A DNA stretch of 64,000 nucleotides, taken from NCBI GenBank assembly GCA_037441085.1, contig JBBISV010000003.1:695-64694 (forward strand), given 5' to 3'. Origin of the DNA: Gammaproteobacteria bacterium. GTDB taxonomy: Bacteria > Pseudomonadota > Gammaproteobacteria > Steroidobacterales > Steroidobacteraceae. Below are positions 1 through 64,000 of the stretch, piece by piece; positions within the stretch are counted from its first letter, which is position 1, and each line of letters opens with the position of its first letter. A program made the translations under genes and the position numbers. The notes below the pieces were generated by a model, which ran no database searches, was not told the origin of the DNA, and was given only the letters and a program-made list of their open reading frames with translations.

Positions 1-383
1 ATCTGATCAAACTATGCGGCAATTTCATGATTCTCGCGGCGATCGAGGCGCTCGGCGAGACCATGGCTCTCGCCGGCAAGGCCGGGATCGATCAGGCGAC
101 GGTGCTGGAGGTGCTGACCGGTTCGCTGTTCGACGCGCCGGTGTACCGCAACTACGGCGCCATCATGCTGGAGGAGCGCTACCGACCCGCGGGATTCGCG
201 GCACCGCTCGGGCTCAAGGACATGCGACTCGCGGCCGAGTCCGCGGAAGCGCTGCGCGTGCCGATGCCGGTGCTGTCACTGTTGCGGGATCGTCTCCTCG
301 AGACGATCGCGATCGACGGACCGGAAACCGACTGGTCGACCATCGCGCGCGCCTCGGCGCGAGCGGCCGGACTCATCCGCTAG
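1..383 (+). CDS. beta-hydroxyacid (3-hydroxyisobutyrate/6-phosphogluconate-like) dehydrogenase family protein, C-terminal part; 5' end outside window
   Basis: Frame 3 is open from the window edge (LIKLCGNFMILAAIEALGETMALAGKAGID...) to TAG 381-383. The pattern is typical of the helical C-terminal domain of this family. The listed ORF 27-383 is only the ATG-trimmed tail. Confidence 0.7.
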   Translation, partial: LIKLCGNFMILAAIEALGETMALAGKAGIDQATVLEVLTGSLFDAPVYRNYGAIMLEERYRPAGFAAPLGLKDMRLAAESAEALRVPMPVLSLLRDRLLETIAIDGPETDWSTIARASARAAGLIR

Positions 384-470
384 CCCGCCGCCATTGAGCT
401 TCTCGCGCCCCTATCGGCGCTGGCGGCGAGCGGCGATAATCATCGCTCGCGCCGGTCCCAGAGGTTTGCC

Positions 471-1400
471 ATGTTCAATGTGCGGCGATTCGATCTCAAT
501 CTGCTGATCTCTCTGGATGCGCTGCTCCGCGAGAAAAACATCAGCCGCGCGGCCGACAGGCTCGGCGTGTCGCAGCCCGCGATGAGCGCCAATCTGCACA
601 GATTGCGGGCGTACTTCGACGACCCCTTGCTCGTGCGCGTCGGAAGGAATTTGGAATTCACGCCACGCGGGGCATCGCTGCTCGAGCCGGTGCGCGAGGC
701 GTTGTTGCGGATCGAAGCCACGCTCGGAACGCAGCCGACGTTCGATCCGGCCACGACACAGCGCGAGTTCACGATCATCGTGTCGGAGGAGGCGGTGCCC
801 GATCTGCTGCCGGAGCTGCTCAAGCGGCTCGCACTCAAGGCGCCGGGAATGTGCTGCCGGGTGCAACTCATCTCGGAAAGCATCCTGACGAGACTGGAAT
901 ACGGCGAGGCGGACCTCTGCATCTGCCTCGACAGCCTGCGGCTATATGCGGCGCGCGCCTGGCCCGACACTCTGGGCATGATTCGATTGCGGCCGGTGCG
1001 CTGGATTTGCGCGGTTGATGCCGCGCACCCGACCGTCGGCGAAACCCTGACCGCCGAGCAGTTCCTTGCCCTGCCGCACGCGTTCGGCGCGCCCAGCGCC
1101 TACTCGGTCAGCACCGAGGAGTTGGTGCGCCGCTTGTTCGACATCGACCTGACCGTACAGCTCGCGGTGCCGAGCCTTCTGCATCTTCCGCTGGTGCTGG
1201 CCGGCACCTCCTACGTCGCGACGATGCCCGAGCGTGTGCTGCGATTGGCGGCCCACGCGTCGCCGCTGAAGTCATTCCCCGCGCCCTTTCCGACGCCGGT
1301 ACAACACGAGGCGCTGCTGTGGCACAAACGGCAGGAACCGGATCCGGCGCACGCCTGGCTGCGCGAACTCATCGTCGAGATTGCCGGCGAATTGCCGTGA
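471..1400 (+). CDS. LysR family transcriptional regulator
   Basis: 309 aa. The N-terminal winged HTH (LNLLISLDALLREKNISRAADRLGVSQPAMSANLHRLR) is typical of LysR/NodD-like regulators. AGAGG lies 6 nt upstream of ATG 471. Confidence 0.9.
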   Translation: MFNVRRFDLNLLISLDALLREKNISRAADRLGVSQPAMSANLHRLRAYFDDPLLVRVGRNLEFTPRGASLLEPVREALLRIEATLGTQPTFDPATTQREFTIIVSEEAVPDLLPELLKRLALKAPGMCCRVQLISESILTRLEYGEADLCICLDSLRLYAARAWPDTLGMIRLRPVRWICAVDAAHPTVGETLTAEQFLALPHAFGAPSAYSVSTEELVRRLFDIDLTVQLAVPSLLHLPLVLAGTSYVATMPERVLRLAAHASPLKSFPAPFPTPVQHEALLWHKRQEPDPAHAWLRELIVEIAGELP

Positions 1401-1409
1401 ACGCCGGAT

Positions 1410-2444
1410 CTATCGCAGCCTGATCACCACCTTGCCGAAGTGTCGGCCCGATTCGAGCCGCTGATACCCCGCCTCCGCGTCCGCGAATTCGTAGACGCGA
1501 TCGATCACGGGGCGGATTTGGTGGCGTTCGATGAAGGCGTTCATCGACTCGAAATCCGCGCGCGAACCGACATAGATGCCGCTTGCGGTCGCGTTGGCGT
1601 GGAGCAGCGCCATCGCCGGAATGTCGCCGCCAAAACCGGCCAGACCTCCGATCAAGGCGACGTGCCCGCCCTCCGCGAGACTCGCTAGCGACTGTTGCAG
1701 CGTGCCGCGGCCGCCGACCTCGAGGACCTGGTGCACTCCGACCCCGCCGGTCGCCGCCCGCACCGATTCCGCCCATTGCGGGTTGTTCGAATAATTGATC
1801 GAGGCGGCGGCGCCCAGCTCCGTCGCGCGCGCGAGCTTCGCGTCGCTCGAGCTCACCACGATCGGCCGGCCGCCGGCGGCGACGGCGAACTGCAATCCAA
1901 AGATCGCGACGCCGCCCGTGCCAAGTATCAATACGTTGTCGCCCGGTTTCATGCGTCCGCGCGAAAACAGCCCATTCCAGGCTGTGACCGCGGCGCACGG
2001 CAGTGTGGCCGCCTCCTCGAACGAGTACCCTTCGGGAATCCCCACCAATCCATCTTCCGACAGGCACACATAGTCGGACAGCATGCCGTCGAGCTGCCCT
2101 CCCAACGCGGATGCCAACGCGCCGGCCGGCGGGCGGCCGCCAATCCAGCGCTGAAAGAAGCCGGCCGCAACGAGATCGCCCGGCCGGAACCGCTTCACCG
2201 CGGGTCCGATCCCCACGACTTCGCCCGAACCGTCCGACAGCGGCACCAATTGCGGGCGCGGCGGCATCGGGTACTGGCCCTTCAGGACGTACACGTCGCG
2301 GTGGTTCAGCGACGTCGCATGCACCCGCACCAGCACCTCCCCGGCCGCCGGCACCGGCACGGGCGCTTCCTCCACCGTCAATCGGTAGCTGCCGTCCGCC
2401 CGGCGCAGCAGCTGCGCGCGACGCTGCACGGATCCTGCCGTCAT
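1410..2444 (-). CDS. zinc-type alcohol dehydrogenase / NADPH:quinone oxidoreductase family (MDR superfamily) protein
   Basis: 344 aa with the GroES-like N-terminus (GEVLVRVHATSLNHRD), Rossmann motif LILGTGGVAIFGLQFA and the C-terminal HFGKVVI signature common in quinone-oxidoreductase-like MDRs. Confidence 0.9.
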   Translation of the reverse strand: MTAGSVQRRAQLLRRADGSYRLTVEEAPVPVPAAGEVLVRVHATSLNHRDVYVLKGQYPMPPRPQLVPLSDGSGEVVGIGPAVKRFRPGDLVAAGFFQRWIGGRPPAGALASALGGQLDGMLSDYVCLSEDGLVGIPEGYSFEEAATLPCAAVTAWNGLFSRGRMKPGDNVLILGTGGVAIFGLQFAVAAGGRPIVVSSSDAKLARATELGAAASINYSNNPQWAESVRAATGGVGVHQVLEVGGRGTLQQSLASLAEGGHVALIGGLAGFGGDIPAMALLHANATASGIYVGSRADFESMNAFIERHQIRPVIDRVYEFADAEAGYQRLESGRHFGKVVIRLR

Positions 2445-2474
2445 GCGGTTGTGGGGCCGATGGTGCGGGACAAA

Positions 2475-3371
2475 TCAATACCCCGCGGCGGCCGCGACCG
2501 GCGCGTCGATTCGCCGCTGGGGGCGGCGGCCGCCCGCACCTCGCGCGCGGAATTCGCGCGGTGTCGTGCCGAAATAGGAGCGGAAAACGCGGCCGAAGTG
2601 GGTGGCGCTGTTGAATCCGTGATCGAAGGCGATCGATGTGACCGTGCGGCCGTGCTGGCTGCCCGATAGCAGCGCCTCGGAGCACGCGTCGAGTCGGCAT
2701 TTGAGAATGTAACGGGCCACGGTTTCATCACCGTCGGAAAACAGATAGTGCAGGTAACGCGTCGTGATGCCGCACGCGGTGGCGATCTTCAACGGCGTCA
2801 GGTCGGCGTCGTAAAGATGCGCGTGGATGTAGTTGAGTATGCGTATCCGGTGCGCCGTGCCGCGCACCGAACGCTCGACGCCCGTTCGCGGGACCGCCGC
2901 ATAGGCGGCGCCGAGCAATTCGAGGATCGCGACGGCGATCTGCGCCGCCGGGGCGTCTTCGATCGACTGCCGGCAATGCAGCCAAAAGCTGCGCAGGAAG
3001 CCCGAAAGCAGGCCGCTGACGCCGGTCGGCGCGCGCATCGGCACGGCGGACAAGGATTCGGGACAGGCAATGTAGCGGCGGATCTTCGCGGTCGGAATCG
3101 TCAAGGCCAGCATGCGGCTGCCGCCGTCGAGCTGAATTTCGTGGGGCCGCCCGCCGTCGCACAGAATGAAATCTCCACCGTGCAGCAGCGCCTCCCGCCC
3201 GTCCTGGCGAACGGTGCCCTCGCCGTCGAGCGGAACATAGAGCGAAAATTCCGGAACACGGGCGGACGCGGCGAGTCCGCGGCCATACCGCCGTACGGCG
3301 TCCGCACCCAGTTCGGCGATCTTCAGATCGCCAAGCGCCGACCAGGCGATCATTGACTCGACGCAGCCCAT
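2475..3371 (-). CDS. AraC family transcriptional regulator
   Basis: C-terminal double HTH (LTPLKIATACGITTRYLHYLF ... FNSATHFGRVFRSYFGTTPREFR) with a cupin-like N-terminus. Start set at ATG 3371 (MGCVESM). The 117 upstream codons of the listed 415-aa ORF are Arg/Cys-rich and look non-coding. Confidence 0.85.
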   Translation of the reverse strand: MGCVESMIAWSALGDLKIAELGADAVRRYGRGLAASARVPEFSLYVPLDGEGTVRQDGREALLHGGDFILCDGGRPHEIQLDGGSRMLALTIPTAKIRRYIACPESLSAVPMRAPTGVSGLLSGFLRSFWLHCRQSIEDAPAAQIAVAILELLGAAYAAVPRTGVERSVRGTAHRIRILNYIHAHLYDADLTPLKIATACGITTRYLHYLFSDGDETVARYILKCRLDACSEALLSGSQHGRTVTSIAFDHGFNSATHFGRVFRSYFGTTPREFRARGAGGRRPQRRIDAPVAAAAGY

Positions 3372-3418
3372 GTGCCCCCTCCCCCCGAACCGATGCCCGG
3401 TTAACCGGTTTTCGATAG

Positions 3419-3464
3419 TTATACGTAGCCGCATGGACCACAACAAGCAGGCGGCGCTTATACG
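3419..3464. repeat. bipartite TTATACG ... CATGGA ... TTATACG element (first copy)
   Basis: gTTATACGTAGCCGCATGGACC...GCTTATACGTGG lies in the AraC/O-demethylase divergent region, 48 nt upstream of the AraC start. Confidence 0.3.
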
Positions 3465-3486
3465 TGGTATTGGCGCGGCTGCATGA

Positions 3487-5058
<1,572 letters not shown>

Positions 5059-5074
5059 TTCGAACGCCGCTTGG

Positions 5075-5108
5075 CCGCGCTGCCCGGTCTGCTCGGGCGG
5101 GAGCGCGG
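5075..5108. terminator. candidate bidirectional hairpin between convergent genes
   Basis: CCGCGCT+GCCCG (5075-5086) can pair with CGGGC (5094-5098) and AGCGCGG (5102-5108), with a 3-nt bulge. It lies between the O-demethylase stop (5058) and the hydrolase stop (5109). There is no U-tract. Confidence 0.3.
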
Positions 5109-5828
5109 CTAAGCGTCCGCGTCGAGCCAGGTTTCGAGCGCCGTCAGGACTTCCGCCGGGCGTTCCATCGTCGACATGTGCCCGCAGTCATCGATGGCCG
5201 CGAGCCGCGCACCGCTGATCACCGAAGCCATGTCCTGGTGACGCGCGAGCGGACTCCACGCGTCCTCGCGCCCGCAAAGAATCAGCGTCGGAACGCGGAT
5301 CCGCGCCAGCAGGCTGTCGGCCGACGGCCGGTCGAGCAGCGCACGGATCTGCGCCGCGAAGATCGCGACGCTTTTCCGCTCGATCATCGCAAGAATGGCG
5401 TCCATCAGCGGCGCATCCTGCAATCGTAGCGGATGAACCATGCCCTGCACCCACTCGAGTCCCATCGCGCGCATGCCGAGCCTTGCCGCCAGGTCGAGCA
5501 GCCGGTGGCGCTTGCGCGCTTCTTCCGCCCCGGCTTCACCTTCGGGCCGCGCCTGATAGCCCGTGTCCAGCAGCGCAAGCCGCGCGACGCGCTGCGGCGC
5601 GGCACGCAGGATCTCCAGCGCCACGCGCCCTCCCATGGAATGACCGGCCACGCAAAAGCGCGCCGGCGCCGCGGACAACACCCGCTGGGCCATCGCGGGA
5701 ATCGAATCCGACGCGTCATAATCGGCGACCACGCACTCGCGTCGGGTTGAAATGGCGGCGACCTGCCGCTCCCAGACCGCCGCGTCGCAGACCAGACCGG
5801 GGAGAAACACCACGGGTTCCCGCGTCAT
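5109..5828 (-). CDS. alpha/beta hydrolase fold protein
   Basis: 239 aa with the nucleophile elbow GHSMGG and a C-terminal DCGHM catalytic His region. It starts 4 nt after the stop of the upstream ligase, so it is probably co-transcribed. Confidence 0.85.
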   Translation of the reverse strand: MTREPVVFLPGLVCDAAVWERQVAAISTRRECVVADYDASDSIPAMAQRVLSAAPARFCVAGHSMGGRVALEILRAAPQRVARLALLDTGYQARPEGEAGAEEARKRHRLLDLAARLGMRAMGLEWVQGMVHPLRLQDAPLMDAILAMIERKSVAIFAAQIRALLDRPSADSLLARIRVPTLILCGREDAWSPLARHQDMASVISGARLAAIDDCGHMSTMERPAEVLTALETWLDADA

Positions 5829-5832
5829 TGCG

Positions 5833-7824
5833 TCAATCCCCGCGCAGCGAATAATCGCGCTGGGTCGCGGCGTAATCGATGAAGAAATCGAGCGCGGCGG
5901 GTTCCGCCATCGCGCTGCGGTTGGCGGCTTTTTCCGGCGGCACCCCTTGCAGGATGCGCCGCACCGGGACCTCCATCTTCTTGCCGGTGAGCGTCATCGG
6001 GATGGCCGGCACGGGAATGATCTCGTCCGGAACGTGGCGCGGAGTGTATTGGCGGCGCAAGGTGTCGCGGATGACCTCGGCCACGGCCGACGGCACCGCA
6101 CCGGGGGCGAATTTCACGAACAACGGCATGAAAAACCGGCCATCCGGCAGATCCAGGTTGACGATCAGGCTGTCCTCCACCTCCGGCAGCGCGGCGAGCG
6201 CGCGATAGATCTCGGCGGTACCGATCCGCACGCCGTAGCGGTTCAAGGTCGCATCGGAACGGCCGAGCACGCAACAACCGCCGCTCGCGCTGATTCGCAG
6301 GAAATCGCCGTGTCGCCAGACACCCGGGAAGTGCTCGAAATAGGCCTCGCGATAGCGCGCGCCTCCGGGATCGTTCCAAAACCCGACGGGCATCGACGGC
6401 AGCGGCGCGGTGATCACGAGTTCGCCCACTTCATCGAACACGCTCCGCCCGCCGTCGTCGAATGCCTTGATCGCAACGCCGAGCGACGGTGCTTGAATCT
6501 CGCCGGCGCGCACCGGCAGCGTTGGCACGCCGCCGACGAATCCGGTGCAGCAATCGGTGCCGCCGCTTCCGTTTGCGACCCACAGATCCGATTTGACGTT
6601 GCGGTAGAACCAGGCCATGCAATCCGGCGTCGCCGGCGACCCGGCGAGCGAAATGCTGCGCAGACTCTCGAGGTCATGGCGTTCGCGCGGAACGATGCCC
6701 GCGCGCGCCATCTGCTCGACGTAACTGGGGCTCGCCCCGAACATCGTGGCTCCCGCGTCCTGCGCCAGCTTCCACAGCGCATCGGGGGCGGGATGCGAGG
6801 GACTGCCGTCATAGAGAACCGGCACCGCACCGCAGGCGAGCGTGCTTGCCAGAAAATTCCACAGCATCCATCCGGTCGTCGTGAAAAACATCAGCCGGTC
6901 GCCGGGATGCAGGTCGAAGTGGAATGTCGCGTTCTTCATCGTTTCCAGCAGGATTCCGCCGTGCCCATGGACGATCGCCTTCGGCAGACCGGTCGTGCCC
7001 GACGAGAACAGCGTCCACAAGGGGTGGTCGAACGGAACCCGCTCGAAGGAGAACGCGGCCGCGTCGATCGGCGGATGATCCAGCATTTCGGCCCAACTGA
7101 GCGCTCCCGGCCGCGGGCTGTCCGTGGCGGCCGGGTCCAGGTAGGGCAGATGGATCAGGTGCTGCACGCTGCCGAGGCCGGCCAGGATCCGTTCGAGCTC
7201 GCCGCGACGATCCCGCGGCTTGCCGCCGTAACGATACCCATCGATGCAGAACAATACTTTCGGCGACAGCTGCGCAAGCCGATCGAGCACGCCGCGCTCG
7301 CCGAAATCCGGCGAACAGCACGCCCAGATGGCGCCGATCGCGGTGGTCGCCAGCATCGCGACCATCGTCTGCGGAATGTTGGGCATCCAGGCGGCCACCC
7401 GATCGCCAGGCCGTACGCCCATGGCGCGCAGCCGCGTCGCCACGATGCGCACCTGCGCGCCGAGCTCAGTCCAGGTCATGGGCTCGGGCGGACGGTCCTC
7501 GGACGAGTACAAGAGCGCGAGCGTCCCGTGGCGCTCCGCGCGCAGCACGTTCTGGGCGTAATTCAGGCGCGCGCCCGGAAACCACTCGGCACCGGGCATC
7601 GCGCGCCGGCCCAGAACGGCCGTGTACGGGCTGGCGTCAATCTCGAAGTATTCCCAAAGCGCGCCCCAGAATGCCTCGAGGTCGTCGACCGACCAGTTCC
7701 ACAGGCTCATGTAGTCCGGGAACGACAAGCCGCGACTGCGTTTCAGCCATCCTAAGAACGCCGTTACGTTCGCATGCTCCTTGCGCGCTTCATCCGGGCA
7801 CCACAGTACTTCGCCGGCTCGCAT
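5833..7824 (-). CDS. acetoacetate-CoA ligase (acetoacetyl-CoA synthetase family, ANL superfamily)
   Basis: 663 aa. The N-terminal block (VTAFLGWLKRSRGLSFPDYMSLWNWSVDDLEAFWGALWEYF) is typical of acetoacetyl-CoA synthetases. AMP-binding motifs FSSGTTGLPK and YRHGD-like WRHGDF are present. Confidence 0.9.
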   Translation of the reverse strand: MRAGEVLWCPDEARKEHANVTAFLGWLKRSRGLSFPDYMSLWNWSVDDLEAFWGALWEYFEIDASPYTAVLGRRAMPGAEWFPGARLNYAQNVLRAERHGTLALLYSSEDRPPEPMTWTELGAQVRIVATRLRAMGVRPGDRVAAWMPNIPQTMVAMLATTAIGAIWACCSPDFGERGVLDRLAQLSPKVLFCIDGYRYGGKPRDRRGELERILAGLGSVQHLIHLPYLDPAATDSPRPGALSWAEMLDHPPIDAAAFSFERVPFDHPLWTLFSSGTTGLPKAIVHGHGGILLETMKNATFHFDLHPGDRLMFFTTTGWMLWNFLASTLACGAVPVLYDGSPSHPAPDALWKLAQDAGATMFGASPSYVEQMARAGIVPRERHDLESLRSISLAGSPATPDCMAWFYRNVKSDLWVANGSGGTDCCTGFVGGVPTLPVRAGEIQAPSLGVAIKAFDDGGRSVFDEVGELVITAPLPSMPVGFWNDPGGARYREAYFEHFPGVWRHGDFLRISASGGCCVLGRSDATLNRYGVRIGTAEIYRALAALPEVEDSLIVNLDLPDGRFFMPLFVKFAPGAVPSAVAEVIRDTLRRQYTPRHVPDEIIPVPAIPMTLTGKKMEVPVRRILQGVPPEKAANRSAMAEPAALDFFIDYAATQRDYSLRGD

Positions 7825-7869
7825 GGCTCACTCCAACCCACTATGGCCGACCGGACCGCGGCGCGGGCC

Positions 7870-10527
7870 TCACTCCTCCATTCGCATGCGCAGACTGAGA
7901 TACCACTCCCGCGGCGGATTGTAGTATCCGTCGATGAAGCCGGCTCCGTAATTCGGCTGCCCGGTGGTGACGTAGCGGTCGTCGGTCAGGTTCGTCCCCC
8001 CCACGGCGACGTCGTACTGCCCGGTGGGCGAGACGAAATGCAGGGAGGCATCGAGCATGCGGCTCGCCGGGCGCCACAGCTGCGGCGTGTTCAAGGAATC
8101 GTTGAACATGCTGGACGTGTACGTGAACACGGGCAGGAAGCGGATCTGGGCGGAGCTCGACAGCACGTAGTCGTACTCCGGATCGAACGTGAACTTCCAC
8201 TTCGGTGTCTTCGGCAATTTCGCGTCCAGCGGAGAATTGCCGTAGCCCGCCAGGCCGCATATCGGCGGACCCGCCGGGCACACGGTCGTGCCGTCCGGCA
8301 GCGCGTACTGCGGGAAATTCGCGTTCGGGTCGGCCGACGTGTAGTACGCGTCGAGGTAGGAGGCCGAGCCGTTGAGCCGCAGCCCCGTGTCGCCGACGAT
8401 CGACTCCACCTGGGCCTCCCAGCCCCTGATCTTGGCGTTGCCGGCGTTGGTGAGCACCGGCGAAATGCCGCGCTGGATGTTGAGCTGGATCCCGCTGAAG
8501 TTCGTGTCGAAGACGTCGGTATTCACGATCAAGTGCCGGTCGAACCACTCCGACTTCACGCCGAGTTCCCAGGACTTCGAGGTCTCCGGACCGTACTCGG
8601 CGTCTTTCGGCGTCGGCACGACGGCGGAAAGTCGCGTCGTCCAGCCCCCGGCCATGAAGCCCTTGCTCCAGCTGAGGTAGGCCATCACGTCGTCGTTGAA
8701 GTGAAACTGGATTCCACCCGTCGGATCGAAGATGTGCCACTGCTGGCTGTCCGGTATCGCCGGAAAGTAGCGCGTGTAGGGCTGCCCGGTGATCTGTGGG
8801 CCGAGAGTGGAACCCAGCGGGAACGAATTCAGATCGCTCTGACCGCCGAGGAAATACGCCTGGGCATCGGTGTAGCGTCCACCGACCGTGAAGCCCCAAT
8901 GCTTCGTCGGATTGTAATCCGCGTGGAAAAAGCCGGCATAGTCGACGTTCTGGGCGTCGTTCGAAACGTCGTACACCTGGAGCAGCCCCTCGAAGGGGAC
9001 ATAGTCATGCACGTAACCGGCTTCCTTGAAGTAATACAGGCCGGCGACATAATTCAGCTTGTCGTTCAGCGCGTGGCCGAGCAGTTGGAACTCCTGCGAG
9101 ATCTGCCACTGGTGCTGGTCGTCGGTTACCTCGAACATCGTCTCCGGCGTGCCGTCGAGGTCGGTGCCGATGTGCCAGCGCAACTGGCGATATCCGGTGA
9201 TCGATTTCAAGCTGAGACTGTCGTTGATCTCGTAGTCGCCGGTCGCGGAGAAGCCGAACACGTCATTGCGCGCAAAATTCGGTCCGCTGGCATAGGTCGT
9301 GCCGAGATTGCCGGTGGTCGATGCGGCGTTGCCGAGATAGATGCGCGGGTTGTTCGAGCCGAGATAGGCCGTGCCCGGATGGTTGTTGTAGTTGTACGGG
9401 CCCGGCGGCCCGCCGACGTAACCCGCGCCGAGCAGCGGAGCGCCGCCGATCGACAAGCCGGGCACCTGCGCACGCGGCTGCGCACAGGCCCCCGCGAACA
9501 GATTGTTCGGCGGCGAGCCGACGCCGAATACGCCGAAGGAGGCGCCGGCAATCGCCGCGGGCAGCGTCGCGGCGCTGTTGGCGATACACAGGTTGTAGAG
9601 CGTCGAGAACGTCGCGGACAGCAGGTTTCCCTGGAATGCGCCCAGCACGACGTTCGGCATGGCGGTCTGGTTCTCATGCGACCAGTCACCGGTGAACGTG
9701 AATTTCAGCCTGTCGCTCGCGAACCAAAGCACCTTCGAGCGCACCGTCGTGAGGCCGGTGCCGCCGTATTCGCTAGCGGTCTGATAGCCGGACTTCGGGT
9801 AGGCCGTCTGCGGATCCACCACGTACGGCGCCTGCCCGTATGGAGAACTCGTCGGGTACGGCACGACCCGCTGCCAGCCGTTCTGATTTTGACTGCCGAC
9901 GGTGACGCTCGCGAGCAGCTTGTCCTTGATGATCGGAATGTCGGCCGTAAATGCGATGTCACGGCGATCGAACCGTCCGGTGGTGACCTGGGCGATGAAT
10001 CGCGGCTTGTTCCCTGGAGTGTGGGTGATGATGCTGATCGCTCCGCCGATCGTGTTGGCCCCGAACAGCGTGCCTTGGGGGCCCTTCGCGATCTCCACGC
10101 GGTCGACGTCCAGGAGATTCACATTCGCGCCGACGGTGCGGGCCAGATAGATTCCATCGAGATAAACACCGACCGCCGGATTGGTGTTGATCGCGAAATC
10201 GCTCTGGCCGATGCCGCGAATGGATGCGGACAGCACCGAGTTGTCGCCCGAGAACGGCGAACCCGCATCCAGGGTGACGCCCGGCGTGAGCGCCGTGAGC
10301 GACTGCAGACTGGTCATTCCCTTCGCCTGCATCTGTCCGCCGGTGAAGGCGGTGATGGCGATCGGCACGCTCTGTATGTTCTGCCGGCGCTTCTGCGCGG
10401 TCACGACGATTTCCTGAAGCTGCGCCTGTGGCTGCGCCGCGATGACGGCATGAGACGCGGAAAGGTCCAAACCGCAGATTGCGAGCGACAGGAACGCCCG
10501 ATGGCGCATGGGTAGTCTCAATTTCAT
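7870..10527 (-). CDS. TonB-dependent receptor
   Basis: 885 aa from ATG 10527 (MKLRLPMRHRAFLSLAICG...), with a signal peptide and plug domain (LQEIVVTAQKRRQNIQSVPIAITAF, VEIAKGPQGTLFGANTIGG) followed by a long beta-barrel. AGGGGGA precedes the start. The upstream part of the listed 1023-aa ORF was rejected. Confidence 0.9.
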   Translation of the reverse strand: MKLRLPMRHRAFLSLAICGLDLSASHAVIAAQPQAQLQEIVVTAQKRRQNIQSVPIAITAFTGGQMQAKGMTSLQSLTALTPGVTLDAGSPFSGDNSVLSASIRGIGQSDFAINTNPAVGVYLDGIYLARTVGANVNLLDVDRVEIAKGPQGTLFGANTIGGAISIITHTPGNKPRFIAQVTTGRFDRRDIAFTADIPIIKDKLLASVTVGSQNQNGWQRVVPYPTSSPYGQAPYVVDPQTAYPKSGYQTASEYGGTGLTTVRSKVLWFASDRLKFTFTGDWSHENQTAMPNVVLGAFQGNLLSATFSTLYNLCIANSAATLPAAIAGASFGVFGVGSPPNNLFAGACAQPRAQVPGLSIGGAPLLGAGYVGGPPGPYNYNNHPGTAYLGSNNPRIYLGNAASTTGNLGTTYASGPNFARNDVFGFSATGDYEINDSLSLKSITGYRQLRWHIGTDLDGTPETMFEVTDDQHQWQISQEFQLLGHALNDKLNYVAGLYYFKEAGYVHDYVPFEGLLQVYDVSNDAQNVDYAGFFHADYNPTKHWGFTVGGRYTDAQAYFLGGQSDLNSFPLGSTLGPQITGQPYTRYFPAIPDSQQWHIFDPTGGIQFHFNDDVMAYLSWSKGFMAGGWTTRLSAVVPTPKDAEYGPETSKSWELGVKSEWFDRHLIVNTDVFDTNFSGIQLNIQRGISPVLTNAGNAKIRGWEAQVESIVGDTGLRLNGSASYLDAYYTSADPNANFPQYALPDGTTVCPAGPPICGLAGYGNSPLDAKLPKTPKWKFTFDPEYDYVLSSSAQIRFLPVFTYTSSMFNDSLNTPQLWRPASRMLDASLHFVSPTGQYDVAVGGTNLTDDRYVTTGQPNYGAGFIDGYYNPPREWYLSLRMRMEE

Positions 10528-10876
10528 CACGGTCAATCCCCCTGTTTCGGAATCAGTCGACCCGACCGCGCCATATGCTCCGCCCGGCCACCGGCGGGCT
10601 TCGATCGGGTGGCCCGCCTGGGAGCACCCGCCGAACGCGGTTCGTTGTCTCGACGCATATCGAGCGTAGCCAACGGCGACGGCCATTGCGCGGTTCACAG
10701 CGCAAGACTTATGAACTGACAGCGCAAGAGCGCGACGAGAAAGCCGTTGCCCGCGTGCAACATGCTGGCGCCGGACGGCGGCTTGCAGTCCGGGACCGAC
10801 CCCTTGCACGGTGGTCCGCGTGGATTGGGGCCGGGCGCGATTAGAATCCCTGCCGACGCCGGCGGGAGCCAAAGCC

Positions 10877-12697
10877 ATGGACACCAATTCCGATACCCGA
10901 GCCTTTCCGCTGCCGAGTTCGATCGCGGTCATCCCCGGCACGGAGCGCGCGCAGGCCGCTTATCCGTACACGATCCAGTTCGACGCCGCCGACGACGAGC
11001 GCTTCTGGTTCTACAACTCGATGCACTTCCCGGAGCCGATGTCCTGTTTCGACATGGTGACGGCCGAGGCCGCGTACTGCGCGCTCGGCGCCGCCAACAC
11101 GCGGGTCCATTGCCTCCCGACCACCCTCGGCATCGACCACCGGATCATCAACGGCCGGGTGTACATCGGCGGCAACGCCGTCACCGATCCTGAGGAGGTG
11201 GCCCGCCGCACCGGGGAATTCCAGAAACGCGCGTTCTACTACTACGAGAACTGGGAACCGTTGTACGCGGCCTGGAAACAGAAGATGCTCGCGCTTATTC
11301 ACGAAGCCGAAGCGCTGCCCAAGCCGCAGCTGCCGGAATTCGAACCCTTGGAAAACGTGCTCGCCGGCCGCGGCATTGCGTCCAATCACCGGCTCCTCGA
11401 GATCTATCAGAAGACGCTCGAGGGATATTTTCGGATGTGGCACCACCACTTCGAATTCCTGCTGCTGGGCTATGGCGCCTACCTCACCTTCTTCGCGTTC
11501 TGCAAGCGCGCCTTTCCCGAGATCTCGGATCAGACGGTCGCGAGAATGGTCGCGGGCATCGAAGCGGAGATCTTCCGACCGGACGAAGAACTGCGGCGCC
11601 TCGCGCGGCGCGCCGTCGAACTGCGCGTGGATCATGCGTTTCGCGACGGCGTCGGCGCCGACGCGGTGATTCGCTCGCTCGAGCAAGCCGGCCCACCCGG
11701 CGCGGAGTGGCTGCGGGAACTCGCCGTCTCGCGGGATCCGTGGTTCAACATCAACGTCGGCGACGGCTTCTACCATCACCACCGCTCCTGGAACGACGAC
11801 CTGTCGATGCCGTTCGCCGGACTGCCCGGGTACATCGAACGCGTGAAGGCCGGCGAATCCCTGCACCGGCCGTTCGAGCAACTCCAGGAAGAGCGCAGCC
11901 GCCTGATCGCCGATTACCGCGAACTGCTCGGCACCGACGAAGAACGCGCCGCTTACGACCAGATGATCAGCCTGGCGCATCGCGTATTCCCTTACGTCGA
12001 GGGCCACAAGTTCTATTGCGAGCATTGGTATACGAATCTGTTCTTCAACAAGATCCGCGAGTTCGGCGCATTGCTCGCCGAAAACCGCTTTTTTTCGGAT
12101 GCCGAGGACGTATTCCATCTGACCCACTACGAACTCGAGACGGCGATCATCGACCTGATGAACGCCTGGTCGACCGGCTCGGCGCCGCGCGGGCCTGCGC
12201 ACTGGCCGGCACTCGTCGCCGAGCGCCGCGCGGCGCTCGGCGTGTGGGCCGGGCGGCCGACCCCGCCTGCCCTCGGACCCGTGCCGGCGGTGATCGACGA
12301 TCCGGCGATCGTCATGCTCTGGGGCATTACGCGCGAGAGCCTCGACTCCTGGCTGCGGGCCGAAGACGAGGGCCCGAGCGACGAGATCCGTGGCTTTGCC
12401 GCATCCGCCGGCGTCGTCGAGGGCACCGCACGGGTGGTCAAATCGGTCGAGGACATCGGGCGGCTGCGCAATGGCGACATCCTGGTCTGTCAGATCACGA
12501 ATCCAACCTGGGCGCCGATCTTCCAGAAGATCGCCGGGGCGGTCTCGGACATCGGCGGTTCGATGAGTCACGCGGCGATCGTCGCGCGTGAGTACGGACT
12601 GCCGGCCGTGGTCGGCACGGGCAACGCAACCTCGCGCATCGAGGATGGCCGGCGCATCCGCATCGACGGCAGCCGCGGCATCGTGACGCTGTTATGA
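10877..12697 (+). CDS. PpsA-like subunit of a phenol-group kinase (C-terminal PEP-utilising mobile domain); AcvA/HpeH-type candidate
   Basis: 606 aa from ATG 10877, with GGGAG 8 nt upstream. The C-terminus carries the swivelling phosphohistidine motif GGSMSHAAIVAREYGLPAVVGTG. The N-terminal roughly 480 aa are unlike PEP synthase, as in phenylphosphate synthase alpha subunits. Confidence 0.85.
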   Translation: MDTNSDTRAFPLPSSIAVIPGTERAQAAYPYTIQFDAADDERFWFYNSMHFPEPMSCFDMVTAEAAYCALGAANTRVHCLPTTLGIDHRIINGRVYIGGNAVTDPEEVARRTGEFQKRAFYYYENWEPLYAAWKQKMLALIHEAEALPKPQLPEFEPLENVLAGRGIASNHRLLEIYQKTLEGYFRMWHHHFEFLLLGYGAYLTFFAFCKRAFPEISDQTVARMVAGIEAEIFRPDEELRRLARRAVELRVDHAFRDGVGADAVIRSLEQAGPPGAEWLRELAVSRDPWFNINVGDGFYHHHRSWNDDLSMPFAGLPGYIERVKAGESLHRPFEQLQEERSRLIADYRELLGTDEERAAYDQMISLAHRVFPYVEGHKFYCEHWYTNLFFNKIREFGALLAENRFFSDAEDVFHLTHYELETAIIDLMNAWSTGSAPRGPAHWPALVAERRAALGVWAGRPTPPALGPVPAVIDDPAIVMLWGITRESLDSWLRAEDEGPSDEIRGFAASAGVVEGTARVVKSVEDIGRLRNGDILVCQITNPTWAPIFQKIAGAVSDIGGSMSHAAIVAREYGLPAVVGTGNATSRIEDGRRIRIDGSRGIVTLL

Positions 12698-12710
12698 GCC
12701 GCGCCTGCCG

Positions 12711-13754
12711 ATGAGCTGCATCAGCTGGTTCGCGGACCTGAGCCTGAAGGACCGCCCCCACGTCGGCGGCAAAGGAGGCAGTCTTGGTGAACTGCGGCGG
12801 GCCGCGGTCGCGGTCCCACCCGGATTCGTGGTCAGGACCGCGGCGTTCGAGCGCTTTGTCGGGACGCTGGACGCCGATGAGCCGGTGCGGGCCCGGATCG
12901 AGGCGCTGAACGCCGACGACCTGCCGGCGATCGCCGCCTGTTCGGCGGCGTTGCGCCGTCGCTTCGAACAAACCGCCCTCCCATCGGACGTCGTCGAGGA
13001 AATTCTCGAGGCGCACGCTGCGCTGGGCGGACCGCAGGGAGCGGCCGCCGTGGCGGTTCGCTCCTCGGCCACCGCCGAAGATGCGAACGACGCAAGTTTC
13101 GCCGGACTGCAGGACACTTACCTGTGGGTCAGAAGCGCGGCCGAAGTGTTGCGCAAGGTCCGCAGCTGCTGGGCGAGCCTGTACTCGGTCGAAGCGATGA
13201 CCTATCGCCGGAACCGCGGGCTCGCGGAGGACTCGATGGCGATGGCGGTGGTGGTGCAGGTCATGGTCGACGCGCGCACCGCCGGCGTGATGTTCACCCG
13301 CAGCCCGACGACCGGCGACCGATCGGTGATCACCATCGAGAGCTCATGGGGTCTCGGCTCGGCCGTGGTGGGCGGCGAGGTGACTCCGGATCGATGGGTC
13401 ATTCACAAGGTCACCGGCGAGATTTCGGCGCGGGACATCTCGGACAAGGCGATCCGCCATGCGCCGGCCCCCGACGGCGGCGTCGAGACCGTGCCCGTCG
13501 ATGACGGCGCGCGCCGTGCTCCCTGCCTGAGCGATATGGAACTGCGACGCCTGTGCGACATCGGACGCCGGGTGGAGCGTCACTACGGGCGTGCTCAGGA
13601 CATCGAATGGGCGATCGAACGGTCGGACGGCGAGCTGTTCTTGTTGCAGAGCCGGCCCGAGACCGTGTGGTCCGCCAGGGAGGCCGTGCCGGTCGCGCGC
13701 GCCGCCGACAACCCGATCAGCCATGTGATGTCGATCTTTGGAGGCCGCACTTGA
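12711..13754 (+). CDS. PpsB-like ATP-binding subunit (PEP/pyruvate-binding ATP-grasp domain only); AcvB/HpeI-type candidate
   Basis: 347 aa with the N-terminal motif DRPHVGGKGGSLGEL typical of the PPDK_N nucleotide-binding domain. It lacks its own mobile or PEP domains. It starts 13 nt after the upstream stop. Confidence 0.85.
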   Translation: MSCISWFADLSLKDRPHVGGKGGSLGELRRAAVAVPPGFVVRTAAFERFVGTLDADEPVRARIEALNADDLPAIAACSAALRRRFEQTALPSDVVEEILEAHAALGGPQGAAAVAVRSSATAEDANDASFAGLQDTYLWVRSAAEVLRKVRSCWASLYSVEAMTYRRNRGLAEDSMAMAVVVQVMVDARTAGVMFTRSPTTGDRSVITIESSWGLGSAVVGGEVTPDRWVIHKVTGEISARDISDKAIRHAPAPDGGVETVPVDDGARRAPCLSDMELRRLCDIGRRVERHYGRAQDIEWAIERSDGELFLLQSRPETVWSAREAVPVARAADNPISHVMSIFGGRT

Positions 13755-14227
13755 CTCTCACGGCGAAGGACGTCGAGGAAATCACGCGGCTGATCGAGGA
13801 GTCGAGCTTCGATGAACTGCAGCTCGAGATCGACGGCATGAAACTCAGCCTGCGGCGCCGCGGCGCCGCGGCATGCGAAGCGGGCATCGCGCCGGCACCG
13901 GCGCCCCCGCCCGAACCTGAGCGTGCGCGACCGCCCGACGCGCCGCCCACCGTGACTCCCGGCGCGACGGACGCCGATATCCGGGCGGTGCCCGCGCCGT
14001 TGCTCGGAACGTTCTATCGGGCCCCCAAACCGGGCGCGGCGCCGTTCATCGAAATAGGCTCCCAAGTGACGGCGGACACCGTCATCGGCATCATCGAGGT
14101 GATGAAGCTCATGAACAGCGTGCGCGCCGGCGAGAGCGGCACGGTCGTCGAGATTCCGGCGCAGGATGGCGCGCTGGTCGAGTACGGGGAGACGCTGCTG
14201 CGCGTCCGCAAGCCCGTCGACACATGA
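13751..14227 (+). CDS. biotin carboxyl carrier protein (BCCP)
   Basis: 158 aa from TTG 13751, which overlaps the upstream TGA 13752-13754. It has a Pro/Ala-rich linker and a C-terminal biotinyl domain with EVMKLMN (Lys codon 14105-14107). The listed ORF start 13553 lies inside the previous gene. Confidence 0.8.
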   Translation: MTLTAKDVEEITRLIEESSFDELQLEIDGMKLSLRRRGAAACEAGIAPAPAPPPEPERARPPDAPPTVTPGATDADIRAVPAPLLGTFYRAPKPGAAPFIEIGSQVTADTVIGIIEVMKLMNSVRAGESGTVVEIPAQDGALVEYGETLLRVRKPVDT

Positions 14228-15597
14228 CGATCGGACGAATCTTGATCGCCAATCGCGGCGAGATCGCCGCGCGGATCATCCGAACCTGCCGTGCGCTCGG
14301 CATCGAGACCGTGCTCGCGGTCTCCACCGCGGATCGAGATTCCGTGCCCGCGCGGCTCGCCGACCGCGCCGTGTGCATCGGGCCGGGCCGATCGATCGAC
14401 AGCTACCTCAAGGTGGGCACCATCGTGCAGGCCGCGCTCGGCGTGCGCGCCGATGCGGTCCATCCGGGTTATGGATTCCTGTCGGAGCGCGCGGAACTCG
14501 CCCGCAGCTGCGAGGAGCACGGGCTGGTTTTCATCGGACCGCCGGCCTCACAAATCGCGGCGGTCGGCGACAAGCTGCGGGCGAGGGCCGAGGCGCTCGC
14601 CGCGGATGTCCCCGTGGTCCCTGGCGGCCCGGTGGCCGGAGTCGATGCGGCGCTGCAGCTGGCCGAACGCATCGGCACGCCGCTTCTCGTCAAGGCGGTC
14701 GGGGGCGGCGGTGGGCGCGGCATGAAGCTCGTGGAGCGCATCGAGGATCTCCCCGGCGCCCTCTCCGTCGCGGCCGCCGAGGCGGGTGCGGCTTTCGGCG
14801 ACACCAGGCTGTATCTCGAACGCTTCGTGACCCGCGGTCGCCACGTCGAAGTCCAGGTGCTCGGCGACGGCCGCGGACACGTCGTCCACCTCGGCGAGCG
14901 CGACTGCTCGGTTCAGCGTCGCTACCAAAAGCTCATCGAGGAGACGCCGGCGCCCGGACTGTCCGATCCCTTCCGCCGGCGCATTCACGCCGCGGCGGTG
15001 CGTTACGCCGAGCGGCTCGACTACCGGGGCGCGGGGACGATCGAGTTCCTGGTCGACGCCCGGAGCGAGTCGTTCTATTTCCTCGAAATGAATGCGCGCA
15101 TCCAGGTCGAGCACCCCATCACCGAGATGGTCACCGGAATCGACCTCGTGGCGGCGCAGATCGCGATCGCCGCCGGCGACGGCCTGCCGCTCACTCAGTC
15201 CGATGTGGTTTCGCTCGGCTGTGCGCTCGAATGTCGCGTGAACGCCGAGGACCCCGCGCGCGACTTTATGCCGAGCCCGGGGCGGGTGGACGCGGTGCAT
15301 TGGCCGACGGGGGACGGGATTCGCGTCGATACGCACATCGAGGCCGGATCGACCGTCCCGCCGTTCTACGACTCCTTGATGGCCAAGATCGTCGCGCACG
15401 GTGCGGATCGGTCCGCCGCCCTCGGACGCCTGCTACGGGCGGTCGAAGACACCTGGGTTCTAGGGGTGACGACCACGTTGCCGCTGCATCACGGGATTCT
15501 CACCGACCCGGAATTTCTGGCGGGCGGCGTCGACACGGGATTCCTGCCCCGCCACCTCGATCGGGCCCGCGCGCCGACGGAGACGAATCGTGGCTGA
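14224..15597 (+). CDS. biotin carboxylase (AccC-like ATP-grasp)
   Basis: 457 aa starting with the canonical ILIANRGEIAARIIRTCRALGIETV. GGGGRGM and EMNARIQVEHPITE motifs are present. ATG 14224 overlaps the BCCP stop (ATGA). Confidence 0.9.
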   Translation: MTIGRILIANRGEIAARIIRTCRALGIETVLAVSTADRDSVPARLADRAVCIGPGRSIDSYLKVGTIVQAALGVRADAVHPGYGFLSERAELARSCEEHGLVFIGPPASQIAAVGDKLRARAEALAADVPVVPGGPVAGVDAALQLAERIGTPLLVKAVGGGGGRGMKLVERIEDLPGALSVAAAEAGAAFGDTRLYLERFVTRGRHVEVQVLGDGRGHVVHLGERDCSVQRRYQKLIEETPAPGLSDPFRRRIHAAAVRYAERLDYRGAGTIEFLVDARSESFYFLEMNARIQVEHPITEMVTGIDLVAAQIAIAAGDGLPLTQSDVVSLGCALECRVNAEDPARDFMPSPGRVDAVHWPTGDGIRVDTHIEAGSTVPPFYDSLMAKIVAHGADRSAALGRLLRAVEDTWVLGVTTTLPLHHGILTDPEFLAGGVDTGFLPRHLDRARAPTETNRG

Positions 15598-17074
15598 AGT
15601 TCGCCTGGTCGAAACCTCGCTGCGCGACGGCAACCAATGCGTGTGGGCCGCGCTCGGAATCGACACGGCGAGAACCCTCGCGATCGCCGCCGTGATGGAC
15701 CGCGTCGGCTTCGAGGCGATCGACTTCACGACGTCCACCCACATGGGCGTCGCGGTTCGCTACAAGCGGGAGGACCCCTGGGAGCGCATCCGCCTCATGG
15801 CGCAGGCCGCGCCGCGTACGCCGCTGCAGTTCATGTCGACGGGCTTCCGTTTCATCTCGTGGGAGACGGCCAGCCCGGAATTCATGGAACTGGCCTTTCG
15901 GACGCTGGCGCGCGCCGGCATCCGCCGCTTCTGTCTGGCCGATCCGATGAATGACGTGGACGCCAACATGGCTTGCGCGCGCATGATCAAGCGCGTCGGC
16001 GGTGAGCGGGTGATCGCCGCGCTCGTCTTCACGATCAGCCCGATCCACGACGACCGTTACTACGCCGAGCGGGCGCGGACACTCGCCGCGTGCCCGTACA
16101 TAGACGCGCTATACGTCAAGGACCCCGGCGGACTGCTGTCGCCGAAGCGCGCGGCCACGCTGTTGCCGGCGATCAAGGCGCAGATCGGCGCAAAGCCGCT
16201 GGAGTTGCACTCCCACTGCACGATCGGACTGGCCGAGCACGTGTACTTGGACGCCCCCGACTACGGCGTGAGCGCGCTGCAATGCGCCTCCGGCGCCGCG
16301 GCGGACGGAATCTCCAATCCGCCGTCGGGACGGACCGTCGCCAATTTGCGCGCGCTCGGTCACCGCGTCGACGTCGACACCGACGCGCTCGCCGAAGTCG
16401 AGCAGTATTTCACGCGTCTGGCCGTGGCCGAGGGCCTCCCCGCCGGCGCGCCTCAAGGATTCGATGCGCGCTATCAACATCACCAGCTCCCCGGCGGCAT
16501 GGTCGGCACCATGCGGCGGCACCTGCGCGAAAGTCGCGTCGCGCATCTCGAAAGCGCGGTCATCGAGGAGCTCGGACGCGTCCGTCAGGAACTCGGCTGG
16601 CCGATCGTGATGACTCCGTTCTCGCAAGTCCTGCTCACGCAGGCGGTCATGAACGTCACCGGCCGGGAGCGCTATTCAATCGTCCCGGACGAGCTCATCC
16701 GCTACGCGCTCGGCCGGTTCGGCCGGCCCACCGTGCCGATCGACGCCAAGGTGATGGAGCGGCTCGAGTCGATGCCGCGCATGCGCGAGCTCGCGGCGGA
16801 ACCGCCGATGGCATCCGTCGAGGCGCTGCGCAAACGGCTCGGCGCGAGCCTCTCGGACGAGGAATTCCTGCTGCGGGCGACGATGCCGCAGACTCAGGTG
16901 GACGCCATGCGGGCGGCGGGACCGGCGTCGCGGCACTACGACCCGTCGGCCCGGCCGGCGATCGAACTGATCCGCAGACTCGCGCTGCGACGCGACATCG
17001 AACACATCTCGATCGACAAGCCCGGATTTCGCCTGAGCCTGCGTCGATCATCCGCGGCGCAGGCGCCGCGCTGA
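15590..17074 (+). CDS. carboxyltransferase subunit, pyruvate carboxylase B / oxaloacetate decarboxylase alpha type (HMGL-like TIM barrel), without its own biotinyl domain
   Basis: 494 aa with the N-terminal LVETSLRDGNQ motif, HSHCTIGLA metal site and PYC_OADA-like middle region. GTG 15590 overlaps the biotin carboxylase 3' end by 8 nt. Confidence 0.85.
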   Translation: MAEVRLVETSLRDGNQCVWAALGIDTARTLAIAAVMDRVGFEAIDFTTSTHMGVAVRYKREDPWERIRLMAQAAPRTPLQFMSTGFRFISWETASPEFMELAFRTLARAGIRRFCLADPMNDVDANMACARMIKRVGGERVIAALVFTISPIHDDRYYAERARTLAACPYIDALYVKDPGGLLSPKRAATLLPAIKAQIGAKPLELHSHCTIGLAEHVYLDAPDYGVSALQCASGAAADGISNPPSGRTVANLRALGHRVDVDTDALAEVEQYFTRLAVAEGLPAGAPQGFDARYQHHQLPGGMVGTMRRHLRESRVAHLESAVIEELGRVRQELGWPIVMTPFSQVLLTQAVMNVTGRERYSIVPDELIRYALGRFGRPTVPIDAKVMERLESMPRMRELAAEPPMASVEALRKRLGASLSDEEFLLRATMPQTQVDAMRAAGPASRHYDPSARPAIELIRRLALRRDIEHISIDKPGFRLSLRRSSAAQAPR

Positions 17075-17085
17075 AGAGGCACGAC

Positions 17086-17910
17086 GTGCGCAATCCGACC
17101 GGAATCGCAGGCTTGATGTTCGACGTCGACGGCACCTTGCTGTTGAGCGACCGCGCGCTCAGCGGCTACGAACTGTTGCCGGGCGCCATCGAACTGCTCA
17201 CTGCGCTGCGCGAACGCGATTTTCCGTTCGTGCTGTTCACCAACGGCAGCCACTACCCGCCGGCCGAGCAGGCGGCGAAGCTGCGCGCGTCGGGACTCCC
17301 CGTCGAAGATGCGCAGATGCTCACGCCCTCCGTGGTGACCGCGGACCACATGATGCGGGCCGGGTCCAGGCGGACGCTCGTGCTGGGGACGCGCGGAGTC
17401 GGACACGCCCTCGAGGCTGCGGGAATCGAGACCGTCCACCCGGGCGAGGCCGGAGCGACGGAGGTGGACGCCGTTTATGTCGGATGGCATCCGGAATGCG
17501 GTATGAAGGACATCGAGGCGGCGGCGGCGGCAATCTGGGCCGGCGCCAAGCTGTACGCGGCATCCGACGTCCCCTTCTTCGCGACGCGGCACGGGCGCAC
17601 GATCGGCTACAGCTGCGCGATCGTCGGCGCGATCCGGCGGCTAACGGGTGCGCGAGCCATCGTGACCGGCAAGCCCTCGCTGTACGCTCTGCGCTTGGTG
17701 GCAAAGCGACTCGGCATTCCGATGCGACGCATCGCCGTGGTCGGTGACGATCCGATCGTCGAGGTCGTGATGGCGCACCGCGGAGGGGCGACCGCGCTGG
17801 CGGTGACCACGGGCATGACCACGCACGAGCAGTGGAGTCGCGAAACCGGCGTGCGCAAACCGCATCGCGTGCTCGGTGGCCTGTCCGAGGTGCTGGCCTT
17901 TCTGCCCTAG
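17086..17910 (+). CDS. HAD superfamily subfamily IIA phosphatase (NagD-like); AcvF/HpeD-type candidate
   Basis: Motif I is GLMFDVDGTLLL, followed by VTGKPS and VVGDD motifs. I chose GTG 17086, 11 nt after the upstream stop, so that a beta-strand precedes DxDG. ATG 17116 is the alternative start. Confidence 0.8.
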   Translation: MRNPTGIAGLMFDVDGTLLLSDRALSGYELLPGAIELLTALRERDFPFVLFTNGSHYPPAEQAAKLRASGLPVEDAQMLTPSVVTADHMMRAGSRRTLVLGTRGVGHALEAAGIETVHPGEAGATEVDAVYVGWHPECGMKDIEAAAAAIWAGAKLYAASDVPFFATRHGRTIGYSCAIVGAIRRLTGARAIVTGKPSLYALRLVAKRLGIPMRRIAVVGDDPIVEVVMAHRGGATALAVTTGMTTHEQWSRETGVRKPHRVLGGLSEVLAFLP

Positions 17911-18914
17911 TGCGCGGCGGGGTCGCGGTAAGCGAGGGGCGGGATTCCGTAAGCCTGGCGGAACCGGCGTGCGAAGTGGCTGGGATCGAGGAAGCCGCAG
18001 CGCGCCGCGATCTCAACGACCGGCAGCTCCCGCAGCCTGCCGTCGGCGAGCAATTCCCGCGCATGCTCGAGGCGCGCGCGCATCAACGCCTCGATGAAAC
18101 TGGTGCCGGCGGCCGCGAACGCATAATGCACGCTGCGCACCGAAATACGAAGTTCGGCGGCCACCTCGCGCGGCGTCAACCCGGGTTCCGCCAGCCGACC
18201 GTGGACGATGCGCATCAGCTGTTCGTACCGCGATCGTCCGGCGGAAATCGGCCGATCGGGCCGGATCGCCAACCGCAGCAGGGCACCAATGTGCTCCGCG
18301 ACCTCGATCAGGGGCAACGGCAGCCCATCTCCCGGATCGACGTCAAGACTGGCGATTGCGGCGCACAACGCGGCGCTCCAACCGCCGCCGGAAACCAGCC
18401 GGGGAACCGCCGACTCCGGCTCGTTCACGTGACGCCTCAACCAGTCGTCGGGAAGTTGCAGGACCAAAGAGCGGGTCGGCTCGGGACACTCGACCTCATA
18501 GGGCTCCGCGCCGTTGATCAGCACGCACTCCCCGGGATATAGCGCGGTGGCTCGCCCACGCTGCCCGATCCGTGCCCGCCCGGCGCGCAGTTGCATCAGC
18601 AGGAACGCCGCCTGCCGGGTACCGGCGATGTGGGCATTGGTTCGGCGCACACGCTGGGCGTCCGCACAAATCAGATTGACGGTGCCGGGTCCGAAGTCGA
18701 CCTGGTCGAGACTCGCATGGAAACCCAGACGCGGCGAGGAGTCGATTTCCAGCTCGAGGAACCGATCACAGACGGTGTCCACCCAATAGGACAAGGCCCG
18801 GCGGGGATCGATGCCGTCGGTCGACCAATGACGTGCTTGAGCGACAGATTGCAAACTTCCCCCGTCACGCAATCGCCTGCCTACGGGGTATGCTGCCTCG
18901 CCGCGCCGGATCAT
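17907..18914 (-). CDS. AraC family transcriptional regulator (FeaR-like N-terminal ligand domain)
   Basis: 335 aa from ATG 18914 (MIRRGEAAY). C-terminal HTH: LTPREVAAELRISVRSVHYAF ... FLDPSHFARRFRQAYGIPPLAYR. It is convergent with the HAD gene and the two share a CTAG stop overlap. The longer listed ORF would run into the next gene. Confidence 0.8.
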   Translation of the reverse strand: MIRRGEAAYPVGRRLRDGGSLQSVAQARHWSTDGIDPRRALSYWVDTVCDRFLELEIDSSPRLGFHASLDQVDFGPGTVNLICADAQRVRRTNAHIAGTRQAAFLLMQLRAGRARIGQRGRATALYPGECVLINGAEPYEVECPEPTRSLVLQLPDDWLRRHVNEPESAVPRLVSGGGWSAALCAAIASLDVDPGDGLPLPLIEVAEHIGALLRLAIRPDRPISAGRSRYEQLMRIVHGRLAEPGLTPREVAAELRISVRSVHYAFAAAGTSFIEALMRARLEHARELLADGRLRELPVVEIAARCGFLDPSHFARRFRQAYGIPPLAYRDPAAH

Positions 18915-18969
18915 GCAACTCCAGCCCGTCGAAGGCGCTGTCGACGTGAACGCAGAAGCGTTCGCATGA

Positions 18970-20394
18970 TCACGGCATATGATCGCCGCCCATCGCCACA
19001 TACCACTGCGCGGTGTCGAGATAGCGCTGCGCCGTGGCCCGGGCGTAGCCCAGACGCGCCTCGTGATAGATGCGCTGCGCGGCGAGCACCTGCAGATAGC
19101 TGCCGGCGCCGCCCGCATAGCCATCCTGCGCGAGCCGCAAGGACGCGCCCGCCGCATCGAGCGCGCGGCGCTGCGCGGCGACGAGCTCCGCATCATGGTC
19201 GAGTGCCTGCAGGACGTCGGCCACCTGATTGAAGGCGGTGAGCACGGTCTGACGGTACACGGCGAATTCGGCGCGGAACGCGGCGACCGCCGCCCGCCGT
19301 TGCGCCATCAGCGTTCCGCCGTGGAAGAGGGGCGCGCCCAAATTCGCGCCGAGCGTCCACAGTCCGCCCGTGCCATCGAACAGCGCACCCGCGGTCGCCG
19401 ACTGCCGTGACCAGGACGCGGAAATCGATATCTGGGGATACAGGTCGGCGGTGGCGATGCCGACGGCCGCGCTCGCCGCATGCAGCTGCGCTTCGGCCGC
19501 GCGAATGTCGGGTCTCGCGCGCACCAGCGCGGAGGGCACCACCACCGGCAGATCTGCGGGCAGGACGAGCGTGGTGAAGTCGAACGGCGGCGGCTGCCAG
19601 GTTCCGGCCGAGCGCCCGACCAACATCGCGAGCGCGTCGGCGGCGAGGACCCGCTGCTGACGCAGCGGCGGCAGCAAGGCCTCGTCGCCGGCGAGCTGGC
19701 TGCGTGCGCTCGCCAGATCGGCCGGCGCACCGATCCCGGCCCGGACCGACAACTCCACGAGCTCGACACCACGTCGGTCGGCGTCCAATACCGCTTCCGC
19801 CGCCACGCTCTGTTCGCGCGAGGCCGCCATCGCGATGGCCTGTGAGACGACATTGCCGGCCAGCGTGAGACGCGCCGCGTCGAGTTGCGCGCGCTGCACG
19901 TCGACCAGGGCGCCGCGCTGTTCGACCAGACGCCGGGAGCCGCCGAACACGTCCACACCATGGGCCACCGAGGCGCCGACGCTGTAGAGGTTGGACGTCC
20001 TCGCGCCCCCGATCGCGTTGTCACGGCCGCGGCTCGCCGCGGCGCCGAGATCCACCTGGGGATACAAGGCACCGCGCGCGGCGAGCACATATTGCCGCGC
20101 CTCGGCGAGCGTCGCGCGCGCCTGCTGCAGGGTGGGGCTGTCGGCGAGCGCCAGATCGACGGTTGCATCGAGCTGCGGCGAACGGAATTGCCGCCACCAT
20201 TGCGCGGCGACCGGCGCACCGACGCGGAATCTTTGTCGCGTGGCGCCCGCCCCGGCCGCGGGCGGCACCACCGGGTTCTGCGTATACCCTGTTTGAACCG
20301 GGCGGGCGGGCGGCGTGAAATTCGGGCTGGCCGCGCACGCGCCGAGGCCGAACGCGGCGAGCATCGCACCGGCGACCATCCGCCCCCTATTCAT
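18970..20394 (-). CDS. efflux outer membrane factor lipoprotein, NodT family
   Basis: 474 aa from ATG 20394 ([23 protein letters not shown], lipobox LGAC). The two OEP repeats are typical of NodT/OprM proteins. The start overlaps the macB stop (ATGAATAG). Confidence 0.9.
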   Translation of the reverse strand: MNRGRMVAGAMLAAFGLGACAASPNFTPPARPVQTGYTQNPVVPPAAGAGATRQRFRVGAPVAAQWWRQFRSPQLDATVDLALADSPTLQQARATLAEARQYVLAARGALYPQVDLGAAASRGRDNAIGGARTSNLYSVGASVAHGVDVFGGSRRLVEQRGALVDVQRAQLDAARLTLAGNVVSQAIAMAASREQSVAAEAVLDADRRGVELVELSVRAGIGAPADLASARSQLAGDEALLPPLRQQRVLAADALAMLVGRSAGTWQPPPFDFTTLVLPADLPVVVPSALVRARPDIRAAEAQLHAASAAVGIATADLYPQISISASWSRQSATAGALFDGTGGLWTLGANLGAPLFHGGTLMAQRRAAVAAFRAEFAVYRQTVLTAFNQVADVLQALDHDAELVAAQRRALDAAGASLRLAQDGYAGGAGSYLQVLAAQRIYHEARLGYARATAQRYLDTAQWYVAMGGDHMP

Positions 20395-22570
20395 AACGCA
20401 GCGCCTCGATCGGATTGAGGCGCGAGGCCTTGCGCGCCGGATAATAGCCAAAAAAGATGCCGACTGCGGCGGCGAACGCGAATCCGCCGACGACGGCGCC
20501 GGGCGACAACAGCGCGGGCCAGTGCGCCACGGCCGAGACGATCGCGGACACCGCGATGCCGAACAGGATGCCGGCGATGCCGCCCGTGACGCTGACGAAC
20601 ACCGCTTCCGCGAGGAACTGCAACAACACCTGCAGCCGCCTCGCACCGATCGCCATGCGCAGTCCGATCTCCCGCGTCCGCTCGGTCACCGACACCAGCA
20701 GGATGTTCATGATGCCGATGCCGCCCACCAGCAGCGAAATCGACGCCACGACCGCGAGCAGCAGCGCCATGATCCGCGCCGATCCTTCCGCGGTCTGCGC
20801 GATCTGGCTCAGATTGCGCACGGAGAAGTCCGGCGTCGTGTCCGCGCCGATGCGGTGGCGGCGCATCAGCGTGTCGCGGATTTGCGTGATCGCCGCTGAG
20901 ACCCGGTCCTGGCTCACGGCCTGCACGAATATCACGTTCACGTAACCGACGAGGCGCGGCGGGATGTTGTAGGGGTTTGGCGGCCCCGGGAACGCGGATG
21001 CCGTCGTGTTCACCGACACGCTCGCGCCCGACACCGTGGTCGTCGCGGCGTTTTGCGCCTGGCTGGGCGCCGCCACGCCGAGCACTTTTTGCTGTGCGGT
21101 GCTGAAGGGGATCATCACCAGGTCATCCTGGTCCTGACCGAACGGCGTCTGCCCCTTCGAGGCCAGCAGGCCCACCACCCGCACGCTGCGCCCCTTGATC
21201 AGGATGCGGGCGCCTATCGGATTTTCGTACGGCCCGAACAACTGCCGATAGACGGTCTGACCGATCACCGCCACCATGGCCCCGCCGGTCTCGTCGGCGC
21301 GCTCCAGCGTACGGCCGGCGGCGATCTGCCAGTTGGTCATCGGCAGGTAGCTCGGCGTGACCCCTTGGACTCCGGTGGACCAGTTCTGGCCGCCGTACTG
21401 AACCTGGCTCGCCTGCCGGATCATGTAGGCGATCTGCTCGACCGCCGGATCCTCGCGGCGCAATGCCTGGGCGTCGGCGACCGTCAGCGTGGAGGCGCTG
21501 CCGGAGCCGGCGCGCGCGCCGCTGCTGGTCATCGCCCCCGGCATGACCACGAGCAGGTTCGTGCCCAGGCTCTCGATCTGCTTGCGCACGGCGGCGTTGG
21601 CCCCCTGCCCGACGGCGACCATCGCGATCAGCGCCGCGACGCCGATGAACACACCGAGCATCGTGAGCGCCGAGCGCATCTTGTTGCGGTTGATGGCCTG
21701 CGCGGCCGCGGTCAGGATCATCGCGGCGAAGCCGAGGGAACGCGACGATCGCGGCGCGGCCCCGGGTGCCGGCGGCGGCGCCGTCGGTGGTGCGGGCAGA
21801 TCCGCCGCCCCCGCCGTCCGCGGCGCGGCGCCCGCCGGCGTCCGCTCGGTGCCGGCCGGCGTCGCATTGCGTTCATCGGAGATGATCCTGCCGTCGCGCA
21901 TCGTGATCACACGATCGGCGTAATCGGCCACGTCGCGCTCATGCGTCACCAACAGGATGGTGACGGCCTGCCGCTCGTTGAGCGCGCGCAGAGTCTGCAT
22001 GATCTCGTGCGACGTGCGCGTGTCGAGATTGCCGGTGGGCTCGTCGGCCAGCAGCAGGCTCGGGCCGTTGATCAGCGCGCGCGCGATGGCGACCCGCTGC
22101 TGCTGGCCGCCCGACAGCTGGCCGGGGCTGTTCTCCTCGCGACCCGCCAGCCCCAGTCTGTGCAGCGCGTCCCGGGCGCGCGCCGCGCGTTCGGAACGCC
22201 GCGCGGGTCCCGATGCGGCGTAGAACAGCGGCAGCGCCACGTTTTCCAGCGCGCTCGTGCGCGCAAGCAGGTTGAAGCTCTGGAACACGAAGCCGATGCG
22301 CTCGCTGCGGATGCGCGCGAGTTCGGGCTCGCTCAACCCCATCGCGTCCACGCCTTCGAGGAGGAATCGGCCGCCCGTGGGCCGGTCGAGGCAGCCGCAA
22401 ACGTGCATCAGCGTCGATTTTCCCGAGCCCGACGAGCCCATGATGGCGACGAACTCGCCGCGCGCCACAGTCAGGTCCACACCGCCGAGCGCGTGCACCT
22501 CGGTACCGCCAACATGATAGGTGCGCACCACATCCCGCAGTTCGATCACCGGCGCGGTCATGGCATGCAC
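20387..22570 (-). CDS. macB: MacB-type ABC transporter, fused ATPase and FtsX-like permease
   Basis: 727 aa with Walker [10 protein letters not shown], signature [15 protein letters not shown] and Walker [14 protein letters not shown] Pro/Ala-rich linker follows, then a 4-TM permease with a large periplasmic domain. Confidence 0.9.
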
Positions 22571-22579
22571 CCCACCTCG

Positions 22580-23833
22580 TTACAGACCGAAGCGCACCGG
22601 CGCGCCCGCCTTGGCGTCCGCGCGCGTGCCCGCGGGCCGTTCGCCGACGATCACCTGGTCACCCGCCCCAAGGCCGCCCGCAAGGACTTCCGTATAGGTG
22701 TCGTCGTCGAGGCCGGTCTTGATCGCGAGGCCGGCCGGTCGTCCGTCGCGCAGCACCCAGACCCGCGCCACCCCGTCCCCGGCGGGGCGCGCCGGGCCGA
22801 GGCCGCTCGGTGCGAAGCGCAGCGCCTGGTCCGGCACCCGCAGCACACCGTCGCGCTGCGCCGTGACGATGCCGACGGTCGCCGTCATGCCGGGCTTGAG
22901 CAGCAGCGCCTTGTTGTCGACGCCGACGACCACGTCGTAGGTCACGACATTCTGAACCGCCTGGGGTGCCTGACGAACCTGCGCGACGCGGCCGGCGAAT
23001 CGCTGGTTCGGAAACGCCTCGACTGTGAAGCTCGCCCCATCGCCGTCGCCGACCGCCGCGATGTCGCTCTCGTTGACGTTGGCGTCGACCTGCATGCGCG
23101 TCAGGTCGGTGGCGATGAGAAACAGCGTCGGTGTCTGGAAGCTGGCGGCGACCGTCTGGCCGATGGTCACGTTGCGCGACACCACGGTGCCGTCGACCGG
23201 CGAGACGATGTTGGTGTAGCCGAGATTGACCCGCGCGGCCTCGAGGGACGCCTCGCGCTCCCGCACCAGGGCCTGATCGAGCCGGACCTGGGCGGCCGCC
23301 TGGTCGAGGGCGCTCTTCGCCAGATCGACCGTGTCCTGGGAAACCACCCCGCGACCGAGCAGTCCCGACACGCGCGGGTAGTTCAGCGCCGCGTAATCGA
23401 GGCCGGCCTGATCCTTGACGAGTTGCGCGCGCGCCGTGCCGAGCTGCGCCTGGTTCTCGTCGACGATCGTCTGGTACGGGCGGGGGTCGATCTTGGCGCA
23501 CAACTGGCCCTTGCGGACTCTCGTGTTGTAGTCGCAGTACTGGGCCTGGATGACGCCGGATACGTAGGTGCCGACGATGATGGTCAGCACCGGGTTGACC
23601 GTGCCCGTGGCGCCGACCGTGCGCGCGACCGTGCCGCGGGTGACCGGCGCCAGCACGTATTGGACCTCTCCGGTGGAGCGGCCGGCCCACCAGGCGACCC
23701 CCGCAAGCACGACCAGCGCGAGCGCGGCGAGCGCGATGATCCCGCGCTTGCGCGCAAAGCCGCGCTGGCGCCCACGGCTCCGTGGCGTGCGTCGGGTGCC
23801 GCCATCACGGCTCCCGCCATTCCGGCGTTGCAT
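22580..23833 (-). CDS. macA: MacA-like periplasmic adaptor (HlyD/MFP family)
   Basis: 417 aa from ATG 23833 (MQRRNGGSRDGG...), with an N-terminal TM anchor IIALAALALVVLAGVAWW, a coiled-coil hairpin and lipoyl/beta-barrel domains. It lies 9 nt upstream of macB. Confidence 0.85.
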   Translation of the reverse strand: MQRRNGGSRDGGTRRTPRSRGRQRGFARKRGIIALAALALVVLAGVAWWAGRSTGEVQYVLAPVTRGTVARTVGATGTVNPVLTIIVGTYVSGVIQAQYCDYNTRVRKGQLCAKIDPRPYQTIVDENQAQLGTARAQLVKDQAGLDYAALNYPRVSGLLGRGVVSQDTVDLAKSALDQAAAQVRLDQALVREREASLEAARVNLGYTNIVSPVDGTVVSRNVTIGQTVAASFQTPTLFLIATDLTRMQVDANVNESDIAAVGDGDGASFTVEAFPNQRFAGRVAQVRQAPQAVQNVVTYDVVVGVDNKALLLKPGMTATVGIVTAQRDGVLRVPDQALRFAPSGLGPARPAGDGVARVWVLRDGRPAGLAIKTGLDDDTYTEVLAGGLGAGDQVIVGERPAGTRADAKAGAPVRFGL

Positions 23834-23868
23834 GCGAACCCCCGATTCGAAAAGCCGCGGGAGTTCGT

Positions 23869-23910
23869 TTATACGCAAGGCCCATGGAGCGCACCAGCCG
23901 CACTTATACG
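23869..23910. repeat. bipartite TTATACG ... CATGGA ... TTATACG element (second copy; first copy at 3419-3464)
   Basis: TTATACG occurs at 23869 and 23904 with CATGGA between them, in the 102-bp gap upstream of macA. The same arrangement lies upstream of the AraC gene at 3419/3458. The 11-mer TTATACGTAGC is shared exactly by both sites. Confidence 0.3.
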
Positions 23911-23935
23911 TAGCGAGCACGCGCCGGGCGCAGCG

Positions 23936-27096
<3,161 letters not shown>

Positions 27097-27100
<4 letters not shown>

Positions 27101-28524
27101 CGGCCGTCCCGCGGCGGCAACGCCAGGAGAGTCGCCAGCACCGCCCGGGCCTTTTGCACCGATGCGCGCAAATCGATGAGTTCCGCGTCGACCGCGACCG
27201 CACCGGCATCGAGGCGCGCGTAGTCGGCCAGCGTCTCCGTGCCCGCCGCGAGATCCCGCCCCGCCGCCGCCGCGGCGCGCGCCAAGCCGGCACGACGCGC
27301 ATCGAGGGTCGCGACCTGGCGCTGCATGATGCGCAGCGCGCTCCATACCTCGTCCGCCTGGCCTGCGCTCTCGTCGAGGCGTGCCTGATAGGAGCGATAT
27401 AGATACGCGCGGCTCGCGCGCGCGATCGCGATCCGGCCCCGATTGCGATTGAATATCGGCAACGTCAGGCTCACGTCGAAACCGGTGCTTTGGATGCCCT
27501 CTTCGGCGCTGCGCGCCTTGTTCACGCCGACGCCGAGCACCGGAAACTGCGCGATGATCTCTGCGCGCAACCGCTCCTCGGCGCTGCGATACCCGGCGCG
27601 AAGCGCCAGCAGGTCCGGCCGGCGGCGCGGCAATTGCGCGAGCGCGGCCTGGTAACCGGCCGCGTCGATTTCAGGCTCGTCGGCCCCGTCTCGCAAGCGC
27701 AGTCGCACCGTGGGGGCGAGCCCGAGCAGCGCGTCCAGCGCATGCCGATTGTTGCTCTGTCGCAGTTCGAATGCGCGCCAGACCGTCTCCGCCGAATTCC
27801 AGGCCAACAGGTCCGCCGACACCTGGCGGGCGGTCAAGTCGTGCCGTGTCAGCGCCTGCGCATCGTGACGGTATAGTCTCCCCAGGCTCCGGCGCCGCGC
27901 GTCGAGCAGCGGTCGCAGCTTCTCGAGCGCCTCGGCCTCGATGTAGAGCTCGCGCGCGCTGGCGGCAACTTGCCATTCCTGCCAGAGGATGTCGAGATGA
28001 ACCTGCCGCGCGTGGGCCTTGGCCGCGCCGCGCGCCGCGGCGCGGGTCACCACGGCCGCCAGATCCTCCGTGACCGCGGCACTGTATCCTGTAAAGAGCG
28101 CGGACTTCGAGAGTCCGCCCGAGATCACCGGATCCGGCAGAAGCCCGGCCGCGAACGACTGCGCGTCCGCCACGCCCGCGCCTCGGCGCGCGGCCACGAG
28201 CTGCGGATTGGCAAGTACCGCGAGCGTCACGACATTGGTCTCGGAGAGGCCTTTGGCCGCGTCGAAAGGCTCCGGTTTCAAGCCCGGCAGGCCCAGGTCG
28301 GCCGCGGGCACGACGATCGCGGGCGCCGGCGCGAGATCCGGGCTCCACGGCAGGGGCTTCGGTCGATAGAGCGCGCAACCGGCAAGCGCCGTCGCGCCAA
28401 CGACCGCCAGCCATCCGCCCACACGCCGGGCGGCGCTCAACGCCGCTGCTCCCGCGATAACTGTCGGTGTCGCCAATGCAGATACAGCGCCGGAATCAGG
28501 TTGGTGCTGCGCACCGCGCTCCAA
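27097..28524 (-). CDS. outer membrane efflux protein (TolC/OMF family)
   Basis: OEP repeats and a lipobox-like LAGCAL. The start is uncertain. The listed start 28524 overlaps the RND gene by 88 nt. GTG 28422 (VGGWLAVVGATALAGC), 14 nt after the RND stop, is the more likely start. Confidence 0.8.
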
Positions 28525-31505
28525 ACCAGGCCGCCGAGGATCACGACCGCCAACCCCTGCTCGGGCGCCGCACCCTGGCCGAAGCCGACCGCCGTGGGCA
28601 ACATCCCCAGGATCGCGGTCAACGCGGTCAGTAGGATAGGGCGGAACCGCACCTGAATCGCTTCACGCACCGCCTCATCGAGAGGCAAGCCGGCGGCCTC
28701 GTTCTGCTTCGCCCGATCCAGCAGCACGATGCTGTGACGCAATCCAATACCAATCAGCGTCAAGAAACCGATGATGCCGGTGGCATTGAGACCCACTCCG
28801 CTCAGGACCAGCGCGATCGCGCCGCCGGTGACCGCGAGCGGAATCTCGAGCAGCAGGATGCCCGGCACGAGCAGCCCGTCGAATTGCAGCACGAGAATGC
28901 CGACCATCAGCAAGAACGCGGCGAGCGCCGCGACGCCGAGACCCAAGGCCGCACGCTCGAGCTCCGCATACAAGCCGCCGAACGCGTAACGGTAGCCGGG
29001 CGGCAGCTTCAGGCCGACCAGTGCCTGGCGCGCCGCGGCCACGGTGCCGCCGAGTGTGCCGCTCGGTGTCGCGAGGATGTCGAGCGCGCGGGCGCCCGCG
29101 ATATGCCGGATCTGGTTCGGCGATTCGACCAGGTCGAGACGCGCGAGCGTCCCGAGCGGCGTCCAGCCGTACGTGCGGATGGGAAGAGCCGCCAACTCCG
29201 GCATCGACAGCTGCTGGGCGTCCGCGAGGCGCAGGTAAAGGTCGAGCGGCACGTTGCCGCGCGGCACCTGTGCGAGAACTTCGCCGTTCAACAGGGGATC
29301 GACCTGCGCGTAAAGCTGTGCCGGGGACAGCCCGTAGGCAGCGAGCGCCTGCGCACGCGGCTCGAGCTGCAGCTGGGTCACCGGGTAACCATCATTGTTG
29401 AACAGATCTGAAAGCGCCGGGATGCGGCGCAAGCGCCCGGCGATCCGCTTGGCGAGGGCGCGCAGTTCGGTCACGCGGCTGCCGAAAACGTGGATCACGA
29501 ACGGCTGCGGCAGACCCGACAAACTCTCGCCGAGCCGTTCGATGGTCGGAGTATCCACCGCGAGCTGCACGGCGGGAAGCTTCGACTCCGCCTGAATCCG
29601 ACGACCCATGTCATCGAGTGCGTTCACACCGACGCCGCTCTTGAGGCCGACCATGACCTCCCCGGCATAGGCAGGTTCGGTGTAAGTCGTGCTCGCCGAG
29701 GAACCGATGCGCGCATAAACATGGGCGACCGCGGGATCGCGCAGCAGCCGCCGGGTGATCGAGGCAGAGGCTGAACGTGCGTCGAGCAGCGAACTGCCGG
29801 GCGGCAGCGTAAATGACTCGAGCAGGACCCCCTCATTGGGCAGCGGCAGGAAATCGATCGGCACCAGCACGAGCGCAACGAGGCTCACGGCGAGCACGCC
29901 GAAGGTGATCGCGAGCGACAGGCGCGGTCGCCGCGACACGAGCGCGAACAGTCGTTCGTTCCCATGGCGCACCCATTCGAGCGCGCGCGGCCCACCCCCG
30001 GCACCGGCGCCGGCGCTGCTGCGCGCGCCAATGGCCCCCAAGCCGAGCGGAATGAAGGTGAGCGACACCAGCAGCGAGGCCAGCAGCGCAAACGTCATCG
30101 CGACGGAGAATGGAGTGAAGAAAAGCCCGACGAGTCCGCCGACGAACAGCAGCGGCACATAGATCGATACGTTCGTCAGCGTCCCCGTGAGGTCCGGGAT
30201 GACGATGTCCTTCACGCCGCGCCAGATCCCCTCCCAGTGCCCATCTCCCTGTTCCCAGCGGTGATAAATGCTCTCCAATACGATGATCGCGTCATCCGCG
30301 AGCAGCCCCACCGCGACGGTAAGCGCGCCGAGCGTCATCAGATTCAGGTCCTGACCGGCGAAATACAACGCCGCTATCGCGAGCGCGAGAGACAAGGGAA
30401 TGCTGCAGACAAGAACCCAAATTCCCCGGCCGGCGCCCAGCACCCAGAACAGCACCGCCGCGGCGAGCGCCATGCCGATCAGCAGATTTCGACCCAGGTC
30501 CATGCCCACGAGATGCACGATGCGTCCCTGATCGTAGATGCGGATCCATCGCACGCCCGCCGGCAACTGACCGAGCGATTCATCGAGCGTCGCCCGAACC
30601 GCCCTCGTCACCGGCCCGGTCGCGGTTCCGGGCTGCTTGATGACGGTGAGGGCGACGCTCGGACGTCCGTCCAGTGATACGGCGCTGTGCGTCGGCAGCG
30701 GCGCGCGGACCACCCGCGCCAGATCGCGCAACGGAATCGGCCCGTGCGGTCCGGGCACCGGAATCGCCTCGACCTGCGCGACATGCACCGGCAGGCTGCG
30801 CGCTTCGATGAGGACGTCGTTGTGTCCCTGGATCGTGTAGCCTGAGGGCCCGAGCACGACTTGGTCCTTGACCGCCTGGACGATCGCCCCGACCGCGATC
30901 CCATAGCGGCGCAACGCGCCGAGATCCGGCTGGATCCACAGCGCCTCGTCGCCGACGCCGTAGACGTTGACGAACTGCACTCCGGACAGCGCCCGCAGCG
31001 CCGGCGCCACGTCGGCGTTGATGGCGCGCTCGACTTCGGCCGGCGCGACCCCCGCGGGAATTTGCACGGTGTAATCGGCCACCTCGTTGATGGCATTGCC
31101 CATGATCTGCGCGAGCGGCTGCGCCGCACCGGGCAACTCCCCGCGCGCACGATCGATTGCGCCATTGACGGCCTGTAGATCGAGCGCCGTCGCGGTGCCC
31201 TCGCGAAAGCGCACGTCGATTTCGACGACGCCTCCACCCATCACCGAACGCACGCTCGCGAGGTCCGGCAGTGCGAGGAGTTGGCCCTCCAGCGGATAGA
31301 CGACGAGGTTCTCGAGTTCGCCGGCGGTGGCGCCGGGCAGATGCACGACCACGCCGATCTGCGGGAAGTTGAATTGCGGCAGCACCTCCACGGAAATATG
31401 GAGGAACGCATACACGGCGGCACCGCCGAGCGCGGCAAGCACCAGCGCCCAAAGAGCCGGACGCATCAGAATCCGTCGTGACCCGGGGTCCGTGCCGATG
31501 GCCAT
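28437..31505 (-). CDS. RND efflux transporter permease (AcrB/CzcA superfamily)
   Basis: 1022 aa with 12-TM, two-large-loop architecture. The N-terminus LPQFNFPQIGVVV is typical. TM4 reads GLLADDAIIVLES, so the Asp-Asp pair is conserved but the usual VEN is replaced by LES. Confidence 0.9.
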   Translation of the reverse strand: MAIGTDPGSRRILMRPALWALVLAALGGAAVYAFLHISVEVLPQFNFPQIGVVVHLPGATAGELENLVVYPLEGQLLALPDLASVRSVMGGGVVEIDVRFREGTATALDLQAVNGAIDRARGELPGAAQPLAQIMGNAINEVADYTVQIPAGVAPAEVERAINADVAPALRALSGVQFVNVYGVGDEALWIQPDLGALRRYGIAVGAIVQAVKDQVVLGPSGYTIQGHNDVLIEARSLPVHVAQVEAIPVPGPHGPIPLRDLARVVRAPLPTHSAVSLDGRPSVALTVIKQPGTATGPVTRAVRATLDESLGQLPAGVRWIRIYDQGRIVHLVGMDLGRNLLIGMALAAAVLFWVLGAGRGIWVLVCSIPLSLALAIAALYFAGQDLNLMTLGALTVAVGLLADDAIIVLESIYHRWEQGDGHWEGIWRGVKDIVIPDLTGTLTNVSIYVPLLFVGGLVGLFFTPFSVAMTFALLASLLVSLTFIPLGLGAIGARSSAGAGAGGGPRALEWVRHGNERLFALVSRRPRLSLAITFGVLAVSLVALVLVPIDFLPLPNEGVLLESFTLPPGSSLLDARSASASITRRLLRDPAVAHVYARIGSSASTTYTEPAYAGEVMVGLKSGVGVNALDDMGRRIQAESKLPAVQLAVDTPTIERLGESLSGLPQPFVIHVFGSRVTELRALAKRIAGRLRRIPALSDLFNNDGYPVTQLQLEPRAQALAAYGLSPAQLYAQVDPLLNGEVLAQVPRGNVPLDLYLRLADAQQLSMPELAALPIRTYGWTPLGTLARLDLVESPNQIRHIAGARALDILATPSGTLGGTVAAARQALVGLKLPPGYRYAFGGLYAELERAALGLGVAALAAFLLMVGILVLQFDGLLVPGILLLEIPLAVTGGAIALVLSGVGLNATGIIGFLTLIGIGLRHSIVLLDRAKQNEAAGLPLDEAVREAIQVRFRPILLTALTAILGMLPTAVGFGQGAAPEQGLAVVILGGLVWSAVRSTNLIPALYLHWRHRQLSREQRR

Positions 31506-31508
31506 GAC

Positions 31509-32618
31509 TCAGTCTGGCGGCGTGTAGTGCGCCGCAATCCCACGGTGAAACTCCAGGTAGGCGTTCTCGGCGACAACCCGCTGACCCGGGCTCAATCCGC
31601 GCTCGATGAAGGTGTACCACCCTCGCGCCGGACCCGGAACTACCACCTGTCGGCTCACACCCGCGGGGCCGGCCACGAGGACGAACCAGTGCGCATGATC
31701 GAGTATCAGCGCCGCGGTGGGCACCGCGACCAAGGAGCGCGTTCCCGCGTCGAGCACCACGGTTCCTCGCTCGCCGTCGAGCCACCGTCGTGACGGCGCC
31801 GCATCGCCGCCGTTGCGATCCGCCGGCGCCAAGCCGATCGACTCGGCGCCGTCCGCGGCGAGCGTCGCGGATACGGTGACCACCCGCACCGCCACGGCAC
31901 CGGCGCCGGATGCCGGCCGGAACCGCCCCTCCATGCCGACGCGAACGGCGGCCGCATCGGCACCGTAATAGTCCGCCCGCAGCCACAGACGATCGTCCGC
32001 CTGCAGCGTGAAAATCGATTGCCCCGCCGTGACGCGCTCGCCGTCGGCCGCGGTCACCGCAAGCACCCGCCCTGCGGCGGGAGCGCGCAGGTCGCGCAGA
32101 CTACGAGCCGCGCGCAGGCCGGCGACGGCGGAATCCAAGTCGGCCTGCGCCGTCGCCAGCGCGCTTTGCGCGGAGGCTTCGGACTGACGCGTCGCGAGAT
32201 CGAGCGCCAGCTGGCGGCGCTCCGCGCCGAGCAAACTTTGGGCGGCCGCGACGCGCGCCTGCGCGCCGTCGACGGCGGCCCGGCGACCGGCCAGCAGCGC
32301 GTCGATCTGCGGTCCGCCGAGGCGCGCGAGGACCTGGCCGGCGACGACGGGGGAACCCGGCAGGACGCGCAGCGTGGTGACCATGCCGTCCTCCGCCGCG
32401 CGCACGCGCAAGGCGGCGATCGGCTGAACCTGACCATAGGCGGACAGATGCAGCGTCACCGGTCGCGACCGCACGATCACGGTACCGGCATCCGACGCCG
32501 CCGACGCCGACGTGCCCGCGCCTCCAACATCGGATGTGCCGCAGGCCGCAAGACCCAGGCACGCGAGCACAACCGCGGCCGCCGCCCCCCAGTTGCCGCC
32601 CGAGGGCCGCTTCATCAC
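31509..32618 (-). CDS. RND efflux periplasmic adaptor subunit (MFP), lipoprotein
   Basis: 369 aa with lipobox LACLGLAACG, a coiled-coil (AQARVAAAQSLLGAERRQLALDLATRQ) and beta-barrel regions. The start (GTG 32618 or ATG 32615) overlaps the M56 gene stop. Its stop lies 3 nt before the RND start. Confidence 0.85.
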   Translation of the reverse strand: MMKRPSGGNWGAAAAVVLACLGLAACGTSDVGGAGTSASAASDAGTVIVRSRPVTLHLSAYGQVQPIAALRVRAAEDGMVTTLRVLPGSPVVAGQVLARLGGPQIDALLAGRRAAVDGAQARVAAAQSLLGAERRQLALDLATRQSEASAQSALATAQADLDSAVAGLRAARSLRDLRAPAAGRVLAVTAADGERVTAGQSIFTLQADDRLWLRADYYGADAAAVRVGMEGRFRPASGAGAVAVRVVTVSATLAADGAESIGLAPADRNGGDAAPSRRWLDGERGTVVLDAGTRSLVAVPTAALILDHAHWFVLVAGPAGVSRQVVVPGPARGWYTFIERGLSPGQRVVAENAYLEFHRGIAAHYTPPD

Positions 32619-33499
32619 GATGACGTCAGCGCCAAAATGGGTTGCACCAGGCGTTCGCCAAACGCGGCGCCGAGCAGCAGTGCGGTCGCGAGCAACGGAA
32701 TCAGCAACAAGGCGGCGCGCTGCAGACGTCCCACGCGGCTCGAGCCTGCCGCGTCCGCCATCGGCAGCGGCGCAAGCAGGCGCGAGATCCGGGTCTTGAG
32801 CGCGTGAGCCGACCGGTCATTGTGAAGACAGGCTCGCGGCTGCAGGGACGGCGTGCGCGGATTCCCAAGGAATCGAATCGATGCCACGATCGCCGCCGCG
32901 AGTTCCTCACCGTCGGCGCCGGCCGCGCGCGCCTCGTCGTCGCGCGCCAATTCGAGCGCCTCGAGCCACAACGCGAGCCGCCTGTCGGCTTGGGGCCAAG
33001 GCCACTGCAGGTCGGTGATCAGTTGCGCGAGCCAGATGCGCAGCGGGTCGCGGTGGCGCGCATGCGCCCGTTCGTGCATCAGCGCCGCGCGAATGGCGCC
33101 ATCGTCGAGTTGTTTGGCGAGCATCGGCGGGAAAACCACCAGTGGCTGGAAGAGGCCGACGGTCGAGATGCCCGATTCGCCCGGAACCCGCAACAACGAC
33201 CAGACGGCCCGCAACGCGGCGCGCAGGAACACGACGATGAACGGTGTCGCTACAGCGAGCACCACCCACCGATCGAGCGGATCCGGCACCGGATCCGGCT
33301 CGCGGAACGCCCAGCCCACCAGCCAGGTGGCCACGACCAGCGTCGGCACGACCGGATACCACAGTCGCAGCCAGTGGAACCGCTCGAGATCGTGCACGGT
33401 CTCGCCGCGTCGGCCGGCCCACGGCCAGGACGCGAAGAGTTGTAACAACAGTCCGCCGAACAGCATGATCAGCAGCGACAGCAGCGATTCACGTTCCAC
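32615..33499 (-). CDS. M56 family metallopeptidase (BlaR1/MecR1-like signal transducer lacking a penicillin-binding sensor domain)
   Basis: 294 aa and multi-TM. The HExxH motif is in the family-typical context ALMHERAHARHRDPL. The GTG start overlaps the blaI-like stop by 11 nt. Confidence 0.8.
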   Translation of the reverse strand: MERESLLSLLIMLFGGLLLQLFASWPWAGRRGETVHDLERFHWLRLWYPVVPTLVVATWLVGWAFREPDPVPDPLDRWVVLAVATPFIVVFLRAALRAVWSLLRVPGESGISTVGLFQPLVVFPPMLAKQLDDGAIRAALMHERAHARHRDPLRIWLAQLITDLQWPWPQADRRLALWLEALELARDDEARAAGADGEELAAAIVASIRFLGNPRTPSLQPRACLHNDRSAHALKTRISRLLAPLPMADAAGSSRVGRLQRAALLLIPLLATALLLGAAFGERLVQPILALTSS

Positions 33500-33884
33500 G
33501 TTTGGACCTCCTGCGGGCGGCCACCGCGCGTTCGATTTCCTCGAGCAGCGCGGGATTCAGCGCATCGACCGCCTCGACGAGGGCGGCCACCGCGGCGCGC
33601 GGCGCGGCGCCAAACAGGCGGGCAACGGCGCTGCGGGCGCGCGCACGCTCGACTTCGTCAGCGTCGGCGCGTGCCCGGTAGATGAATGCCTGACCCTGAC
33701 GCTCGCGCTGGATCAAGCCCTTCTCGCGCAGCCGGTCCACGACCTTGGCCGTGGTCGTGTACACGAGATTCTGCGGAGCACCGAGGCGCTCATGCAAATC
33801 GCGCACCGACGCCGATCCGAGACGCCAGATCTCGGCGAGCACCGCATACTCGAGATCGTCGGCCGGGAGTCGAAATCGCGTCAT
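33489..33884 (-). CDS. BlaI/MecI/CopY family transcriptional repressor
   Basis: 131 aa with a winged helix (EYAVLAEIWRLGSASVRDLHERLGAPQNLVYTTTAKVVDRLREKGLIQRER) and a C-terminal dimerisation helix region. Confidence 0.85.
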   Translation of the reverse strand: MTRFRLPADDLEYAVLAEIWRLGSASVRDLHERLGAPQNLVYTTTAKVVDRLREKGLIQRERQGQAFIYRARADADEVERARARSAVARLFGAAPRAAVAALVEAVDALNPALLEEIERAVAARRRSKRGT

Positions 33885-33894
33885 CGGTCAACTA

Positions 33895-33910
33895 TACGAC
33901 GCCCGTCGTA
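33895..33910. promoter_or_regulatory. candidate BlaI-family operator, TACGAC-GCCC-GTCGTA
   Basis: Perfect 6+6 inverted repeat with a 4-bp spacer, 11 nt upstream of the repressor start codon. It lies in the 137-bp divergent region shared with the 34022 gene. Confidence 0.4.
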
Positions 33911-34021
33911 GTCGCGCAAACCCGCGGGTTTCGATGCTGGATAAGTAGCATTCCTGATCGCGGCCTCGCGTCGATGGCGGTACAAAGGGCCGAACTTCAT
34001 TGGTCACCGGGTATGTACGTC

Positions 34022-34462
34022 ATGAAAACTGTGATTGCCTTGGTCGCTCTGGTCGCCGCGGCGGGACTCGCCCTGCCCGGTGAGTCGCTGGCACAGCGCG
34101 GCATGGGTGGAGGCATGGGCGGCGCCTTTACGCGGCTGTACAACCAACAAACGGTCGAAACGGTCAGCGGACAGGTGCTGTCGGTCGACAAGGTTGCGCC
34201 CCGCCGCGGCCGGCTCTACGGCATACATCTCATGCTGAAGACGGCGCAGGGCGAAATTTCGGTGCACCTCGGCCCCAGCTGGTTCATCGAACGACAGACC
34301 ATGAAAATCGCGGTGAACGATGTCGTCGACGTCACGGGCTCGCGAATCACCTACGACGGCAAGCCCGCCCTGATCGCCGCGCTGGTCAAGAAGGGCGACG
34401 AGACGCTCGAACTGCGCGACTCGCGCGGCCTTCCGCTCTGGAGCGCGATGAAGTCGAAATGA
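34022..34462 (+). CDS. small secreted protein of unknown function (MamS/MamX-like beta domain by recollection)
   Basis: 146 aa with signal peptide MKTVIALVALVAAAGLALPGESLAQ and a Gly/Met tract GMGGGMGG. The conserved-looking core is VHLGPSWFIERQ...VTGSRITYDGKPALIAALVKKGDETLELRDSRGLPLW. ATG 34013 is an alternative start. Confidence 0.65.
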   Translation: MKTVIALVALVAAAGLALPGESLAQRGMGGGMGGAFTRLYNQQTVETVSGQVLSVDKVAPRRGRLYGIHLMLKTAQGEISVHLGPSWFIERQTMKIAVNDVVDVTGSRITYDGKPALIAALVKKGDETLELRDSRGLPLWSAMKSK

Positions 34463-34475
34463 TTGCCGGGGCGGC

Positions 34476-36029
34476 TTAGGGCTTGACGGCCTCTGAGAGC
34501 ATTCGGCCCACCGCCGCCGGGGATTGGGGCACCGCAGCGCCTTGCACGAGGAAATTGGCGTGTTGCATCGTGGCAAGGCTCAACGCGCCGACCAGCGGCC
34601 GCAGCGCGGCCAGAAGATGTGCGTCATGGGCCCGGCGCGGTGACACCAACAGCAGCGCGTCATAAGGCGGCAATGCCTCCTTGCGATCCGCCAGAAGCTT
34701 CAAGTCGTATTTGGCAATCCGCCCGTCGCTCGAATAAGCCATCACCACATCCACGTCGTGGCTCATCAAGGCGCCGAACAGGAAATTGGACTGGTATTGC
34801 CGCTGCGCCGCGAAGTGCAGTCCGTACTTCTCGGTGAGGTCGCGCCATTCCGGCCGGCTGAAGACTTCCAGGTCGCCGCCGATTCTCATTGTCGAGGCGT
34901 AGGCTGCGAGGTCGCCGATCGACTCGATGTGCAGCGCCCTCGCGCGGTCGGCCGGCATGGCCAGCGTGTACCTATCCTCGAAACCCAGGGATCCGAGGAC
35001 GAGGATGTGATGTTCTCGCATCAGCCAGGCCGTGGTCTGCTCCAGCACCGTCTTGCGTCCCGGCATGTCGGTGCGGTGCATCTCGCTGGTCCAGATCGTG
35101 CCCGAATAATCGACGTAGACGTCGACATCGTTGGCCGCGAGCGCATGGAACAGCACCGTCGAACCGAGGCCTGTTCGTCGCACCGCCGGAATTCCCGCGC
35201 GATTCAACCGGTCCTGTATCAACGCCCCGAGAATATATTGTTCGATCGCGGGCTTGCTGCCGACGATCACCCGATCAGGGGCCATGCCGATCAGCGGCAA
35301 CAGGCTCGCGCCGACGACGGCAATCAAGGCGGCAAGGGCCACTCCCAGGCGCCGGCGCGAACGCAGCCTCAATCCATCCTGAACCAATGCCAGCAACCGG
35401 TCGACCACCACCGAAAGGGCCGCGGCGGCGGCGCAGCCGAACAGCACGTAAACCCAGTTCTCCGTCTGCAGTCCCGTGAAGATGTAGTTCCCCAGGCTGG
35501 TCTGCCCGATCGGTGTCGCGAGCGTTGCCGTGCCGATGACCCACGCCGCGGCGGTACGGATCCCCGCAAGAATGACGGGCGCGGCGAGCGGCAGTTCGAC
35601 CAGCCACAGCGACTGCCACGGAGTCATGCCCACCCCGCGTGCCGCAACCTTGGCCGCCGGATCGATGCCCGCGAGCCCGGTGATCGTGTTTTGCAGAACC
35701 GGCAGCATCGAGTACAGCGTGAGCGCCATCAGCGCCGGCAGAAATCCGAGCGCGCGGAAAGTAAAGCCGAAAATCGCCAGCGTGAAGTGGGAGATCGCCA
35801 GGAGCAGCGGATAGAACAGCGCGACCAGCGCCAGACCGGGAATCGTTTGAATGATCCCCGCGAGGCCGAGTATGGGACCGCGCAGCCTGCGCGACCGCGT
35901 CGCGAGCAAGGCCAGCGGCAGGCTGATCACCAACCCGAGCGCGAGCGACGAGACGCTGAGCAGCACGTGCTGGCTCAGATAGTCCGGCAGGTGCAGGAGC
36001 GCCTGGCGCCAGGGCGATGAATCCGTCAT
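34476..36029 (-). CDS. ABC transporter permease fused to a glycine betaine/choline-type substrate-binding domain (OpuC/OpuB-like)
   Basis: 517 aa. The N-terminal half is a BPD-type permease (IIQTIPGLALVALF). The C-terminal half resembles OpuBC/ProX-type binding proteins (VIVGSKPAIEQYILGALI ... DGRIAKYDLKLLADRKEALPPY). Confidence 0.9.
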   Translation of the reverse strand: MTDSSPWRQALLHLPDYLSQHVLLSVSSLALGLVISLPLALLATRSRRLRGPILGLAGIIQTIPGLALVALFYPLLLAISHFTLAIFGFTFRALGFLPALMALTLYSMLPVLQNTITGLAGIDPAAKVAARGVGMTPWQSLWLVELPLAAPVILAGIRTAAAWVIGTATLATPIGQTSLGNYIFTGLQTENWVYVLFGCAAAAALSVVVDRLLALVQDGLRLRSRRRLGVALAALIAVVGASLLPLIGMAPDRVIVGSKPAIEQYILGALIQDRLNRAGIPAVRRTGLGSTVLFHALAANDVDVYVDYSGTIWTSEMHRTDMPGRKTVLEQTTAWLMREHHILVLGSLGFEDRYTLAMPADRARALHIESIGDLAAYASTMRIGGDLEVFSRPEWRDLTEKYGLHFAAQRQYQSNFLFGALMSHDVDVVMAYSSDGRIAKYDLKLLADRKEALPPYDALLLVSPRRAHDAHLLAALRPLVGALSLATMQHANFLVQGAAVPQSPAAVGRMLSEAVKP

Positions 36030-36799
36030 CTTGGCGCCCCTTCCAGGGCTTCGGCGAGCTTGCGCGCCCGCCGTCGCGGATTGTCGATCATCCGCCGCAC
36101 CAGCTCGTCGGCCGGCGCATCCAGAAGTCCGCCAGGGGTATCCACCTGGACGATCCGCCCGGCGCGCATCACCGCGATGCGGTCGGCCATCAGCAAGGCT
36201 TCGGTCATGTCGTGCGTGACCATGACCGTGGTCAAATTCAACTCGACGTGGATCCTGCGAAAATCCTCCGACAGGTCATCGCGCGTGATTGGATCGAGCG
36301 CACCGAACGGCTCGTCCATCAGCATGACCTTCGGCCTGCCGGCCAGAGCGCGCGCCAACCCCACGCGCTGGCGCTGCCCCCCGGACAATTCCGCGGGATA
36401 GCGGGAGCGGTATTGAGCGGCATCGAGGCGTACGAGGGCGAGCAGTTCATCCACTCGCCGGGACATTTCGTCGCGGCTCCAACCCAGCAAGCGCGGCGTG
36501 ATCGCGATGTTTTCGGCGATCGTCATGTGCGGAAAGAGGCCTATGCCTTGGAATACGTAGCCGATCCGGCGGCGTAGCGAAACCGGGTCGGCGCGCCGGA
36601 CGTCCTCGCCGTCGACCCGGACGGTTCCGGAGTCCGGCTCGATCAGCAGGTTGACCATGTTCAGGCTCGTGGTCTTGCCGCAGCCGGATTCGCCGATCAG
36701 AACCATCAGTTCCCCGCGCGCGATGCGCAGCGAGAATTGGCGCAGCGTGGGTTCCGCGTCCGCGGAATAGCCCTTTGTTACCGCGTCGAACTCGATCAT
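36026..36799 (-). CDS. ABC transporter ATP-binding protein (osmoprotectant uptake type, no CBS tail)
   Basis: 257 aa with Walker A GESGCGKTT, signature LSGGQRQRVGLARAL and Walker B VMLMDEPFGALD. It overlaps the permease start by 4 nt. Confidence 0.9.
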   Translation of the reverse strand: MIEFDAVTKGYSADAEPTLRQFSLRIARGELMVLIGESGCGKTTSLNMVNLLIEPDSGTVRVDGEDVRRADPVSLRRRIGYVFQGIGLFPHMTIAENIAITPRLLGWSRDEMSRRVDELLALVRLDAAQYRSRYPAELSGGQRQRVGLARALAGRPKVMLMDEPFGALDPITRDDLSEDFRRIHVELNLTTVMVTHDMTEALLMADRIAVMRAGRIVQVDTPGGLLDAPADELVRRMIDNPRRRARKLAEALEGAPR

Positions 36800-36821
36800 G
36801 AACTAGCGCAGCACGCCGGCG

Positions 36822-38471
36822 TCAACCATGGGCGTCCGCCATGCCCCAGGCTCGCAGCAGCCGCGGCTGCAGCACGCTCCAGTCGACGACCCCGACCGAC
36901 TCCGCCCACGCCGCGTATTGCCTCGCGAGCCCGTCGACCAGACCCTTGTTGCGGTTGCTCAGATCGTGAAGCTCGGTGCGGTCCACTTCCATGTCATAGA
37001 GTTCCCAAGGTTCATTGAACCTGCGCACCAGTTTGAGATTGCCGGACCTGACCGCGCAATTGCCCTCGTGTTCCCAAAAAATGGGTTGCTGCCGCGTCCA
37101 TGGATTACCGGCGAGCAAGTTCATGAAGCTTTCCCCGTCCGGCCGCTGCATTGCCTCGCCGCCGAGCTCGGATGGATAACCCACACCCGCGGCCTCCAAT
37201 ATCGTGGGCAGTATGTCGACGACGTGGCCGGCGGCGTGGGCCTTGCGGCCGGCCGGGATGCGGGCCGGCCATTGGACGATCAACGGCGTGGAAATTCCAC
37301 CCTCGTGCACCCAATGTTTGAACAGTCGAAACGGCGTATTCGACACATTGGCCCAGGGCAGGTCGTAGCTCATGTAAGTCTGCGCGCCGCCGGGCCGCAG
37401 ATTCGGCCGATTCCCGAGGGCGATCTTCTTCCCGTCGTTGGTCACGTCCGGGTAGAACTTCGCCCACCCGTCCTCGCGCATGAGCTCCGCGCAGCCGCCA
37501 TTGTCGGACAAGAACAGCACCAGGGTGTTCTCGTCCTGGCCCAGGCGACGCAGCGTATGCAGCACCCGGCCGATTTGCTGATCCATTCGATCGAGCATCG
37601 CGGCGTAGACCGCCATCCGGCTCGACTCCCAGTCCCGATGTTCGACATCGGTCCATGCCGGCGCATCCCGGTCTCGCGGCGAGATCTGCCAGCGATGCGG
37701 GAGCACCCCGCGCGACAGCATTTCCTCGTGGCGGGCCGTACGTGCGGCATCCCAACCACCGGCGTAGACGCCACGGTATCGGGCGATGTCTTCCTCGTGC
37801 GCCTGCAGCGGCCAGTGAGGCGCGGCGTGCGCCAGGTACAGAAAGAACGGCGCGTCGGACTTCGCGCTGCTCTCGATCATCTCGATCGCCTGGTCGGTGA
37901 TCGCATCGGTGAAATAGTAATCCGACGGCGGGACGGCGACTCGCCGGTCGTCCTCCATGATGTACCAGGGCGAGAAATAGTTGATCGTGCCGTCGATGAT
38001 ACCGTAGAAGCGGTCGAAGCCCCGCTGGCGCGGCGTGGGATGATCGACGTCACCGACCCGCCAGGTATCGACCAGTCGCGCCCAGAAGTCGCCGCCAACG
38101 TGCCACTTGCCTGCCATGAAGGTGCGGTAGCCTGCCGGGCGCAGCAGTTCGGCGATGGTTGGTGCGTCATTGCGAAGACAGCCTTGATAGGCCGGCGTGC
38201 CGAGGTTTGCGCCCATGTGCCCTATGCCCGCACGGTGCGGATACAGGCCGGTCAAAAGCGACGCACGAGTGGGGCAGCATCGGGCGCAGTTGTACATGGA
38301 CGTCATCAGTACGCCGCGCCGCGCCATCCCATCGATGTGAGGCGTGCGAATCTCCGACCCCATGACCCCCAGGTCGCCGAAGCCCATGTCGTCCGCCAGG
38401 ATCAGGACGATGTTGGGTCGGCGACCGCCGACGCCGCGCGCGGCGGAATCGACGCTCAACATCGCGAACAT
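36822..38471 (-). CDS. arylsulfatase (AtsA-like, formylglycine-dependent), apparently cytoplasmic
   Basis: 549 aa with LILADDMGFGDLG, the C-x-P-x-R motif CCPTRASLLTG, and AAPHWPLQA and LFLSDNGG blocks resembling Pseudomonas AtsA. No signal peptide is evident. Confidence 0.9.
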   Translation of the reverse strand: MFAMLSVDSAARGVGGRRPNIVLILADDMGFGDLGVMGSEIRTPHIDGMARRGVLMTSMYNCARCCPTRASLLTGLYPHRAGIGHMGANLGTPAYQGCLRNDAPTIAELLRPAGYRTFMAGKWHVGGDFWARLVDTWRVGDVDHPTPRQRGFDRFYGIIDGTINYFSPWYIMEDDRRVAVPPSDYYFTDAITDQAIEMIESSAKSDAPFFLYLAHAAPHWPLQAHEEDIARYRGVYAGGWDAARTARHEEMLSRGVLPHRWQISPRDRDAPAWTDVEHRDWESSRMAVYAAMLDRMDQQIGRVLHTLRRLGQDENTLVLFLSDNGGCAELMREDGWAKFYPDVTNDGKKIALGNRPNLRPGGAQTYMSYDLPWANVSNTPFRLFKHWVHEGGISTPLIVQWPARIPAGRKAHAAGHVVDILPTILEAAGVGYPSELGGEAMQRPDGESFMNLLAGNPWTRQQPIFWEHEGNCAVRSGNLKLVRRFNEPWELYDMEVDRTELHDLSNRNKGLVDGLARQYAAWAESVGVVDWSVLQPRLLRAWGMADAHG

Positions 38472-38635
38472 CCGCCGACCGACAACTGCCCCATGTATCC
38501 CCCGGCTTGATTGATTTCGAGACTAACATACGGCCTGCCATCCGATGCCGGGCATTCGCGGCGCGTCGACGTCATCCGCTACACTACGCGCGGGCCAAAG
38601 CGCTTCTGCACGGTGTCGAGCCCGCGGCCGCCACG

Positions 38636-40051
38636 ATGTCATTTCAAACAGATCCGCCCGGACACGGGCCGTCGATGGATCGCGTACGCGCCGCGGTGGC
38701 CGACGCCTTGACGCGGCATGACCTCGCCGCGGCGGCCGCGGCGGTGACGCGGCTCGAGGAGTCGCGTGCCGGCGAATCCGCGGCGCCGGATGTTGCCGCG
38801 GCGTCTCACGCGGAAATCGGCGATTTGTGGTCGGTACTCGGTGACTACGCGCGCGCGCTCGCCGCGTACGGGCGGGCCGTCGAACTCGCGCCGACCCGGT
38901 CCCGCTACTGGTTCAACCGGGCCGCCGTCCGGCGCTTTCTGGGCGATCTCGGCGCGGCGGAGCAGGACTACGATGAGGCGATCCGCCTCGCGCCGCACGA
39001 TGCCCAGGCATACTTGAACCGCGCGGACCTTCGCCCGCAGACGATAGAGCGCAACCACATCGACGAACTCGAGCGCGCGCTGCGCGCCGCCCCGCCGGAC
39101 TGGCGCCATCAAGTGCCGCTGCGTTACGCGCTCGCGAAGGAATACGAGGACCTCGGCGATCATCGCGCCTCGTGGCACCACCTGGCCGCGGGCGCGCAGT
39201 TGCGACGGCGCAATATGCGCTACGACGTGCGCACGGACCTGGCGACGATGGAGTGGATCCGCGAGGCGTTCCCCGCGCGCGCTCCGTCCGGCGGGAACCC
39301 GACGGACCGGCCGATTTTCATACTCGGCATGCCGCGCACCGGTTCGACGCTGGTGGAACGGATTCTCGGCAGCCACAGCGACGTACACGCCGGCGGGGAG
39401 TTGCAGGATTTCGGGCTGGCGGTGGTCGAGGCCGTGCGGGCGCATCTGGGGCGCGACGCAGGGCGGCGGGAAATGGTCTTCGCCTCGTCGTTGATCGACC
39501 ACGCGAAGCTGGGCGGCGACTACCTGCGGCGCACGCGGCTGCGAACCGGGGATCGGGGGCGATTCACGGACAAACTGCCGCTCAACTATCTATACATCGG
39601 CCTGATCGCGCAGGCCCTGCCGAATGCGCGCATCGTGCATGTGGTGCGCAATCCGATGGCGACCTGTTATGCCGTGTTCAAGGTGCTGTTCGACCAGGGA
39701 TACCCCTTCTCCTATGAACTTTGCGAACTGGCCGACTATTACATTGCCTACCGGCGGCTGATGCACCACTGGCACGCCGTGTTGCCCGGTCGTCTGATCG
39801 AAATCACCTATGAAGCCCTGGTCGTCGATCCTGCCTCGGAGACCCGCCGCCTGCTGGACGCGCTGGGCCTCGCCTGGGAGCCCGCGTGCGTCGACATTCT
39901 CGCCAACCAGTCACCGTCGACGACCGCGAGCGCATCGCAGGTTCGCCGGCCGATCCACCGGGTCGGCATCGACCAATGGCGCCATTACGAGGCACAGTTG
40001 TCGCCGGTCGCTCTGCGGCTGCGCGGCGCCGGTATCAGCCCCGAAGGCTAG
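38636..40051 (+). CDS. TPR repeat-containing sulfotransferase family protein
   Basis: 471 aa from ATG 38636. The N-terminal half is TPR-like (GDYARALAAYGRAVELAPTRSRYWFNRAAV...). The C-terminal half carries the PAPS 5'-phosphosulfate loop GMPRTGSTLVERIL and a sulfotransferase core. ATG 38675 is an alternative start. Confidence 0.8.
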   Translation: MSFQTDPPGHGPSMDRVRAAVADALTRHDLAAAAAAVTRLEESRAGESAAPDVAAASHAEIGDLWSVLGDYARALAAYGRAVELAPTRSRYWFNRAAVRRFLGDLGAAEQDYDEAIRLAPHDAQAYLNRADLRPQTIERNHIDELERALRAAPPDWRHQVPLRYALAKEYEDLGDHRASWHHLAAGAQLRRRNMRYDVRTDLATMEWIREAFPARAPSGGNPTDRPIFILGMPRTGSTLVERILGSHSDVHAGGELQDFGLAVVEAVRAHLGRDAGRREMVFASSLIDHAKLGGDYLRRTRLRTGDRGRFTDKLPLNYLYIGLIAQALPNARIVHVVRNPMATCYAVFKVLFDQGYPFSYELCELADYYIAYRRLMHHWHAVLPGRLIEITYEALVVDPASETRRLLDALGLAWEPACVDILANQSPSTTASASQVRRPIHRVGIDQWRHYEAQLSPVALRLRGAGISPEG

Positions 40052-40620
40052 TCCGCGCCCCGCGCCGCGGGGGGCGAACGGACCAGTATCACAACCGGTT
40101 CGTCGCCGGCCGTGGCCGGCTTCAACCGGCGATAGCCCAGCTTGTCCGCAACCCGGAAGGACGCCTGATTGCCGCGCTGAATGCGGCACGCGGTACGCCG
40201 GGTTCCGAAATGCCCGTCACCCCAGCGCACCACGGCGCGCAGCGCCTCGGTTGCGTACCCCTTTCCCTGCGCATGTACCGCCAACGCCCAACCAATCTCC
40301 GGCAGCCCGTCGATTTCCGGATGGGCGTCGCGGCGGAAATCCGCAAAGCCGAGATCGCCGACGTATCGGCCAGACGAGTTCTCGACGACGGCCCAGTACC
40401 CGAATCCGAGCAAGGTCCAGTGCCCACGGTAGCCCAGCAGCCTCTGCCAGGTGCGGGACGCGGGCGACGGTTCACCGATCGTGAATCGCGCAATCTCCGG
40501 ATCGGCCCACATCGCCACGCAGTCGGCCACATCGCTCAATTGATGGGGCCGGAGCAGCAGCCGCTCGGTGCGGATTTCCGGGGCGGCGCGATGCGCGGTG
40601 ATCGGTGCTCCGATGGTCAC
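40048..40620 (-). CDS. GNAT family N-acetyltransferase (RimJ/RimL-like)
   Basis: 190 aa from GTG 40620, preceded by AGGAG with a 7-nt spacer. The family-typical N-terminus IRTERLLLRPHQLSD and the core IGWALAVHAQGKGYATEA are present. The listed longer ORF overlaps glpD and was rejected. Confidence 0.75.
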   Translation of the reverse strand: MTIGAPITAHRAAPEIRTERLLLRPHQLSDVADCVAMWADPEIARFTIGEPSPASRTWQRLLGYRGHWTLLGFGYWAVVENSSGRYVGDLGFADFRRDAHPEIDGLPEIGWALAVHAQGKGYATEALRAVVRWGDGHFGTRRTACRIQRGNQASFRVADKLGYRRLKPATAGDEPVVILVRSPPAARGAD

Positions 40621-40654
40621 GGATGTTCTCCTGCTGGCGGGTGGGCCGTCCCGC

Positions 40655-42154
40655 TCAGCGGCCGAACCAGGCCTGAACGCGCGCCGCCTGCGCGTGGTCG
40701 TAGCGCAATCCGAGCTTGGTCCGACGCCAGAGCACGTCCTCGCCGCCGCTCGCCCATTCCCGATCCTTGAGATGTTGAAGTTCCGCCTCGAACAGCTGCG
40801 GCGCGATCTCCTCGCCCAGGGCGCGCGTGTCGGGGGCGCCGCCGAGAATGTCATCGATCGCGGTCCCGTAGCCGCGGCAGAGCCGGCGGATCAACTCCGG
40901 CGGCATTCCGGTCCTCCGTGCCAGCTGGTCGCGGCTGAATGCATCGAAATCGGCGCCCGCGAAATCGCCGCCCGGCAGCGTCGCCGCGCGGGTCCACGGC
41001 GAAGCCCGCTCGCCGAGCGCGGGCAGCAGTTCGGCCAGGGCGTGCTCGGCGAGCTTGCGGTACGTCGTGAGCTTGCCGCCGAACACCGACAGCATCGGCG
41101 CGGCGCCCGCAGGTGCGTCGAGATCGAAGGCGTAATCCCGGGTGACCGTCGACGCATTCTGCCGGCCGTCGTCGTACAAGGGCCGGACTCCCGCATAGCT
41201 CCAATGCACGTCGGCCGGCGTGACCGGCTCGCGCAGATAATCCGACACGGAACCGCACAGGTACTGCACCTCGTCCTGATCGGCGCGCAGCCCCGACGGA
41301 TCCCCGTCGAACGGCACGTCGGTCGTGCCGATCAAGGTGTAGTCCTGCTCGTAGGGAATGATGAACACGACGCGTCCGTCGGCATTCTGCAGCGTGTAAG
41401 CCTGGGGCCCGTCGTAGAGGCGGCGCACGACGATGTGGCTGCCCTTGACGAGCCGCAGGGAACTGCGCCTGTTCGCGCCGCTCGCGCGCAGCACCTCCTC
41501 GACCCAGGGTCCGGCGGCGTTCACAAGTGCGCGCGCGCGCACGCCGCGGCGGGCGCCGGAGCGCGAAACCAGGTCGACGCTCCACTCGCGCCCCGCACGG
41601 TGCGCGGCATCGAGCGCCGAACCGACCTCGACGACGGCGCCGCGGTTGCGCGCATCGATCGCGTTCGCGACCACCAGGCGGGCATCGTCCGCCCAGCAGT
41701 CCGAATATTCGAAGCCGCGCCGGTAATCCACGCGCAGCGGTTCGAACTCCGGGTCACGCCCGCGGCGCAAGGACCGGGTCGGCGGCAGGCGCCGGCGGCC
41801 GCCGATGTGGTCGTACATCAGGAGTCCGAGCCGCAGCACCCAGGCCGGTCGCAACCCTCGGTGCAAGGGCAGCACGAAGCGCAGCGGCCAGATCAGGTGG
41901 CCCGCCGCCGCGAGCAGCACCTCGCGTTCGGCGAGGCTTTCGCGCACGAGGCGGAATTGGTACTGCTCGAGGTACCGCAGGCCGCCGTGAATCAACTTGG
42001 ATGAGGCCGAGGACGTCGCGCAGGCGAGGTCGCCGCGTTCCGTGACCAGCACGGACAGGCCGCGGCCGGCCGCGTCGCGCGCAATGCCGACACCGTTGAT
42101 GCCGCCGCCGACGACGACCAGGTCATAAAGAGGTCTCTGGGATTCGTTCATCAT
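40655..42154 (-). CDS. glpD: FAD-dependent glycerol-3-phosphate dehydrogenase
   Basis: 499 aa from ATG 42154 (MMNESQRPLYDLVVVGGGINGVGIARDAAGRG), with SSASSKLIHGGLRYLE and a C-terminal GlpD helical domain. The listed 923-aa ORF is an artefactual upstream extension through the GH31 gene. Confidence 0.9.
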   Translation of the reverse strand: MMNESQRPLYDLVVVGGGINGVGIARDAAGRGLSVLVTERGDLACATSSASSKLIHGGLRYLEQYQFRLVRESLAEREVLLAAAGHLIWPLRFVLPLHRGLRPAWVLRLGLLMYDHIGGRRRLPPTRSLRRGRDPEFEPLRVDYRRGFEYSDCWADDARLVVANAIDARNRGAVVEVGSALDAAHRAGREWSVDLVSRSGARRGVRARALVNAAGPWVEEVLRASGANRRSSLRLVKGSHIVVRRLYDGPQAYTLQNADGRVVFIIPYEQDYTLIGTTDVPFDGDPSGLRADQDEVQYLCGSVSDYLREPVTPADVHWSYAGVRPLYDDGRQNASTVTRDYAFDLDAPAGAAPMLSVFGGKLTTYRKLAEHALAELLPALGERASPWTRAATLPGGDFAGADFDAFSRDQLARRTGMPPELIRRLCRGYGTAIDDILGGAPDTRALGEEIAPQLFEAELQHLKDREWASGGEDVLWRRTKLGLRYDHAQAARVQAWFGR

Positions 42155-42231
42155 CCTCACACATTCGTCATGGCCCCCCGCGGATTCGCACAGGGTGGTG
42201 GGTATCGATGGATGATGCCGGTCGGGGAAAC

Positions 42232-44250
42232 TCAGAGCAAGGCGAGACCTTCGAAGAGTGCGCGATGCCTCGTGTCCGCCCGATAGAAAACCGGCGGCTG
42301 CCCGATCGGAGCCTCGACGTCGCACTGCGCGCCGCCGGCGTAAGTCCGCCCGCTCCACGCATGCACCCAGTCGACTCCGGCGGGCAGGTAGGTGCTCCAA
42401 CGCGACACGCCCGCATCCAGAACCGGTGCGACCAGGAGATCCGCGCCGAACAGGTAGGAGGTCTGGCCCTCGTAGGCACGCGAATCCTGTTCGAAATGCA
42501 GAAACAGCGGCCGCTGCAAGGGCAGTCCCGTGGCGGCGGCCTCGGTGCACAACTCGGCGAGATACGGAGCCAAATGACGATAGACCCTGGTCATCCGCGC
42601 GAAATGACTGAGCACCCGCGGATCCTGGTCGACTTGCAGATTGTCGCCCGGCCGGTTGCCTTCGTGTGTACGCATCACCGCGGTGAACGCCGCCATCTCG
42701 GCCCACCGCATGATGAGTTCCGCGGTGCGGGTGTTGCCGAATAGGCTGGTGTAGCCGCCGATGTCGCTGTGGTGGTAGGCATTGCCCAACAGGCCGGAGG
42801 ATAGTGCCGCACAGATCACGGTCTGCAGGCCGTCGTGGCGGCTGAAGTCGACCGATTGATCGCCGGCCCACAACAGCGGGCAATGCGCCTGGACGCCGGT
42901 GAAGCCGGCGCGCATGAAGAACAGCGTCTCGCCGGTCCTGCCGCGGCGCGAAACCGCATCCGCATTGACCTTGGCCCAGATCACCGGCCACGCGTTGTGC
43001 GCCAACATGCCGTCGAGGCCGCTCCACAGGCGCACGTCGATCGGCAGATATTCGCCGAAATCGGCCATCCAGCCGGACAGGCCGAAGTCCAGCATGTTGC
43101 GGCCGATCACCCGCTCCTCGAACCATTCGGCCGCCGCGGAGTTCGTGAAGTCGACGATTCCGCAGTCGAATTCGCCGAAATCGAGGAGGTACGGTTCGTC
43201 GCGATCGATGCGCCTGGCGAGATAGCCGGCCGCGGCCGCCTCGGCGTACAGTTCGCCGTCGGTGCAAAGATACGGGTTCACGTAACCGAGGAAGCGGATG
43301 CCGCGCGCGGCCAGCTCCGGGATGCGCCGGTCCAGATCCGGATACCGCTGCCGGTTCCAACTCCAGTTCCAGAACAAGCGCCGGCCGAACGAAGTCTCGC
43401 GGACACCGACCCAGTCTTCGCACCACAGTCCGCTGATCGCGGCCCCGGCTTCGACATATCGTTCCAGCCGCTCGAGGCTGCGCGCGCCGTCCTTCAGGCC
43501 GATGATCGCGCCGGCGCGAACCCAGGCGGGCAATTCGGGTTGGCGGCCGAAGCGTGTCGACAGCGTACCCACGAGATCCACGAACCGATCGGCCCGCCAG
43601 ATCTCGACCTGCCGCGGGAGCGCCCAGACTTCGATCTCGTGAAATTCGCGATGCCTGAAATCGAAGACCGTGTAGGCGGTGCCTTCGACGTGGAGCGCGT
43701 AGTGTTCGGACGAGAGATAGGTCGGCTGGGGATAATTCGTGGTGTAGTAGTCACCGCCGCCGCCGTTGCGACAATCGGCCTCGAACGTGATGCGGGTGGA
43801 TTTGTCGCGTCCGACGCCGGGCTCCGAGGTCCACAGCGGGAACCGGCGTCCCCGCAGGTCGAAATACGACAACTGCTCGCCGCCGCCCCAGATTCTCTCG
43901 CCTTCGCCGGCCGCGATGCGCAGCCAGAAGCGGTTCAGCCCGGCCATGGCCTCCAGGAACACGAGCGCGAGACCGCCGCCGGATTCCTCCACCTCGATGC
44001 GCACCGCCGGCGGATCCGCCGGCGACGCGGCGAGCGCGATGCGCACGCGCGAGTCCGACCGGTCGACGGCCGAGTGCGTCAGCGGAATTCGCGCGATGAG
44101 ATAGTCGTCGATGCGAAAATTGCCGTGGTTCATGCGCACCGACGGCTCGCCGGCCCCAACGTACATGCACGGCTCGGAGCGTCGATGCCGCAGCACGGTC
44201 AAGCCCGCCACGACGACGTCGAATCCATCCGGGTGATCGATTACCGGCAT
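42232..44250 (-). CDS. yihQ: GH31 sulfoquinovosidase (YihQ-like)
   Basis: 672 aa, colinear with my recollection of E. coli YihQ (GEQLSYFDLRGRRFPLWTSEPGVGR, GDYYTT.YPQPT, FGRQPELP, NPY, FFMRAG, RTHEGNRPGDN, PIGQPPVFYR). Catalytic GWMADFGEY (Asp397) and WAGDQ (Asp464) are present. The sulfonate-pocket residues are GRRLFW (Arg291, Trp294; codons about 43369-43380) and HSDIGGY (Tyr500). Confidence 0.85.
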   Translation of the reverse strand: MPVIDHPDGFDVVVAGLTVLRHRRSEPCMYVGAGEPSVRMNHGNFRIDDYLIARIPLTHSAVDRSDSRVRIALAASPADPPAVRIEVEESGGGLALVFLEAMAGLNRFWLRIAAGEGERIWGGGEQLSYFDLRGRRFPLWTSEPGVGRDKSTRITFEADCRNGGGGDYYTTNYPQPTYLSSEHYALHVEGTAYTVFDFRHREFHEIEVWALPRQVEIWRADRFVDLVGTLSTRFGRQPELPAWVRAGAIIGLKDGARSLERLERYVEAGAAISGLWCEDWVGVRETSFGRRLFWNWSWNRQRYPDLDRRIPELAARGIRFLGYVNPYLCTDGELYAEAAAAGYLARRIDRDEPYLLDFGEFDCGIVDFTNSAAAEWFEERVIGRNMLDFGLSGWMADFGEYLPIDVRLWSGLDGMLAHNAWPVIWAKVNADAVSRRGRTGETLFFMRAGFTGVQAHCPLLWAGDQSVDFSRHDGLQTVICAALSSGLLGNAYHHSDIGGYTSLFGNTRTAELIMRWAEMAAFTAVMRTHEGNRPGDNLQVDQDPRVLSHFARMTRVYRHLAPYLAELCTEAAATGLPLQRPLFLHFEQDSRAYEGQTSYLFGADLLVAPVLDAGVSRWSTYLPAGVDWVHAWSGRTYAGGAQCDVEAPIGQPPVFYRADTRHRALFEGLALL

Positions 44251-44287
44251 TTCAATCGGTCCATTCCAAGGACTCCAACAGCGGATA

Positions 44288-44341
44288 GGGAGCGGACGGT
44301 CCGGCGGGGACTCGAGGGGGGGCCGCCGCCCCGCCCGCTCC
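44288..44341 (-). terminator. GC-rich nested hairpin between receptor and sulfoquinovosidase genes (terminator or attenuator candidate)
   Basis: GGGAGCGG (44288-44295) pairs with CCGCTCC(C) (44334-44341), and inner GGCGGGG pairs with CCCCGCC. No U-tract. It lies in the 114-bp gap after the receptor stop. Confidence 0.25.
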
Positions 44342-44364
44342 GTACTCGTCAGGTCAGCGCAAAC

Positions 44365-46791
44365 TCAGTGCCCACCGCCGAACTTCGCATGGAACTCGAT
44401 CCCGTAGTAGCGATTCGCATCCCGCGGAACGAAATACTGGATGCTGCCGCCGGGCCCGCCGGTCTGGGCGAACGAAGCGTAGCTCGTGTTGCTGATGTTC
44501 TTCACGACCGCCGTCAGGGTCATGCGATGGTCGTGGTCGCTGAACGCCAGACTCGCGTTCCACATGCCATAGCCGTGCAGCCGCAGATAGGGATTCTCGC
44601 CTCCGTTGGGGCAGTACGAGGTCGTGCAGGTTGCGAAGTCCGCGTACTGCACGCTCTGGTAGCTGTAGTCGCTCGCGAGCGTCAGGTCGAAAGGCAGACC
44701 CGCCGACCAGGTGTAGTCGGTCCCGACGTTGCCCTTGAACTTCGGGGCGAACGGCAGGGCGCTGCCGCTCGCGGCAACGGCGTGCGGATTCGCCCCGGCC
44801 GGCGCATTGAAGTTCGTCACATGGGCATCCGCGTACGTGACGCCGCCGTTGACGTTCCAGGCGCTCGAGACGTGCGCGGCGCCGGTGAACTCGAAGCCCT
44901 GGCTCACGACCGATCCCGCATTGGTCAGCTGCGTGATCACCACGCCGTTCAGCACCGTCGGGCTGTTGGCCTGGAAGTTCTGGAATTCCTCGCGAAACAC
45001 GTCGGCGTTCAGATAGGCCTCGCCGCCGAGCAACGTCGACTTCAGGCCAAGTTCGTACGCGGTCGAGGTCTCGGGTGCGAGCGGCGCGGACTGCAGGTTG
45101 TTCTGGTTGAAGTAGACGTTGTAGGCGGGACCCTTGTAACCCCTGGCCCAGGTCAGGTACGTCATCTCATCGTGCGTCAGGTCCCACTGCACGCCGGCCT
45201 TGCCGGACAGGTTCGACCGCGACGTCGAACCGCTGCCCTGGAACGGCAGGCAATTCGGCTGAGGGGTGCAATTCGCCGCGATCACGCCGCCGCCGCCGAT
45301 GGGCGAGAGCGTGTAATTGTGGGATTGGGTCAGCTCGTCGTGCGTCTCGCGCAGACCGATGATCCCGCGGAACGTGTCGCTGAAGTGCAGCGTACCCTGG
45401 CCGTAGGCGGCCACGCTGACGGCGGTCGAACCGAAGGTCGCACTGGCCGCGGGCGAGATGTAGGTCGACGCACCCGGCTGGCAGGGCGCGAGCCCGGTCG
45501 CGTCCGGGGCGAGCGTCGTCGAGGTGCAGACCATGTCGTTGCGCTGGAAGTAGCGGTTCTGAACGTTGTGATAGTAGAAGAGTCCGCCGACGTACTCGAA
45601 GAACTGGTCGGCCGGCGAGGCGATGCGCACCTCCTCCGTCAGGGTCGAGGTCGTCTGCGGACCGATGTCGTGCACCATGCCGAACGCGCCGCCGACGTAG
45701 GCGGCCGTCACCGGCAGGTTGTCGCCCTCGCGGATCTCGTTGAACCACCAGTAACGGTAGGCGAGGATGTTGGTCAGCGTGTAGCCGCCATTCGACCAGT
45801 CCGTCTGCAGGGACAAGCCGCGTTCACGCTCGAGGCTCTGCGTCACCAGGCTGTCGTCGACGGTCCGCGTCTTGTCGCCCTGGTAGCTGCTGCCGGCCAG
45901 GATGCTCTGCAGTGCGCCCGCAATCGTCGCCGAGGTGCCGGGCGGCGTGCCGGGTGGCGTGCCGGTCACGAATGCACAGCAGTTGTCATTCGACTCGCGC
46001 CAGTCGCCGATGAACGTGAACTTCAGTGCGTCCGAGGCGTTCCACTTCCAAATCGAGCGGATGCCCCGGTGATCGTAGCCGTTGATCTTGCTGGTGCCGG
46101 AATTGACCGAGGGCTGGTACAGGTTCGTCAGGTTGCCGTCGTACCGCCCCATGAACACCGTGGTGCGGGTGAGGAAATTGTCGGACACCGGCAGATCCAC
46201 AGACGCGCGGGTACGCTGCTCGTTGCCCTCGAAGTAGGCGACATCGACGGCGGCATCGAAGGTTTTGCGCGGCATCACCGAGACGACGTTGATCACGCCG
46301 GCCGATGAATTCTTGCCGAAGAGCGTGCCCTGCGGACCCGGAATGACCTCCATGCGCGCGACGTCGAACAGGTCGCCGAACGCCTGGCCCGAGGTGCCCA
46401 TGACGACGCCGTCGAGCACGTAACCGACGCTCGGTTCCGCGCCCAGCGCGAAGTTGATCGTGCCGACGCCCCGCAGGAACAGGGAGGTGTTGAACGGAAT
46501 GTCGCCTTTGTGGAAGGTGACGCCCGGGACCTGGTTCAGCAAACCTTCCATGTTGATCGCGGCGCTGCGTTCGATTTGTTCGCCGGTGTAAACCGCGACG
46601 GCCGCCGGCACCTCCTGCAGGCGTTCGGCGCGCTTCTGCGCCGTGACGACGATCTCGCCGAGCTGCCCGGTGTCGGCCGCCGGGGTGGCGGCCTGGCCCG
46701 ATTGGGCGATCGCGCCGCCGGATGTCATCAAGCCCGCGCCCGCGATTGCGGCGACGGCGATCGTACGAAGTTTCAAGAGAACCTCAGCCAT
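44365..46791 (-). CDS. TonB-dependent receptor
   Basis: 808 aa from ATG 46791 (MAEVLLKLRTIAVAAIAGAGLMTSGGAIAQ), with plug motifs LGEIVVTAQKRAERLQEVPAAVAVY and MEVIPGPQGTLFGKNSSAG and a long barrel. Confidence 0.9.
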   Translation of the reverse strand: MAEVLLKLRTIAVAAIAGAGLMTSGGAIAQSGQAATPAADTGQLGEIVVTAQKRAERLQEVPAAVAVYTGEQIERSAAINMEGLLNQVPGVTFHKGDIPFNTSLFLRGVGTINFALGAEPSVGYVLDGVVMGTSGQAFGDLFDVARMEVIPGPQGTLFGKNSSAGVINVVSVMPRKTFDAAVDVAYFEGNEQRTRASVDLPVSDNFLTRTTVFMGRYDGNLTNLYQPSVNSGTSKINGYDHRGIRSIWKWNASDALKFTFIGDWRESNDNCCAFVTGTPPGTPPGTSATIAGALQSILAGSSYQGDKTRTVDDSLVTQSLERERGLSLQTDWSNGGYTLTNILAYRYWWFNEIREGDNLPVTAAYVGGAFGMVHDIGPQTTSTLTEEVRIASPADQFFEYVGGLFYYHNVQNRYFQRNDMVCTSTTLAPDATGLAPCQPGASTYISPAASATFGSTAVSVAAYGQGTLHFSDTFRGIIGLRETHDELTQSHNYTLSPIGGGGVIAANCTPQPNCLPFQGSGSTSRSNLSGKAGVQWDLTHDEMTYLTWARGYKGPAYNVYFNQNNLQSAPLAPETSTAYELGLKSTLLGGEAYLNADVFREEFQNFQANSPTVLNGVVITQLTNAGSVVSQGFEFTGAAHVSSAWNVNGGVTYADAHVTNFNAPAGANPHAVAASGSALPFAPKFKGNVGTDYTWSAGLPFDLTLASDYSYQSVQYADFATCTTSYCPNGGENPYLRLHGYGMWNASLAFSDHDHRMTLTAVVKNISNTSYASFAQTGGPGGSIQYFVPRDANRYYGIEFHAKFGGGH

Positions 46792-46910
46792 GACTCCCCC
46801 TTCTGAATTGGCCAATCCGCTGCGCGTTCGTGTAGCTTGCGAACCACACAGGGCTCGTGCTGACGGCATTTCTATGGTGGCGAACATAGCATGGATATTA
46901 TTAGTGATAC

Positions 46911-46928
46911 AACTCTTATATCAGAGTT
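46911..46928. promoter_or_regulatory. inverted repeat AACTCT-TATATC-AGAGTT in the receptor/MFS divergent promoter region (candidate GntR operator)
   Basis: Perfect 6-bp arms inside an AT-rich patch (46891-46935) of an otherwise GC-rich 244-bp intergenic region. It shares TCTTATATC and AGAGTTA with the 55480-55536 region. Confidence 0.35.
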
Positions 46929-47035
46929 AATATGGACGCCGCGCCACCTGCCGACGAACATCAACAAGGAACGGGGCGCGGGGCTGCCGCAGCGGCGATT
47001 TAACCGATGCCGCGACAACTGGAGGGGGAGGGACA

Positions 47036-48370
47036 TTGAACTTCACGCATCTGCCTGACCAGGACAATCGGCCGGACGCGGCCCGCACGGAGGATCCCGT
47101 GGCCGCGTCCGGCCGGAACGGCGCGCCGGGCTGGGTGCGATGGATGTTTCTCGCGCTGATCGTGTCGGCGAACATGATCAATTATGTCGACCGGGAAATC
47201 ATCGCCCTGCTGAAACCGCTGCTCGAAACGCGGTTCCACTGGAGCGACATGGACTACGGTCACGTCGTATCCGCGTTTCAATTATCGGCCGTGGTCGCCT
47301 ACATGGGCGCGGGCTGGTTCATCGACCGCGTCGGGTTGCGCTTCGGTTACCCGATCGCCGTGGCCGCCTGGAGCGCCGTCGCGATGGCGCATTCCGCGGC
47401 GCGTTCCGTGATTGCGTTCGTGGGATTGCGGTCCCTGCTCGGCGCGACGGAGGCGGCCCAGACGCCGGCGGCGGTCAAGACCATCGCCCATTGGTTCTCG
47501 ACGCGCGAACGCGCGCTTGCGCTCGGATTCATGAACACCGGCTCGAACCTCGGCCCGATCGTCACGCCGCTGATCGTGCCGCCGATCGTGCTCGCGTTTG
47601 GATGGCGCGCCGCCTTCCTGATCACCGGCGGACTCGGTTTCGTCTGGCTGATCGCCTGGTTCGCCGCCTATGCCGCCCGGCCGTCCGATCCGCGCGAACG
47701 GTCGTCGACGAGCCCCGCGCCCGCGCTCATCCCGAAGGCCCCGGGGCTCCGATGGACCCGTCTGCTTGCCAGCCGGCGTGTCTGGGCGGTTGCCGGCGCG
47801 AAATTGCTCACCGACCCGGTCTGGTGGTTTTTGTTGTTCTGGCTGCCGGACTTCATGCATCGCCGATACGGCCTGAACCTGCGCACGTTCGGCGTGCCGC
47901 TCGCCGCGATCTACGTGCTCGCCTCGGTCGGCGCGCTCGGCGGCGGCGTGCTGCCCGCCCGCATGCTGGCCCGCGGATCGAGCCTGAATGCGGCGCGCAA
48001 AACGACGCTGCTGATCTGCGCGATCGCGGTGACCGCGCTGCCCCTGGTCTTTCGCGTGGACAGCTACTGGTACGCGGTCCTCATCATCGGGCTGGCGCTC
48101 GCGGCTCACCAGGGATTCTCGACCAACGTGTTCGCGCTCGCGGCGGACATGTTCCCCGACGAGTCGGTCGGAACGGTGGTCGGAATCGGTGCATTGTTCG
48201 GCAACCTCGGCGGACTCGCGATCCTCGAATTCACCGGCTGGCAGGTTTCGCGGTCCGGCGGCTACTGGCCGATCTTCGCGTATTGCGCGGTCGCGTACCT
48301 GGCGGCGCTCGCATTGATCCACGCGTTGGTGCCGCGCATAGTCACGGTGCACGATCAAGCCGCGTCCTGA
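47036..48370 (+). CDS. MFS transporter, anion:cation symporter (ExuT/hexuronate-like) family
   Basis: 444 aa from TTG 47036, preceded by GGAGGGGGAGGG. It has 12 predicted TMs and the family-typical INYVDREIIALLKP and WFSTRERALALGF motifs. Internal starts around 47143 are possible. Confidence 0.85.
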   Translation: MNFTHLPDQDNRPDAARTEDPVAASGRNGAPGWVRWMFLALIVSANMINYVDREIIALLKPLLETRFHWSDMDYGHVVSAFQLSAVVAYMGAGWFIDRVGLRFGYPIAVAAWSAVAMAHSAARSVIAFVGLRSLLGATEAAQTPAAVKTIAHWFSTRERALALGFMNTGSNLGPIVTPLIVPPIVLAFGWRAAFLITGGLGFVWLIAWFAAYAARPSDPRERSSTSPAPALIPKAPGLRWTRLLASRRVWAVAGAKLLTDPVWWFLLFWLPDFMHRRYGLNLRTFGVPLAAIYVLASVGALGGGVLPARMLARGSSLNAARKTTLLICAIAVTALPLVFRVDSYWYAVLIIGLALAAHQGFSTNVFALAADMFPDESVGTVVGIGALFGNLGGLAILEFTGWQVSRSGGYWPIFAYCAVAYLAALALIHALVPRIVTVHDQAAS

Positions 48371-48396
48371 AAGCCCCACCAGAAGGAAGATCACAC

Positions 48397-49530
48397 GTGC
48401 CAGACCATTCGACCAGCCGCGCGTCACGATTCGCGGCTTTCGGCGCGATCGCGGTGCTGTCGGCGGGCGCGGTCGCCGCACCGGCGCAACCGGCGGATCG
48501 ACCGGCGATACCGGAGTCGAACAGCAGTTTCCTCGACGCCGCGGGCACCGCCCACGTGACCAGGGTCGTGCCGATCCCGACGACGATCAGCGCCGAGGCC
48601 CGGGCCTTCCTCGCGCGCAAGCCACCGAACCTCGGCGCCATGACGCTCGCCGAGCGGCGCCGGCAGACCGACTTCTGGCAGGCCGCGCGCGCCGCGCGCT
48701 TCGAGGCGAGGTATCCGGTGCGCGTCAGCGAGCGCACGATGGGCGGGGTGCCGGTGAGGATCGTCTCGCCGTTGCGCATTCCGGCGGAGAATCGCGGCCG
48801 GGTCCTGATCAACCTGCACGGAGGCGGCTTCGACTCCGATTCCGGATCGCTGACCGAAACCGTGCCGATCGCGAACCTCACTCGGACCGAGGTCGTCGCG
48901 GTGCTGTACCGGCTGCAGCCGGAACACCCCTTCCCCGCCCAAATCGACGACGCCATCGCGGTCTACCGTCGGCTGCTCGAGCGCTACCAACCGCGGCACA
49001 TCTGCATCTACGGAACTTCCGCCGGCGCCATTCTGACTCCGCAGGTCGCCGTCCGGCTCCGCCAACTCGGCCTGCCACTGCCCGGCTGCCTCGGAGTCTT
49101 CTCCGGTGTCGGCGATTTCAGCCGGCGGGGCGACTCCCAGTCGATCTTCGGCCTGTTCGGCCTGTCGGGACCGCTCGGACTGCCGCGGGATCCGCCGCGC
49201 GCCGCCGGTGCCGCCGGTGCCGCCGGTGCCGCGCAGCCGGCGCCCGTGAACCTGAAGGATCCTCTGCGTTCGCCGCTGTACGCGGATCTGCACGGCTTCC
49301 CGCCGACGCTGTTCGTCTCGAGCGAGCGGGACATGCTGCTCAGCGGGACGACGATCCTGCACAGGGCGTTCCTCCGCGCCGGAGTCGATGCGCGCCTCGT
49401 CGTATTCGAAGGACTGCCGCACGCGTTCTGGAACCATCCGGGCCTTCCGGAAACGAACGAGGCGGATGAAATCATGGCCGCGTTCTTCGATCGGCACCTC
49501 GGCAACCATTCAGGCTCGACGCGGCCGTGA
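48397..49530 (+). CDS. secreted alpha/beta hydrolase fold-3 esterase/lipase (HSL-like)
   Basis: 377 aa from GTG 48397, with AAGGAAG 7 nt upstream. It has a signal-like N-terminus RFAAFGAIAVLSAGAVAAPAQP, the oxyanion motif LHGGGF, the nucleophile elbow GTSAGA and a C-terminal HAF His region. Confidence 0.8.
   Translation: MPDHSTSRASRFAAFGAIAVLSAGAVAAPAQPADRPAIPESNSSFLDAAGTAHVTRVVPIPTTISAEARAFLARKPPNLGAMTLAERRRQTDFWQAARAARFEARYPVRVSERTMGGVPVRIVSPLRIPAENRGRVLINLHGGGFDSDSGSLTETVPIANLTRTEVVAVLYRLQPEHPFPAQIDDAIAVYRRLLERYQPRHICIYGTSAGAILTPQVAVRLRQLGLPLPGCLGVFSGVGDFSRRGDSQSIFGLFGLSGPLGLPRDPPRAAGAAGAAGAAQPAPVNLKDPLRSPLYADLHGFPPTLFVSSERDMLLSGTTILHRAFLRAGVDARLVVFEGLPHAFWNHPGLPETNEADEIMAAFFDRHLGNHSGSTRP
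49201..49227 (+). repeat. in-frame 9-bp tandem repeat (GCCGCCGGT x3) inside the esterase gene
   Basis: Read directly: gccgccggt gccgccggt gccgccggt followed by gccgc. It encodes AAGAAGAAG in a loop-like region. Confidence 0.9.
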
Positions 49531-49594
49531 GGCCTCCGGCCGCAACGGGCTTGCTGAGGGTAGAATCACGTCCACCGATTGGAGAGGCAGAGAC

Positions 49595-50314
49595 GTGACA
49601 GACACCCCCGGCTATCGGCCGTTGTACCGCCAGGTCTACGACATCCTGGTGAATCGCGTGGTTCAGGGCGCTTGGCGGCCCGGCGAATCGCTGCCGAGCG
49701 AACAGAGCCTCGCGAAGGAGCTCGGCGTGAGCCAGGGCACGGTGCGCAAGGTGCTCGACGCGCTGACCGCCGAGAAGCTGCTCGAACGGCGACAGGGGAA
49801 GGGCACCTATATCGCCGAGCACACCCAGGAACGCGCCTTGTTCCGCTTCTTCCGCATTTCCCGGCCCGGCGGCGAGCGCCTGAAGCCCGAGCGCACGAGC
49901 GAGGCGGTCCGGGTGCGCGCGGCGCGCGCCGCCGAACGCGCCAAGCTCGACCTGGAGCGCGACGCCCGGGTCGTCGAGATCACGCGGACGCGCCTGATCA
50001 ACGGCGATCCGGCGCTGCACGAGGTCATCATCGTGCCGGCGCAGCTGTTCCCAGGCATCGAGAAGCGCGCGGCGCTGCCGAACACCTTGTATTCCTTGTA
50101 CCAGACCGACTACGGGATCAACATCGTGTCGGCGCACGAGGAGGTGCACGCCGAACTCGCGACCGCCGTCGACCACCGGATCCTCGGGGTCGCGGTCGCG
50201 AGCCCGATCCTCGTGATCGACCGCCTCGCGCTGTCGCTGCAGGATCGCAAGGTCGAGTGGCGCGTCAGCCGCCTGAAGTCCGACAACCTGGTCTACGCGG
50301 TGACGCTGGCCTGA
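49595..50314 (+). CDS. GntR family transcriptional regulator, HutC subfamily (UTRA effector domain)
   Basis: 239 aa from GTG 49595, with GGAGAGG 7 nt upstream. The wHTH is LPSEQSLAKELGVSQGTVRKVLDALTAEKLLERRQGKGTYI. The C-terminal fold looks UTRA-like. Confidence 0.85.
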   Translation: MTDTPGYRPLYRQVYDILVNRVVQGAWRPGESLPSEQSLAKELGVSQGTVRKVLDALTAEKLLERRQGKGTYIAEHTQERALFRFFRISRPGGERLKPERTSEAVRVRAARAAERAKLDLERDARVVEITRTRLINGDPALHEVIIVPAQLFPGIEKRAALPNTLYSLYQTDYGINIVSAHEEVHAELATAVDHRILGVAVASPILVIDRLALSLQDRKVEWRVSRLKSDNLVYAVTLA

Positions 50315-50318
50315 CCGC

Positions 50319-51122
<804 letters not shown>

Positions 51123-52004
51123 TCAGACCTTGGGGTCGAAACTCTGCGACGGCAGGCCCGCGACGCCGGCGTCGAGCGCGTACAGGCCGCCGCCGGTGCC
51201 GTCCGCGTGCCGCGCGGTGGTGACATAGAGGGTCGCGAGATCCGGCCCGCCGAACGCCGGCATCGTCGGCGAGCGCGCCGGAATCGGATACTCGGCCATC
51301 AGGCCGCCGTCCGGGTCGTAGCGACACACCCGCCCGCCTTCGTAGAGCGCGCTCCAGTAACAGCCCTCGACATCGACCGCGGCGCCGTCGGGCCGGCCGC
51401 GATCGGTCGCGGTCGGCTCCAGCCGCACGAACACACGGCGGTTCGAGATCCCGCCCGTCGTCACGTCGTAGTCGTAACGGTAGACGACGAAGCGCGGCGT
51501 GTCGGCGTGATACAGGCTGCGGCCGTCGGGCGAGAAGGCGAGCCCGTTCGAGGTCATCAAGCCCTCGGCGAGGCGCGTCAGGCCGCGGCGATCGAAGCGA
51601 TACAGACCCGCGCGGCCACCCGCCTTCGGCTCGTCGATCGTACCGACCAACAGCCGGCCGACCGGGTCGACGCGCCCGTCATTGAACCGGCTCACGGCCG
51701 TCTCTTCGGGGTTGCCGGCGAGCATCACATCCTTCTGACCCGACGCGCGCAGGCGCCAGATTCCCGAACGCAGCGCGCCTATGAATCCACCGTCGACGGC
51801 CGGCGCGATGCAGCCGATCGCCTCGTCTAGTTCGTGCGCGATGCAGGTCCCACGCACCGGATCATGGCGGAACCAGCGGCCGGCGGGCACATCGACGAAC
51901 AACAGTTCGCCGGACTCACGCATCCAGACCGGCGACTCGCCGAGCGCGCAGCGGCAATCGAGCACGAGCCGGAACGCGCGCGTTCGCGCCGTCGCCCCGC
52001 TCAT
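51123..52004 (-). CDS. SMP-30/gluconolactonase/LRE family lactonase; candidate 6-deoxy-6-sulfogluconolactonase
   Basis: 293 aa with six-bladed propeller-type repeats (GESPVW, NDGRVDP, SNGLAFSPDG, PDGAAVD). Its start overlaps the epimerase stop (ATGA). Confidence 0.9.
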   Translation of the reverse strand: MSGATARTRAFRLVLDCRCALGESPVWMRESGELLFVDVPAGRWFRHDPVRGTCIAHELDEAIGCIAPAVDGGFIGALRSGIWRLRASGQKDVMLAGNPEETAVSRFNDGRVDPVGRLLVGTIDEPKAGGRAGLYRFDRRGLTRLAEGLMTSNGLAFSPDGRSLYHADTPRFVVYRYDYDVTTGGISNRRVFVRLEPTATDRGRPDGAAVDVEGCYWSALYEGGRVCRYDPDGGLMAEYPIPARSPTMPAFGGPDLATLYVTTARHADGTGGGLYALDAGVAGLPSQSFDPKV

Positions 52005-52891
52005 CGGCCGCGTCCCAGGCCGATCGTCACGGTGCCGCCGATGCGCCCGCCGGGAGGCACGAGCGCCATCCGGCCCGCCGCGAGATCCGGACGATTGATC
52101 GCGTCGGCGATGTGGCTGACCGGCTCGACGCCGAAAAAGTCCCGCCCCGGCGGCGTGAATACCCGCAGTACCGGGAAATCCGCGCTCGCCGTGAGCTCGA
52201 CCTCGAGTCCGCAGGCATCGACGATGCCGGCCGCGCCGGACCAGCCGATGAAGTCATTGTCCAGCGCGGCCGCGCCGATCGGACGGCCGGACGCATGGTC
52301 CCAGGATGTGCCGGGATCGAGTTCGCCGGGAAGATCGTCCGCATCGTTGCACCAGCATCCATCCGCCGCGAAGCGCAGCACTTCGCCGCCATTGCGCGGA
52401 AACAAAGGGTGCAGCCCGAGGCCGAGAGGCACCGCGACCGGTTCCAGATTCCTCGCCTCGAGCGCGACACGCAGCCCCCGCGGCGTGAGCGAGATCCTCT
52501 CGGTCGCATCGAACGCGAACGGCCAGTCGAGCGCCTCCTCGCCCTGAGGCCGATGCGCGAGCCGCAGCTCGCAGCCGTCCTCGCCGGCGCGCTCGACCCG
52601 CCAGGCCCTGCGCCAGCCCACCCCGTGCAAGGGGTGCGCGCCGTGCGGGAAATTGCCGCGCAACACGTGCTCACGCCCCGCCGCGCGAAATCGCCCGCGC
52701 GCGATCCGGTTCGCGTATGGCACGAGCGGATAGCAGGCGGTCCCGCGCACTTCGCATCGCTGCACCGCCTGCTCGGGCGTGGGCCGCAGAATCGCGCGGC
52801 CACGCCATGCAAGATTGAGGAGCGAGCCGCCGATCCAGGGCGCGACCTCCGCGCTCCAATCGCCGCAACCCAGTGCGATGCGCGCCGCCAT
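52001..52891 (-). CDS. aldose 1-epimerase family protein; candidate sulfoquinovose mutarotase
   Basis: 296 aa with family-like blocks PLVPYANRI, HPLHGVGW, LGLHPLF and FGVEPVSH. Confidence 0.85.
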   Translation of the reverse strand: MAARIALGCGDWSAEVAPWIGGSLLNLAWRGRAILRPTPEQAVQRCEVRGTACYPLVPYANRIARGRFRAAGREHVLRGNFPHGAHPLHGVGWRRAWRVERAGEDGCELRLAHRPQGEEALDWPFAFDATERISLTPRGLRVALEARNLEPVAVPLGLGLHPLFPRNGGEVLRFAADGCWCNDADDLPGELDPGTSWDHASGRPIGAAALDNDFIGWSGAAGIVDACGLEVELTASADFPVLRVFTPPGRDFFGVEPVSHIADAINRPDLAAGRMALVPPGGRIGGTVTIGLGRGR

Positions 52892-52897
52892 CGCGGC

Positions 52898-53695
52898 TTA
52901 GTAAGCGGCGACGGGGCCGGCGCCCGCGGCCCGGCCGCGGATCGCGCCGATCCAGTCGCCGGCGCGGCCCGTCAACATCGCCAGGTCCGAGCCGACCGCG
53001 ACCCAGTCGTAGCCGTAACCGAGAAACCGCGCGACCATGTCCGGATTGCCGCCGACGATGCCGATCGGCTTGCCCGCCGCGTGCGCATCCCGCGCCGCCT
53101 TCGCGATCAGCGCCTGTACCTCGGGATGTGCCACCTCCCCGATGCGCCCCATCGCCGCGGACAGATCCCCGGGACCCACGAACAGGGAATCGACGCCCGG
53201 CACCGCCGCGATGCGGGGCAGGCGTTCGATCGCCTCCGGAGTCTCGAGCTGGATCACCACCGCGATCCCCTCGTTCGCGCTGCGCAGGTAGTCCGGGCTG
53301 CGCCCGTAGCGGGAGGCGCGATGGATCGCCGCGACGCCGCGCACGCCGGCCGGCGGATAACGCGTATAAGAGACCGCGGCGGCGGCCTCCTCGGCGTTCT
53401 GCACGAACGGGAACATCACGCTGCGCGCACCCGAGTCGAGCACGCGCTTGACGACGACCTGGTCGTTCCAGGGGATCCGCACGACCGACTCGCACGGCGT
53501 GCCGGCAATCGCCCGCAGCAGTCCGATCGTCTCGGCCGCGTCGATCGGACTGTGCTCCATGTCGACGACCAGAAAATCGAAACCGCAGAAGCCGAGCGCC
53601 TCGGCGACGGCCGGCGCGGCCGACATCAACCAGGTGCCGAGCATCGGCGCCTCGCGCGGACCGGACAGGCCCGTCTTGAATGCATTCGTTTCCAT
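52898..53695 (-). CDS. HpcH/HpaI family class II aldolase; candidate 2-keto-3-deoxy-6-sulfogluconate aldolase
   Basis: 265 aa from ATG 53695, with AGGAG 7 nt upstream. Family blocks are FDFLVVDMEHSPID, VRIPWND and GVDSLFVGPGDLS. The listed 491-aa ORF extends through the dehydratase 3' end and was trimmed. Confidence 0.85.
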   Translation of the reverse strand: METNAFKTGLSGPREAPMLGTWLMSAAPAVAEALGFCGFDFLVVDMEHSPIDAAETIGLLRAIAGTPCESVVRIPWNDQVVVKRVLDSGARSVMFPFVQNAEEAAAAVSYTRYPPAGVRGVAAIHRASRYGRSPDYLRSANEGIAVVIQLETPEAIERLPRIAAVPGVDSLFVGPGDLSAAMGRIGEVAHPEVQALIAKAARDAHAAGKPIGIVGGNPDMVARFLGYGYDWVAVGSDLAMLTGRAGDWIGAIRGRAAGAGPVAAY

Positions 53696-53712
53696 CGAAG
53701 GTCTCCTGAGGG

Positions 53713-55479
53713 TCAATAGATCGGCGGCTCCGGCGTGGGCGCGCGGCCGGCGAGGAAGTCGAAATCGCAGCCCTGCGGCGCCTGCCCGACGTGCGCGCGG
53801 TACAGTGCGGCATAGGAGCGCAGATACGGCGACGCCGGCGCATGCCAGTCGGCGCGGCGGCGGTTCCACTCCTCCTCCCCAACCAAGGCGTCGAGCCGTC
53901 CCGCGGCGACGTCGAGCCGGACGCGGTCGCCGGTGCGAAGCAATGCGAGCGGCCCGCCGATCGCCGCCTCCGGCGCCGCATGCACGATGCAGCACCCGTA
54001 ATGGGTGCCGCTCATGCGCGCATCGGAGATGCGCACCATGTCGCGCACGCCGCGCGCGAGCAGCTTCTTCGGGATCGGCAGGTTCCCCCACTCCGGCATG
54101 CCCGGGGCCCCGACCGGACCGGCATTGCGCAGCACGAGAACCGTGTTCTCGTCGACGTCGAGGTCCGGATCGTCGATCCGGGCCGACAGCGTGGCGTGGT
54201 CGTCGAAAACCAGAGCGCGGCCCTCGTGACGCATCAGCCGCGGGTCCGCGGCGCTCGATTTCAGCACCGCGCCGTCGGGACACAGGTTGCCGCGCAGCAG
54301 CGCGAGCGTCGCGCCGCGCGACAACGGCACGACCGGATCGTCGAGACCGCGAATCACCGCATCGTCCCAGCACTTCGCCTCGCGCAGCGCCTCGCCGAGA
54401 CTGCGGCCCTCGACGGTCAACGCGCCGAGGTCGAGCCGGTCCCCGAGCTTGGCGAGCAGCGCCGGAAGCCCCCCGGCGAAGAAAAAGTCCTCCATCAACC
54501 GGTCACCCGAGGGGAACAGGTTCGCGAGCACCGGGGTGAGCCGTGCGGCGGCCGCCAAATCATCGAGGCCGAGCGCGACGCCCGCGCGCCCCGCCAGCGC
54601 GATCAGGTGGATCGCCGCATTGGTGGAGCCGCCGAGCGCCATGTACGCGACGACGCCGTTGCGGAACGCCGCCGCGGTCGCGATGCGATCGATCGTGAGC
54701 CCTTCGGCAACCATCGCGACGATGCGTTCGCCGCTGGCCGAGGCCATGCGCACATGGGCCGAGTCGACCGCGGGAATGGACGATGCACCGGTCAGACAGA
54801 GCCCCATCGCGTCGATGATCGAGGTCATCGTCGAGGCCGTGCCCATCGTGTTGCAGGTGCCGATCGAGCGCGTCATCCGCGATTCGAGGTCGATCCAGTC
54901 GTCGGCGGTGATGTTGCCGGCCCGCAGCTCGTCCCAGTATTTCTTGGTGTGCGTGCCGGCCCCGGTCTTCACGCCGCGCCATTGGCCGTTCGCCATGGGC
55001 CCCGCGGGACAAAAGATCGTCGGCAGGCCCATGCTGATCGCCCCCATCAGCAAACCGGGCGTGGACTTGTCACAACCGCCGAGCAGCACGGCGCCGTCGA
55101 TCGGATGTGACCGCAGCAACTCCTCGGTCTCCATCGCGAGGAAGTTGCGGTACAGCATCGTCGACGGCTTCACCATGACCTCGCCGACCGAAAGCGCGGG
55201 AAGTTCGACCGGATAGCCGCCCGCGAGCAGCACGCCGCGCTTGACCGCCTCGGCGCGCTGGCGCAGGTGGATGTGGCACGGGCTCATCTCGCTCCACGTG
55301 TTCACGATCGCGATCACCGGCCGGCCGAGGAACTCCTCGCGCCTGAGCCCCATCTGCTGGGTGCGCTGCCGGTGCGCGAATCCGCGCATGTCCGCGCTCT
55401 CATACCAGCGGGCGCTGCGCAACGGGCGGGCGCCGGCGGCGGCGGGGGTGTTTTTTGAATTGCTACTTGAATTTGTCAT
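53713..55479 (-). CDS. IlvD/Edd family sugar-acid dehydratase; candidate 6-deoxy-6-sulfogluconate dehydratase
   Basis: 588 aa from ATG 55479 (MTNSSSNSKN), with family motifs GGCDKSTPGLLMGA, TCNTMGTA and ISDARMSGT. Confidence 0.9.
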   Translation of the reverse strand: MTNSSSNSKNTPAAAGARPLRSARWYESADMRGFAHRQRTQQMGLRREEFLGRPVIAIVNTWSEMSPCHIHLRQRAEAVKRGVLLAGGYPVELPALSVGEVMVKPSTMLYRNFLAMETEELLRSHPIDGAVLLGGCDKSTPGLLMGAISMGLPTIFCPAGPMANGQWRGVKTGAGTHTKKYWDELRAGNITADDWIDLESRMTRSIGTCNTMGTASTMTSIIDAMGLCLTGASSIPAVDSAHVRMASASGERIVAMVAEGLTIDRIATAAAFRNGVVAYMALGGSTNAAIHLIALAGRAGVALGLDDLAAAARLTPVLANLFPSGDRLMEDFFFAGGLPALLAKLGDRLDLGALTVEGRSLGEALREAKCWDDAVIRGLDDPVVPLSRGATLALLRGNLCPDGAVLKSSAADPRLMRHEGRALVFDDHATLSARIDDPDLDVDENTVLVLRNAGPVGAPGMPEWGNLPIPKKLLARGVRDMVRISDARMSGTHYGCCIVHAAPEAAIGGPLALLRTGDRVRLDVAAGRLDALVGEEEWNRRRADWHAPASPYLRSYAALYRAHVGQAPQGCDFDFLAGRAPTPEPPIY

Positions 55480-55536
55480 CTTGATCTGTAATCTTATATC
55501 TAATACAAGAGTTACCAAAAGCCATTTGGAACCTGC
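55480..55536. promoter_or_regulatory. 57-bp AT-rich divergent promoter/operator region between the dehydratase and suyA-like genes
   Basis: cttgatctGTAATCTTatatctaatacAAGAGTTACcaaaagcc contains the imperfect inverted repeat GTAA-TCTT / AAGAGTTAC (55488-55515). It also contains the TCTTATATC and AGAGTTA words shared with 46911-46929. Confidence 0.35.
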
Positions 55537-55827
55537 ATGCCAAACATACCCCAATTGTTGATACACGGCCGCCGCGACAACGTCGGCGTCGTCGTCGTCG
55601 AAGGCCTGACCGCCGGGACCGACATGTTCTGCGTCGTGACCGAGGACAACAGCGAGCTGCGGGCGCGCTGCAACCAGGACGTGCCCATCGGCCACAAGGT
55701 GGCCTTGAAGGACCTGGCGGTGGGCGACACCGTGATCAAGTACGGCGAGGACATCGGTCGCGTCGTCGCCCCCATCGCCAAGGGCGACCATGTCCACACC
55801 CACAATCTGAAAACGAAGCGCTGGTAA
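55537..55827 (+). CDS. suyA: SAF-domain small subunit of a split UxaA-family lyase; (2R)-sulfolactate sulfo-lyase subunit alpha candidate
   Basis: 96 aa corresponding to the N-terminal SAF domain of altronate dehydratase-like proteins ([23 protein letters not shown]). It is encoded separately from the large subunit, as in SuyAB. Confidence 0.75.
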
Positions 55828-55831
55828 AGCC

Positions 55832-57007
55832 ATGAACCTTTCGAAACGCACCATCTGGGGCTATCGCCGCGAAAACGGCCGTGTCGGCGTGCGCAACCAC
55901 GTCGCGATCCTGCCCCTGGACGACATCTCCAACGCCGCCTGCGAGGCCGTCGCCGCGCACATCCAAGGCACCATCGCGCTGCCGCACGCCTATGGGCGGC
56001 TCCAGTTCGGAGAGGACCTGGAACTGCATTTCCGCACCATGATCGGCACCGGCGCCAACCCGAACGTGGCCGCCTGCATCGTGATCGGCATCGAGCCGCA
56101 CTGGACCGAGAAGGTCGTCGCCGGCATCGCGAAAACCGGCAAGCCCGTAGCGGGCTTCTGGATCGAGGGCAACGGCGACATCGCGACCGTCGCCGCCGCG
56201 GCGCGCAAGGCCAAGGAATTCGTGCACCTGGCCTCCGAACAGGTGCGCGTCGAGTGCCCGCTGACCGACTTGTGGGTTGCCGCCAAATGCGGCGAGAGCG
56301 ACACCACGACGGGGCTCGCCTCCTGCCCGACCGTCGGCAACATGTATGACAAGCTCGTGCCGCAAGGCCTGTACGGATGTTTCGGAGAGACCTCCGAGCT
56401 CACCGGGGCTGAGCATCTCGCGGCGGCGCGCGCGGCCACGCCCGAGATCAGCGCGAAGTTCATGAAGACGTGGACGGCCTATCAGAACGATGTCATCGAG
56501 GCGCACAAGACCTCGGACCTCTCGGACAGCCAGCCCACCAAGGGGAACATCGCCGGCGGGCTGACCACGATCGAGGAGAAGGCGCTCGGCAACCTCGAAA
56601 AGATCGGAAAGAAGATCAAGTACATCGACGTGCTGGGACCGGCGGAAGAGCCGGCACGCGGCGCCGGGCTGTATTTCATGGACACCTCGTCCGCGGCGGC
56701 CGAATGTTGCACGCTTCAAGCCGCCGCCGGCTACGTCGTGCACGTGTTCCCGACCGGACAGGGCAACGTGATCGGCAACCCGATCATGCCGGTCATCAAG
56801 CTGAGCGGCAATCCGCGCACGGTGCGACTGATGAGCGAACACATCGACGTCGACGTCTCCGGCATCATCCGGCGCGAGATCACGATCGACCAAGCCGGCG
56901 ACCGCCTGATCGACTGCATCGTGCGCACGGCGAACGGCCGGTTAACGTCCGCCGAGGCGCTCGGCCATCGCGAGTTCGTGATGACCAAGCTGTACCGCAG
57001 CGCCTGA
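55832..57007 (+). CDS. suyB: UxaA-family large subunit; (2R)-sulfolactate sulfo-lyase subunit beta candidate
   Basis: 391 aa, starting 4 nt after the small-subunit stop. It begins with the [19 protein letters not shown] block typical of the UxaA/GarD C-terminal domain and carries Cys-containing motifs (CGESDTT). Confidence 0.8.
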
Positions 57008-57028
57008 GGGGCTGATGGCGGCACGGCC

Positions 57029-58036
57029 ATGATTCGCATGACCGCGGCGCAGGCCGAGGCGCTCGTCGCACGGGCGCTCGCGGCCTGCGGCACCTCGGCG
57101 TCGAACGCCGAGTCCACCGCCCGGGCCCTGGTCGCGGCCGAAATCGACGGCCAGGCGGGTCACGGCCTCTCGCGCGTGCCGGGTTATGCGGCACAGGTGA
57201 AGGCCGGCAAGGTGAACGGCAGCGCCGTTCCGACCGCGCTGCGCAGCCGCCCCGCCAGTCTTCGAATCGACGCGCGCGGCGGATTCGCCTATCCGGCGCT
57301 CGACCTCGCGATCGAACAGCTCCCGGCGATCGCCCGTGAAACCGGCGTCGCGGCGGCCGGCATACACGCGTCGCATCACATCGGTCAGGCCGGCCGCAGC
57401 GTCGAGCGTCTCGCCGATCGCGGACTGGTCGCGCTGATCGTATCCAACACGCCGCGCGCGATGGCATTCCACGGGGGCACCAAGCCCATGATGGGCACCA
57501 ATCCGCTCGCCTTTGCCGCGCCGATCGCCGGCCGCGCGGCGCTGGTGATCGACCTGTCGCTGTCGCTGGTCGCACGCAGCAAGATCGTCGCCGCCCAGAA
57601 GGCGGGCCGCAAGATCCCGACCGACTGGGCGACCGACGCGAACGGCGCGGCCACCGACGATCCGTCGGCCGCGCTCGCCGGCGCGCTGTTGCCCGCGGGC
57701 GGCTCCAAAGGCGCCGCACTCGCGCTGATGGTCGAAGTGCTCTGCGCGGCGCTCGCCGGCGGCCGCTTCGGCTGGGAGGCGAGTTCTTTTCTGGACGATC
57801 GCGGCGATTCGCCCGACGTCGGCCAGATGCTGGTCGCGCTCGATCCGGACGCGTTCGCCGGACCCGGCTACGGCGCGCGCATGGCGGAGCTCGTTGCGGC
57901 GGTCTGCGCCGAGCCCGGCGTGCGCCTTCCCGGCGACCGGCGTCTCGAACAGCGCGCCCGCGCGCGCATCGACGGGTTTGCGATCGCGCCGGAACTGCAC
58001 GCACAGATCGAAGCACTGGCGGAGAGCGGGCGATGA
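57029..58036 (+). CDS. Ldh_2 (malate/L-lactate/sulfolactate dehydrogenase) family oxidoreductase; (R)-sulfolactate dehydrogenase ComC-like candidate
   Basis: 335 aa with family blocks GHGLSRVPGY, HIGQAG, MGTNPLAFAAP and GSKGAALALMVEVL. The specific substrate is not deducible from sequence alone. Confidence 0.85.
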   Translation: MIRMTAAQAEALVARALAACGTSASNAESTARALVAAEIDGQAGHGLSRVPGYAAQVKAGKVNGSAVPTALRSRPASLRIDARGGFAYPALDLAIEQLPAIARETGVAAAGIHASHHIGQAGRSVERLADRGLVALIVSNTPRAMAFHGGTKPMMGTNPLAFAAPIAGRAALVIDLSLSLVARSKIVAAQKAGRKIPTDWATDANGAATDDPSAALAGALLPAGGSKGAALALMVEVLCAALAGGRFGWEASSFLDDRGDSPDVGQMLVALDPDAFAGPGYGARMAELVAAVCAEPGVRLPGDRRLEQRARARIDGFAIAPELHAQIEALAESGR

Positions 58037-58959
58037 GTGAGATCGTGATCAGTGAATTCATGGATCAGGCGGCGATCGACCGCTCGTTCGCGGGCCGGGA
58101 CGTGCTCTATGACCCGAAGCTCGTCGACCAGCCCGAACGGCTGCTCGCCGCCGTCGCGGACTGCCGCGCGCTGATCGTGCGCAACCGCACGCAGGTGCGC
58201 GGCGCGCTGCTCGCGCAGGCCGCCCGTCTGCAAGTCGTCGGTCGGCTGGGCGTCGGCCTCGACAATATCGACGTCGAAGCCTGCGCGGCGCGCGCGATCA
58301 AGGTGTATCCCGCGACCGGCGCGAACGATCTCGCGGTCGCCGAGTACGTCGTGACCGCGGCGCTGATGTTGCTCCGGCGCGCCTGGTTCGCGACCGAGCG
58401 CGTGGCCGCCGGCACCTGGCCGCGAATGGACCTGATCGGCCGCGAAGGCGCAGGCAAGCGGCTCGGGCTGGTCGGCTTCGGCGCGATCGCCCGACTGACC
58501 GCGCACAAGGCCGCGGCGCTCGACTTCCAGGTGGCGGCATACGATCCCTTCCTGCCCGCGGAACACGCCGCCTGGGCCGGCGTCGAGCGCCTCGCGCTCG
58601 AGGAATTGCTCGGATCCTGCGACGTGATCAGCCTGCATACCCCGCTGACCGCGCAAACGCGGCGCATGATCGATGCCGCGGCGCTCGCGCGGATGAAACC
58701 GACCGCGATCCTGATCAATGCCGCGCGCGGCGGCATCGTCGATGAAGCCGCGCTGATTGCGGCGTTGAAGTCGGGCGGACTCGCCGGCGCGGCGCTCGAC
58801 GTGTTCGAGAACGAGCCGCTCGACGCGGCGACGGGGGCCGCATTTGGCGGCCTGCCGAACTTGATCCTGACGCCCCACATCGCCGGCGTCACCGAGGAAT
58901 CCAACGTCCGGGTCAGCGACGTGACGGCGCGCGCGGTGCGCGCCGCGCTCGACGGCTAG
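58033..58959 (+). CDS. D-isomer-specific 2-hydroxyacid dehydrogenase family protein (SerA-like, short form)
   Basis: 308 aa with the NAD motif GLVGFGAIARLTA and the catalytic region LINAARGGIVDE ... LTPHIAG. Its start overlaps the upstream stop (ATGA). Confidence 0.85.
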   Translation: MSEIVISEFMDQAAIDRSFAGRDVLYDPKLVDQPERLLAAVADCRALIVRNRTQVRGALLAQAARLQVVGRLGVGLDNIDVEACAARAIKVYPATGANDLAVAEYVVTAALMLLRRAWFATERVAAGTWPRMDLIGREGAGKRLGLVGFGAIARLTAHKAAALDFQVAAYDPFLPAEHAAWAGVERLALEELLGSCDVISLHTPLTAQTRRMIDAAALARMKPTAILINAARGGIVDEAALIAALKSGGLAGAALDVFENEPLDAATGAAFGGLPNLILTPHIAGVTEESNVRVSDVTARAVRAALDG

Positions 58960-58988
58960 CGCGCCGCGATGGTCGTGCGCGCCAGCGG

Positions 58989-59708
58989 CTACTGCGCGGT
59001 GACGGTCAGCGTGCCCGCCGCGGCGTTCGCGCTGCCCCCGTAGAACGAGAGCGCGCCGGTCGCCGTCAGCAAGTAGCTCTGCGTATCGGTCTCCGTCAGC
59101 ACCTGATTGGCGTCGTAAATCTTGAAGGTGAACTGCACCACCTCAGGGCTTGCGGGATCCACGGGAACCCGCGTCACCGCGACGCTGATCTGTTCGGTTC
59201 CGAGCACCATGCTCAGCGTATTGTCGGTGTACCGGCTCAATGTCCCCGGTGCCACATCGACCTCCGAACTCTGCGATTCGCCGAGAATGGCGGTGGTCGC
59301 GGCGTCATAGGCGTCGACGACGCTGGTGCCATATGGCGCGGATTGCCCGCCCGCGGTGATGGTACCCGAGATGCTGGTCGACTGAAGAAGCGCAGCGCCG
59401 CCGTTGAAAGTGCCGTTCGTCCCGGCGCTTTGGACAAGCACCCCGGTCCCGGAGAATGGAACGGCGGTGCCGTTGGCGACAACCGTCCCCGAAAGAGTCA
59501 CATTGACGCTCGCGGCAGTCCTCACATAGGCGGCCATCGCCGTCTGGAGATCATAAGAGCCCGCCGGCGGGCCGCTTGGAACGCCGGCGCGCCGAAAAGA
59601 GCTGACCTGTACATGGACGATGACCTCCTTGTTCGTCGCACCGAGTCCTCCATAGGATGCACGCGCCGCGTTAGCTGGTCCAATTCGTGCGGCGTTGCGC
59701 CGGTCCAC
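58989..59708 (-). CDS. hypothetical protein (Thr/Gly/Ala/Ser-rich, beta-rich)
   Basis: 239-aa ORF with no recognisable motifs and no clear signal peptide. I retained it only because no competing gene occupies the interval and its composition differs from the antisense artefact ORFs. Confidence 0.35.
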   Translation of the reverse strand: MDRRNAARIGPANAARASYGGLGATNKEVIVHVQVSSFRRAGVPSGPPAGSYDLQTAMAAYVRTAASVNVTLSGTVVANGTAVPFSGTGVLVQSAGTNGTFNGGAALLQSTSISGTITAGGQSAPYGTSVVDAYDAATTAILGESQSSEVDVAPGTLSRYTDNTLSMVLGTEQISVAVTRVPVDPASPEVVQFTFKIYDANQVLTETDTQSYLLTATGALSFYGGSANAAAGTLTVTAQ

Positions 59709-59769
59709 GATTCATGCGAGGGTCCGGATCAGCGCATCGATTGGGAGATCTGCCGTGTCCAGTGCCTTC

Positions 59770-60477
59770 ATGCCCCCGCGCCGCGTCGTCGCGTTGCTGT
59801 TTCTGACCCTCATCCCGGCGTGCTGGTGCCCCTGCGCGCAGGCGGGACCCCTGGATGCATTGACGGCGAGAGAAGCCTCCGGCGGAGTGCGCGTGGCGCT
59901 CGGCCGGGGTATCGATCAGGCCGTGGCGCGCCTCGGTGTGCCGGGCGGATTTCTGTCGAATCCGAAAGTCCGAATCCCGCTGCCGCCCGCGCTCCGGAAG
60001 ATCGACCGCGGATTGCGCCTCCTGGGGATGGGCGGCGACGCGGAAGCCCTCGACGTCGCCATGAACCACGCCGCCGAGGCGGCGGTCGCCGACTCCAAGC
60101 CGATCCTCGTGCAGGCGCTGCGGCACATGACGATCGAGGATGCCAAGGGAATCCTGACCGGCGGCGATGATTCGGTCACCCAGTATTTCCGCCGGACGAC
60201 CGCCGACTCGCTGCGACGGAAGTTCGAGCCCATCGTCGCGAGCGCGACCGCCCGCGTGCGACTGGCGTCGCTGTACGACCAATATGCCGGTAACGCGGCG
60301 CGGTTCGGACTCGTCAAGGGGGACGATGCCCACTTGAACGACTACGTCACCAGCAAGGCCTTGGACGGTTTGTTCTCGGCGATCGCCGACGAGGAACGGG
60401 CGATTCGCCAGGATCCGCTGCACCAAGGCAGCTCGCTGATCAAACGGGTGTTCGGGGCCCTGAACGACGGCCGATGA
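59770..60477 (+). CDS. DUF4197 family secreted protein
   Basis: 235 aa from ATG 59770, with signal peptide MPPRRVVALLFLTLIPACWCPCAQA. Recalled DUF4197 blocks are GGFLSNPKVRIPLPP, MNHAAEAAV and DAKGILTGGDDSVTQYF. Confidence 0.7.
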   Translation: MPPRRVVALLFLTLIPACWCPCAQAGPLDALTAREASGGVRVALGRGIDQAVARLGVPGGFLSNPKVRIPLPPALRKIDRGLRLLGMGGDAEALDVAMNHAAEAAVADSKPILVQALRHMTIEDAKGILTGGDDSVTQYFRRTTADSLRRKFEPIVASATARVRLASLYDQYAGNAARFGLVKGDDAHLNDYVTSKALDGLFSAIADEERAIRQDPLHQGSSLIKRVFGALNDGR

Positions 60478-60498
60478 GCGGTGGCGCGGAGCGCGGCT

Positions 60499-61143
60499 TC
60501 AGGTTCGATCCGCGGGTCCGATCGCCGCATCCAAGGTCGCCTGACCGAGGGAGAGCGCGCCTTTTTTCTTGAGCGTCTCGGCAAGGCTAAGACGATCGTT
60601 CAACGCGCGGTTCTGGCTCAATTTGAACTTTCCGACGAGGCTGGTGACGACGATTTCCAGGCCGACGATCGCCTGCATCATCGCCCGCAGGTAGTCGGGC
60701 GGCGCATCGCTCATCCGCCAGGGAGCGGGCTCCGCCCCCTCGTGGGTGCGGGTCAGTCGCTCCACCAGCGGGCGCAAGAACGTCTCGTCCTCGCGAATCG
60801 CCACCCGGCCGGTTGCGTGCGCGACCCGGTAATTCCAGGTCGGCACCTGTTTATGCGTTTCATGCGTGCTCGGATACCAATTCGGACTCATATAGGCGTC
60901 CTCGGCACGGAACACCACCAGGACCTCGTCGCCGTCGCGTAACGCCTTCCACACCGGGTTGGCACGGGCCACATGCGCTCGCAGCACGCCGGACCCCGGG
61001 GCCTCGGTGTCCAGGTCGAACGGCACATGGTTCGCATCGAGACCGTTCGGGCCGTGCGTGACGAGAACACCGAGCGGATTCTCGCGGATGAGCCGGTACA
61101 GCGCCTCGACGTCGAAGACCGCGAAATGAGCCGGTACGTACAT
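60499..61143 (-). CDS. FMN-binding negative transcriptional regulator, PaiB family
   Basis: 214 aa from ATG 61143, with the family-typical N-terminus MYVPAHF and the blocks GPNGLDANHVPF, SPNWYPS, VPTWNY and KFKLSQNR. Confidence 0.8.
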   Translation of the reverse strand: MYVPAHFAVFDVEALYRLIRENPLGVLVTHGPNGLDANHVPFDLDTEAPGSGVLRAHVARANPVWKALRDGDEVLVVFRAEDAYMSPNWYPSTHETHKQVPTWNYRVAHATGRVAIREDETFLRPLVERLTRTHEGAEPAPWRMSDAPPDYLRAMMQAIVGLEIVVTSLVGKFKLSQNRALNDRLSLAETLKKKGALSLGQATLDAAIGPADRT

Positions 61144-61180
61144 AGATTGCCACCATGATGCGTTGGAGCGGGCGCGCCGA

Positions 61181-61823
61181 TTATATGCCGCGCTTCGTCC
61201 ACCGGTTACACCGCGACGCTCCGCGCGCCTCGCTCGTTTGCGACGGCGTGTCGTGTACCGTTGCGATCGCAAGCGAAGACAAGGTGCCAACCTGACGGCG
61301 CCCCTGCAACCCATACCAAATCAAGCCGACTCCCAATATGCCGACGATATAGACGTACGCCCACCCAAGCGTTGTACCACGGACCGCGATAGACGACACT
61401 CGGCGGCCATGCCAAGGTGGGTGCCATGCCGGAACCCCAGGCGACGGCGGCGATATTGACGGCGAATCCCCACTTACCCATGGTGAAGTACCCTCCCGCC
61501 GCAAGGTCCGCAGGTGGCCACTGTCCGCGCATGCGCTTATTCAGCATGGAAATGGTCACGAGCAGATAAGCAATCTGGATCATGATCACGGCGATCGCAG
61601 TCACCACCGTGAAGAACTTTGGTTGTTCGACATTCAGCACGAGCACCAACCCGGCCACGGTGCCCGTCACGACCGCGGGAAGAACCGGCGATTGAGTGAA
61701 TCGATTTACATGGGCCAATCGTTCCGAAAATGGCAATGCGTGTCGCGCGCCATGGCAAATGCCAGTCGGATCGCAGCCGTATGTACTGCCAGGAAACTCA
61801 CAACCACGGCGATCGTTATGCAC
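61181..61823 (-). pseudogene. remnant of an APC-family amino acid permease (N-terminally truncated and frameshifted)
   Basis: One frame reads the C-terminal third of an APC permease (ALPFSERLAHVN...TPVLPAVV...GKWGFAVNIAAVAWG...LAWPPSVVYRGPWYNAW). The last TM helix continues in another frame (GWAYVYIVGILGVGLIWYGLQGRR, ORF 61181-61504). The roughly 300 N-terminal residues are absent. Confidence 0.55.
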
Positions 61824-62147
61824 ACGAGGAATATAGGGAGAGGAACCCGAACCATCGACCGTGAAATCATACGTGCCGCGGCAGGAATTAGGCCTTCAAC
61901 GTCAATCGCTTCTTAGTCGCGTGGCGCCCTTTTGCCGCTTCGCACCACTGAACACGAGTGAGCCGGACTTATTTCTGAATGCTTCCCGCACCGTTCGCGC
62001 TTATGGATGATCTCTGCGTATTGATTCCACGCCGCCAGTCCAAGTTCTTTGCGCCTCGAGGCCAATGCACGCGCGGTAAAAGCGACACGACTGATGTGGC
62101 GCCGTCTTCCTCCAGGGCGCGAGATCGGCGACTTTTCGACCGATACT

Positions 62148-62702
62148 CTATTGTGGCTGATCAAATACGAGGCAAGTAGTGGTAGCGTGCGCATAGAGTT
62201 TGCCGTCCGGACCGATAAGGCGGCCTTCAGCGGTCGCGACCTGGCGGCCGCCATGGACCACCGCGCCTTCCGCCCGTACCAGCCGAACCGTGTCGGTAAG
62301 TGCACGGACAAGGTTGACCTTCAGTTCCAGGGTCGTGTAGGCCTTGCCAGGCGGAAGTGTGGAATGGACGGCGCATCCCATGGCGCTGTCGAGTATGGTC
62401 GCGAACCAGCCACCGTGCACGGTACCCATGGGATTGTAATGATCGGGGCTTGGGTGGCCCTGGAAGAGGGCGAACCCGTGATCGATGCGGAGCAACAGGA
62501 AGTCGAGCGTAACGGCCATCGGCGGGGGCGGAATCTCGCCGGCGAGCAGTGCCTGAAATACCTGCAATCCGGTGCGCCCGGCGATCTGTGCCGATGAGGC
62601 GACGCCGGCAGCCGCACAAGCGCGGGTGCGTATGTCCGCCTCCTCCGCGCGCCACAGGGCAATCGTCTCATCCGGGGTCGTACTGCCCGCTATTATTGTC
62701 AC
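62148..62702 (-). CDS. PaaI-family hotdog-fold thioesterase
   Basis: 184 aa with the family motif NPMGTVHGGWFATILDSAMGCAV followed by the TLELKVNLVRA and GRQVATAEGRL strands. Confidence 0.8.
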   Translation of the reverse strand: MTIIAGSTTPDETIALWRAEEADIRTRACAAAGVASSAQIAGRTGLQVFQALLAGEIPPPPMAVTLDFLLLRIDHGFALFQGHPSPDHYNPMGTVHGGWFATILDSAMGCAVHSTLPPGKAYTTLELKVNLVRALTDTVRLVRAEGAVVHGGRQVATAEGRLIGPDGKLYAHATTTCLVFDQPQ

Positions 62703-62817
62703 GAGTTCGGTCCCTCAATTTGTGCGCAAATCGCCGTGCTGGGCCGCCGACGATCTGCGCAGAATAGCACTGCACGGTCGCCGGCTCCGGTCGCCGCTTT
62801 CGACCATGCCTGATCAC

Positions 62818-63249
62818 TTATTCATTCATCGCGCGCGACAAAAAGGCCTGGTGTAGCCAGCGCGGTGTCGCCCATGTGAGGATCACGAGTGCCTTGTTCG
62901 CTCGTCCGGGCACCACGCTGATGCGTCCCGTCTGCAAGGCGCGAATCCCCGCGCGCACGACCGCGGCCGGTTGCATCATCAAGCGATGTAGCACGGGCGT
63001 GACCTTCTGCTTCGCCGCGGCCGCGAACCCCGTATCCGACATGCCCGGGCACAGCGTCGTGACGGTGATGCCGTCGCGTTTCAGTTCGCGATGAAGGGCT
63101 TCGCCAAGACGCAACACGTATGCCTTGGCGGCCGCGTAAACTGCGAAGTTTTGCGCGTATGCGCCGCAATTATCGAATCCTTTCGTGGATCTGCCCCTCA
63201 GAACCAGAGGCGGATGTCGGGTTACCGAAGGCCTAGAACCTGCTTGCAC
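62818..63249 (-). pseudogene. C-terminal fragment of a short-chain dehydrogenase/reductase
   Basis: Only the catalytic YAAAKAY motif and the downstream ITVTTLCPGMSDT region are present. No Rossmann TGxxxGxG N-terminus exists upstream in any frame. Confidence 0.5.
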
Positions 63250-63686
63250 GCCGCCGGCTTGCTCGGTACGTCGAGCTGGGCATCAGAAGCGCGTAGTACC
63301 TCCCATCAACCCACCCGGCCCCTGGGCGCCACAGTCCGCTGACGGCGCAGACCATCCGCATCTGGCGGAGCACTTCCCGTGCCCGGAGCGGCAGCTCATA
63401 CTGGGCTTGATCCTGAGCTAACTTCCGCAAGTGCGGCGCCCAGTTCCGCGGATCCCGGCCGGCGCGTCAATCCCACGTTCACGATACTGCCAAAGGCAAC
63501 TGGCGCCGTTCCGCCGCGCGTATTTACCGAGGCGAGGAATCCGAAGAGAAATCACGGCCGTGCGATCGCCGAGCCGTTCGAACCATGGTAGCCGCCGGAG
63601 CCGTCGGCGGTAGGCTGCCCTAAAGTTCCGCCGAGACCGGCCGACAACGGCGTCGTGGACCTTTGCTTTATGTCAAGGAGCGGACC

Positions 63687-64000
63687 ATGAACACGAGTGC
63701 AGTTTCCGGAAGTCAGGCACAGATCTATGCGGGCCCTACGAACCTCGCAGCCATCGGCGCTACGCGACGCAGCGGCCGCGGCGATGGCGACGGCGATCAT
63801 GGCAGCGAAGGTGGCGCTGCCGTCGCGGCAGGGGGTTCGACCCTGTTCAATAGTCTGTTGCAGGCTCTGACCCAGGCAGCCGGCCTGTCGCCCCCGACCG
63901 CGGCGGGTCCCAATCCGACCACTACCACCACCTCGCCGCCGACTTCGACAAGTACGGTGGCGGTCACGGTCGGCACCACGACACCGACCGATTCGACCAC
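63687..64000 (+). CDS. hypothetical protein, N-terminal part (runs off the window; absent from the supplied ORF track)
   Basis: ATG 63687 is preceded by AAGGAG with a 6-nt spacer. The frame is open for 104 codons to the window end (MNTSAVSGSQAQIYAGPTNLAAIGATRRSGRGDGDGDHGSEGG...PNPTTTTTSPPTSTSTVAVTVGTTTPTDST) and has a Thr/Pro-rich tract. Confidence 0.45.
   Translation, partial: MNTSAVSGSQAQIYAGPTNLAAIGATRRSGRGDGDGDHGSEGGAAVAAGGSTLFNSLLQALTQAAGLSPPTAAGPNPTTTTTSPPTSTSTVAVTVGTTTPTDST

Follow-up and report, generated by a model that had tools for sequence, protein, structure and literature searches.

From the ORF list and direct reading of the sequence, we found six translationally coupled open reading frames at 10877-17910 on the forward strand of the window, which is the whole 64-kb stretch of DNA analysed. 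They are g1 (10877-12697, 606 aa), g2 (12711-13754, 347 aa), g3 (13751-14227, 158 aa), g4 (14224-15597, 457 aa), g5 (15590-17074, 494 aa) and g6 (17086-17910, 274 aa). The start codon of g1 (ATG 10877) is preceded by GGGAG at 8 nt. The TTG start of g3 (13751) overlaps the TGA stop of g2 (13752-13754), with GGAGG located 6 nt upstream; at the g3/g4 junction, an ATGA joins the ATG of g4 (14224) to the g3 stop codon (14225-14227); the GTG of g5 (15590) lies 8 nt inside g4 (stop codon 15595-15597), and 11 nt separate the g5 stop codon (17072-17074) from the GTG of g6 (17086). The initial annotation had described six co-directional genes with coupled boundaries, and every overlap that it gave was read directly from the sequence. 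The GC3 of g1, g2, g4 and g5, the frames measured, was 0.84-0.86, similar to that of the neighbouring genes, and the long antisense ORFs over the operon are the usual artefacts of DNA at 67-69% GC. The arrangement of the six genes is far beyond chance.

In Sphingobium sp. SYK-6, the acvABCDEF genes are induced by acetovanillone and needed for growth on acetovanillone and acetosyringone, and the homologous carboxylase XccABC is linked to 4-hydroxyacetophenone (bioRxiv 10.1101/2022.04.28.489975). The counterpart in R. rhodochrous GD02 is hpeHICBAD(EF) (PMC9618137). These systems had been described accurately in the initial annotation. We fetched the SYK-6 acv locus, whose proteins have been characterised by both genetics and biochemistry, as a reference for protein-by-protein comparison, and found that g1 to g6 were 74.2, 64.0, 51.2, 68.7, 70.7 and 57.4% identical to AcvA, AcvB, AcvC, AcvD, AcvE and AcvF, respectively, with identical gene order and near-identical lengths; the start codons of the six genes fit the SYK-6 proteins in both length and N-terminus. 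By comparison, AcvA-F of SYK-6 share only 46, 45, 55, 52, 47 and 37% identity with a Rhodococcus Hpe-type cluster; g1-g6 are also syntenic with hpeHICBAD. The proposal of an orthologous or sister system holds, as g1-g6 keep the order of AcvA-F and share 51-74% identity with them.

The g1 protein, the AcvA/HpeH ortholog, is predicted as the dikinase alpha subunit, in which a domain for binding the aryl substrate is joined to a phosphohistidine swivel domain at the C-terminus. The Pfam domain PEP-utilizers was found at residues 531-601 (E 8e-25), the NCBIfam models NF006153 (759 bits, cut-off 578) and NF006151 (727 bits, cut-off 693) were matched, and the identity to AcvA extended across 600 aa. 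The swivel motif SDIGGSMSH, predicted from the motif to hold the catalytic His, agrees with the T/SxxGGxxxH pattern with Met at -2 reported in PMC12167813, where HpeHI is a dikinase whose swivel His is essential. The g2 protein, the AcvB/HpeI ortholog, is the candidate beta subunit, a stand-alone ATP-grasp domain (PPDK_N, E 1e-102) of the same length as AcvB. Its top PDB match was 9GOJ (250 bits, 45% identity). We take 9GOJ to be the crystal structure of HpeI, and its chain was 97% identical to HpeI of the Rhodococcus Hpe-type cluster. HpeHI and AcvAB each phosphorylate several phenols, and AcvAB prefers acetosyringone. To determine whether the kinase groups with rifampicin phosphotransferases or PEP synthases, we compared g1 with these enzymes and found that the match was limited to the swivel domain of about 110 residues (130 bits), so this assignment was rejected; over its full length, g1 matched the PRK08296 family with 727-760 bits and groups with carboxylase-linked kinases.

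The next three genes encode a biotin-dependent carboxylase. The g3 protein (AcvC/HpeC ortholog) is the biotin carboxyl carrier protein, with the Pfam domain Biotin_lipoyl and a score of 124 bits for the TIGR00531 BCCP model (cut-off 115); its predicted biotinyl-lysine lies in EVMKLMN, a motif kept in AcvC and in the Rhizobium and Rhodococcus copies. The g4 protein (AcvD ortholog) is the ATP-grasp biotin carboxylase, with Biotin_carb_N, CPSase_L_D2 and Biotin_carb_C. The g5 protein (AcvE ortholog), the carboxyltransferase, combines a TIM-barrel HMGL-like domain with a PYC_OADA domain and has a C-terminal extension that is specific to the family. Its metal ligands are retained (Asp in LRDGNQ, Lys in VKDPGG and HxH in LHSHCT), and the motifs of the pyruvate site are altered, with RDGNQC in place of RDxHQS and TGFRFISWE in place of RGQNLLGY. 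We also analyzed whether it groups with oxaloacetate decarboxylases. The results showed that g5 reached the cut-off of no PycB or OadA model, and that a long branch with 100% support separates it from PycB and OadA as well as the transcarboxylase 5S subunit, so its identity as a pyruvate carboxylase or oxaloacetate decarboxylase was rejected. The g6 protein (AcvF/HpeD ortholog) is a HAD-IIA phosphatase (Hydrolase_6 and Hydrolase_like), in which the four HAD motifs DVDGT, TNGS, GKPS and GDD were aligned. Thus, the domains initially assigned to the six genes were confirmed by Pfam, and the motifs GGSMSHAAIVAREYG, GGKGGSLGEL, EVMKLMN, SLRDGNQ and FDVDGT were all present.

For g1 and g5, we constructed neighbour-joining trees with 100 bootstraps, which are distance-based and not maximum-likelihood. 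The g1 protein fell in a clade of Steroidobacteraceae, Acidobacteriota and Sphingomonadales sequences with 100% bootstrap support; AcvA of SYK-6 is absent from the tree but shares 84% identity with the Sphingobium nicotianae sequence in this clade. The sister group (100%) consisted of Rhizobium plasmid, Burkholderiales and Actinomycetota sequences, and the placement of the Rhodococcus Hpe branch was weakly supported (61%). The phenol kinase PpsA, which adjoins ppcBDAG, and the cresol kinase CreH, which adjoins P450/ferredoxin cre genes, branched outside. These placements bear on the possibility that g1 and g2 are PpsAB or CreHI that happen to stand beside a sugar phosphatase and an unrelated carboxylase of acetyl-CoA or pyruvate, so that the genes do not form one pathway. 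The pairwise identities of g1/g2 to PpsA/B (43/44%) and CreH/I (42/43%) are slightly below those to the Rhodococcus Hpe-type proteins (46/45%), and g4 passes the generic AccC subfamily model, as this possibility would have it. Against this stand the 64-74% identity to AcvA/B, the overlapping start and stop codons, the changed substrate site of g5 with its sub-cut-off PycB/OadA scores, and the lack of UbiD-type ppc genes or cre P450/ferredoxin genes near the operon. In addition, among the 64 related genome loci that offered sufficient sequence, 42 had g1-g6 colinear, across four phyla. Synteny and phylogeny effectively refute the unrelated-gene explanation, which we consider extremely improbable. 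Routine annotation was expected to fragment the pathway, and the homologs indeed carry source names such as 'pyruvate, water dikinase', 'PEP-utilizing enzyme', 'acetyl-CoA carboxylase biotin carboxylase subunit', 'HAD family hydrolase' and 'hypothetical protein'.

Close copies of the operon were found in many soil MAGs, Acidobacteriota included. Across phyla, the copies of Acidobacteriota (75-78%) and Sphingomonadales (69-76%) are close, which indicates horizontal transfer. Such transfer, together with the absence of the biotin carboxylase gene from many related clusters, would fit a decaying or silent acquired remnant that has no present function. The six ORFs, however, are full length compared with AcvA-F, and every catalytic motif is intact (the swivel His, the biotinyl Lys, the metal ligands of the carboxyltransferase and the four HAD motifs). 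Moreover, GC3 resembles that of the genes on either side, no transposases or integrases turned up when the window was scanned with Pfam, and a MAG contig with 92.6% DNA identity (L007) keeps both the g1 and g2 ORFs open, with proteins 96% and 92% identical. A remnant thus has only a very slight chance of being correct.

Divergent from g1-g6 lies an operon of three genes on the reverse strand. The first (7870..10527) encodes a TonB-dependent outer-membrane receptor (Plug and TonB_dep_Rec_b-barrel) with a signal-peptide-like N-terminus, MKLRLPMRHRAFLSLAICG, from its start ATG 10527; among 21 closely related loci, 7 have homologs of it (61-73%) adjoining the acv cluster. The aromatic substrate may be taken up through this candidate channel. 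The second (5833..7824) encodes an acetoacetate-CoA ligase family enzyme of the HpeE type (NF002937, 908 bits, cut-off 639; PDB 4WD1, 728 bits), proposed to be an aroylacetate (vanilloylacetate) CoA ligase. The ligase was 46% and 51% identical to the genes at the HpeE position in the Rhodococcus JS3073 hpe cluster and the Rhizobium plasmid cluster, and homologs at 55-79% adjoin acv/hpe-type clusters in many loci; among characterised proteins, the acetoacetyl-CoA synthetase AcsA2 is the nearest homolog of HpeE (PMC9618137). The third (5109..5828), 4 nt downstream of the ligase gene, encodes an alpha/beta hydrolase (Abhydrolase_6/1) with a GHSMGG nucleophile elbow, whose top NCBIfam hits were PcaD models at 80-96 bits, far under the cut-offs. 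The ligase-hydrolase pair is kept in four loci (L017, L089, L090 and L091) and limited to close relatives. This enzyme may act as a hydrolase or thioesterase on aroylacetyl-CoA, perhaps in place of HpeF/VceB; no HpeF-like amidohydrolase was found within the 64-kb window. The layout is thus a mosaic of an Acv-type core and an Hpe-type ligase. On the forward strand, 5.8 kb upstream of the operon, 3658..5058 encodes a LigM-type tetrahydrofolate-dependent vanillate/3-O-methylgallate O-demethylase (equivalog NF047885, 733 bits, cut-off 580; DesA model, 656 bits, below the cut-off of 800; PDB 5TL4/5X1I, SYK-6 LigM, 647 bits). Since 6 of 21 close loci also have LigM-like genes beside the related cluster, methoxylated products are indicated. 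The Pfam scan found no protocatechuate ring-cleavage genes within the 64 kb.

Two AraC/FeaR-type regulator genes lie on the reverse strand. The one at 17907..18854 (AraC_binding_2 and HTH_18) is convergent with g6, their stops overlapping by 4 nt; its ORF is open to 19196, with the likely start at TTG 18854 and an alternative at ATG 18914. It is a distant homolog of AcvR (31.3% identity, E 7e-39), which in SYK-6 lies upstream and not downstream as here, and homologs (52-61%) occupy the same convergent place in related loci L008, L011 and L035. The other (2475..3371), divergent from the LigM-type gene and likely starting at ATG 3371 after a G-rich ribosome-binding site, scored 126 bits for the FeaR model NF007243, below its cut-off, and was 28% identical to AcvR. 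The 349-bp intergenic region 10528..10876, from which the TonB receptor gene and g1 diverge, is presumed to be the control region, a regulatory role that we infer. Within it, ACAGCGCAAGA occurs twice as an exact 11-nt direct repeat (10697-10707 and 10719-10729, 22-nt spacing), which is retained with one mismatch in L007, and no sigma-70 consensus was found in the region. The AcvR-like regulator of the AraC type probably activates the operon.

These results suggest, with a probability of about 85%, that g1-g6 are an acvABCDEF ortholog module that turns a 4-hydroxyphenyl methyl ketone into the aroylacetate. Our data show the gene structure, domains, catalytic motifs, orthology, synteny and phylogeny, and we infer the activities, the substrate range, the regulation and the roles of the flanking genes. 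In the proposed mechanism, the substrate would enter through the TonB-dependent receptor; following the characterised homologs, g2 would take ATP and pass the beta-phosphate to the swivel His of g1, which would phosphorylate the phenolic 4-OH of the bound ketone, releasing AMP and Pi as a two-component dikinase. With ATP and bicarbonate, g4 would carboxylate the biotin on g3, g5 would move the carboxyl group onto the acetyl methyl of the phosphorylated ketone, and g6 would dephosphorylate the product to vanilloylacetate or an analogue. This order follows PMC9618137, in which the ketone is first phosphorylated by HpeHI, HpeCBA accepts it for carboxylation only in this phosphorylated form, and HpeD removes phosphate from the carboxylated product; the two published studies disagree here, and the Higuchi preprint proposed that dephosphorylation comes ahead of carboxylation (bioRxiv 10.1101/2022.04.28.489975). 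The HpeE-type ligase would then form aroylacetyl-CoA, from which vanillate and acetyl-CoA would be released by the adjacent alpha/beta hydrolase or by an HpeF/VceB-type enzyme encoded elsewhere, and the LigM-type enzyme would demethylate vanillate, so that the neighbouring genes plausibly complete the route to protocatechuate.

Acetovanillone is the likely substrate, and acetosyringone and/or 4-hydroxyacetophenone are probably used too. The same machinery could instead serve another main substrate, such as 4-hydroxyacetophenone from 4-ethylphenol (as for Aromatoleum Xcc), propiovanillone-type ketones or plant and microbial acetophenones, with acetovanillone merely a side substrate. HpeCBA prefers 4-phosphoacetophenone about 10-fold over 4-phosphoacetovanillone (PMC9618137), and both the breadth of HpeHI and AcvAB towards phenols and the tie of Xcc to 4-hydroxyacetophenone also point this way. 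However, g1-g6 are far nearer to AcvA-F, which serve acetovanillone and acetosyringone, than to Hpe, the LigM-type demethylase lies in the same island, and no pobA-like 4-hydroxybenzoate hydroxylase gene was seen in the window; we therefore regard a different main substrate as unlikely. The pathway for breakdown of the lignin-derived ketone acetovanillone is already known from Sphingobium SYK-6 and Rhodococcus, and the novelty here is modest, lying in the host lineage (probably Steroidobacteraceae), the mosaic layout and a possible PcaD-like stand-in hydrolase. The locus represents an intact acetovanillone-type operon in an uncultured soil-type gammaproteobacterium.

Six genes on the + strand at 10877-17910, here called g1-g6, encode the alpha and beta subunits of a dikinase, a BCCP, a biotin carboxylase, a carboxyltransferase and a HAD-IIA phosphatase, in that order. 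In the ORF list they extend over 10877-12697 (g1), 12711-13754 (g2), 13751-14227 (g3), 14224-15597 (g4), 15590-17074 (g5) and 17086-17910 (g6), and their coding-frame GC3 of 0.84-0.86 sets them apart from the numerous long antisense ORFs of this 67-69% GC DNA. The frame of g1 is open from GTG 10811, and ATG 10877 is preceded by GGGAG. The two kinase subunits are separate adjacent genes with a gap of 13 nt. Reading the remaining junctions from the sequence, we found that g2 and g3 overlap in TTGA (13751-13754) with GGAGG 6 nt upstream, g3 and g4 overlap in ATGA (14224-14227), g5 starts at GTG 15590, which is 8 nt inside g4, and 11 nt separate the g5 stop from the g6 start at GTG 17086. These short or overlapping junctions predict a single co-directional unit in the order A-B-C-D-E-F (equal to H-I-C-B-A-D), identical to the acv locus of Sphingobium sp. 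SYK-6 (L087). Pfam and NCBIfam backed all six domain assignments: g1 carries a PEP-utilizers domain at residues 531-601 after an N-terminal domain of about 500 residues without a Pfam match, and g2 consists of PPDK_N alone. The initial annotation, which had proposed six genes with coupled boundaries, was right in every detail, and the domains and motifs it quoted were all found.

The catalytic motifs were compared with those of characterized enzymes. HpeHI is a two-component dikinase in which the swivel histidine H581 (T/SxxGGxxxH, with Met at -2) is essential, and the structure of HpeI has been solved (Dexter et al. 2025, PMC12167813). The swivel motif of g1, SDIGGSMSH, fits T/SxxGGxxxH and has Met at -2 from the His, not the regulatory Thr of PEP synthase and PPDK; the residue preceding the catalytic His is Ser, the same as in CreH and PpsA, while HpeH has Cys there. 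The best PDB match of g2 was the 9GOJ chain, which we take to be the HpeI crystal structure. Searching the PDB with g1 gave swivel-domain matches only and no HpeH or AcvA structure. The biotinyl-lysine motif of the BCCP g3 is EVMKLMN, and g6 contains all four HAD motifs (I-IV). In g5, the metal ligands known from the PC/OadA fold are conserved: an Asp (in LRDGNQ), a carbamylatable Lys (in VKDPGG) and HxH (in LHSHCT). The pyruvate site is changed from RDxHQS to RDGNQ(C/S), from RGQNLLGY to TG(F/M)RF(I/M)SWE and from KDMAG to KDPGG, and a family-specific C-terminal extension is common to AcvE and the Rhizobium and Rhodococcus proteins. Only PycB, OadA and 5S matched g5 in the PDB. In a neighbour-joining tree (all trees were distance-based, with 100 bootstraps), a long branch supported at 100% set the carboxyltransferase clade apart from PycB (5KS8), OadA (2NX9) and transcarboxylase 5S (1S3H). 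A housekeeping acetyl-CoA or pyruvate carboxylase was rejected for g3-g5. A hydantoinase-type acetone or acetophenone carboxylase was also rejected, since no such domains are present.

Reference proteins were obtained by two routes. SYK-6 was reached by a protein-database query with the homolog of Sphingobium nicotianae, and the contig proved to be the SYK-6 chromosome with acvR-acvABCDEF. References labelled by context came from tblastn of PLSDB plasmids, which gave a full hpeHICBADEF-type cluster on a Rhizobium leguminosarum plasmid, ppsABC with ppcBDAG on a plasmid of Azoarcus sp. KH32C, and creIH with P450, ferredoxin and HD-phosphohydrolase genes on two Rhodococcus plasmids. The Pps reference was taken from the KH32C Pps/Ppc locus, with EbN1 Xcc and Thauera Pps left out. 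In an unannotated Hpe-type cluster of Rhodococcus sp. JS3073, HpeI shares 97% identity with the 9GOJ chain. The results showed that g1 is 74.2% identical to AcvA, 46% to the JS3073 protein and 56% to the Rhizobium plasmid protein (606 aa in the window, 612 aa in SYK-6). The corresponding values were 64.0% to AcvB, 45% and 53% for g2 (347 and 347 aa), 51.2% to AcvC, about 64% (C-terminal 70 aa only) and 47% for g3 (158 and 161 aa), 68.7% to AcvD, 54% and 60% for g4 (457 and 454 aa), 70.7% to AcvE, 46% and 55% for g5 (494 and 488 aa), and 57.4% to AcvF, 36% and 39% for g6 (274 and 281 aa). Identities of g1 and g2 were 43% and 44% to PpsA/B, and 42% and 43% to CreH/I.

Trees were also built for the kinase subunits, in which diverse g1 homologs from a representative-library search served only as unlabelled leaves. 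By neighbour-joining, g1 fell in a 100% clade with proteins of Steroidobacteraceae, Acidobacteriota and Sphingomonadales, a member of which is 84% identical to SYK-6 AcvA. The sister of this clade (100%) was formed by Rhizobium, Burkholderiales and Actinomycetota, and next came Thermomicrobium (support 96%) and the branch of Rhodococcus Hpe (61%). PpsA and CreH lay outside these carboxylase-linked kinase clades, and the g2 tree was congruent. Matches of g1 to rifampicin phosphotransferase and PEP synthase were confined to the swivel domain, and a resistance gene of the rifampicin-phosphotransferase kind or a true PEP synthase was rejected for g1/g2. The groupings of kinase and carboxyltransferase that the initial annotation had named as contrary to its proposal thus did not appear. 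A Pps/Ppc system is likewise disfavoured by the position of g1 outside the PpsA clade and by the surroundings, as no UbiD, UbiX or CBS genes were found near g1-g6.

The distribution of relatives was surveyed by scanning a single genome for each GTDB species with an 8-sequence alignment as query; of the 600 top-scoring candidates, which did not include SYK-6, EbN1 or Thauera, the best 80 g1 relatives were taken. Among these, the closest was the MAG 'Proteobacteria bacterium BP6.bin97' (96% g1 identity; 92.6% DNA identity over 4 kb), followed by Steroidobacteraceae MAGs at 77-85%, Acidobacteriota-labelled MAGs at 75-78% AcvA identity (L021 and L024-L031, including the closed 3.78-Mb chromosome L025, OY970253.1), Sphingomonadales isolates of Altericroceibacterium, Croceibacterium, Sphingobium nicotianae, Aurantiacibacter and Altererythrobacter at 69-76%, and Burkholderiales, Rhizobiales and Actinomycetota (Blastococcus, Streptosporangiaceae) at 54-61%. 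By tblastn of all window proteins, g1-g6 were colinear in 42 of the 64 loci holding enough sequence, and colinear clusters were found in genomes of Steroidobacteraceae, Acidobacteriota, Sphingomonadales, Burkholderiales and Actinomycetota. Soil metagenomes yielded hundreds of close homologs, and the best 120 protein-database clusters were all at least 80% identical. In AcvA, the Acidobacteriota copies are nearer to the window protein than the Sphingomonadales ones and in the g1 tree cluster with the Steroidobacteraceae copies at 100%, which implies horizontal transfer across phyla.

Several variants were seen among these relatives. The Steroidobacteraceae MAG MGr3G3H3I bin 42 (L055) has a cluster of the other clade, with 59% AcvA identity and grouping with Burkholderiales and Actinomycetota, so that Steroidobacteraceae hold both cluster types. 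The acvD gene is absent from otherwise colinear Sphingomonadales clusters (L033, L037, L038, L040, L042-L046 and L049) and likewise from L017, L024 and L054; in 10 of 15 Sphingomonadales loci, the BCCP gene is followed directly by the carboxyltransferase gene. No biotin carboxylase homolog was found within 10 kb of the acvD-lacking clusters, which would require a biotin carboxylase in trans, though acvD is essential in SYK-6. The metagenome protein P0122 (970 aa) has an AcvA-like region (45% identity) at residues 362-962 after an extra N-terminal part of about 360 residues, and its size would fit a fused beta-alpha kinase, like the single-chain architecture of rifampicin phosphotransferase. 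Full-length proteins of the AcvA/PpsA family, at about 37% identity, are also present on haloarchaeal plasmids (H7-H10; Haladaptatus, Natribaculum and Natrinema).

Across a 349-bp gap, g1 faces three genes on the - strand, spaced 45 nt and 4 nt apart, which apparently form one operon. The first encodes a TonB-dependent receptor (7870-10527), for which ATG 10527 gives a signal-peptide-like N-terminus. The second encodes an acetoacetate-CoA-ligase-family enzyme of HpeE type (5833-7824; NF002937, 908 bits; PDB 4WD1, 728 bits), which is 46% identical to the JS3073 protein, 51% to the product of the gene at the Rhizobium HpeE position and up to 79% to homologs adjoining related clusters. The third encodes a PcaD-like alpha/beta hydrolase (5109-5828) that scores far under every curated cut-off. 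Convergent with this operon, a + strand gene (3658-5058) encodes a LigM-type vanillate/3-O-methylgallate O-demethylase (NF047885 equivalog, 733 bits, cut-off 580; PDB 5TL4, 647 bits); the DesA model stayed below its cut-off. A second AraC/FeaR-type regulator gene (2475-3371, - strand) is divergent from the LigM-type gene. On the other side, an AraC_binding_2/HTH_18 regulator gene (17907-18854, - strand) is convergent with g6, the stops overlapping by 4 nt, and three Steroidobacteraceae loci have a homolog of it in that position. No ring-cleavage genes were found in the window. The rest of it holds efflux systems and sulfatase, sulfotransferase and sugar-acid genes. An ORF of 1136 aa (23936-27346, - strand), unrelated to the acv cluster, unusually fuses P-type ATPase domains (E1-E2_ATPase, Hydrolase, Cation_ATPase_C) to a PAP2 phosphatase domain at the C-terminus; it is part of an efflux block (18970-33499) that encodes an outer-membrane efflux protein, a MacB-type ABC protein, HlyD and AcrB.

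The intergenic region that separates the divergent receptor gene and g1 contains an exact 11-nt direct repeat, ACAGCGCAAGA, at 10697-10707 and 10719-10729, with a start-to-start spacing of 22 nt and roughly 150-180 nt ahead of the g1 start codon. This repeat is a possible AraC-type operator. The MAG contig L007 retains it with a single mismatch, but at 92.6% identity this contig is too close to reveal selection. A scan for sigma-70 promoters gave none, and terminator-like matches were at chance level.

From the report on SYK-6, acvABCDEF (SLG_06540-06490) is an acetovanillone-induced operon that the strain cannot do without when growing on acetovanillone or acetosyringone, and it depends on the upstream AraC-type regulator AcvR (Higuchi et al. 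2022, bioRxiv 10.1101/2022.04.28.489975). The six window genes are like AcvABCDEF in order, orientation and catalytic motifs, and the lengths are nearly equal. The host differs, since SYK-6 belongs to the Sphingomonadaceae whereas the window is gammaproteobacterial, probably from Steroidobacteraceae. The AraC_binding_2/HTH_18 regulator that adjoins the window operon is a possible counterpart of AcvR, but it is only 31% identical to it and lies downstream and convergent; AcvR is upstream and co-directional. In the window, the HpeE-type ligase, alpha/beta hydrolase, TonB receptor and LigM-type genes are clustered with the operon, whereas VceA/VceB of SYK-6 are encoded elsewhere, and a TonB receptor near the SYK-6 locus showed no significant similarity to that of the window.

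Biochemically, the mechanism is known best from the Hpe system of Rhodococcus rhodochrous GD02. There, HpeHI is the kinase for acetovanillone and 4-hydroxyacetophenone, HpeCBA carboxylates the phosphorylated ketones only, HpeD dephosphorylates the carboxylated product, and HpeE, an acetoacetyl-CoA synthetase homolog, together with the CouO-like hydrolase HpeF leads to vanillate or 4-hydroxybenzoate (Dexter et al. 2022, PMC9618137). What the initial annotation stated on the Acv and Hpe systems agrees with these two reports (bioRxiv 10.1101/2022.04.28.489975; PMC9618137). HpeHICBAD(EF) and the window are syntenic for kinase alpha and beta, BCCP, biotin carboxylase, carboxyltransferase and phosphatase, and in both the swivel-His motif carries Met at position -2. 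Identity is only 36-54% for the alpha, beta, biotin carboxylase, carboxyltransferase and phosphatase proteins, with JS3073 as a stand-in for GD02. An HpeE-type ligase gene lies beside the cluster in both, but in the window it belongs to a divergent operon, separate from g1-g6 and on the other strand, not downstream. The Hpe system has an amidohydrolase of HpeF/CouO type, a beta-ketoacyl-CoA hydrolase, whereas tblastn with the amidohydrolase at the Rhizobium HpeF position found none in the 64-kb window; the three closest Steroidobacteraceae loci with flanks (L008, L009 and L011) have such a gene directly upstream of acvA.

Other systems share parts of this architecture. XccABC of Aromatoleum aromaticum EbN1 is 55/63/45% identical to AcvE/D/C and clustered with hpeHI homologs (bioRxiv 10.1101/2022.04.28.489975; PMC9618137). 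Likened to the window by its published description, it is a homologous three-component biotin carboxylase in the reported order xccA-xccC-xccB, and it belongs to an anaerobic 4-ethylphenol/4-hydroxyacetophenone pathway whose substrate is not known to be phosphorylated. PpsAB(C) of Thauera and Azoarcus and CreHI of Corynebacterium and Rhodococcus have the two-component dikinase architecture and swivel-His chemistry of g1/g2 at 42-44% identity. They form separate clades, are linked to UbiD-type ppcBDAG or to P450, ferredoxin and HD-phosphohydrolase genes, and are never linked to biotin carboxylase and HAD phosphatase. In Novosphingobium aromaticivorans, the AcvCDEF carboxylase/phosphatase module acts on phosphorylated acetovanillone, and AcvAB is replaced by MarK, a single, unrelated kinase of the UPF0261 family that yields ADP (PMC12624787). 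The window kinase is of AcvAB type, in contrast to MarK, which is no AcvAB/HpeHI-type dikinase. In the same study, acvAB/hpeHI colocalized with acvCDEF in 25 of 17,510 representative genomes (PMC12624787). These results indicate that the locus is an already described pathway, rightly recognised, in a new host lineage.

By homology, the g1/g2 dikinase would phosphorylate the 4-OH of the ketone via phosphohistidine, converting ATP to AMP and Pi, after which g3-g5 would carboxylate the acetyl methyl group of the phospho-ketone in a biotin-dependent reaction and g6 would dephosphorylate the product to vanilloylacetate; the three steps draw on strong orthology with tested enzymes. The order of carboxylation before dephosphorylation follows purified-enzyme data for Hpe (PMC9618137). 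The reverse order was proposed for SYK-6, yet AcvCDE fails to carboxylate the free ketone (bioRxiv 10.1101/2022.04.28.489975). From gene context we infer the remaining steps, in which the TonB receptor would take up the ketone, the HpeE-type ligase would activate vanilloylacetate with CoA, a hydrolase would cleave the product to vanillate and acetyl-CoA, and the LigM-type enzyme would O-demethylate vanillate to protocatechuate.

The 5109-5828 hydrolase is a candidate for the cleavage step. Among 80 metagenome loci, the ligase gene adjoins hydrolase relatives only in the closest, L089 (87%), L090 (68%) and L091 (59%), and in L104 (59%) a ligase gene is nearby on the opposite strand; the pair also occurs in the genome locus L017. 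Most hydrolase homologs at 50-55% identity are found in other contexts, and a few adjoin LigM/DesA-like genes. Because the ligase link is confined to the closest relatives, we put forward the hydrolase as a substitute for HpeF/VceB only as a tentative hypothesis. A wider reading, which we consider rather unlikely, is that the island would be a third, mosaic route for the lower acetovanillone pathway, joining an Acv-type core to an HpeE-type ligase, with the PcaD-like hydrolase replacing the non-homologous HpeF and VceA/VceB in aroylacetyl-CoA cleavage and a dedicated TonB-dependent receptor importing the ketone.

The window operon reveals no new chemistry, and we found no publication linking Steroidobacteraceae to the acv/hpe pathway. 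Three features are new to a mild degree: soil metagenomes, like MAGs of Steroidobacteraceae and Acidobacteriota, are rich in close homologs, the organisation is a mosaic of Acv-type core, Hpe-type ligase, LigM and TonB receptor, and a non-homologous hydrolase may perform the last step. Routine annotation hides the pathway, as had been expected, under the names PEP synthase, acetyl-CoA carboxylase, hypothetical protein and HAD hydrolase. Oxidative and base-catalysed depolymerisation of lignin yields acetovanillone and acetosyringone as major products, and the pathway for their degradation was described only in 2022, in two cultured strains, and then reported in relatively few bacteria. The intact close copy in an uncultured gammaproteobacterial lineage, together with the wide occurrence of homologs, broadens the likely ecological reach of the pathway and provides new enzyme variants for lignin-valorisation strains. 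If the mosaic reading were true, major soil sinks for lignin-derived aryl methyl ketones would be found in uncultured Steroidobacteraceae and Acidobacteriota, and not in the few sphingomonads and rhodococci that have been cultured.

Follow-up and report, generated by a model that had tools for sequence, protein, structure and literature searches.

A Steroidobacteraceae gene neighbourhood that appears to join sulfoquinovose uptake and sulfo-Entner-Doudoroff catabolism to desulfonation

We analyze, by computation throughout, a 64-kb stretch of gammaproteobacterial (Steroidobacteraceae) DNA, hereafter "the window", in which the genes between 40.6 and 59.0 kb, arranged as four transcription units in one gene neighbourhood, are likely to form a single regulon joining acquisition, sulfo-Entner-Doudoroff (sulfo-ED) catabolism and desulfonation. 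Sulfoquinovose (SQ) is an abundant plant sulfosugar whose full breakdown is usually shared between two organisms. Judging from its gene content, this one bacterium appears to carry SQ nearly to pyruvate and sulfite through one co-regulated neighbourhood.

Genes were called from a GC3-based gene map together with open reading frames, and families were assigned with Pfam and NCBIfam. For each enzyme, sequence comparison showed both the family and identity at the level of orthologues. The links to purified SuyAB of P. pantotrophus and SlcC/ComC of C. salexigens are indirect, by way of gene context and of orthologues from close relatives, as are those to the dehydratase, lactonase and aldolase of P. 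putida SQ1. All the genes named in an earlier note on this DNA were recovered where it had placed them; each of its family assignments held on comparison, and none of the outcomes that it had listed as contrary was found.

The sulfo-ED operon and the suy cassette

The proposed minus-strand operon of IlvD/Edd dehydratase, HpcH aldolase, aldose epimerase, SMP-30 lactonase and short-chain dehydrogenase (SDR) is present in its entirety. The SDR, assigned as SQ 1-dehydrogenase (50319-51083, minus strand), has as its best solved-structure match the P. putida enzyme 9GWU, "Sulfoquinovose 1-dehydrogenase" (E 5e-89, 60% identity). PpSQDH residues Ser147, Arg152, Arg154, Tyr160, Lys164, Asp99, Arg101 and Gln198 are all kept; no residue with a reported SQ contact has been lost, and the sulfonate-binding Arg152 and Arg154 are among those retained.

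The remaining enzymes are compared with a Rhizobium plasmid cluster that carries the canonical sulfo-ED set (ABC transporter, dehydratase, aldolase, lactonase, SDR, GH31, TauE and an SSADH-type dehydrogenase) and whose SDR is 70% identical to ours. The 6-deoxy-6-sulfogluconolactonase (51123-52004, minus strand; Pfam SGL, E 1e-76) is 53% identical to its Rhizobium counterpart, and the 2-keto-3-deoxy-6-sulfogluconate aldolase (52898-53665, minus strand; Pfam HpcH_HpaI, class II) is 72% identical. The KDSG aldolase of P. putida belongs to PF03328 (PMC12421959). Between lactonase and aldolase lies an aldose 1-epimerase (52001-52891, minus strand; Pfam Aldose_epim), a candidate SQ mutarotase, which occupies the equivalent operon position in L001, L004, L006, L011, L012, L017 and L085.

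The 6-deoxy-6-sulfogluconate dehydratase (53713-55479, minus strand; Pfam ILVD_EDD_N and C) is 73% identical to that of the Rhizobium sulfo-ED cluster, which itself carries the NCBI label "L-arabinonate dehydratase". Two observations count against the sulfo-ED reading: the protein falls just 6 bits short of the NCBIfam L-arabinonate dehydratase cutoff, and a 72%-identical copy occurs in P. seriniphilus without the remaining sulfo-ED genes. On the sulfo-ED assignment, the mutarotase, SQ dehydrogenase, lactonase, dehydratase and aldolase would together convert SQ to pyruvate and (S)-sulfolactaldehyde (SLA).

Divergent from this operon, across a gap of exactly 57 bp as first described, runs the plus-strand suy cassette. 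Its first two genes encode the subunits of a (2R)-sulfolactate sulfo-lyase. SuyA (55537-55827; 96 aa, SAF-like) is 67-70% identical to the small subunits of Paracoccus suy clusters and 48% identical to that of C. pinatubonensis. SuyB (55832-57007; Pfam GD_AH_second and GD_AH_C) is 74% identical to its P. versutus homologue, which sits in a GntR-suyA-suyB-suyZ cluster, 75% to the P. seriniphilus counterpart and 68% to a C. pinatubonensis (Cupriavidus) gene in an hpsN-hpsO-MFS-hpsP-suyAB cluster. No other split UxaA family exceeds 41% identity to SuyB, and this gap sets the SuyAB group apart and places the split SAF plus UxaA pair within it, as had been proposed.

Two dehydrogenases complete the cassette, and Pfam places them in the ComC and SlcC families. 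The Ldh_2 gene (57029-58036, plus strand) shares PF02615 with C. salexigens ComC, is 55% identical to the Ldh_2 gene of the P. seriniphilus suy cluster and is found together with SuyB in many loci. Counting against a ComC role are a score of only 189 bits against the NCBIfam L-sulfolactate dehydrogenase equivalog (cutoff 500) and a best solved-structure match to piperideine-2-carboxylate reductase rather than ComC. The D-2-hydroxyacid dehydrogenase (58033-58959, plus strand; Pfam 2-Hacid_dh and 2-Hacid_dh_C) shares PF00389/PF02826 with C. salexigens SlcC and is 62% identical to the corresponding protein of the P. seriniphilus suy cluster; its best NCBIfam match is phosphoglycerate dehydrogenase, under cutoff.

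In the proposed route, SLA would first be oxidized to (S)-sulfolactate by a dehydrogenase encoded outside the window. The SlcC-like enzyme would then yield sulfopyruvate, the ComC-like Ldh_2 enzyme would reduce this to (R)-sulfolactate, a presumed direction for both dehydrogenases, and SuyAB would release a second pyruvate and sulfite.

A tblastn search of the whole 64-kb window returned no aldehyde dehydrogenase, so the link between the two pathway halves is not encoded here. The sulfo-ED set had been described as full; its SDR, lactonase, dehydratase and aldolase are all in place, but the canonical sulfolactaldehyde dehydrogenase is absent from the window and the set is therefore not full. 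The further claim that the locus carries SQ through to pyruvate and sulfite is supported for the enzymes and their coupling, though not for the SLA-to-sulfolactate step: that endpoint needs a gene elsewhere, since the corresponding dehydrogenase is missing from the window. The same search returned neither TauE nor SuyZ. The lack of a TauE-like sulfolactate exporter, already reported, speaks for the coupling. Counting against it, no sulfite/sulfate exporter of the SuyZ or TauE type was found in the window, nor was a sulfite dehydrogenase. We infer that the SLA dehydrogenase and a sulfite sink lie elsewhere in the genome.

Acquisition genes

The GH31 gene (42232-44250, minus strand; no signal peptide) was earlier called YihQ-like, with the catalytic Asp pair and sulfonate-pocket residues. 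It scores 915 bits against NF007746, the YihQ equivalog (cutoff 553), and matches both the Agrobacterium sulfoquinovosidase, at E about 1e-292 (PDB 5OHS/5OHY), and, at E 4e-211, YihQ of E. coli. The motifs GRRLFW (aa 289-294) and HSDIGGY (aa 494-500), as well as the catalytic-Asp motifs WMADFGEY and WAGDQSVDF, are present and align with the Agrobacterium enzyme, and the protein shares 62% identity with its GH31 counterpart in the Rhizobium plasmid sulfo-ED cluster. An alpha-xylosidase identity can be set aside, as that model gives 177 bits and the protein groups with sulfoquinovosidases.

The GntR/HutC regulator, the anion-type MFS transporter and the TonB-dependent receptor reported between the blocks were all found. 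The receptor (44365-46887, minus strand; Pfam Plug and TonB_dep_Rec_b-barrel) probably starts at the ATG at 46791, ahead of a signal peptide, and may take up sulfoquinovosyl glycerol or lyso-sulfolipid; L004 and Caulobacter L085 have a receptor at the equivalent position. The MFS transporter (47036-48370, plus strand; Pfam MFS_1), of the anion:cation symporter type, scores 206 bits, under cutoff, against the NCBIfam D-galactonate transporter subfamily. Its homologues adjoin GH31 in L012 and L016 and hold the syntenic position in L001, and we regard it as a candidate inner-membrane importer of SQ or SQ-glycerol.

Two genes had been overlooked in the earlier note. One, at 48397-49530 (plus strand), encodes a secreted family-IV esterase/lipase of the hormone-sensitive-lipase type (NF058649, 414 bits, cutoff 380; Pfam Abhydrolase_3) with a signal-peptide-like N-terminus, HGGG and GTSAG motifs and a 93%-identical counterpart in L001; it is a candidate sulfolipid deacylase. 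The other, directly downstream of GH31 and last in the receptor-GH31-GlpD unit, is GlpD, an aerobic glycerol-3-phosphate dehydrogenase (40655-42160, minus strand; 702 bits against the NCBIfam equivalog, cutoff 360; Pfam DAO and DAO_C), whose homologue in relatives is followed by glycerol kinase.

The secreted esterase, receptor and MFS transporter may import sulfolipid-derived sulfoquinovosyl glycerol, which the cytoplasmic sulfoquinovosidase would split into SQ and glycerol, with GlpD serving the glycerol branch.

Shared palindrome, recurrence and precedents

A 12-bp palindrome, TCTTATATAAGA, has exactly two matches in the 64 kb when up to 2 mismatches are permitted (0.06 expected), one in each divergent promoter region: TCTTATATCAGA at 46914-46925, between receptor and MFS genes, and TCTAATACAAGA at 55499-55510, within the 57-bp IlvD/SuyA gap. 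The GntR/HutC-family regulator (49595-50314, plus strand; Pfam GntR and UTRA) presumably binds this palindrome, and the regulon is probably under its control through the shared operator. Most suy loci, those of Paracoccus included, have a GntR homologue running divergently from suyA.

Of 80 related loci, 55 carry the palindrome TCTTATATAAGA upstream of suyA, and it occupies the IlvD/SuyA-equivalent spot in L004, L006, L011, L012, L014, L016, L017 and L085. In coupled loci it also stands in front of the GH31 or receptor unit: the motif occurs in the GH31/GntR or receptor/GntR gaps of L004, L005, L012, L016, L017 and L085, while in L001 it precedes the MFS gene.

The divergent sulfo-ED/suy layout itself recurs in at least nine other genomes (L001, L004, L005, L006, L011, L012, L016, L017 and the cultured Caulobacter sp. 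KR2-114). On a short contig, L014 shows this junction too, and a Rhodobacteraceae MAG (L057) has the same genes differently arranged. Both the common operator motif and the synteny that recurs in different lineages independently support the coupling that had been proposed from gene content. In L006, L012, L016 and L017, the suy operon ends with a GabD-type aldehyde dehydrogenase, 57% identical to the SLA-dehydrogenase candidate of the Rhizobium cluster, so in these relatives one operon pair holds the complete pathway. In 11 further genomes the suy cassette adjoins sulfo-EMP-like genes, a second front end.

The earlier note knew of no characterized locus with this exact coupling. Joining an upstream sulfosugar pathway to SuyAB in one system is an idea with precedent: SuyAB-containing sulfo-TAL clusters had been predicted (PMC9594981) before experiments in 2025 demonstrated a sulfofucose-ED pathway working in tandem with SuyAB (PMC12421959). 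The latter is the closest precedent.

Gene content of the locus

All evidence for the locus is sequence-based, and gene order was read from a third-position-GC gene map checked against the ORF list, in a window whose GC content is uniformly high (63–72%). Genes for GlpD (40655-42160), a GH31 glycosidase (42232-44250) and a TonB-dependent receptor (TBDR; 44365-46887) lie on the minus strand, followed on the plus strand by genes for an MFS transporter (47036-48370), a secreted esterase (48397-49530) and a GntR/UTRA regulator (49595-50314). Next comes a minus-strand operon for an SDR (50319-51083), an SMP-30 lactonase (51123-52004), an aldose epimerase (52001-52891), an HpcH aldolase (52898-53665) and an IlvD/Edd dehydratase (53713-55479), and then a divergent plus-strand operon for a 96-aa SAF-like protein (55537-55827), a UxaA-C protein (55832-57007), an Ldh_2 protein (57029-58036) and a 2-Hacid_dh protein (58033-58959). 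Spacing within the operons is a few bases or a 4-bp overlap. The protein families given in the earlier note were all confirmed by Pfam and NCBIfam, and the gap between the divergent operons measures 57 bp, as it had said; neither the esterase nor GlpD had been on its gene list.

In NCBIfam, the esterase scores above the cutoff for a hormone-sensitive-lipase subfamily with the GTSAG motif, and its N-terminus resembles a signal peptide. Against the G3P dehydrogenase equivalog, GlpD reaches 702 bits (cutoff 360). We had considered it as a DHPS or sulfolactate dehydrogenase, as homologues adjoin suy cassettes, but rejected this on the equivalog score and on the glycerol kinase gene that comes next after GlpD in relatives. 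No glycerol kinase was found in the window.

The GH31 protein is a predicted YihQ-type sulfoquinovosidase. It scores 915 bits against the YihQ equivalog NF007746 (cutoff 553) and 177 bits against the alpha-xylosidase model (cutoff 606). The PDB entries closest to it are sulfoquinovosidases, namely that of Agrobacterium tumefaciens (E ~1e-292), other YihQ-type enzymes and the E. coli YihQ, while xylosidases and glucosidases appear only at E 1e-42 or worse. The motifs GRRLFW, HSDIGGY, MADFGE and GDQ align column for column with the Agrobacterium enzyme, and both catalytic-Asp motifs are kept. In E. coli YihQ, the sulfonate triad is reportedly R301, W304 and Y508 and the catalytic Asp pair D405 and D472, in work by Speciale et al. 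from 2016. The scores and aligned motifs bear out the first reading of this protein as YihQ-like rather than an alpha-xylosidase or alpha-glucosidase. It is also 62% identical to the GH31 protein of a sulfo-Entner-Doudoroff (sulfo-ED)-type gene cluster on plasmid pWSM4643_1 of Rhizobium sp. WSM4643 (hereafter, the Rhizobium cluster).

The minus-strand operon is, by domain content and orthology, a predicted sulfo-ED operon. The best structure match of the SDR is 9GWU, “Sulfoquinovose 1-dehydrogenase” (E 5e-89, 60% identity). This P. putida enzyme (PpSQDH) contacts sulfoquinovose (SQ) through Ser147 and Tyr160 at the C1-OH, Asp99 at the C2-OH, and Arg101 and Gln198 at the C3-OH, and it holds the sulfonate by a salt bridge from Arg152 and via water from Arg154 (PMC12133307). 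All of these contacts are conserved in the window SDR, including the catalytic tetrad and the Arg152/Arg154 equivalents of the sulfonate pocket: its motif keeps the Ser, both Arg, the Tyr and the Lys, and the Asp-Asp-Arg and Gln198 equivalents are kept too. Its best NCBIfam match is a D-xylose dehydrogenase, under that model's cutoff. Together with the SDR, the operon encodes a lactonase (PF08450), a dehydratase (PF00920/PF24877) and an aldolase (PF03328), and identities to the Rhizobium cluster are 73% for the dehydratase, 72% for the aldolase, 53% for the lactonase and 70% for the SDR. That cluster, found by a plasmid protein search, comprises an ABC transporter, an “L-arabinonate dehydratase,” an aldolase, an SMP-30 lactonase, an SDR, an alpha-glucosidase, TauE and an NAD-dependent succinate-semialdehyde dehydrogenase, a composition that matches the description of the R. 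leguminosarum SRDI565 sulfo-ED operon. Links to the P. putida SQ1 enzymes other than SQ dehydrogenase run via orthologues and gene context.

The window dehydratase reaches 876 bits on the NCBIfam L-arabinonate dehydratase model, 6 short of the cutoff of 882. We dropped the idea of a pentose pathway based on this score, since the Rhizobium sulfo-ED-type dehydratase carries the same label and is 73% identical; the “arabinonate” label hence does not speak against a role in sulfogluconate dehydration. Among solved-structure matches to the epimerase, the best is an E. coli aldose epimerase and none is an SQ mutarotase. Of the full sulfo-ED set claimed in the earlier note, the SDR, lactonase, dehydratase and aldolase stand, but the sulfolactaldehyde (SLA) dehydrogenase is not in the window.

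Plasmid p420573 of Paracoccus seriniphilus (record 19.4-38.7 kb) also encodes an IlvD/Edd dehydratase 72% identical to the window's. Its gene neighbours are a LacI regulator and a member of the enolase superfamily, it has no SDR, lactonase or aldolase partners, and within a few kb come hpsN-like DHPS genes as well as a complete suyAB-TTT-SlcC-ComC-SuyZ cluster.

The suy cassette

SuyAB is a two-subunit UxaA-family enzyme, composed of a SAF-like subunit of ~90 aa and a subunit of ~390 aa, that cleaves (R)-sulfolactate to pyruvate and sulfite in an Fe(II)-dependent reaction. The split UxaA subunits in the window have 96 and 391 aa and are encoded 4 bp apart. A split UxaA protein is not automatically SuyAB: Watanabe et al. 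mention a heteromeric UxaA-family L-fuconate dehydratase from Paraburkholderia mimosarum (PMC6336799), and four Cys conserved in other UxaA/GarD members are missing from SuyAB (Watanabe 2019, PMC6336799). The window SuyB is 75% identical to a P. seriniphilus gene in a GntR-suyAB-TTT-hydroxyacid dehydrogenase-Ldh-exporter cluster, 68% identical to a C. pinatubonensis gene that is immediately preceded by hpsN, hpsO, an MFS gene and an hpsP-like gene, and 74% identical to a P. versutus pTAV3 gene in a GntR-suyA-suyB-“sulfate exporter” (suyAB-suyZ) cluster. This last arrangement is the one reported for the purified P. pantotrophus enzyme. Below a Rhodococcus pair (59.5%), identity falls abruptly to ≤ 41% for all other split UxaA proteins, and the window pair appears orthologous to SuyAB of characterised sulfonate degraders. 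The link to purified SuyAB (P. pantotrophus NKNCYSA), SlcC and ComC is via orthologues and gene context. Solved-structure matches to SuyB consist of E. coli GarD only (E 6e-33), with no SuyAB among them. The JGI name “(2R)-sulfolactate sulfo-lyase subunit beta,” which hundreds of homologues carry, was taken as automatic annotation and set aside as evidence.

After suyB, the window encodes a PF00389/PF02826 protein and a PF02615 protein, the same families as C. salexigens SlcC and ComC, respectively (PMC12421959 Table S2). Identity to their counterparts in the P. seriniphilus suy cluster is 62% for the 2-Hacid_dh protein and 55% for the Ldh_2 protein. The Ldh_2 protein is the weak point of the putative assignment, as its closest solved structures have other activities: its top PDB match, a piperideine-carboxylate reductase, says nothing on substrate, and M. 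jannaschii ComC (2X06) ranks seventh. It also falls under the cutoff of the NCBIfam L-sulfolactate dehydrogenase equivalog NF040650 (189 bits versus 500). Among curated models, phosphoglycerate dehydrogenase comes closest to the 2-Hacid_dh protein. Because CH2SO3 ranks above COOH in the priority rules, (S)-sulfolactate is of D configuration, so a D-2-hydroxyacid dehydrogenase of this kind is sensible as an (S)-sulfolactate dehydrogenase. We infer that the SlcC-like and ComC-like enzymes would act on sulfolactate with opposite stereospecificity. With SuyB at 68–75% identity to the SuyB of sulfonate clusters and both dehydrogenase Pfams present, the plus-strand operon is a predicted SuyAB/ComC/SlcC cassette, much as had been proposed from the first reading.

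Recurrence, a shared operator and the missing step

We surveyed the 80 loci with the closest SuyB homologues (75–97% identical; best 80 of at least ~594 confirmed matches), which are closest relatives and not a random sample, by locating in each the homologues of window proteins and the members of de novo gene clusters. Sulfoglycolysis genes adjoin the cassette in at least 20 of these loci, in nine of them sulfo-ED and in 11 sulfo-EMP-like; because of contig ends, these counts are lower bounds. The sulfo-ED/suyAB adjacency reported in the earlier note thus recurs in 9/80 loci, as well as in the cultured Caulobacter sp. KR2-114 (GCA_049446115.1). A divergent layout like the window's is seen in eight of the nine (L001, L004, L005, L006, L011, L012, L016, L017), which come from Steroidobacteraceae-like and other gammaproteobacterial MAGs and from Caulobacteraceae; the ninth, from a Rhodobacteraceae genome (L057), has sulfo-ED genes by the suy cassette in another layout. 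One short contig (L014) has the same IlvD/suyA junction as the window. The closest genome, MAG “Proteobacteria bacterium BP6.bin97,” is syntenic, with amino acid identities of 76–98% (most genes 90–98%). In Caulobacter sp. KR2-114, the order is TBDR, GntR, PhyH, SDR, lactonase, epimerase, aldolase and dehydratase, then SuyA, SuyB, Ldh_2, 2-Hacid_dh and a SuyZ-type exporter.

The PhyH-family (Fe/2-oxoglutarate dioxygenase) gene of the Caulobacter locus (L085, 3336-4154) stands between GntR and the SQ dehydrogenase in an otherwise syntenic arrangement. Two Steroidobacteraceae MAGs (L002, L003) have the order GlpD< GntR> SMP30< SuyA> SuyB> SuyZ>, in which only an SMP-30 lactonase lies between GntR and suyA; the operator described below is present ahead of suyA, and the lactonase is either a remnant of a sulfo-ED operon or has another use.

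The sulfo-EMP-like set consists of a PfkB kinase, a DeoC/LacD aldolase and a 466-aa protein that matches Fucose_iso_C weakly (L009, L013, L015, L018, L023, L029, L030, L046, L049, L055, L070; around 1-9000 in each). It looks like a sulfo-EMP-type front end, possibly with an unusual isomerase. The cassette beside it is the same as in the window, GntR-SuyAB-Ldh_2-2-Hacid_dh. GH31 is present in 4 of these 11 loci and GlpD or GlpD-GlpK in 7, and in some the set comes with a TRAP transporter as well as a YihQ-like GH31 and GlpD-GlpK. Among the cultured strains with such a locus are Iodidimonas nitroreducens Q-1, Nitratireductor sp. XY-223 and Aquibium sp. A9E412.

A 12-bp perfect palindrome, TCTTATATAAGA, is conserved upstream of suyA, where it occurs in 55/80 related loci. 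Allowing ≤ 2 mismatches, the 64-kb window contains exactly two sites versus 0.06 expected, and no shuffle reaches two. One copy (55499-55510) is inside the 57-bp IlvD/SuyA gap and the other (46914-46925) is in the divergent TBDR/MFS gap. Sulfo-ED-coupled loci have their second copy between GntR and either GH31 or the TBDR gene or, in L001, ahead of the MFS gene, and sulfo-EMP-like loci also have the palindrome before the kinase operon and a TRAP binding-protein gene. The natural candidate for its binder would be the GntR/HutC regulator, found with suyAB almost everywhere. A sigma-70 scan of the two intergenic regions returned a single weak promoter-like site (46897-46924), which overlaps the operator.

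Three lines, namely synteny, the shared operator and the absence of TauE, point to a functional coupling of the blocks in the window. Here, tblastn with the Rhizobium TauE gave only noise (E ≥ 0.7), in agreement with the earlier statement that no TauE-like exporter is present, and the window has neither a SuyZ-type exporter nor a sulfite dehydrogenase. The coupling could instead be illusory, if a sulfo-ED system that exports or diverts its C3 sulfonate merely neighbours an independent SuyAB/ComC/SlcC system that scavenges external sulfolactate, cysteate or DHPS. Most of the 80 loci do have the suy cassette and GntR without sulfoglycolysis genes within 10 kb, often with HpsN, TRAP or TTT transporters and SuyZ, and the connecting SLA dehydrogenase is absent from the window. 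However, one operator motif precedes the SQase/transport units and also sits between the sulfo-ED and suy operons, at least nine further genomes from several lineages share the adjacency, the locus has no TRAP/TTT-type C3-sulfonate importer and no sulfolactate exporter, and an (S)-sulfolactate input from sulfoglycolysis requires the racemising dehydrogenase pair. We consider two independent systems unlikely.

The missing dehydrogenase bears on the coupled pathway in another way. No aldehyde dehydrogenase was detected in the window, either as an Aldedh domain in any called gene (Pfam) or by tblastn. In four relatives (L006, L012, L016, L017), the suy operon runs into a GabD-type aldehyde dehydrogenase gene (Pfam Aldedh, PF00171 type), whose product scores 627 bits to PDB 8C54 (deposited as “succinate semialdehyde dehydrogenase”) and is 57% identical to the Rhizobium cluster protein. 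We take 8C54 to be the R. leguminosarum SLA dehydrogenase. With the GabD-type gene at the end of the suy operon, these four relatives therefore have the complete predicted pathway in one operon pair. The gene is not found in the clusters of the window, its near-identical relative L001 or Caulobacter sp. KR2-114, and in the window and L001 the operon ends at the 2-hydroxyacid dehydrogenase. The pathway might thus be broken, the SLA dehydrogenase gene having been lost and the sulfolactaldehyde being reduced or excreted, with no desulfonation of SQ carbon. Yet the remaining genes are all intact, tightly packed (4-bp overlaps) and highly conserved, the Caulobacter cluster likewise does without the gene, and GabD-type dehydrogenases are common housekeeping genes. 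Moreover, the P. wurundjeri cluster has the same gap and the organism lacks any GabD/SlaB homologue, yet it forms sulfolactate, desulfonates it fully and releases sulfite (PMC12421959). An incomplete pathway accordingly strikes us as improbable, and the recurrent absence of the GabD-type gene (in the window, Caulobacter sp. KR2-114 and P. wurundjeri) could hide a novel sulfolactaldehyde-oxidising enzyme.

The position of the GabD-type gene in the four relatives is occupied in the window by a minus-strand gene (58989-59537), directly after the suy operon, for a 182-aa protein with no Pfam match.

We rate as very improbable a non-phosphorylative pentose or deoxyhexose pathway (Dahms/Weimberg-like), with the UxaA pair as a heteromeric sugar-acid dehydratase of the kind known to exist (PMC6336799) and the GH31 protein as an alpha-xylosidase: the near-cutoff L-arabinonate and sub-cutoff D-xylose dehydrogenase scores would fit it, but the former label is uninformative, the GH31 is clearly YihQ-type, the SDR retains the sulfonate-binding arginines of PpSQDH, and SuyB groups by identity with sulfonate-cluster SuyB rather than with other split UxaA proteins.

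Proposed route and relation to known systems

In the coupled pathway that we propose, the lipase-type esterase would deacylate sulfolipid outside the cell, and the TonB-dependent receptor and the MFS transporter would carry the resulting sulfoquinovosyl glycerol across the outer and the inner membrane, respectively. The sulfoquinovosidase would release SQ and glycerol, the latter being converted to DHAP by GlpD and a kinase that was not detected in the window. Acting in turn, the mutarotase, dehydrogenase, lactonase, dehydratase and aldolase would turn SQ into pyruvate and (S)-sulfolactaldehyde, and an unlinked dehydrogenase would oxidise the latter to (S)-sulfolactate. The SlcC-like and ComC-like enzymes would invert (S)-sulfolactate through sulfopyruvate, and SuyAB would then yield pyruvate and sulfite.

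All enzyme families and both half-pathways are already known. The locus shares the SQase, SQ dehydrogenase, lactonase, IlvD/Edd dehydratase and HpcH aldolase with canonical sulfo-ED clusters (Pseudomonas putida SQ1; Rhizobium leguminosarum SRDI565), and the mutarotase with P. putida. Those clusters end with an SLA dehydrogenase and TauE and excrete sulfolactate, whereas the window has SuyAB, ComC and SlcC in their place. The same four protein families serve sulfolactate degradation in Chromohalobacter salexigens, Paracoccus pantotrophus and Cupriavidus pinatubonensis, with a GntR-type regulator accompanying suyAB in Paracoccus clusters as it does here, and with SuyB at 68–75% identity to the Paracoccus/Cupriavidus orthologues. 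Unlike the window, where the cassette seems wired to an SQ pathway with no C3-sulfonate importer and no SuyZ, these organisms import sulfolactate, cysteate or DHPS from outside and are not SQ degraders.

The nearest precedent is P. wurundjeri strain Merri (mBio 2025, PMC12421959), in which ED-type sulfosugar cleavage (SDR, SMP-30 lactonase, dehydratase, HpcH aldolase) is joined to a GntR-SuyA-SuyB-SlcC-ComC cassette, also in a cluster without an SLA dehydrogenase; that organism releases sulfite. Its substrate is sulfofucose versus the SQ proposed here, its dehydratase belongs to the enolase superfamily (PF13378/PF02746) versus IlvD/Edd, and it relies on ABC transporter uptake with no glycosidase (PMC12421959). 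The window has in addition the YihQ sulfoquinovosidase, the TonB receptor, the MFS transporter, the lipase-type esterase and GlpD. Predicted “extended” sulfo-TAL clusters of Thermotogae and Chloroflexi likewise combine a sulfoglycolytic cluster with SuyAB for use of all six SQ carbons, but they have an isomerase and transaldolase front end, occur in other phyla and are a bioinformatic prediction only (PMC9594981). Sulfonate cleavage as proposed for the window would be an elimination on a C3 product, after sulfoglycolysis, in which it differs from other known single-organism use of SQ to sulfite.

Under the current model, sulfoglycolytic bacteria retain half of the carbon, and the C3 sulfonate that they excrete is left for other bacteria to desulfonate. 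The finding of sulfoglycolysis genes by at least 20/80 of the closest SuyB loci contrasts with this picture of separate organisms, the reason for which has been posed as an open question about the “division of labour” in SQ degradation (PMC7491151). According to a 2026 review, complete SQ catabolism by one organism is undemonstrated outside oxygenase routes. The tandem ED/SuyAB pathway has been shown experimentally for sulfofucose (PMC12421959), and extension of sulfoglycolysis by SuyAB has been predicted for sulfo-TAL clusters (PMC9594981). We found no description of a sulfo-ED plus SuyAB/SlcC/ComC locus for SQ in the open-access literature, so the earlier remark that no such locus has been characterised holds for SQ but has to yield to the sulfofucose precedent.

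The locus and its relatives thus appear, from gene order and motif content, to have both tiers fused under one operator. Our broader reading, which as a joint whole we rate at a little under an even chance, is that complete SQ mineralisation via sulfoglycolysis by single organisms may be common among soil and freshwater Proteobacteria, in lineages that may include Steroidobacteraceae-like bacteria, Caulobacteraceae, Rhizobiales and Rhodobacteraceae. It would involve a portable desulfonation cassette (GntR, SuyAB, ComC-like, SlcC-like) with a conserved operator, which may have been joined to two or more kinds of sulfoglycolytic front end (sulfo-ED and sulfo-EMP-like), and the operator may have spread to uptake and glycosidase operons to form one sulfolipid-to-sulfite regulon. 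If true, sulfur-cycle models and gene surveys that score SQ and sulfolactate degraders as separate guilds need adjusting. As Caulobacter sp. KR2-114 is cultured, the single-organism question is directly testable.

Other gene groups in the window may merit attention. Just upstream of the SQ locus, the 34476-40051 region encodes an ABC transporter (a permease fused to an OpuAC-type binding domain) and its ATPase, next to genes for a sulfatase (36822-38471) and for a TPR-sulfotransferase (38636-40051). Together they may form a second organosulfur cluster, perhaps one of choline-sulfate type. At 10811-17074, a phosphorylation-plus-carboxylation set begins with genes for a PEP-utilizer mobile-domain protein and a PPDK_N protein and continues with those for a biotin carboxyl carrier, a biotin carboxylase and a PYC_OADA/HMGL-like carboxyltransferase. 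A 1054-aa P-type ATPase with a C-terminal PAP2 (phosphatase) domain is encoded at 23936-27100, and its gene forms a row with those of MacB-type ABC, HlyD and outer-membrane efflux proteins.

Follow-up and report, generated by a model that had tools for sequence, protein, structure and literature searches.

Do the four co-directional genes at positions 55537–58959 form a desulfonation operon acting on sulfolactate (SL), and from where would such an operon receive its substrate? We addressed this question in the context of the window, i.e. the whole stretch of DNA that was analyzed (64,000 nucleotides, 64 kb). All four genes are on the forward strand: suyA (55537–55827, 96 aa) for the predicted small SAF-type subunit of sulfolactate sulfo-lyase, suyB (55832–57007, 391 aa, PF04295+PF20629) for its predicted large catalytic subunit, a comC-like gene (57029–58036, 335 aa, PF02615) for an Ldh_2-type dehydrogenase, proposed to be an (R)-sulfolactate dehydrogenase/sulfopyruvate reductase, and an slcC-like gene (58033–58959, 308 aa, PF00389+PF02826) for a D-2-hydroxyacid dehydrogenase, proposed to be an (S)-sulfolactate dehydrogenase. 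The tight arrangement described in the first-pass annotation is present, the genes being 4, 21 and -4 nt apart: the TAA stop codon of suyA (55825–55827) is followed after a 4-nt spacer by the ATG of suyB at 55832, a 21-nt spacer separates suyB from the comC-like gene, and the stop codon of the latter overlaps the start of the slcC-like gene in the sequence ATGA (58033–58036). The domain search also returned the families previously claimed for all four ORFs. For the suyA product the match to the SAF domain is marginal (21.5 bits), and this protein matches the N-terminus of galactarate dehydratase in NCBIfam as well (E 2e-10); the remaining matches are PF04295 (E 3e-33) and PF20629 (E 4e-81) for the suyB product, Ldh_2 (E 7e-93) for the comC-like product, and PF00389 (E 5e-23) and PF02826 (E 7e-56) for the slcC-like product. 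Codon-position GC content (GC3 0.85–0.90 vs GC2 0.36–0.57) indicates that all four ORFs are real genes. Since no intrinsic terminators beyond chance were detected inside or after the four-gene unit, it is the spacing of the genes that suggests their co-transcription.

The split form of the lyase, with a small SAF gene followed by a large PF04295+PF20629 gene, had been regarded as the hallmark of SuyAB. This turned out to be wrong: heteromeric UxaA-type L-fuconate dehydratases have been reported (PMC6336799), a Bacillus split pair is found within an obvious fucose cluster, and there are many split UxaA pairs with at most 41% identity to the SuyB from the window. Because other split UxaA enzymes exist, the gene-pair architecture encountered here is by itself non-discriminating, and the pair could also be a heteromeric sugar-acid dehydratase of the L-fuconate/pentonate type, with the surrounding region devoted to non-phosphorylative catabolism of an ordinary sugar. 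Two of the neighbors are in line with such a function, as the IlvD/Edd-family dehydratase encoded next to suyA nearly reaches the NCBIfam cut-off for L-arabinonate dehydratase, its best match in that library (876 bits vs 882), and a short-chain dehydrogenase (SDR) resembles xylose dehydrogenase in the NCBIfam search. The sequence of the lyase itself argues otherwise. We compared it with a set of 80 species-level SuyAB loci, in all of which (80/80) suyA is paired with suyB, using as references the same-locus orthologs from Paracoccus versutus UW1 and Cupriavidus pinatubonensis HN-2 rather than the NKNCYSA/JMP134 sequences. The suyA product is 68%, 48% and 70% identical to SuyA from P. versutus, C. 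pinatubonensis and S. mexicanum, respectively, and the suyB product is 74%, 68% and 75% identical to the corresponding SuyB proteins, compared to no more than 41% for every other UxaA-type hit and 39% for the enzyme from the fucose cluster. In the phylogeny of the large subunit, a check proposed together with the original assignment, the protein falls within the SuyB clade (NJ bootstrap 100%), together with SuyB from organisms whose enzyme has been purified or assayed, and apart from the sugar-acid dehydratases. It has been noted that four Cys residues conserved throughout the UxaA/GarD dehydratases are not conserved in SuyB (PMC6336799). At the equivalent positions E. coli UxaA, GarD and the Bacillus fucose-cluster enzyme possess C, C, C and C, whereas SuyB from the window possesses I32, R56, I87 and C153, i.e. 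three of the four Cys residues are lost, and the same I, R, I, C pattern is seen in all members of the SuyB clade in our alignment. Moreover, the flanking GH31 protein and the SDR mentioned above find their best matches in solved SQ-specific enzymes (see below). We therefore rejected the heteromeric UxaA-type sugar-acid dehydratase, which we consider highly improbable, and we assign the split lyase to the SuyAB type, predicted to cleave (R)-sulfolactate to pyruvate and sulfite.

Assignment of the SerA-like protein encoded by the fourth gene as the (S)-specific partner was considered the weakest link in the first-pass annotation, owing to uncertainty about the family of SlcC. The question of the family can be settled: the validated SlcC from C. 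salexigens is a D-2-hydroxyacid dehydrogenase with PF00389+PF02826, as is the product of the fourth gene, while ComC belongs to the Ldh_2 family (PF02615), as previously stated, and SuyB comprises PF20629+PF04295, in agreement with the third and second genes, respectively (PMC12421959 Table S2). The comC-like product exhibits 54% identity to the ComC homolog from S. mexicanum, and the slcC-like product 61% identity to the SlcC homolog from the same species listed in PMC12421959, both comparators being predicted homologs themselves. Among closer relatives, comC-like homologs at 66–77% identity bear the JGI name "(2R)-3-sulfolactate dehydrogenase", with NCBI names likewise counted as support, and slcC-like homologs at 73–83% identity bear the KO-based automatic JGI name "(S)-sulfolactate dehydrogenase". 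The best solved relatives of the slcC-like product are phosphoglycerate dehydrogenases; that of the comC-like product is piperideine-2-carboxylate reductase (215 bits), with the chain 2X06 (deposited as "L-sulfolactate dehydrogenase", an archaeal ComC, presumably from M. jannaschii) scoring 134 bits. The comC-like product is not a member of the NCBIfam L-sulfolactate dehydrogenase equivalog NF040650, as its score of 189.5 bits is below the cut-off of 500 bits. Taken together, family membership, synteny, automatic KO names and the 54–61% identity to predicted homologs make the two dehydrogenases candidate orthologs of ComC and SlcC.

Based on this assignment, the pair would be expected to act as a racemase, in which stereospecificities of the two enzymes, predicted from their families, are complementary. 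The stereochemical argument behind this prediction, namely that sulfolactate derived from sulfoquinovose (SQ) is the (S)-enantiomer, whereas characterized SuyAB uses the (R)-enantiomer, is used also in the literature. The pattern expected of a two-enzyme unit is indeed observed: ComC-like and SlcC-like genes both accompany suyAB in 46 of the 80 loci; their order varies, but they nearly always neighbor one another as well as suyAB. One might argue that SuyAB is correctly identified and that the dehydrogenases nevertheless constitute no racemase, serving instead to link sulfopyruvate of other origin to sulfolactate, to balance redox, or to act on other 2-oxo/2-hydroxy acids, or that SuyAB takes (S)-sulfolactate directly. 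In favor of this, the Ldh_2 protein resembles an imine reductase of solved structure more than it resembles the archaeal ComC, and it scores below the NCBIfam threshold for sulfolactate dehydrogenase; furthermore, 13 SuyAB loci possess only the Ldh_2 gene and 18 neither gene, which implies that in some organisms SuyAB works without the pair. Yet the loci devoid of the pair include those of the DHPS type, where HpsN supplies (R)-sulfolactate directly, and the families of the two proteins equal those of the validated pair, so that we regard a function other than racemization as rather unlikely.

A possible source of the sulfolactate is encoded immediately upstream of the operon. A TonB-dependent receptor with plug and beta-barrel domains (44365–46887, reverse strand), found at the equivalent place in loci L084 and L086, and an MFS transporter (PF07690; 47036–48370, forward strand), conserved in loci L004, L015 and L019, are proposed to mediate uptake across the outer membrane and of SQ or SQ-glycosides across the inner membrane, respectively. 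The next gene (48397–49530, forward strand) codes for an alpha/beta-hydrolase (Abhydrolase_3, PF07859), a candidate acyl esterase for sulfolipid, which shows 89–93% identity to its positional counterparts in loci L004 and L086. The GH31 family member (42232–44250, reverse strand) is predicted to be a sulfoquinovosidase from its matches to solved structures: 975 bits to 5OHY/5OHS, deposited as "Alpha-glucosidase yihQ" and, we assume, representing the A. tumefaciens protein, and 706 bits to 5AED, deposited as "Sulfoquinovosidase". It retains the residues aligned to R283, W286, Y491 and D455, which we take to be functionally relevant in sulfoquinovosidases.

The remaining genes of this half are all on the reverse strand. 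An aldose 1-epimerase (PF01263; 52001–52891) is proposed from synteny to be the SQ mutarotase, and the SDR (50319–51083) is a predicted sulfoquinovose 1-dehydrogenase, as its best match among solved structures is 9gwu, deposited under this very name (301 bits, with the next match 70 bits lower), which is probably the P. putida enzyme from PMC12133307. An SMP-30/gluconolactonase (PF08450, the family of SedB; 51123–52004) would be the sulfogluconolactone lactonase, and an HpcH/HpaI aldolase (PF03328, the family of SedD; 52898–53689) is proposed, also on the basis of synteny, to be the KDSG aldolase that yields pyruvate and (S)-sulfolactaldehyde. The IlvD/Edd-family protein (PF00920+PF24877; 53713–55479) is a putative sulfogluconate dehydratase, P. 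putida SedC being a member of the same family (PMC12421959 Table S2). No enolase-superfamily sulfogalactonate dehydratase (PF13378/PF02746) was found, the dehydratase here being of the PF00920 type. Thus, the set of families typical of sulfo-ED is present, i.e. SQ dehydrogenase, lactonase, IlvD/Edd dehydratase and HpcH aldolase, together with the sulfoquinovosidase. A tblastn search of the 64-kb window for an aldehyde dehydrogenase of the PF00171 type with E. coli GabD returned nothing better than E 0.2, and neither SuyZ nor another sulfite exporter is encoded in the window, hence the pathway is incomplete within these 64 kb.

As the window has no aldehyde dehydrogenase gene to connect the two halves, their adjacency might be incidental, with the operon used for import and breakdown of sulfolactate from outside the cell, as in a classical secondary degrader. 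Approximately 70 of the 80 SuyAB loci have no sulfo-ED genes nearby, and the two functions are described in the literature as rarely co-inherited. Against such a coincidence, the divergent tandem of SQ and suy genes recurs in 9 of the 80 genomes and also in the cultured Caulobacter sp. KR2-114, with carriers among both Gamma- and Alphaproteobacteria; the dehydratase gene adjoins suyA in these tandem loci too (70–95% identity), and in four of them (L009, L015, L019 and L020) a gene for a GabD-type aldehyde dehydrogenase directly follows slcC and is thus joined to the suy operon. A TTT-type sulfolactate transporter was not found in the locus.

The regulatory regions also speak against incidental adjacency. 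Between the two halves lies an AT-rich divergent promoter region of 57 bp (55480–55536), with a block of ~28 nt (55483–55512) that is conserved in all tandem loci and includes a degenerate palindrome TCTAATACAAGA (55499–55510), a candidate SuyR-type operator. In 54 of 83 loci the palindrome TCTTATATAAGA lies no more than 200 bp upstream of the suyA gene, and the suyAB locus of Paracoccus carries it too; the copy upstream of suyA in the window has two mismatches. A second copy, TCTTATATCAGA (46914–46925), is located between the divergently oriented genes for the TonB receptor and the MFS transporter, so that the palindrome occurs in each of the two divergent promoter regions of the SQ locus; the 64-kb window has no matches other than these two, compared to 0.06 expected, and other tandem loci possess equivalent second copies 6–8.7 kb upstream of suyA. 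The locus also encodes a SuyR-like GntR/HutC-type regulator with a UTRA domain (PF00392+PF07702, 239 aa; 49595–50314, forward strand), translated from a GTG start codon at 49595 that is preceded by a Shine-Dalgarno sequence, and 43% identical to the GntR protein encoded divergently from suyAB in P. versutus. We suggest pairing this regulator with the candidate operator, in which case the suy genes, the SQ genes and the uptake genes are probably under joint control. In the light of these observations, a dedicated system for exogenous sulfolactate appears distinctly unlikely.

We conclude that the four genes quite probably represent a known sulfolactate desulfonation module that forms the downstream half of a single SQ locus; comparison with other genomes supports the interpretation given in the first-pass annotation. 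In the proposed pathway, with enzymatic activities of all proteins predicted from sequence, the substrate would be taken up via the TonB-dependent receptor and the MFS transporter, and the sulfoquinovosidase would release SQ, which the mutarotase, SQ dehydrogenase, lactonase, IlvD/Edd-type dehydratase and HpcH aldolase would convert to pyruvate and (S)-sulfolactaldehyde. The latter could be oxidized to (S)-sulfolactate by an aldehyde dehydrogenase encoded outside the window. Upon entering the four-gene operon, (S)-sulfolactate would be oxidized to 3-sulfopyruvate by the SlcC-like enzyme, sulfopyruvate would be reduced to (R)-sulfolactate by the ComC-like enzyme, and SuyA and SuyB together, as a two-subunit (2R)-sulfolactate sulfo-lyase, would split (R)-sulfolactate into pyruvate and sulfite. 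The SQ and suy halves would be transcribed divergently from the 57-bp region.

The module as such is not new, having been described for C. salexigens, Paracoccus and, as part of the sulfofucose pathway, P. wurundjeri. The cluster of C. salexigens DSM 3043, as outlined in the accounts that cite its original description (Denger & Cook 2010, cited in PMC12421959 and PMC9594981), comprises SuyR, SlcHFG, SlcC, ComC and SuyAB, and thus shares with the window the four enzyme families, the proposed logic of racemization via sulfopyruvate by SlcC and ComC with cleavage of (R)-sulfolactate by SuyAB, and a GntR-type regulator. The window differs in having no TTT sulfolactate transporter, so its sulfolactate presumably arises intracellularly from SQ. 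The same logic of racemization and cleavage has been demonstrated for sulfofucose in P. wurundjeri strain Merri, where ED-type sulfosugar genes (SDR, lactonase, dehydratase, HpcH aldolase) are clustered with suyA, suyB, slcC and comC, again without a classical sulfolactaldehyde dehydrogenase, and where the outcome is complete mineralization to sulfite (PMC12421959). That cluster differs in its substrate, an enolase-superfamily dehydratase (PF13378/PF02746), ABC-type uptake, absence of a sulfoquinovosidase and slcC preceding comC, whereas the window has the PF00920 dehydratase as in sulfo-ED for SQ, the GH31 sulfoquinovosidase, the TonB receptor, the MFS transporter and comC preceding slcC.

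With the sulfo-ED clusters of Pseudomonas putida SQ1 and Rhizobium leguminosarum SRDI565 the window shares the families of SQ dehydrogenase, lactonase, IlvD/Edd dehydratase, HpcH aldolase, mutarotase and sulfoquinovosidase; in these bacteria sulfolactate is the excreted end product and the SLA dehydrogenase is encoded in the cluster, whereas here the cluster runs on into the operon for desulfonation and the window lacks the aldehyde dehydrogenase. The reference suyAB loci of Paracoccus (suyR-suyAB-suyZ) and C. pinatubonensis (hpsNOP-suyAB) show the published arrangements. Apart from orthologous SuyA and SuyB and the GntR homolog, at the identities given above, they differ from the window: they lack a ComC/SlcC pair beside suyAB, receive their substrate from cysteate or DHPS and not from sulfoglycolysis encoded in the same locus, and have the exporter SuyZ. 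Finally, genome analysis has previously pointed to physical linkage between a sulfoglycolysis cluster and SuyAB in the "extended" sulfo-TAL clusters of Thermotogae and Chloroflexi (PMC9594981), which belong to other phyla, start with a transaldolase instead of the ED-type enzymes, and are mentioned there without an SlcC/ComC pair. The locus studied here is thus a further, modestly interesting member of a known module, coupled in this case to catabolism of SQ, and a single bacterium could probably carry out on this plant sulfosugar the job that is usually divided between two.

Four genes on the forward strand of the window form a compact unit: suyA (gene 1, 55537-55827, 96 aa, with a marginal Pfam match to SAF), suyB (gene 2, 55832-57007, 391 aa, PF04295 and PF20629), a comC-like gene of the Ldh_2 family (gene 3, 57029-58036, 335 aa) and an slcC-like gene (gene 4, 58033-58959, 308 aa, PF00389 and PF02826). 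Codon-position GC indicates that all four are genuine. The spacers are 4 nt between genes 1 and 2 and 21 nt between genes 2 and 3, while genes 3 and 4 overlap by ATGA; the sequence thus bears out the four frames and the two tight junctions reported in the first-pass annotation. Promoter and terminator scans of the unit gave no sigma-70 match and no terminator above chance, and we therefore use the label "operon" on the grounds of spacing and conserved gene order.

The first two genes were proposed to encode a SuyAB-type sulfolactate sulfo-lyase, on the premise that a split chain is the hallmark of this enzyme. This premise is wrong, as a heteromeric L-fuconate dehydratase is also split (PMC6336799), but the conclusion stands on other evidence. 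tblastn searches of plasmids with the large subunit separated a group with 59–76 % identity (Paracoccus, Sinorhizobium mexicanum, Methylobacterium, Cupriavidus pinatubonensis and Rhodococcus) from everything else, at 41 % or less. The Cupriavidus match lies in the context hpsN-hpsO-MFS-hpsP-suyA-suyB and the Paracoccus match in GntR-suyA-suyB-"sulfate exporter", adjoined by hps-type genes, a transhydrogenase and a sulfite oxidase; according to reviews, these are the loci where SuyAB was defined. The window SuyB is 74 % identical to the Paracoccus protein and 68 % to that of Cupriavidus, and the window SuyA 68 % and 48 %, respectively. A tree with the split pairs of Bacillus (from a fucose cluster) and Variovorax, Haloferax, E. 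coli UxaA and GarD as outgroups places the window protein within the SuyB clade, with the sugar-acid dehydratases outside and 100 % bootstrap for the bipartition of SuyB plus Rhodococcus. Four Cys residues are reported to be kept in all UxaA/GarD dehydratases, sulfolactate sulfo-lyase excepted (PMC6336799). In our alignment these columns read C, C, C, C in E. coli UxaA, GarD and the fucose-cluster enzyme, and I/L, R, I, C in every member of the SuyB clade, including the window protein. This published criterion is an independent test, and it supports reading the large subunit as a predicted SuyB. The alternative, that the split pair is a sugar-acid dehydratase, is rejected by the Cys columns together with the fully supported placement in the SuyB clade. 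Among solved structures GarD was the sole match to the large subunit and no SuyAB structure was found; NCBIfam holds no model for SuyA, SuyB or SlcC, and an exact-sequence look-up of the window SuyB returned no record. Plasmid 3 of Variovorax sp. PBL-E5 (2738-8292 of its extracted locus) encodes another split UxaA pair, which shares just 41 % identity with SuyB, likewise lacks three of the four dehydratase Cys residues and retains the Arg at window position 56. The genes around it code for a GntR regulator, a hydroxyacid dehydrogenase, a TTT binding protein and an Ldh-family oxidoreductase. This cluster has the look of a parallel system of "two dehydrogenases plus lyase", acting on sulfolactate or an acid related to it.

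The validated enzymes of C. salexigens belong to PF00389 and PF02826 (SlcC), PF02615 (ComC) and PF20629 and PF04295 (SuyB) (PMC12421959, Table S2), and genes 4, 3 and 2 of the window match these families exactly. The family of SlcC, which the first-pass annotation regarded as its weakest link, is hence that of gene 4, and its placing of ComC in Ldh_2, the family of gene 3, was correct. The slcC-like and comC-like proteins share 61 % and 54 % identity with the products of S. mexicanum ORFs adjoining suyAB, in a strain listed with SlcC and ComC homologues (PMC12421959, Table S6), and homologues of 66–83 % identity among the matches listed bear the automatic JGI names "(S)-sulfolactate dehydrogenase" and "(2R)-3-sulfolactate dehydrogenase (NADP+)". 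When dehydrogenase genes were counted within 10 kb of a close SuyB in the 80 closest species-level genomes, both were present in 46. In this set the ComC-like and SlcC-like genes are nearly always neighbours, but their order varies: SuyB-SlcC-ComC accounts for 22 loci and SuyB-ComC-SlcC, the order of the window, for 17. Genes 3 and 4 are thus putative orthologs of C. salexigens ComC and SlcC, a relationship supported only indirectly. The Ldh_2 protein scores 189.5 bits against the cut-off of 500 of the NCBIfam L-sulfolactate dehydrogenase model and is nearer to a solved piperideine-2-carboxylate reductase than to archaeal ComC, and for this reason we describe gene 3 as functionally ComC-like but keep it out of the equivalog. 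The first-pass interpretation, in which the two dehydrogenases would act as a sulfolactate racemase feeding the lyase, is supported; only the "hallmark" argument has to be dropped.

Divergent from suyA are genes for an IlvD/Edd dehydratase, an HpcH aldolase, an aldose epimerase, an SMP-30 lactonase and an SDR, which are the Pfam families of P. putida SedC, SedD, SedB and SedA plus a mutarotase. The best solved match of the SDR is sulfoquinovose 1-dehydrogenase (301 bits, 70 bits clear of the next). Further upstream lie genes for a GntR/UTRA regulator, an alpha/beta-hydrolase, an MFS transporter, a TonB-dependent receptor and a GH31 enzyme. The latter scores 975 bits against chains 5OHY/5OHS, which we take to be the sulfoquinovosidase of Agrobacterium, and 706 bits against 5AED, a chain whose deposited name is sulfoquinovosidase; it retains the residues aligned to R283, W286, Y491 and D455, presumably the sulfonate-binding triad and the acid/base. 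From these sulfoquinovose (SQ)-type neighbours it follows that the four-gene operon is the downstream end of an SQ locus. Sulfofucose as the substrate was rejected, since the dehydratase is of the wrong family and the glycosidase is SQ-specific.

Several other features of this region deserve mention. The presumed sulfogluconate dehydratase (53713-55479, reverse strand) reaches 876 bits against the cut-off of 882 of the NCBIfam L-arabinonate dehydratase equivalog, and sulfo-Entner-Doudoroff (sulfo-ED) dehydratases could easily be misnamed pentonate dehydratases by automatic annotation pipelines. Between the MFS transporter and the regulator lies an Abhydrolase_3 esterase/lipase gene (48397-49530, forward strand), common only to the closest relatives (loci L004, L085 and L086), whose predicted product could remove acyl groups from sulfolipid ahead of the sulfoquinovosidase. 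The SQ locus includes a TonB-dependent receptor gene in the window (44365-46887, reverse strand), in Caulobacter sp. KR2-114 (1-2103 of L084) and in a 97 % relative (1-928 of L086), pointing to TonB-dependent uptake of SQ glycosides across the outer membrane; the SQ importers in the literature searched are of ABC or MFS type. The stretch immediately before the SQ locus (34476-40051) encodes a sulfatase, a TPR-sulfotransferase protein and an ABC transporter to which an OpuAC-type binding domain is fused, and may reflect additional organosulfur metabolism. This region has been rearranged, since a TPR-sulfotransferase gene lies directly after slcC in the 97 % relative (L085, L086).

A full sulfo-ED set divergent beside suyAB-comC-slcC was found in 9 of the 80 closest SuyB genomes, namely in uncultured Steroidobacteraceae-type Gammaproteobacteria, Caulobacteraceae and one Rhodobacteraceae MAG. 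The cultured Caulobacter sp. KR2-114 (assembly GCA_049446115.1) carries this tandem locus too, with a PF03601 (SuyZ-type) exporter gene after slcC (L084, 13140-14261). In four tandem loci a GabD-type aldehyde dehydrogenase gene (9080-10510 in L009; about 13200-14650 in L015, L019 and L020), whose product is 58–66 % identical to E. coli GabD, lies directly 3' of slcC and would supply the sulfolactaldehyde-to-sulfolactate step that joins both halves of the pathway. Neither an aldehyde dehydrogenase (best tblastn E 0.2) nor a SuyZ-type or other sulfite exporter gene occurs anywhere in the 64-kb window; these functions must therefore have their genes in another part of the genome or be taken over by other proteins. 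The same gap is seen in the P. wurundjeri cluster (PMC12421959). Between Caulobacteraceae (Alphaproteobacteria) and Steroidobacteraceae-type Gammaproteobacteria, SuyB is 87–91 % identical (L009, L014 and L084 versus L005-L020 and the window) and the neighbouring sulfo-ED proteins of the same loci 66–86 %. Such identities, far above the expectation for vertical descent between classes, suggest lateral transfer of the whole tandem locus.

The AT-rich 57 bp between suyA and the dehydratase gene include a block of about 28 nt kept in all tandem loci. Its core is the 12-bp palindrome TCTTATATAAGA. In 54 of 83 SuyAB loci, spanning Alpha- and Gammaproteobacteria and including Paracoccus and S. mexicanum, a copy with no more than one mismatch lies in the 200 bp that precede suyA; these 54 copies are out of a total of 75 matches in 1.46 Mb. 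Allowing up to two mismatches, the window contains the palindrome only twice (0.06 expected): in the block upstream of suyA (55483-55512) and in the divergent promoter region of the TonB receptor and MFS genes (46914-46925). Other tandem loci have a second copy 6–8.7 kb upstream of suyA, among the SQ uptake genes. The window GntR protein shares 43 % identity with the Paracoccus regulator whose gene is divergent from suyAB. We regard the palindrome as a candidate operator of a SuyR-type GntR regulator and infer that its regulon has come to include the SQ genes. No description of the palindrome or of a SuyR operator was found in the literature searched.

The four-gene module alone brings nothing new for enzymology: it is already known in C. 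salexigens and, according to reviews, is present in most Paracoccus genomes. For sulfofucose, P. wurundjeri has been shown to have an ED-type sulfosugar pathway whose genes cluster with suyA-suyB-slcC-comC, and the combination of sulfoglycolysis and biomineralisation in one bacterium was called "unusual" (PMC12421959); a 2022 review describes "extended" sulfo-TAL clusters with SuyAB (PMC9594981). In the literature searched, no report was found that links sulfo-ED for SQ with SlcC/ComC/SuyAB. What is modestly new is the SQ-specific tandem arrangement, together with the shared cis-element and the occurrence in a culturable strain. We lean towards the view that this locus confers complete SQ mineralisation on a single organism, with a sulfoglycolytic route that cleaves the carbon chain (sulfo-ED) fused to a sulfolactate racemase and lyase in one regulon through a SuyR operator copied into the SQ-uptake promoter, in the window and Steroidobacteraceae-like Gammaproteobacteria, in Caulobacteraceae including a cultured isolate, and in a Rhodobacteraceae MAG. 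The idea is directly testable, as soil and freshwater MAG lineages and a cultured Caulobacter carry the arrangement. Current reviews describe sulfoglycolysis and the desulfonation of C3-sulfonates as seldom inherited together, with two organisms normally required for complete mineralisation. If our view is true, the locus would be the SQ counterpart of the P. wurundjeri sulfofucose pathway and an exception to the two-tier view in which these two stages are carried out by different organisms: with sulfo-ED wired to SlcC/ComC/SuyAB, and probably co-regulated, one cell would recover all six carbons as pyruvate and the sulfur as sulfite.
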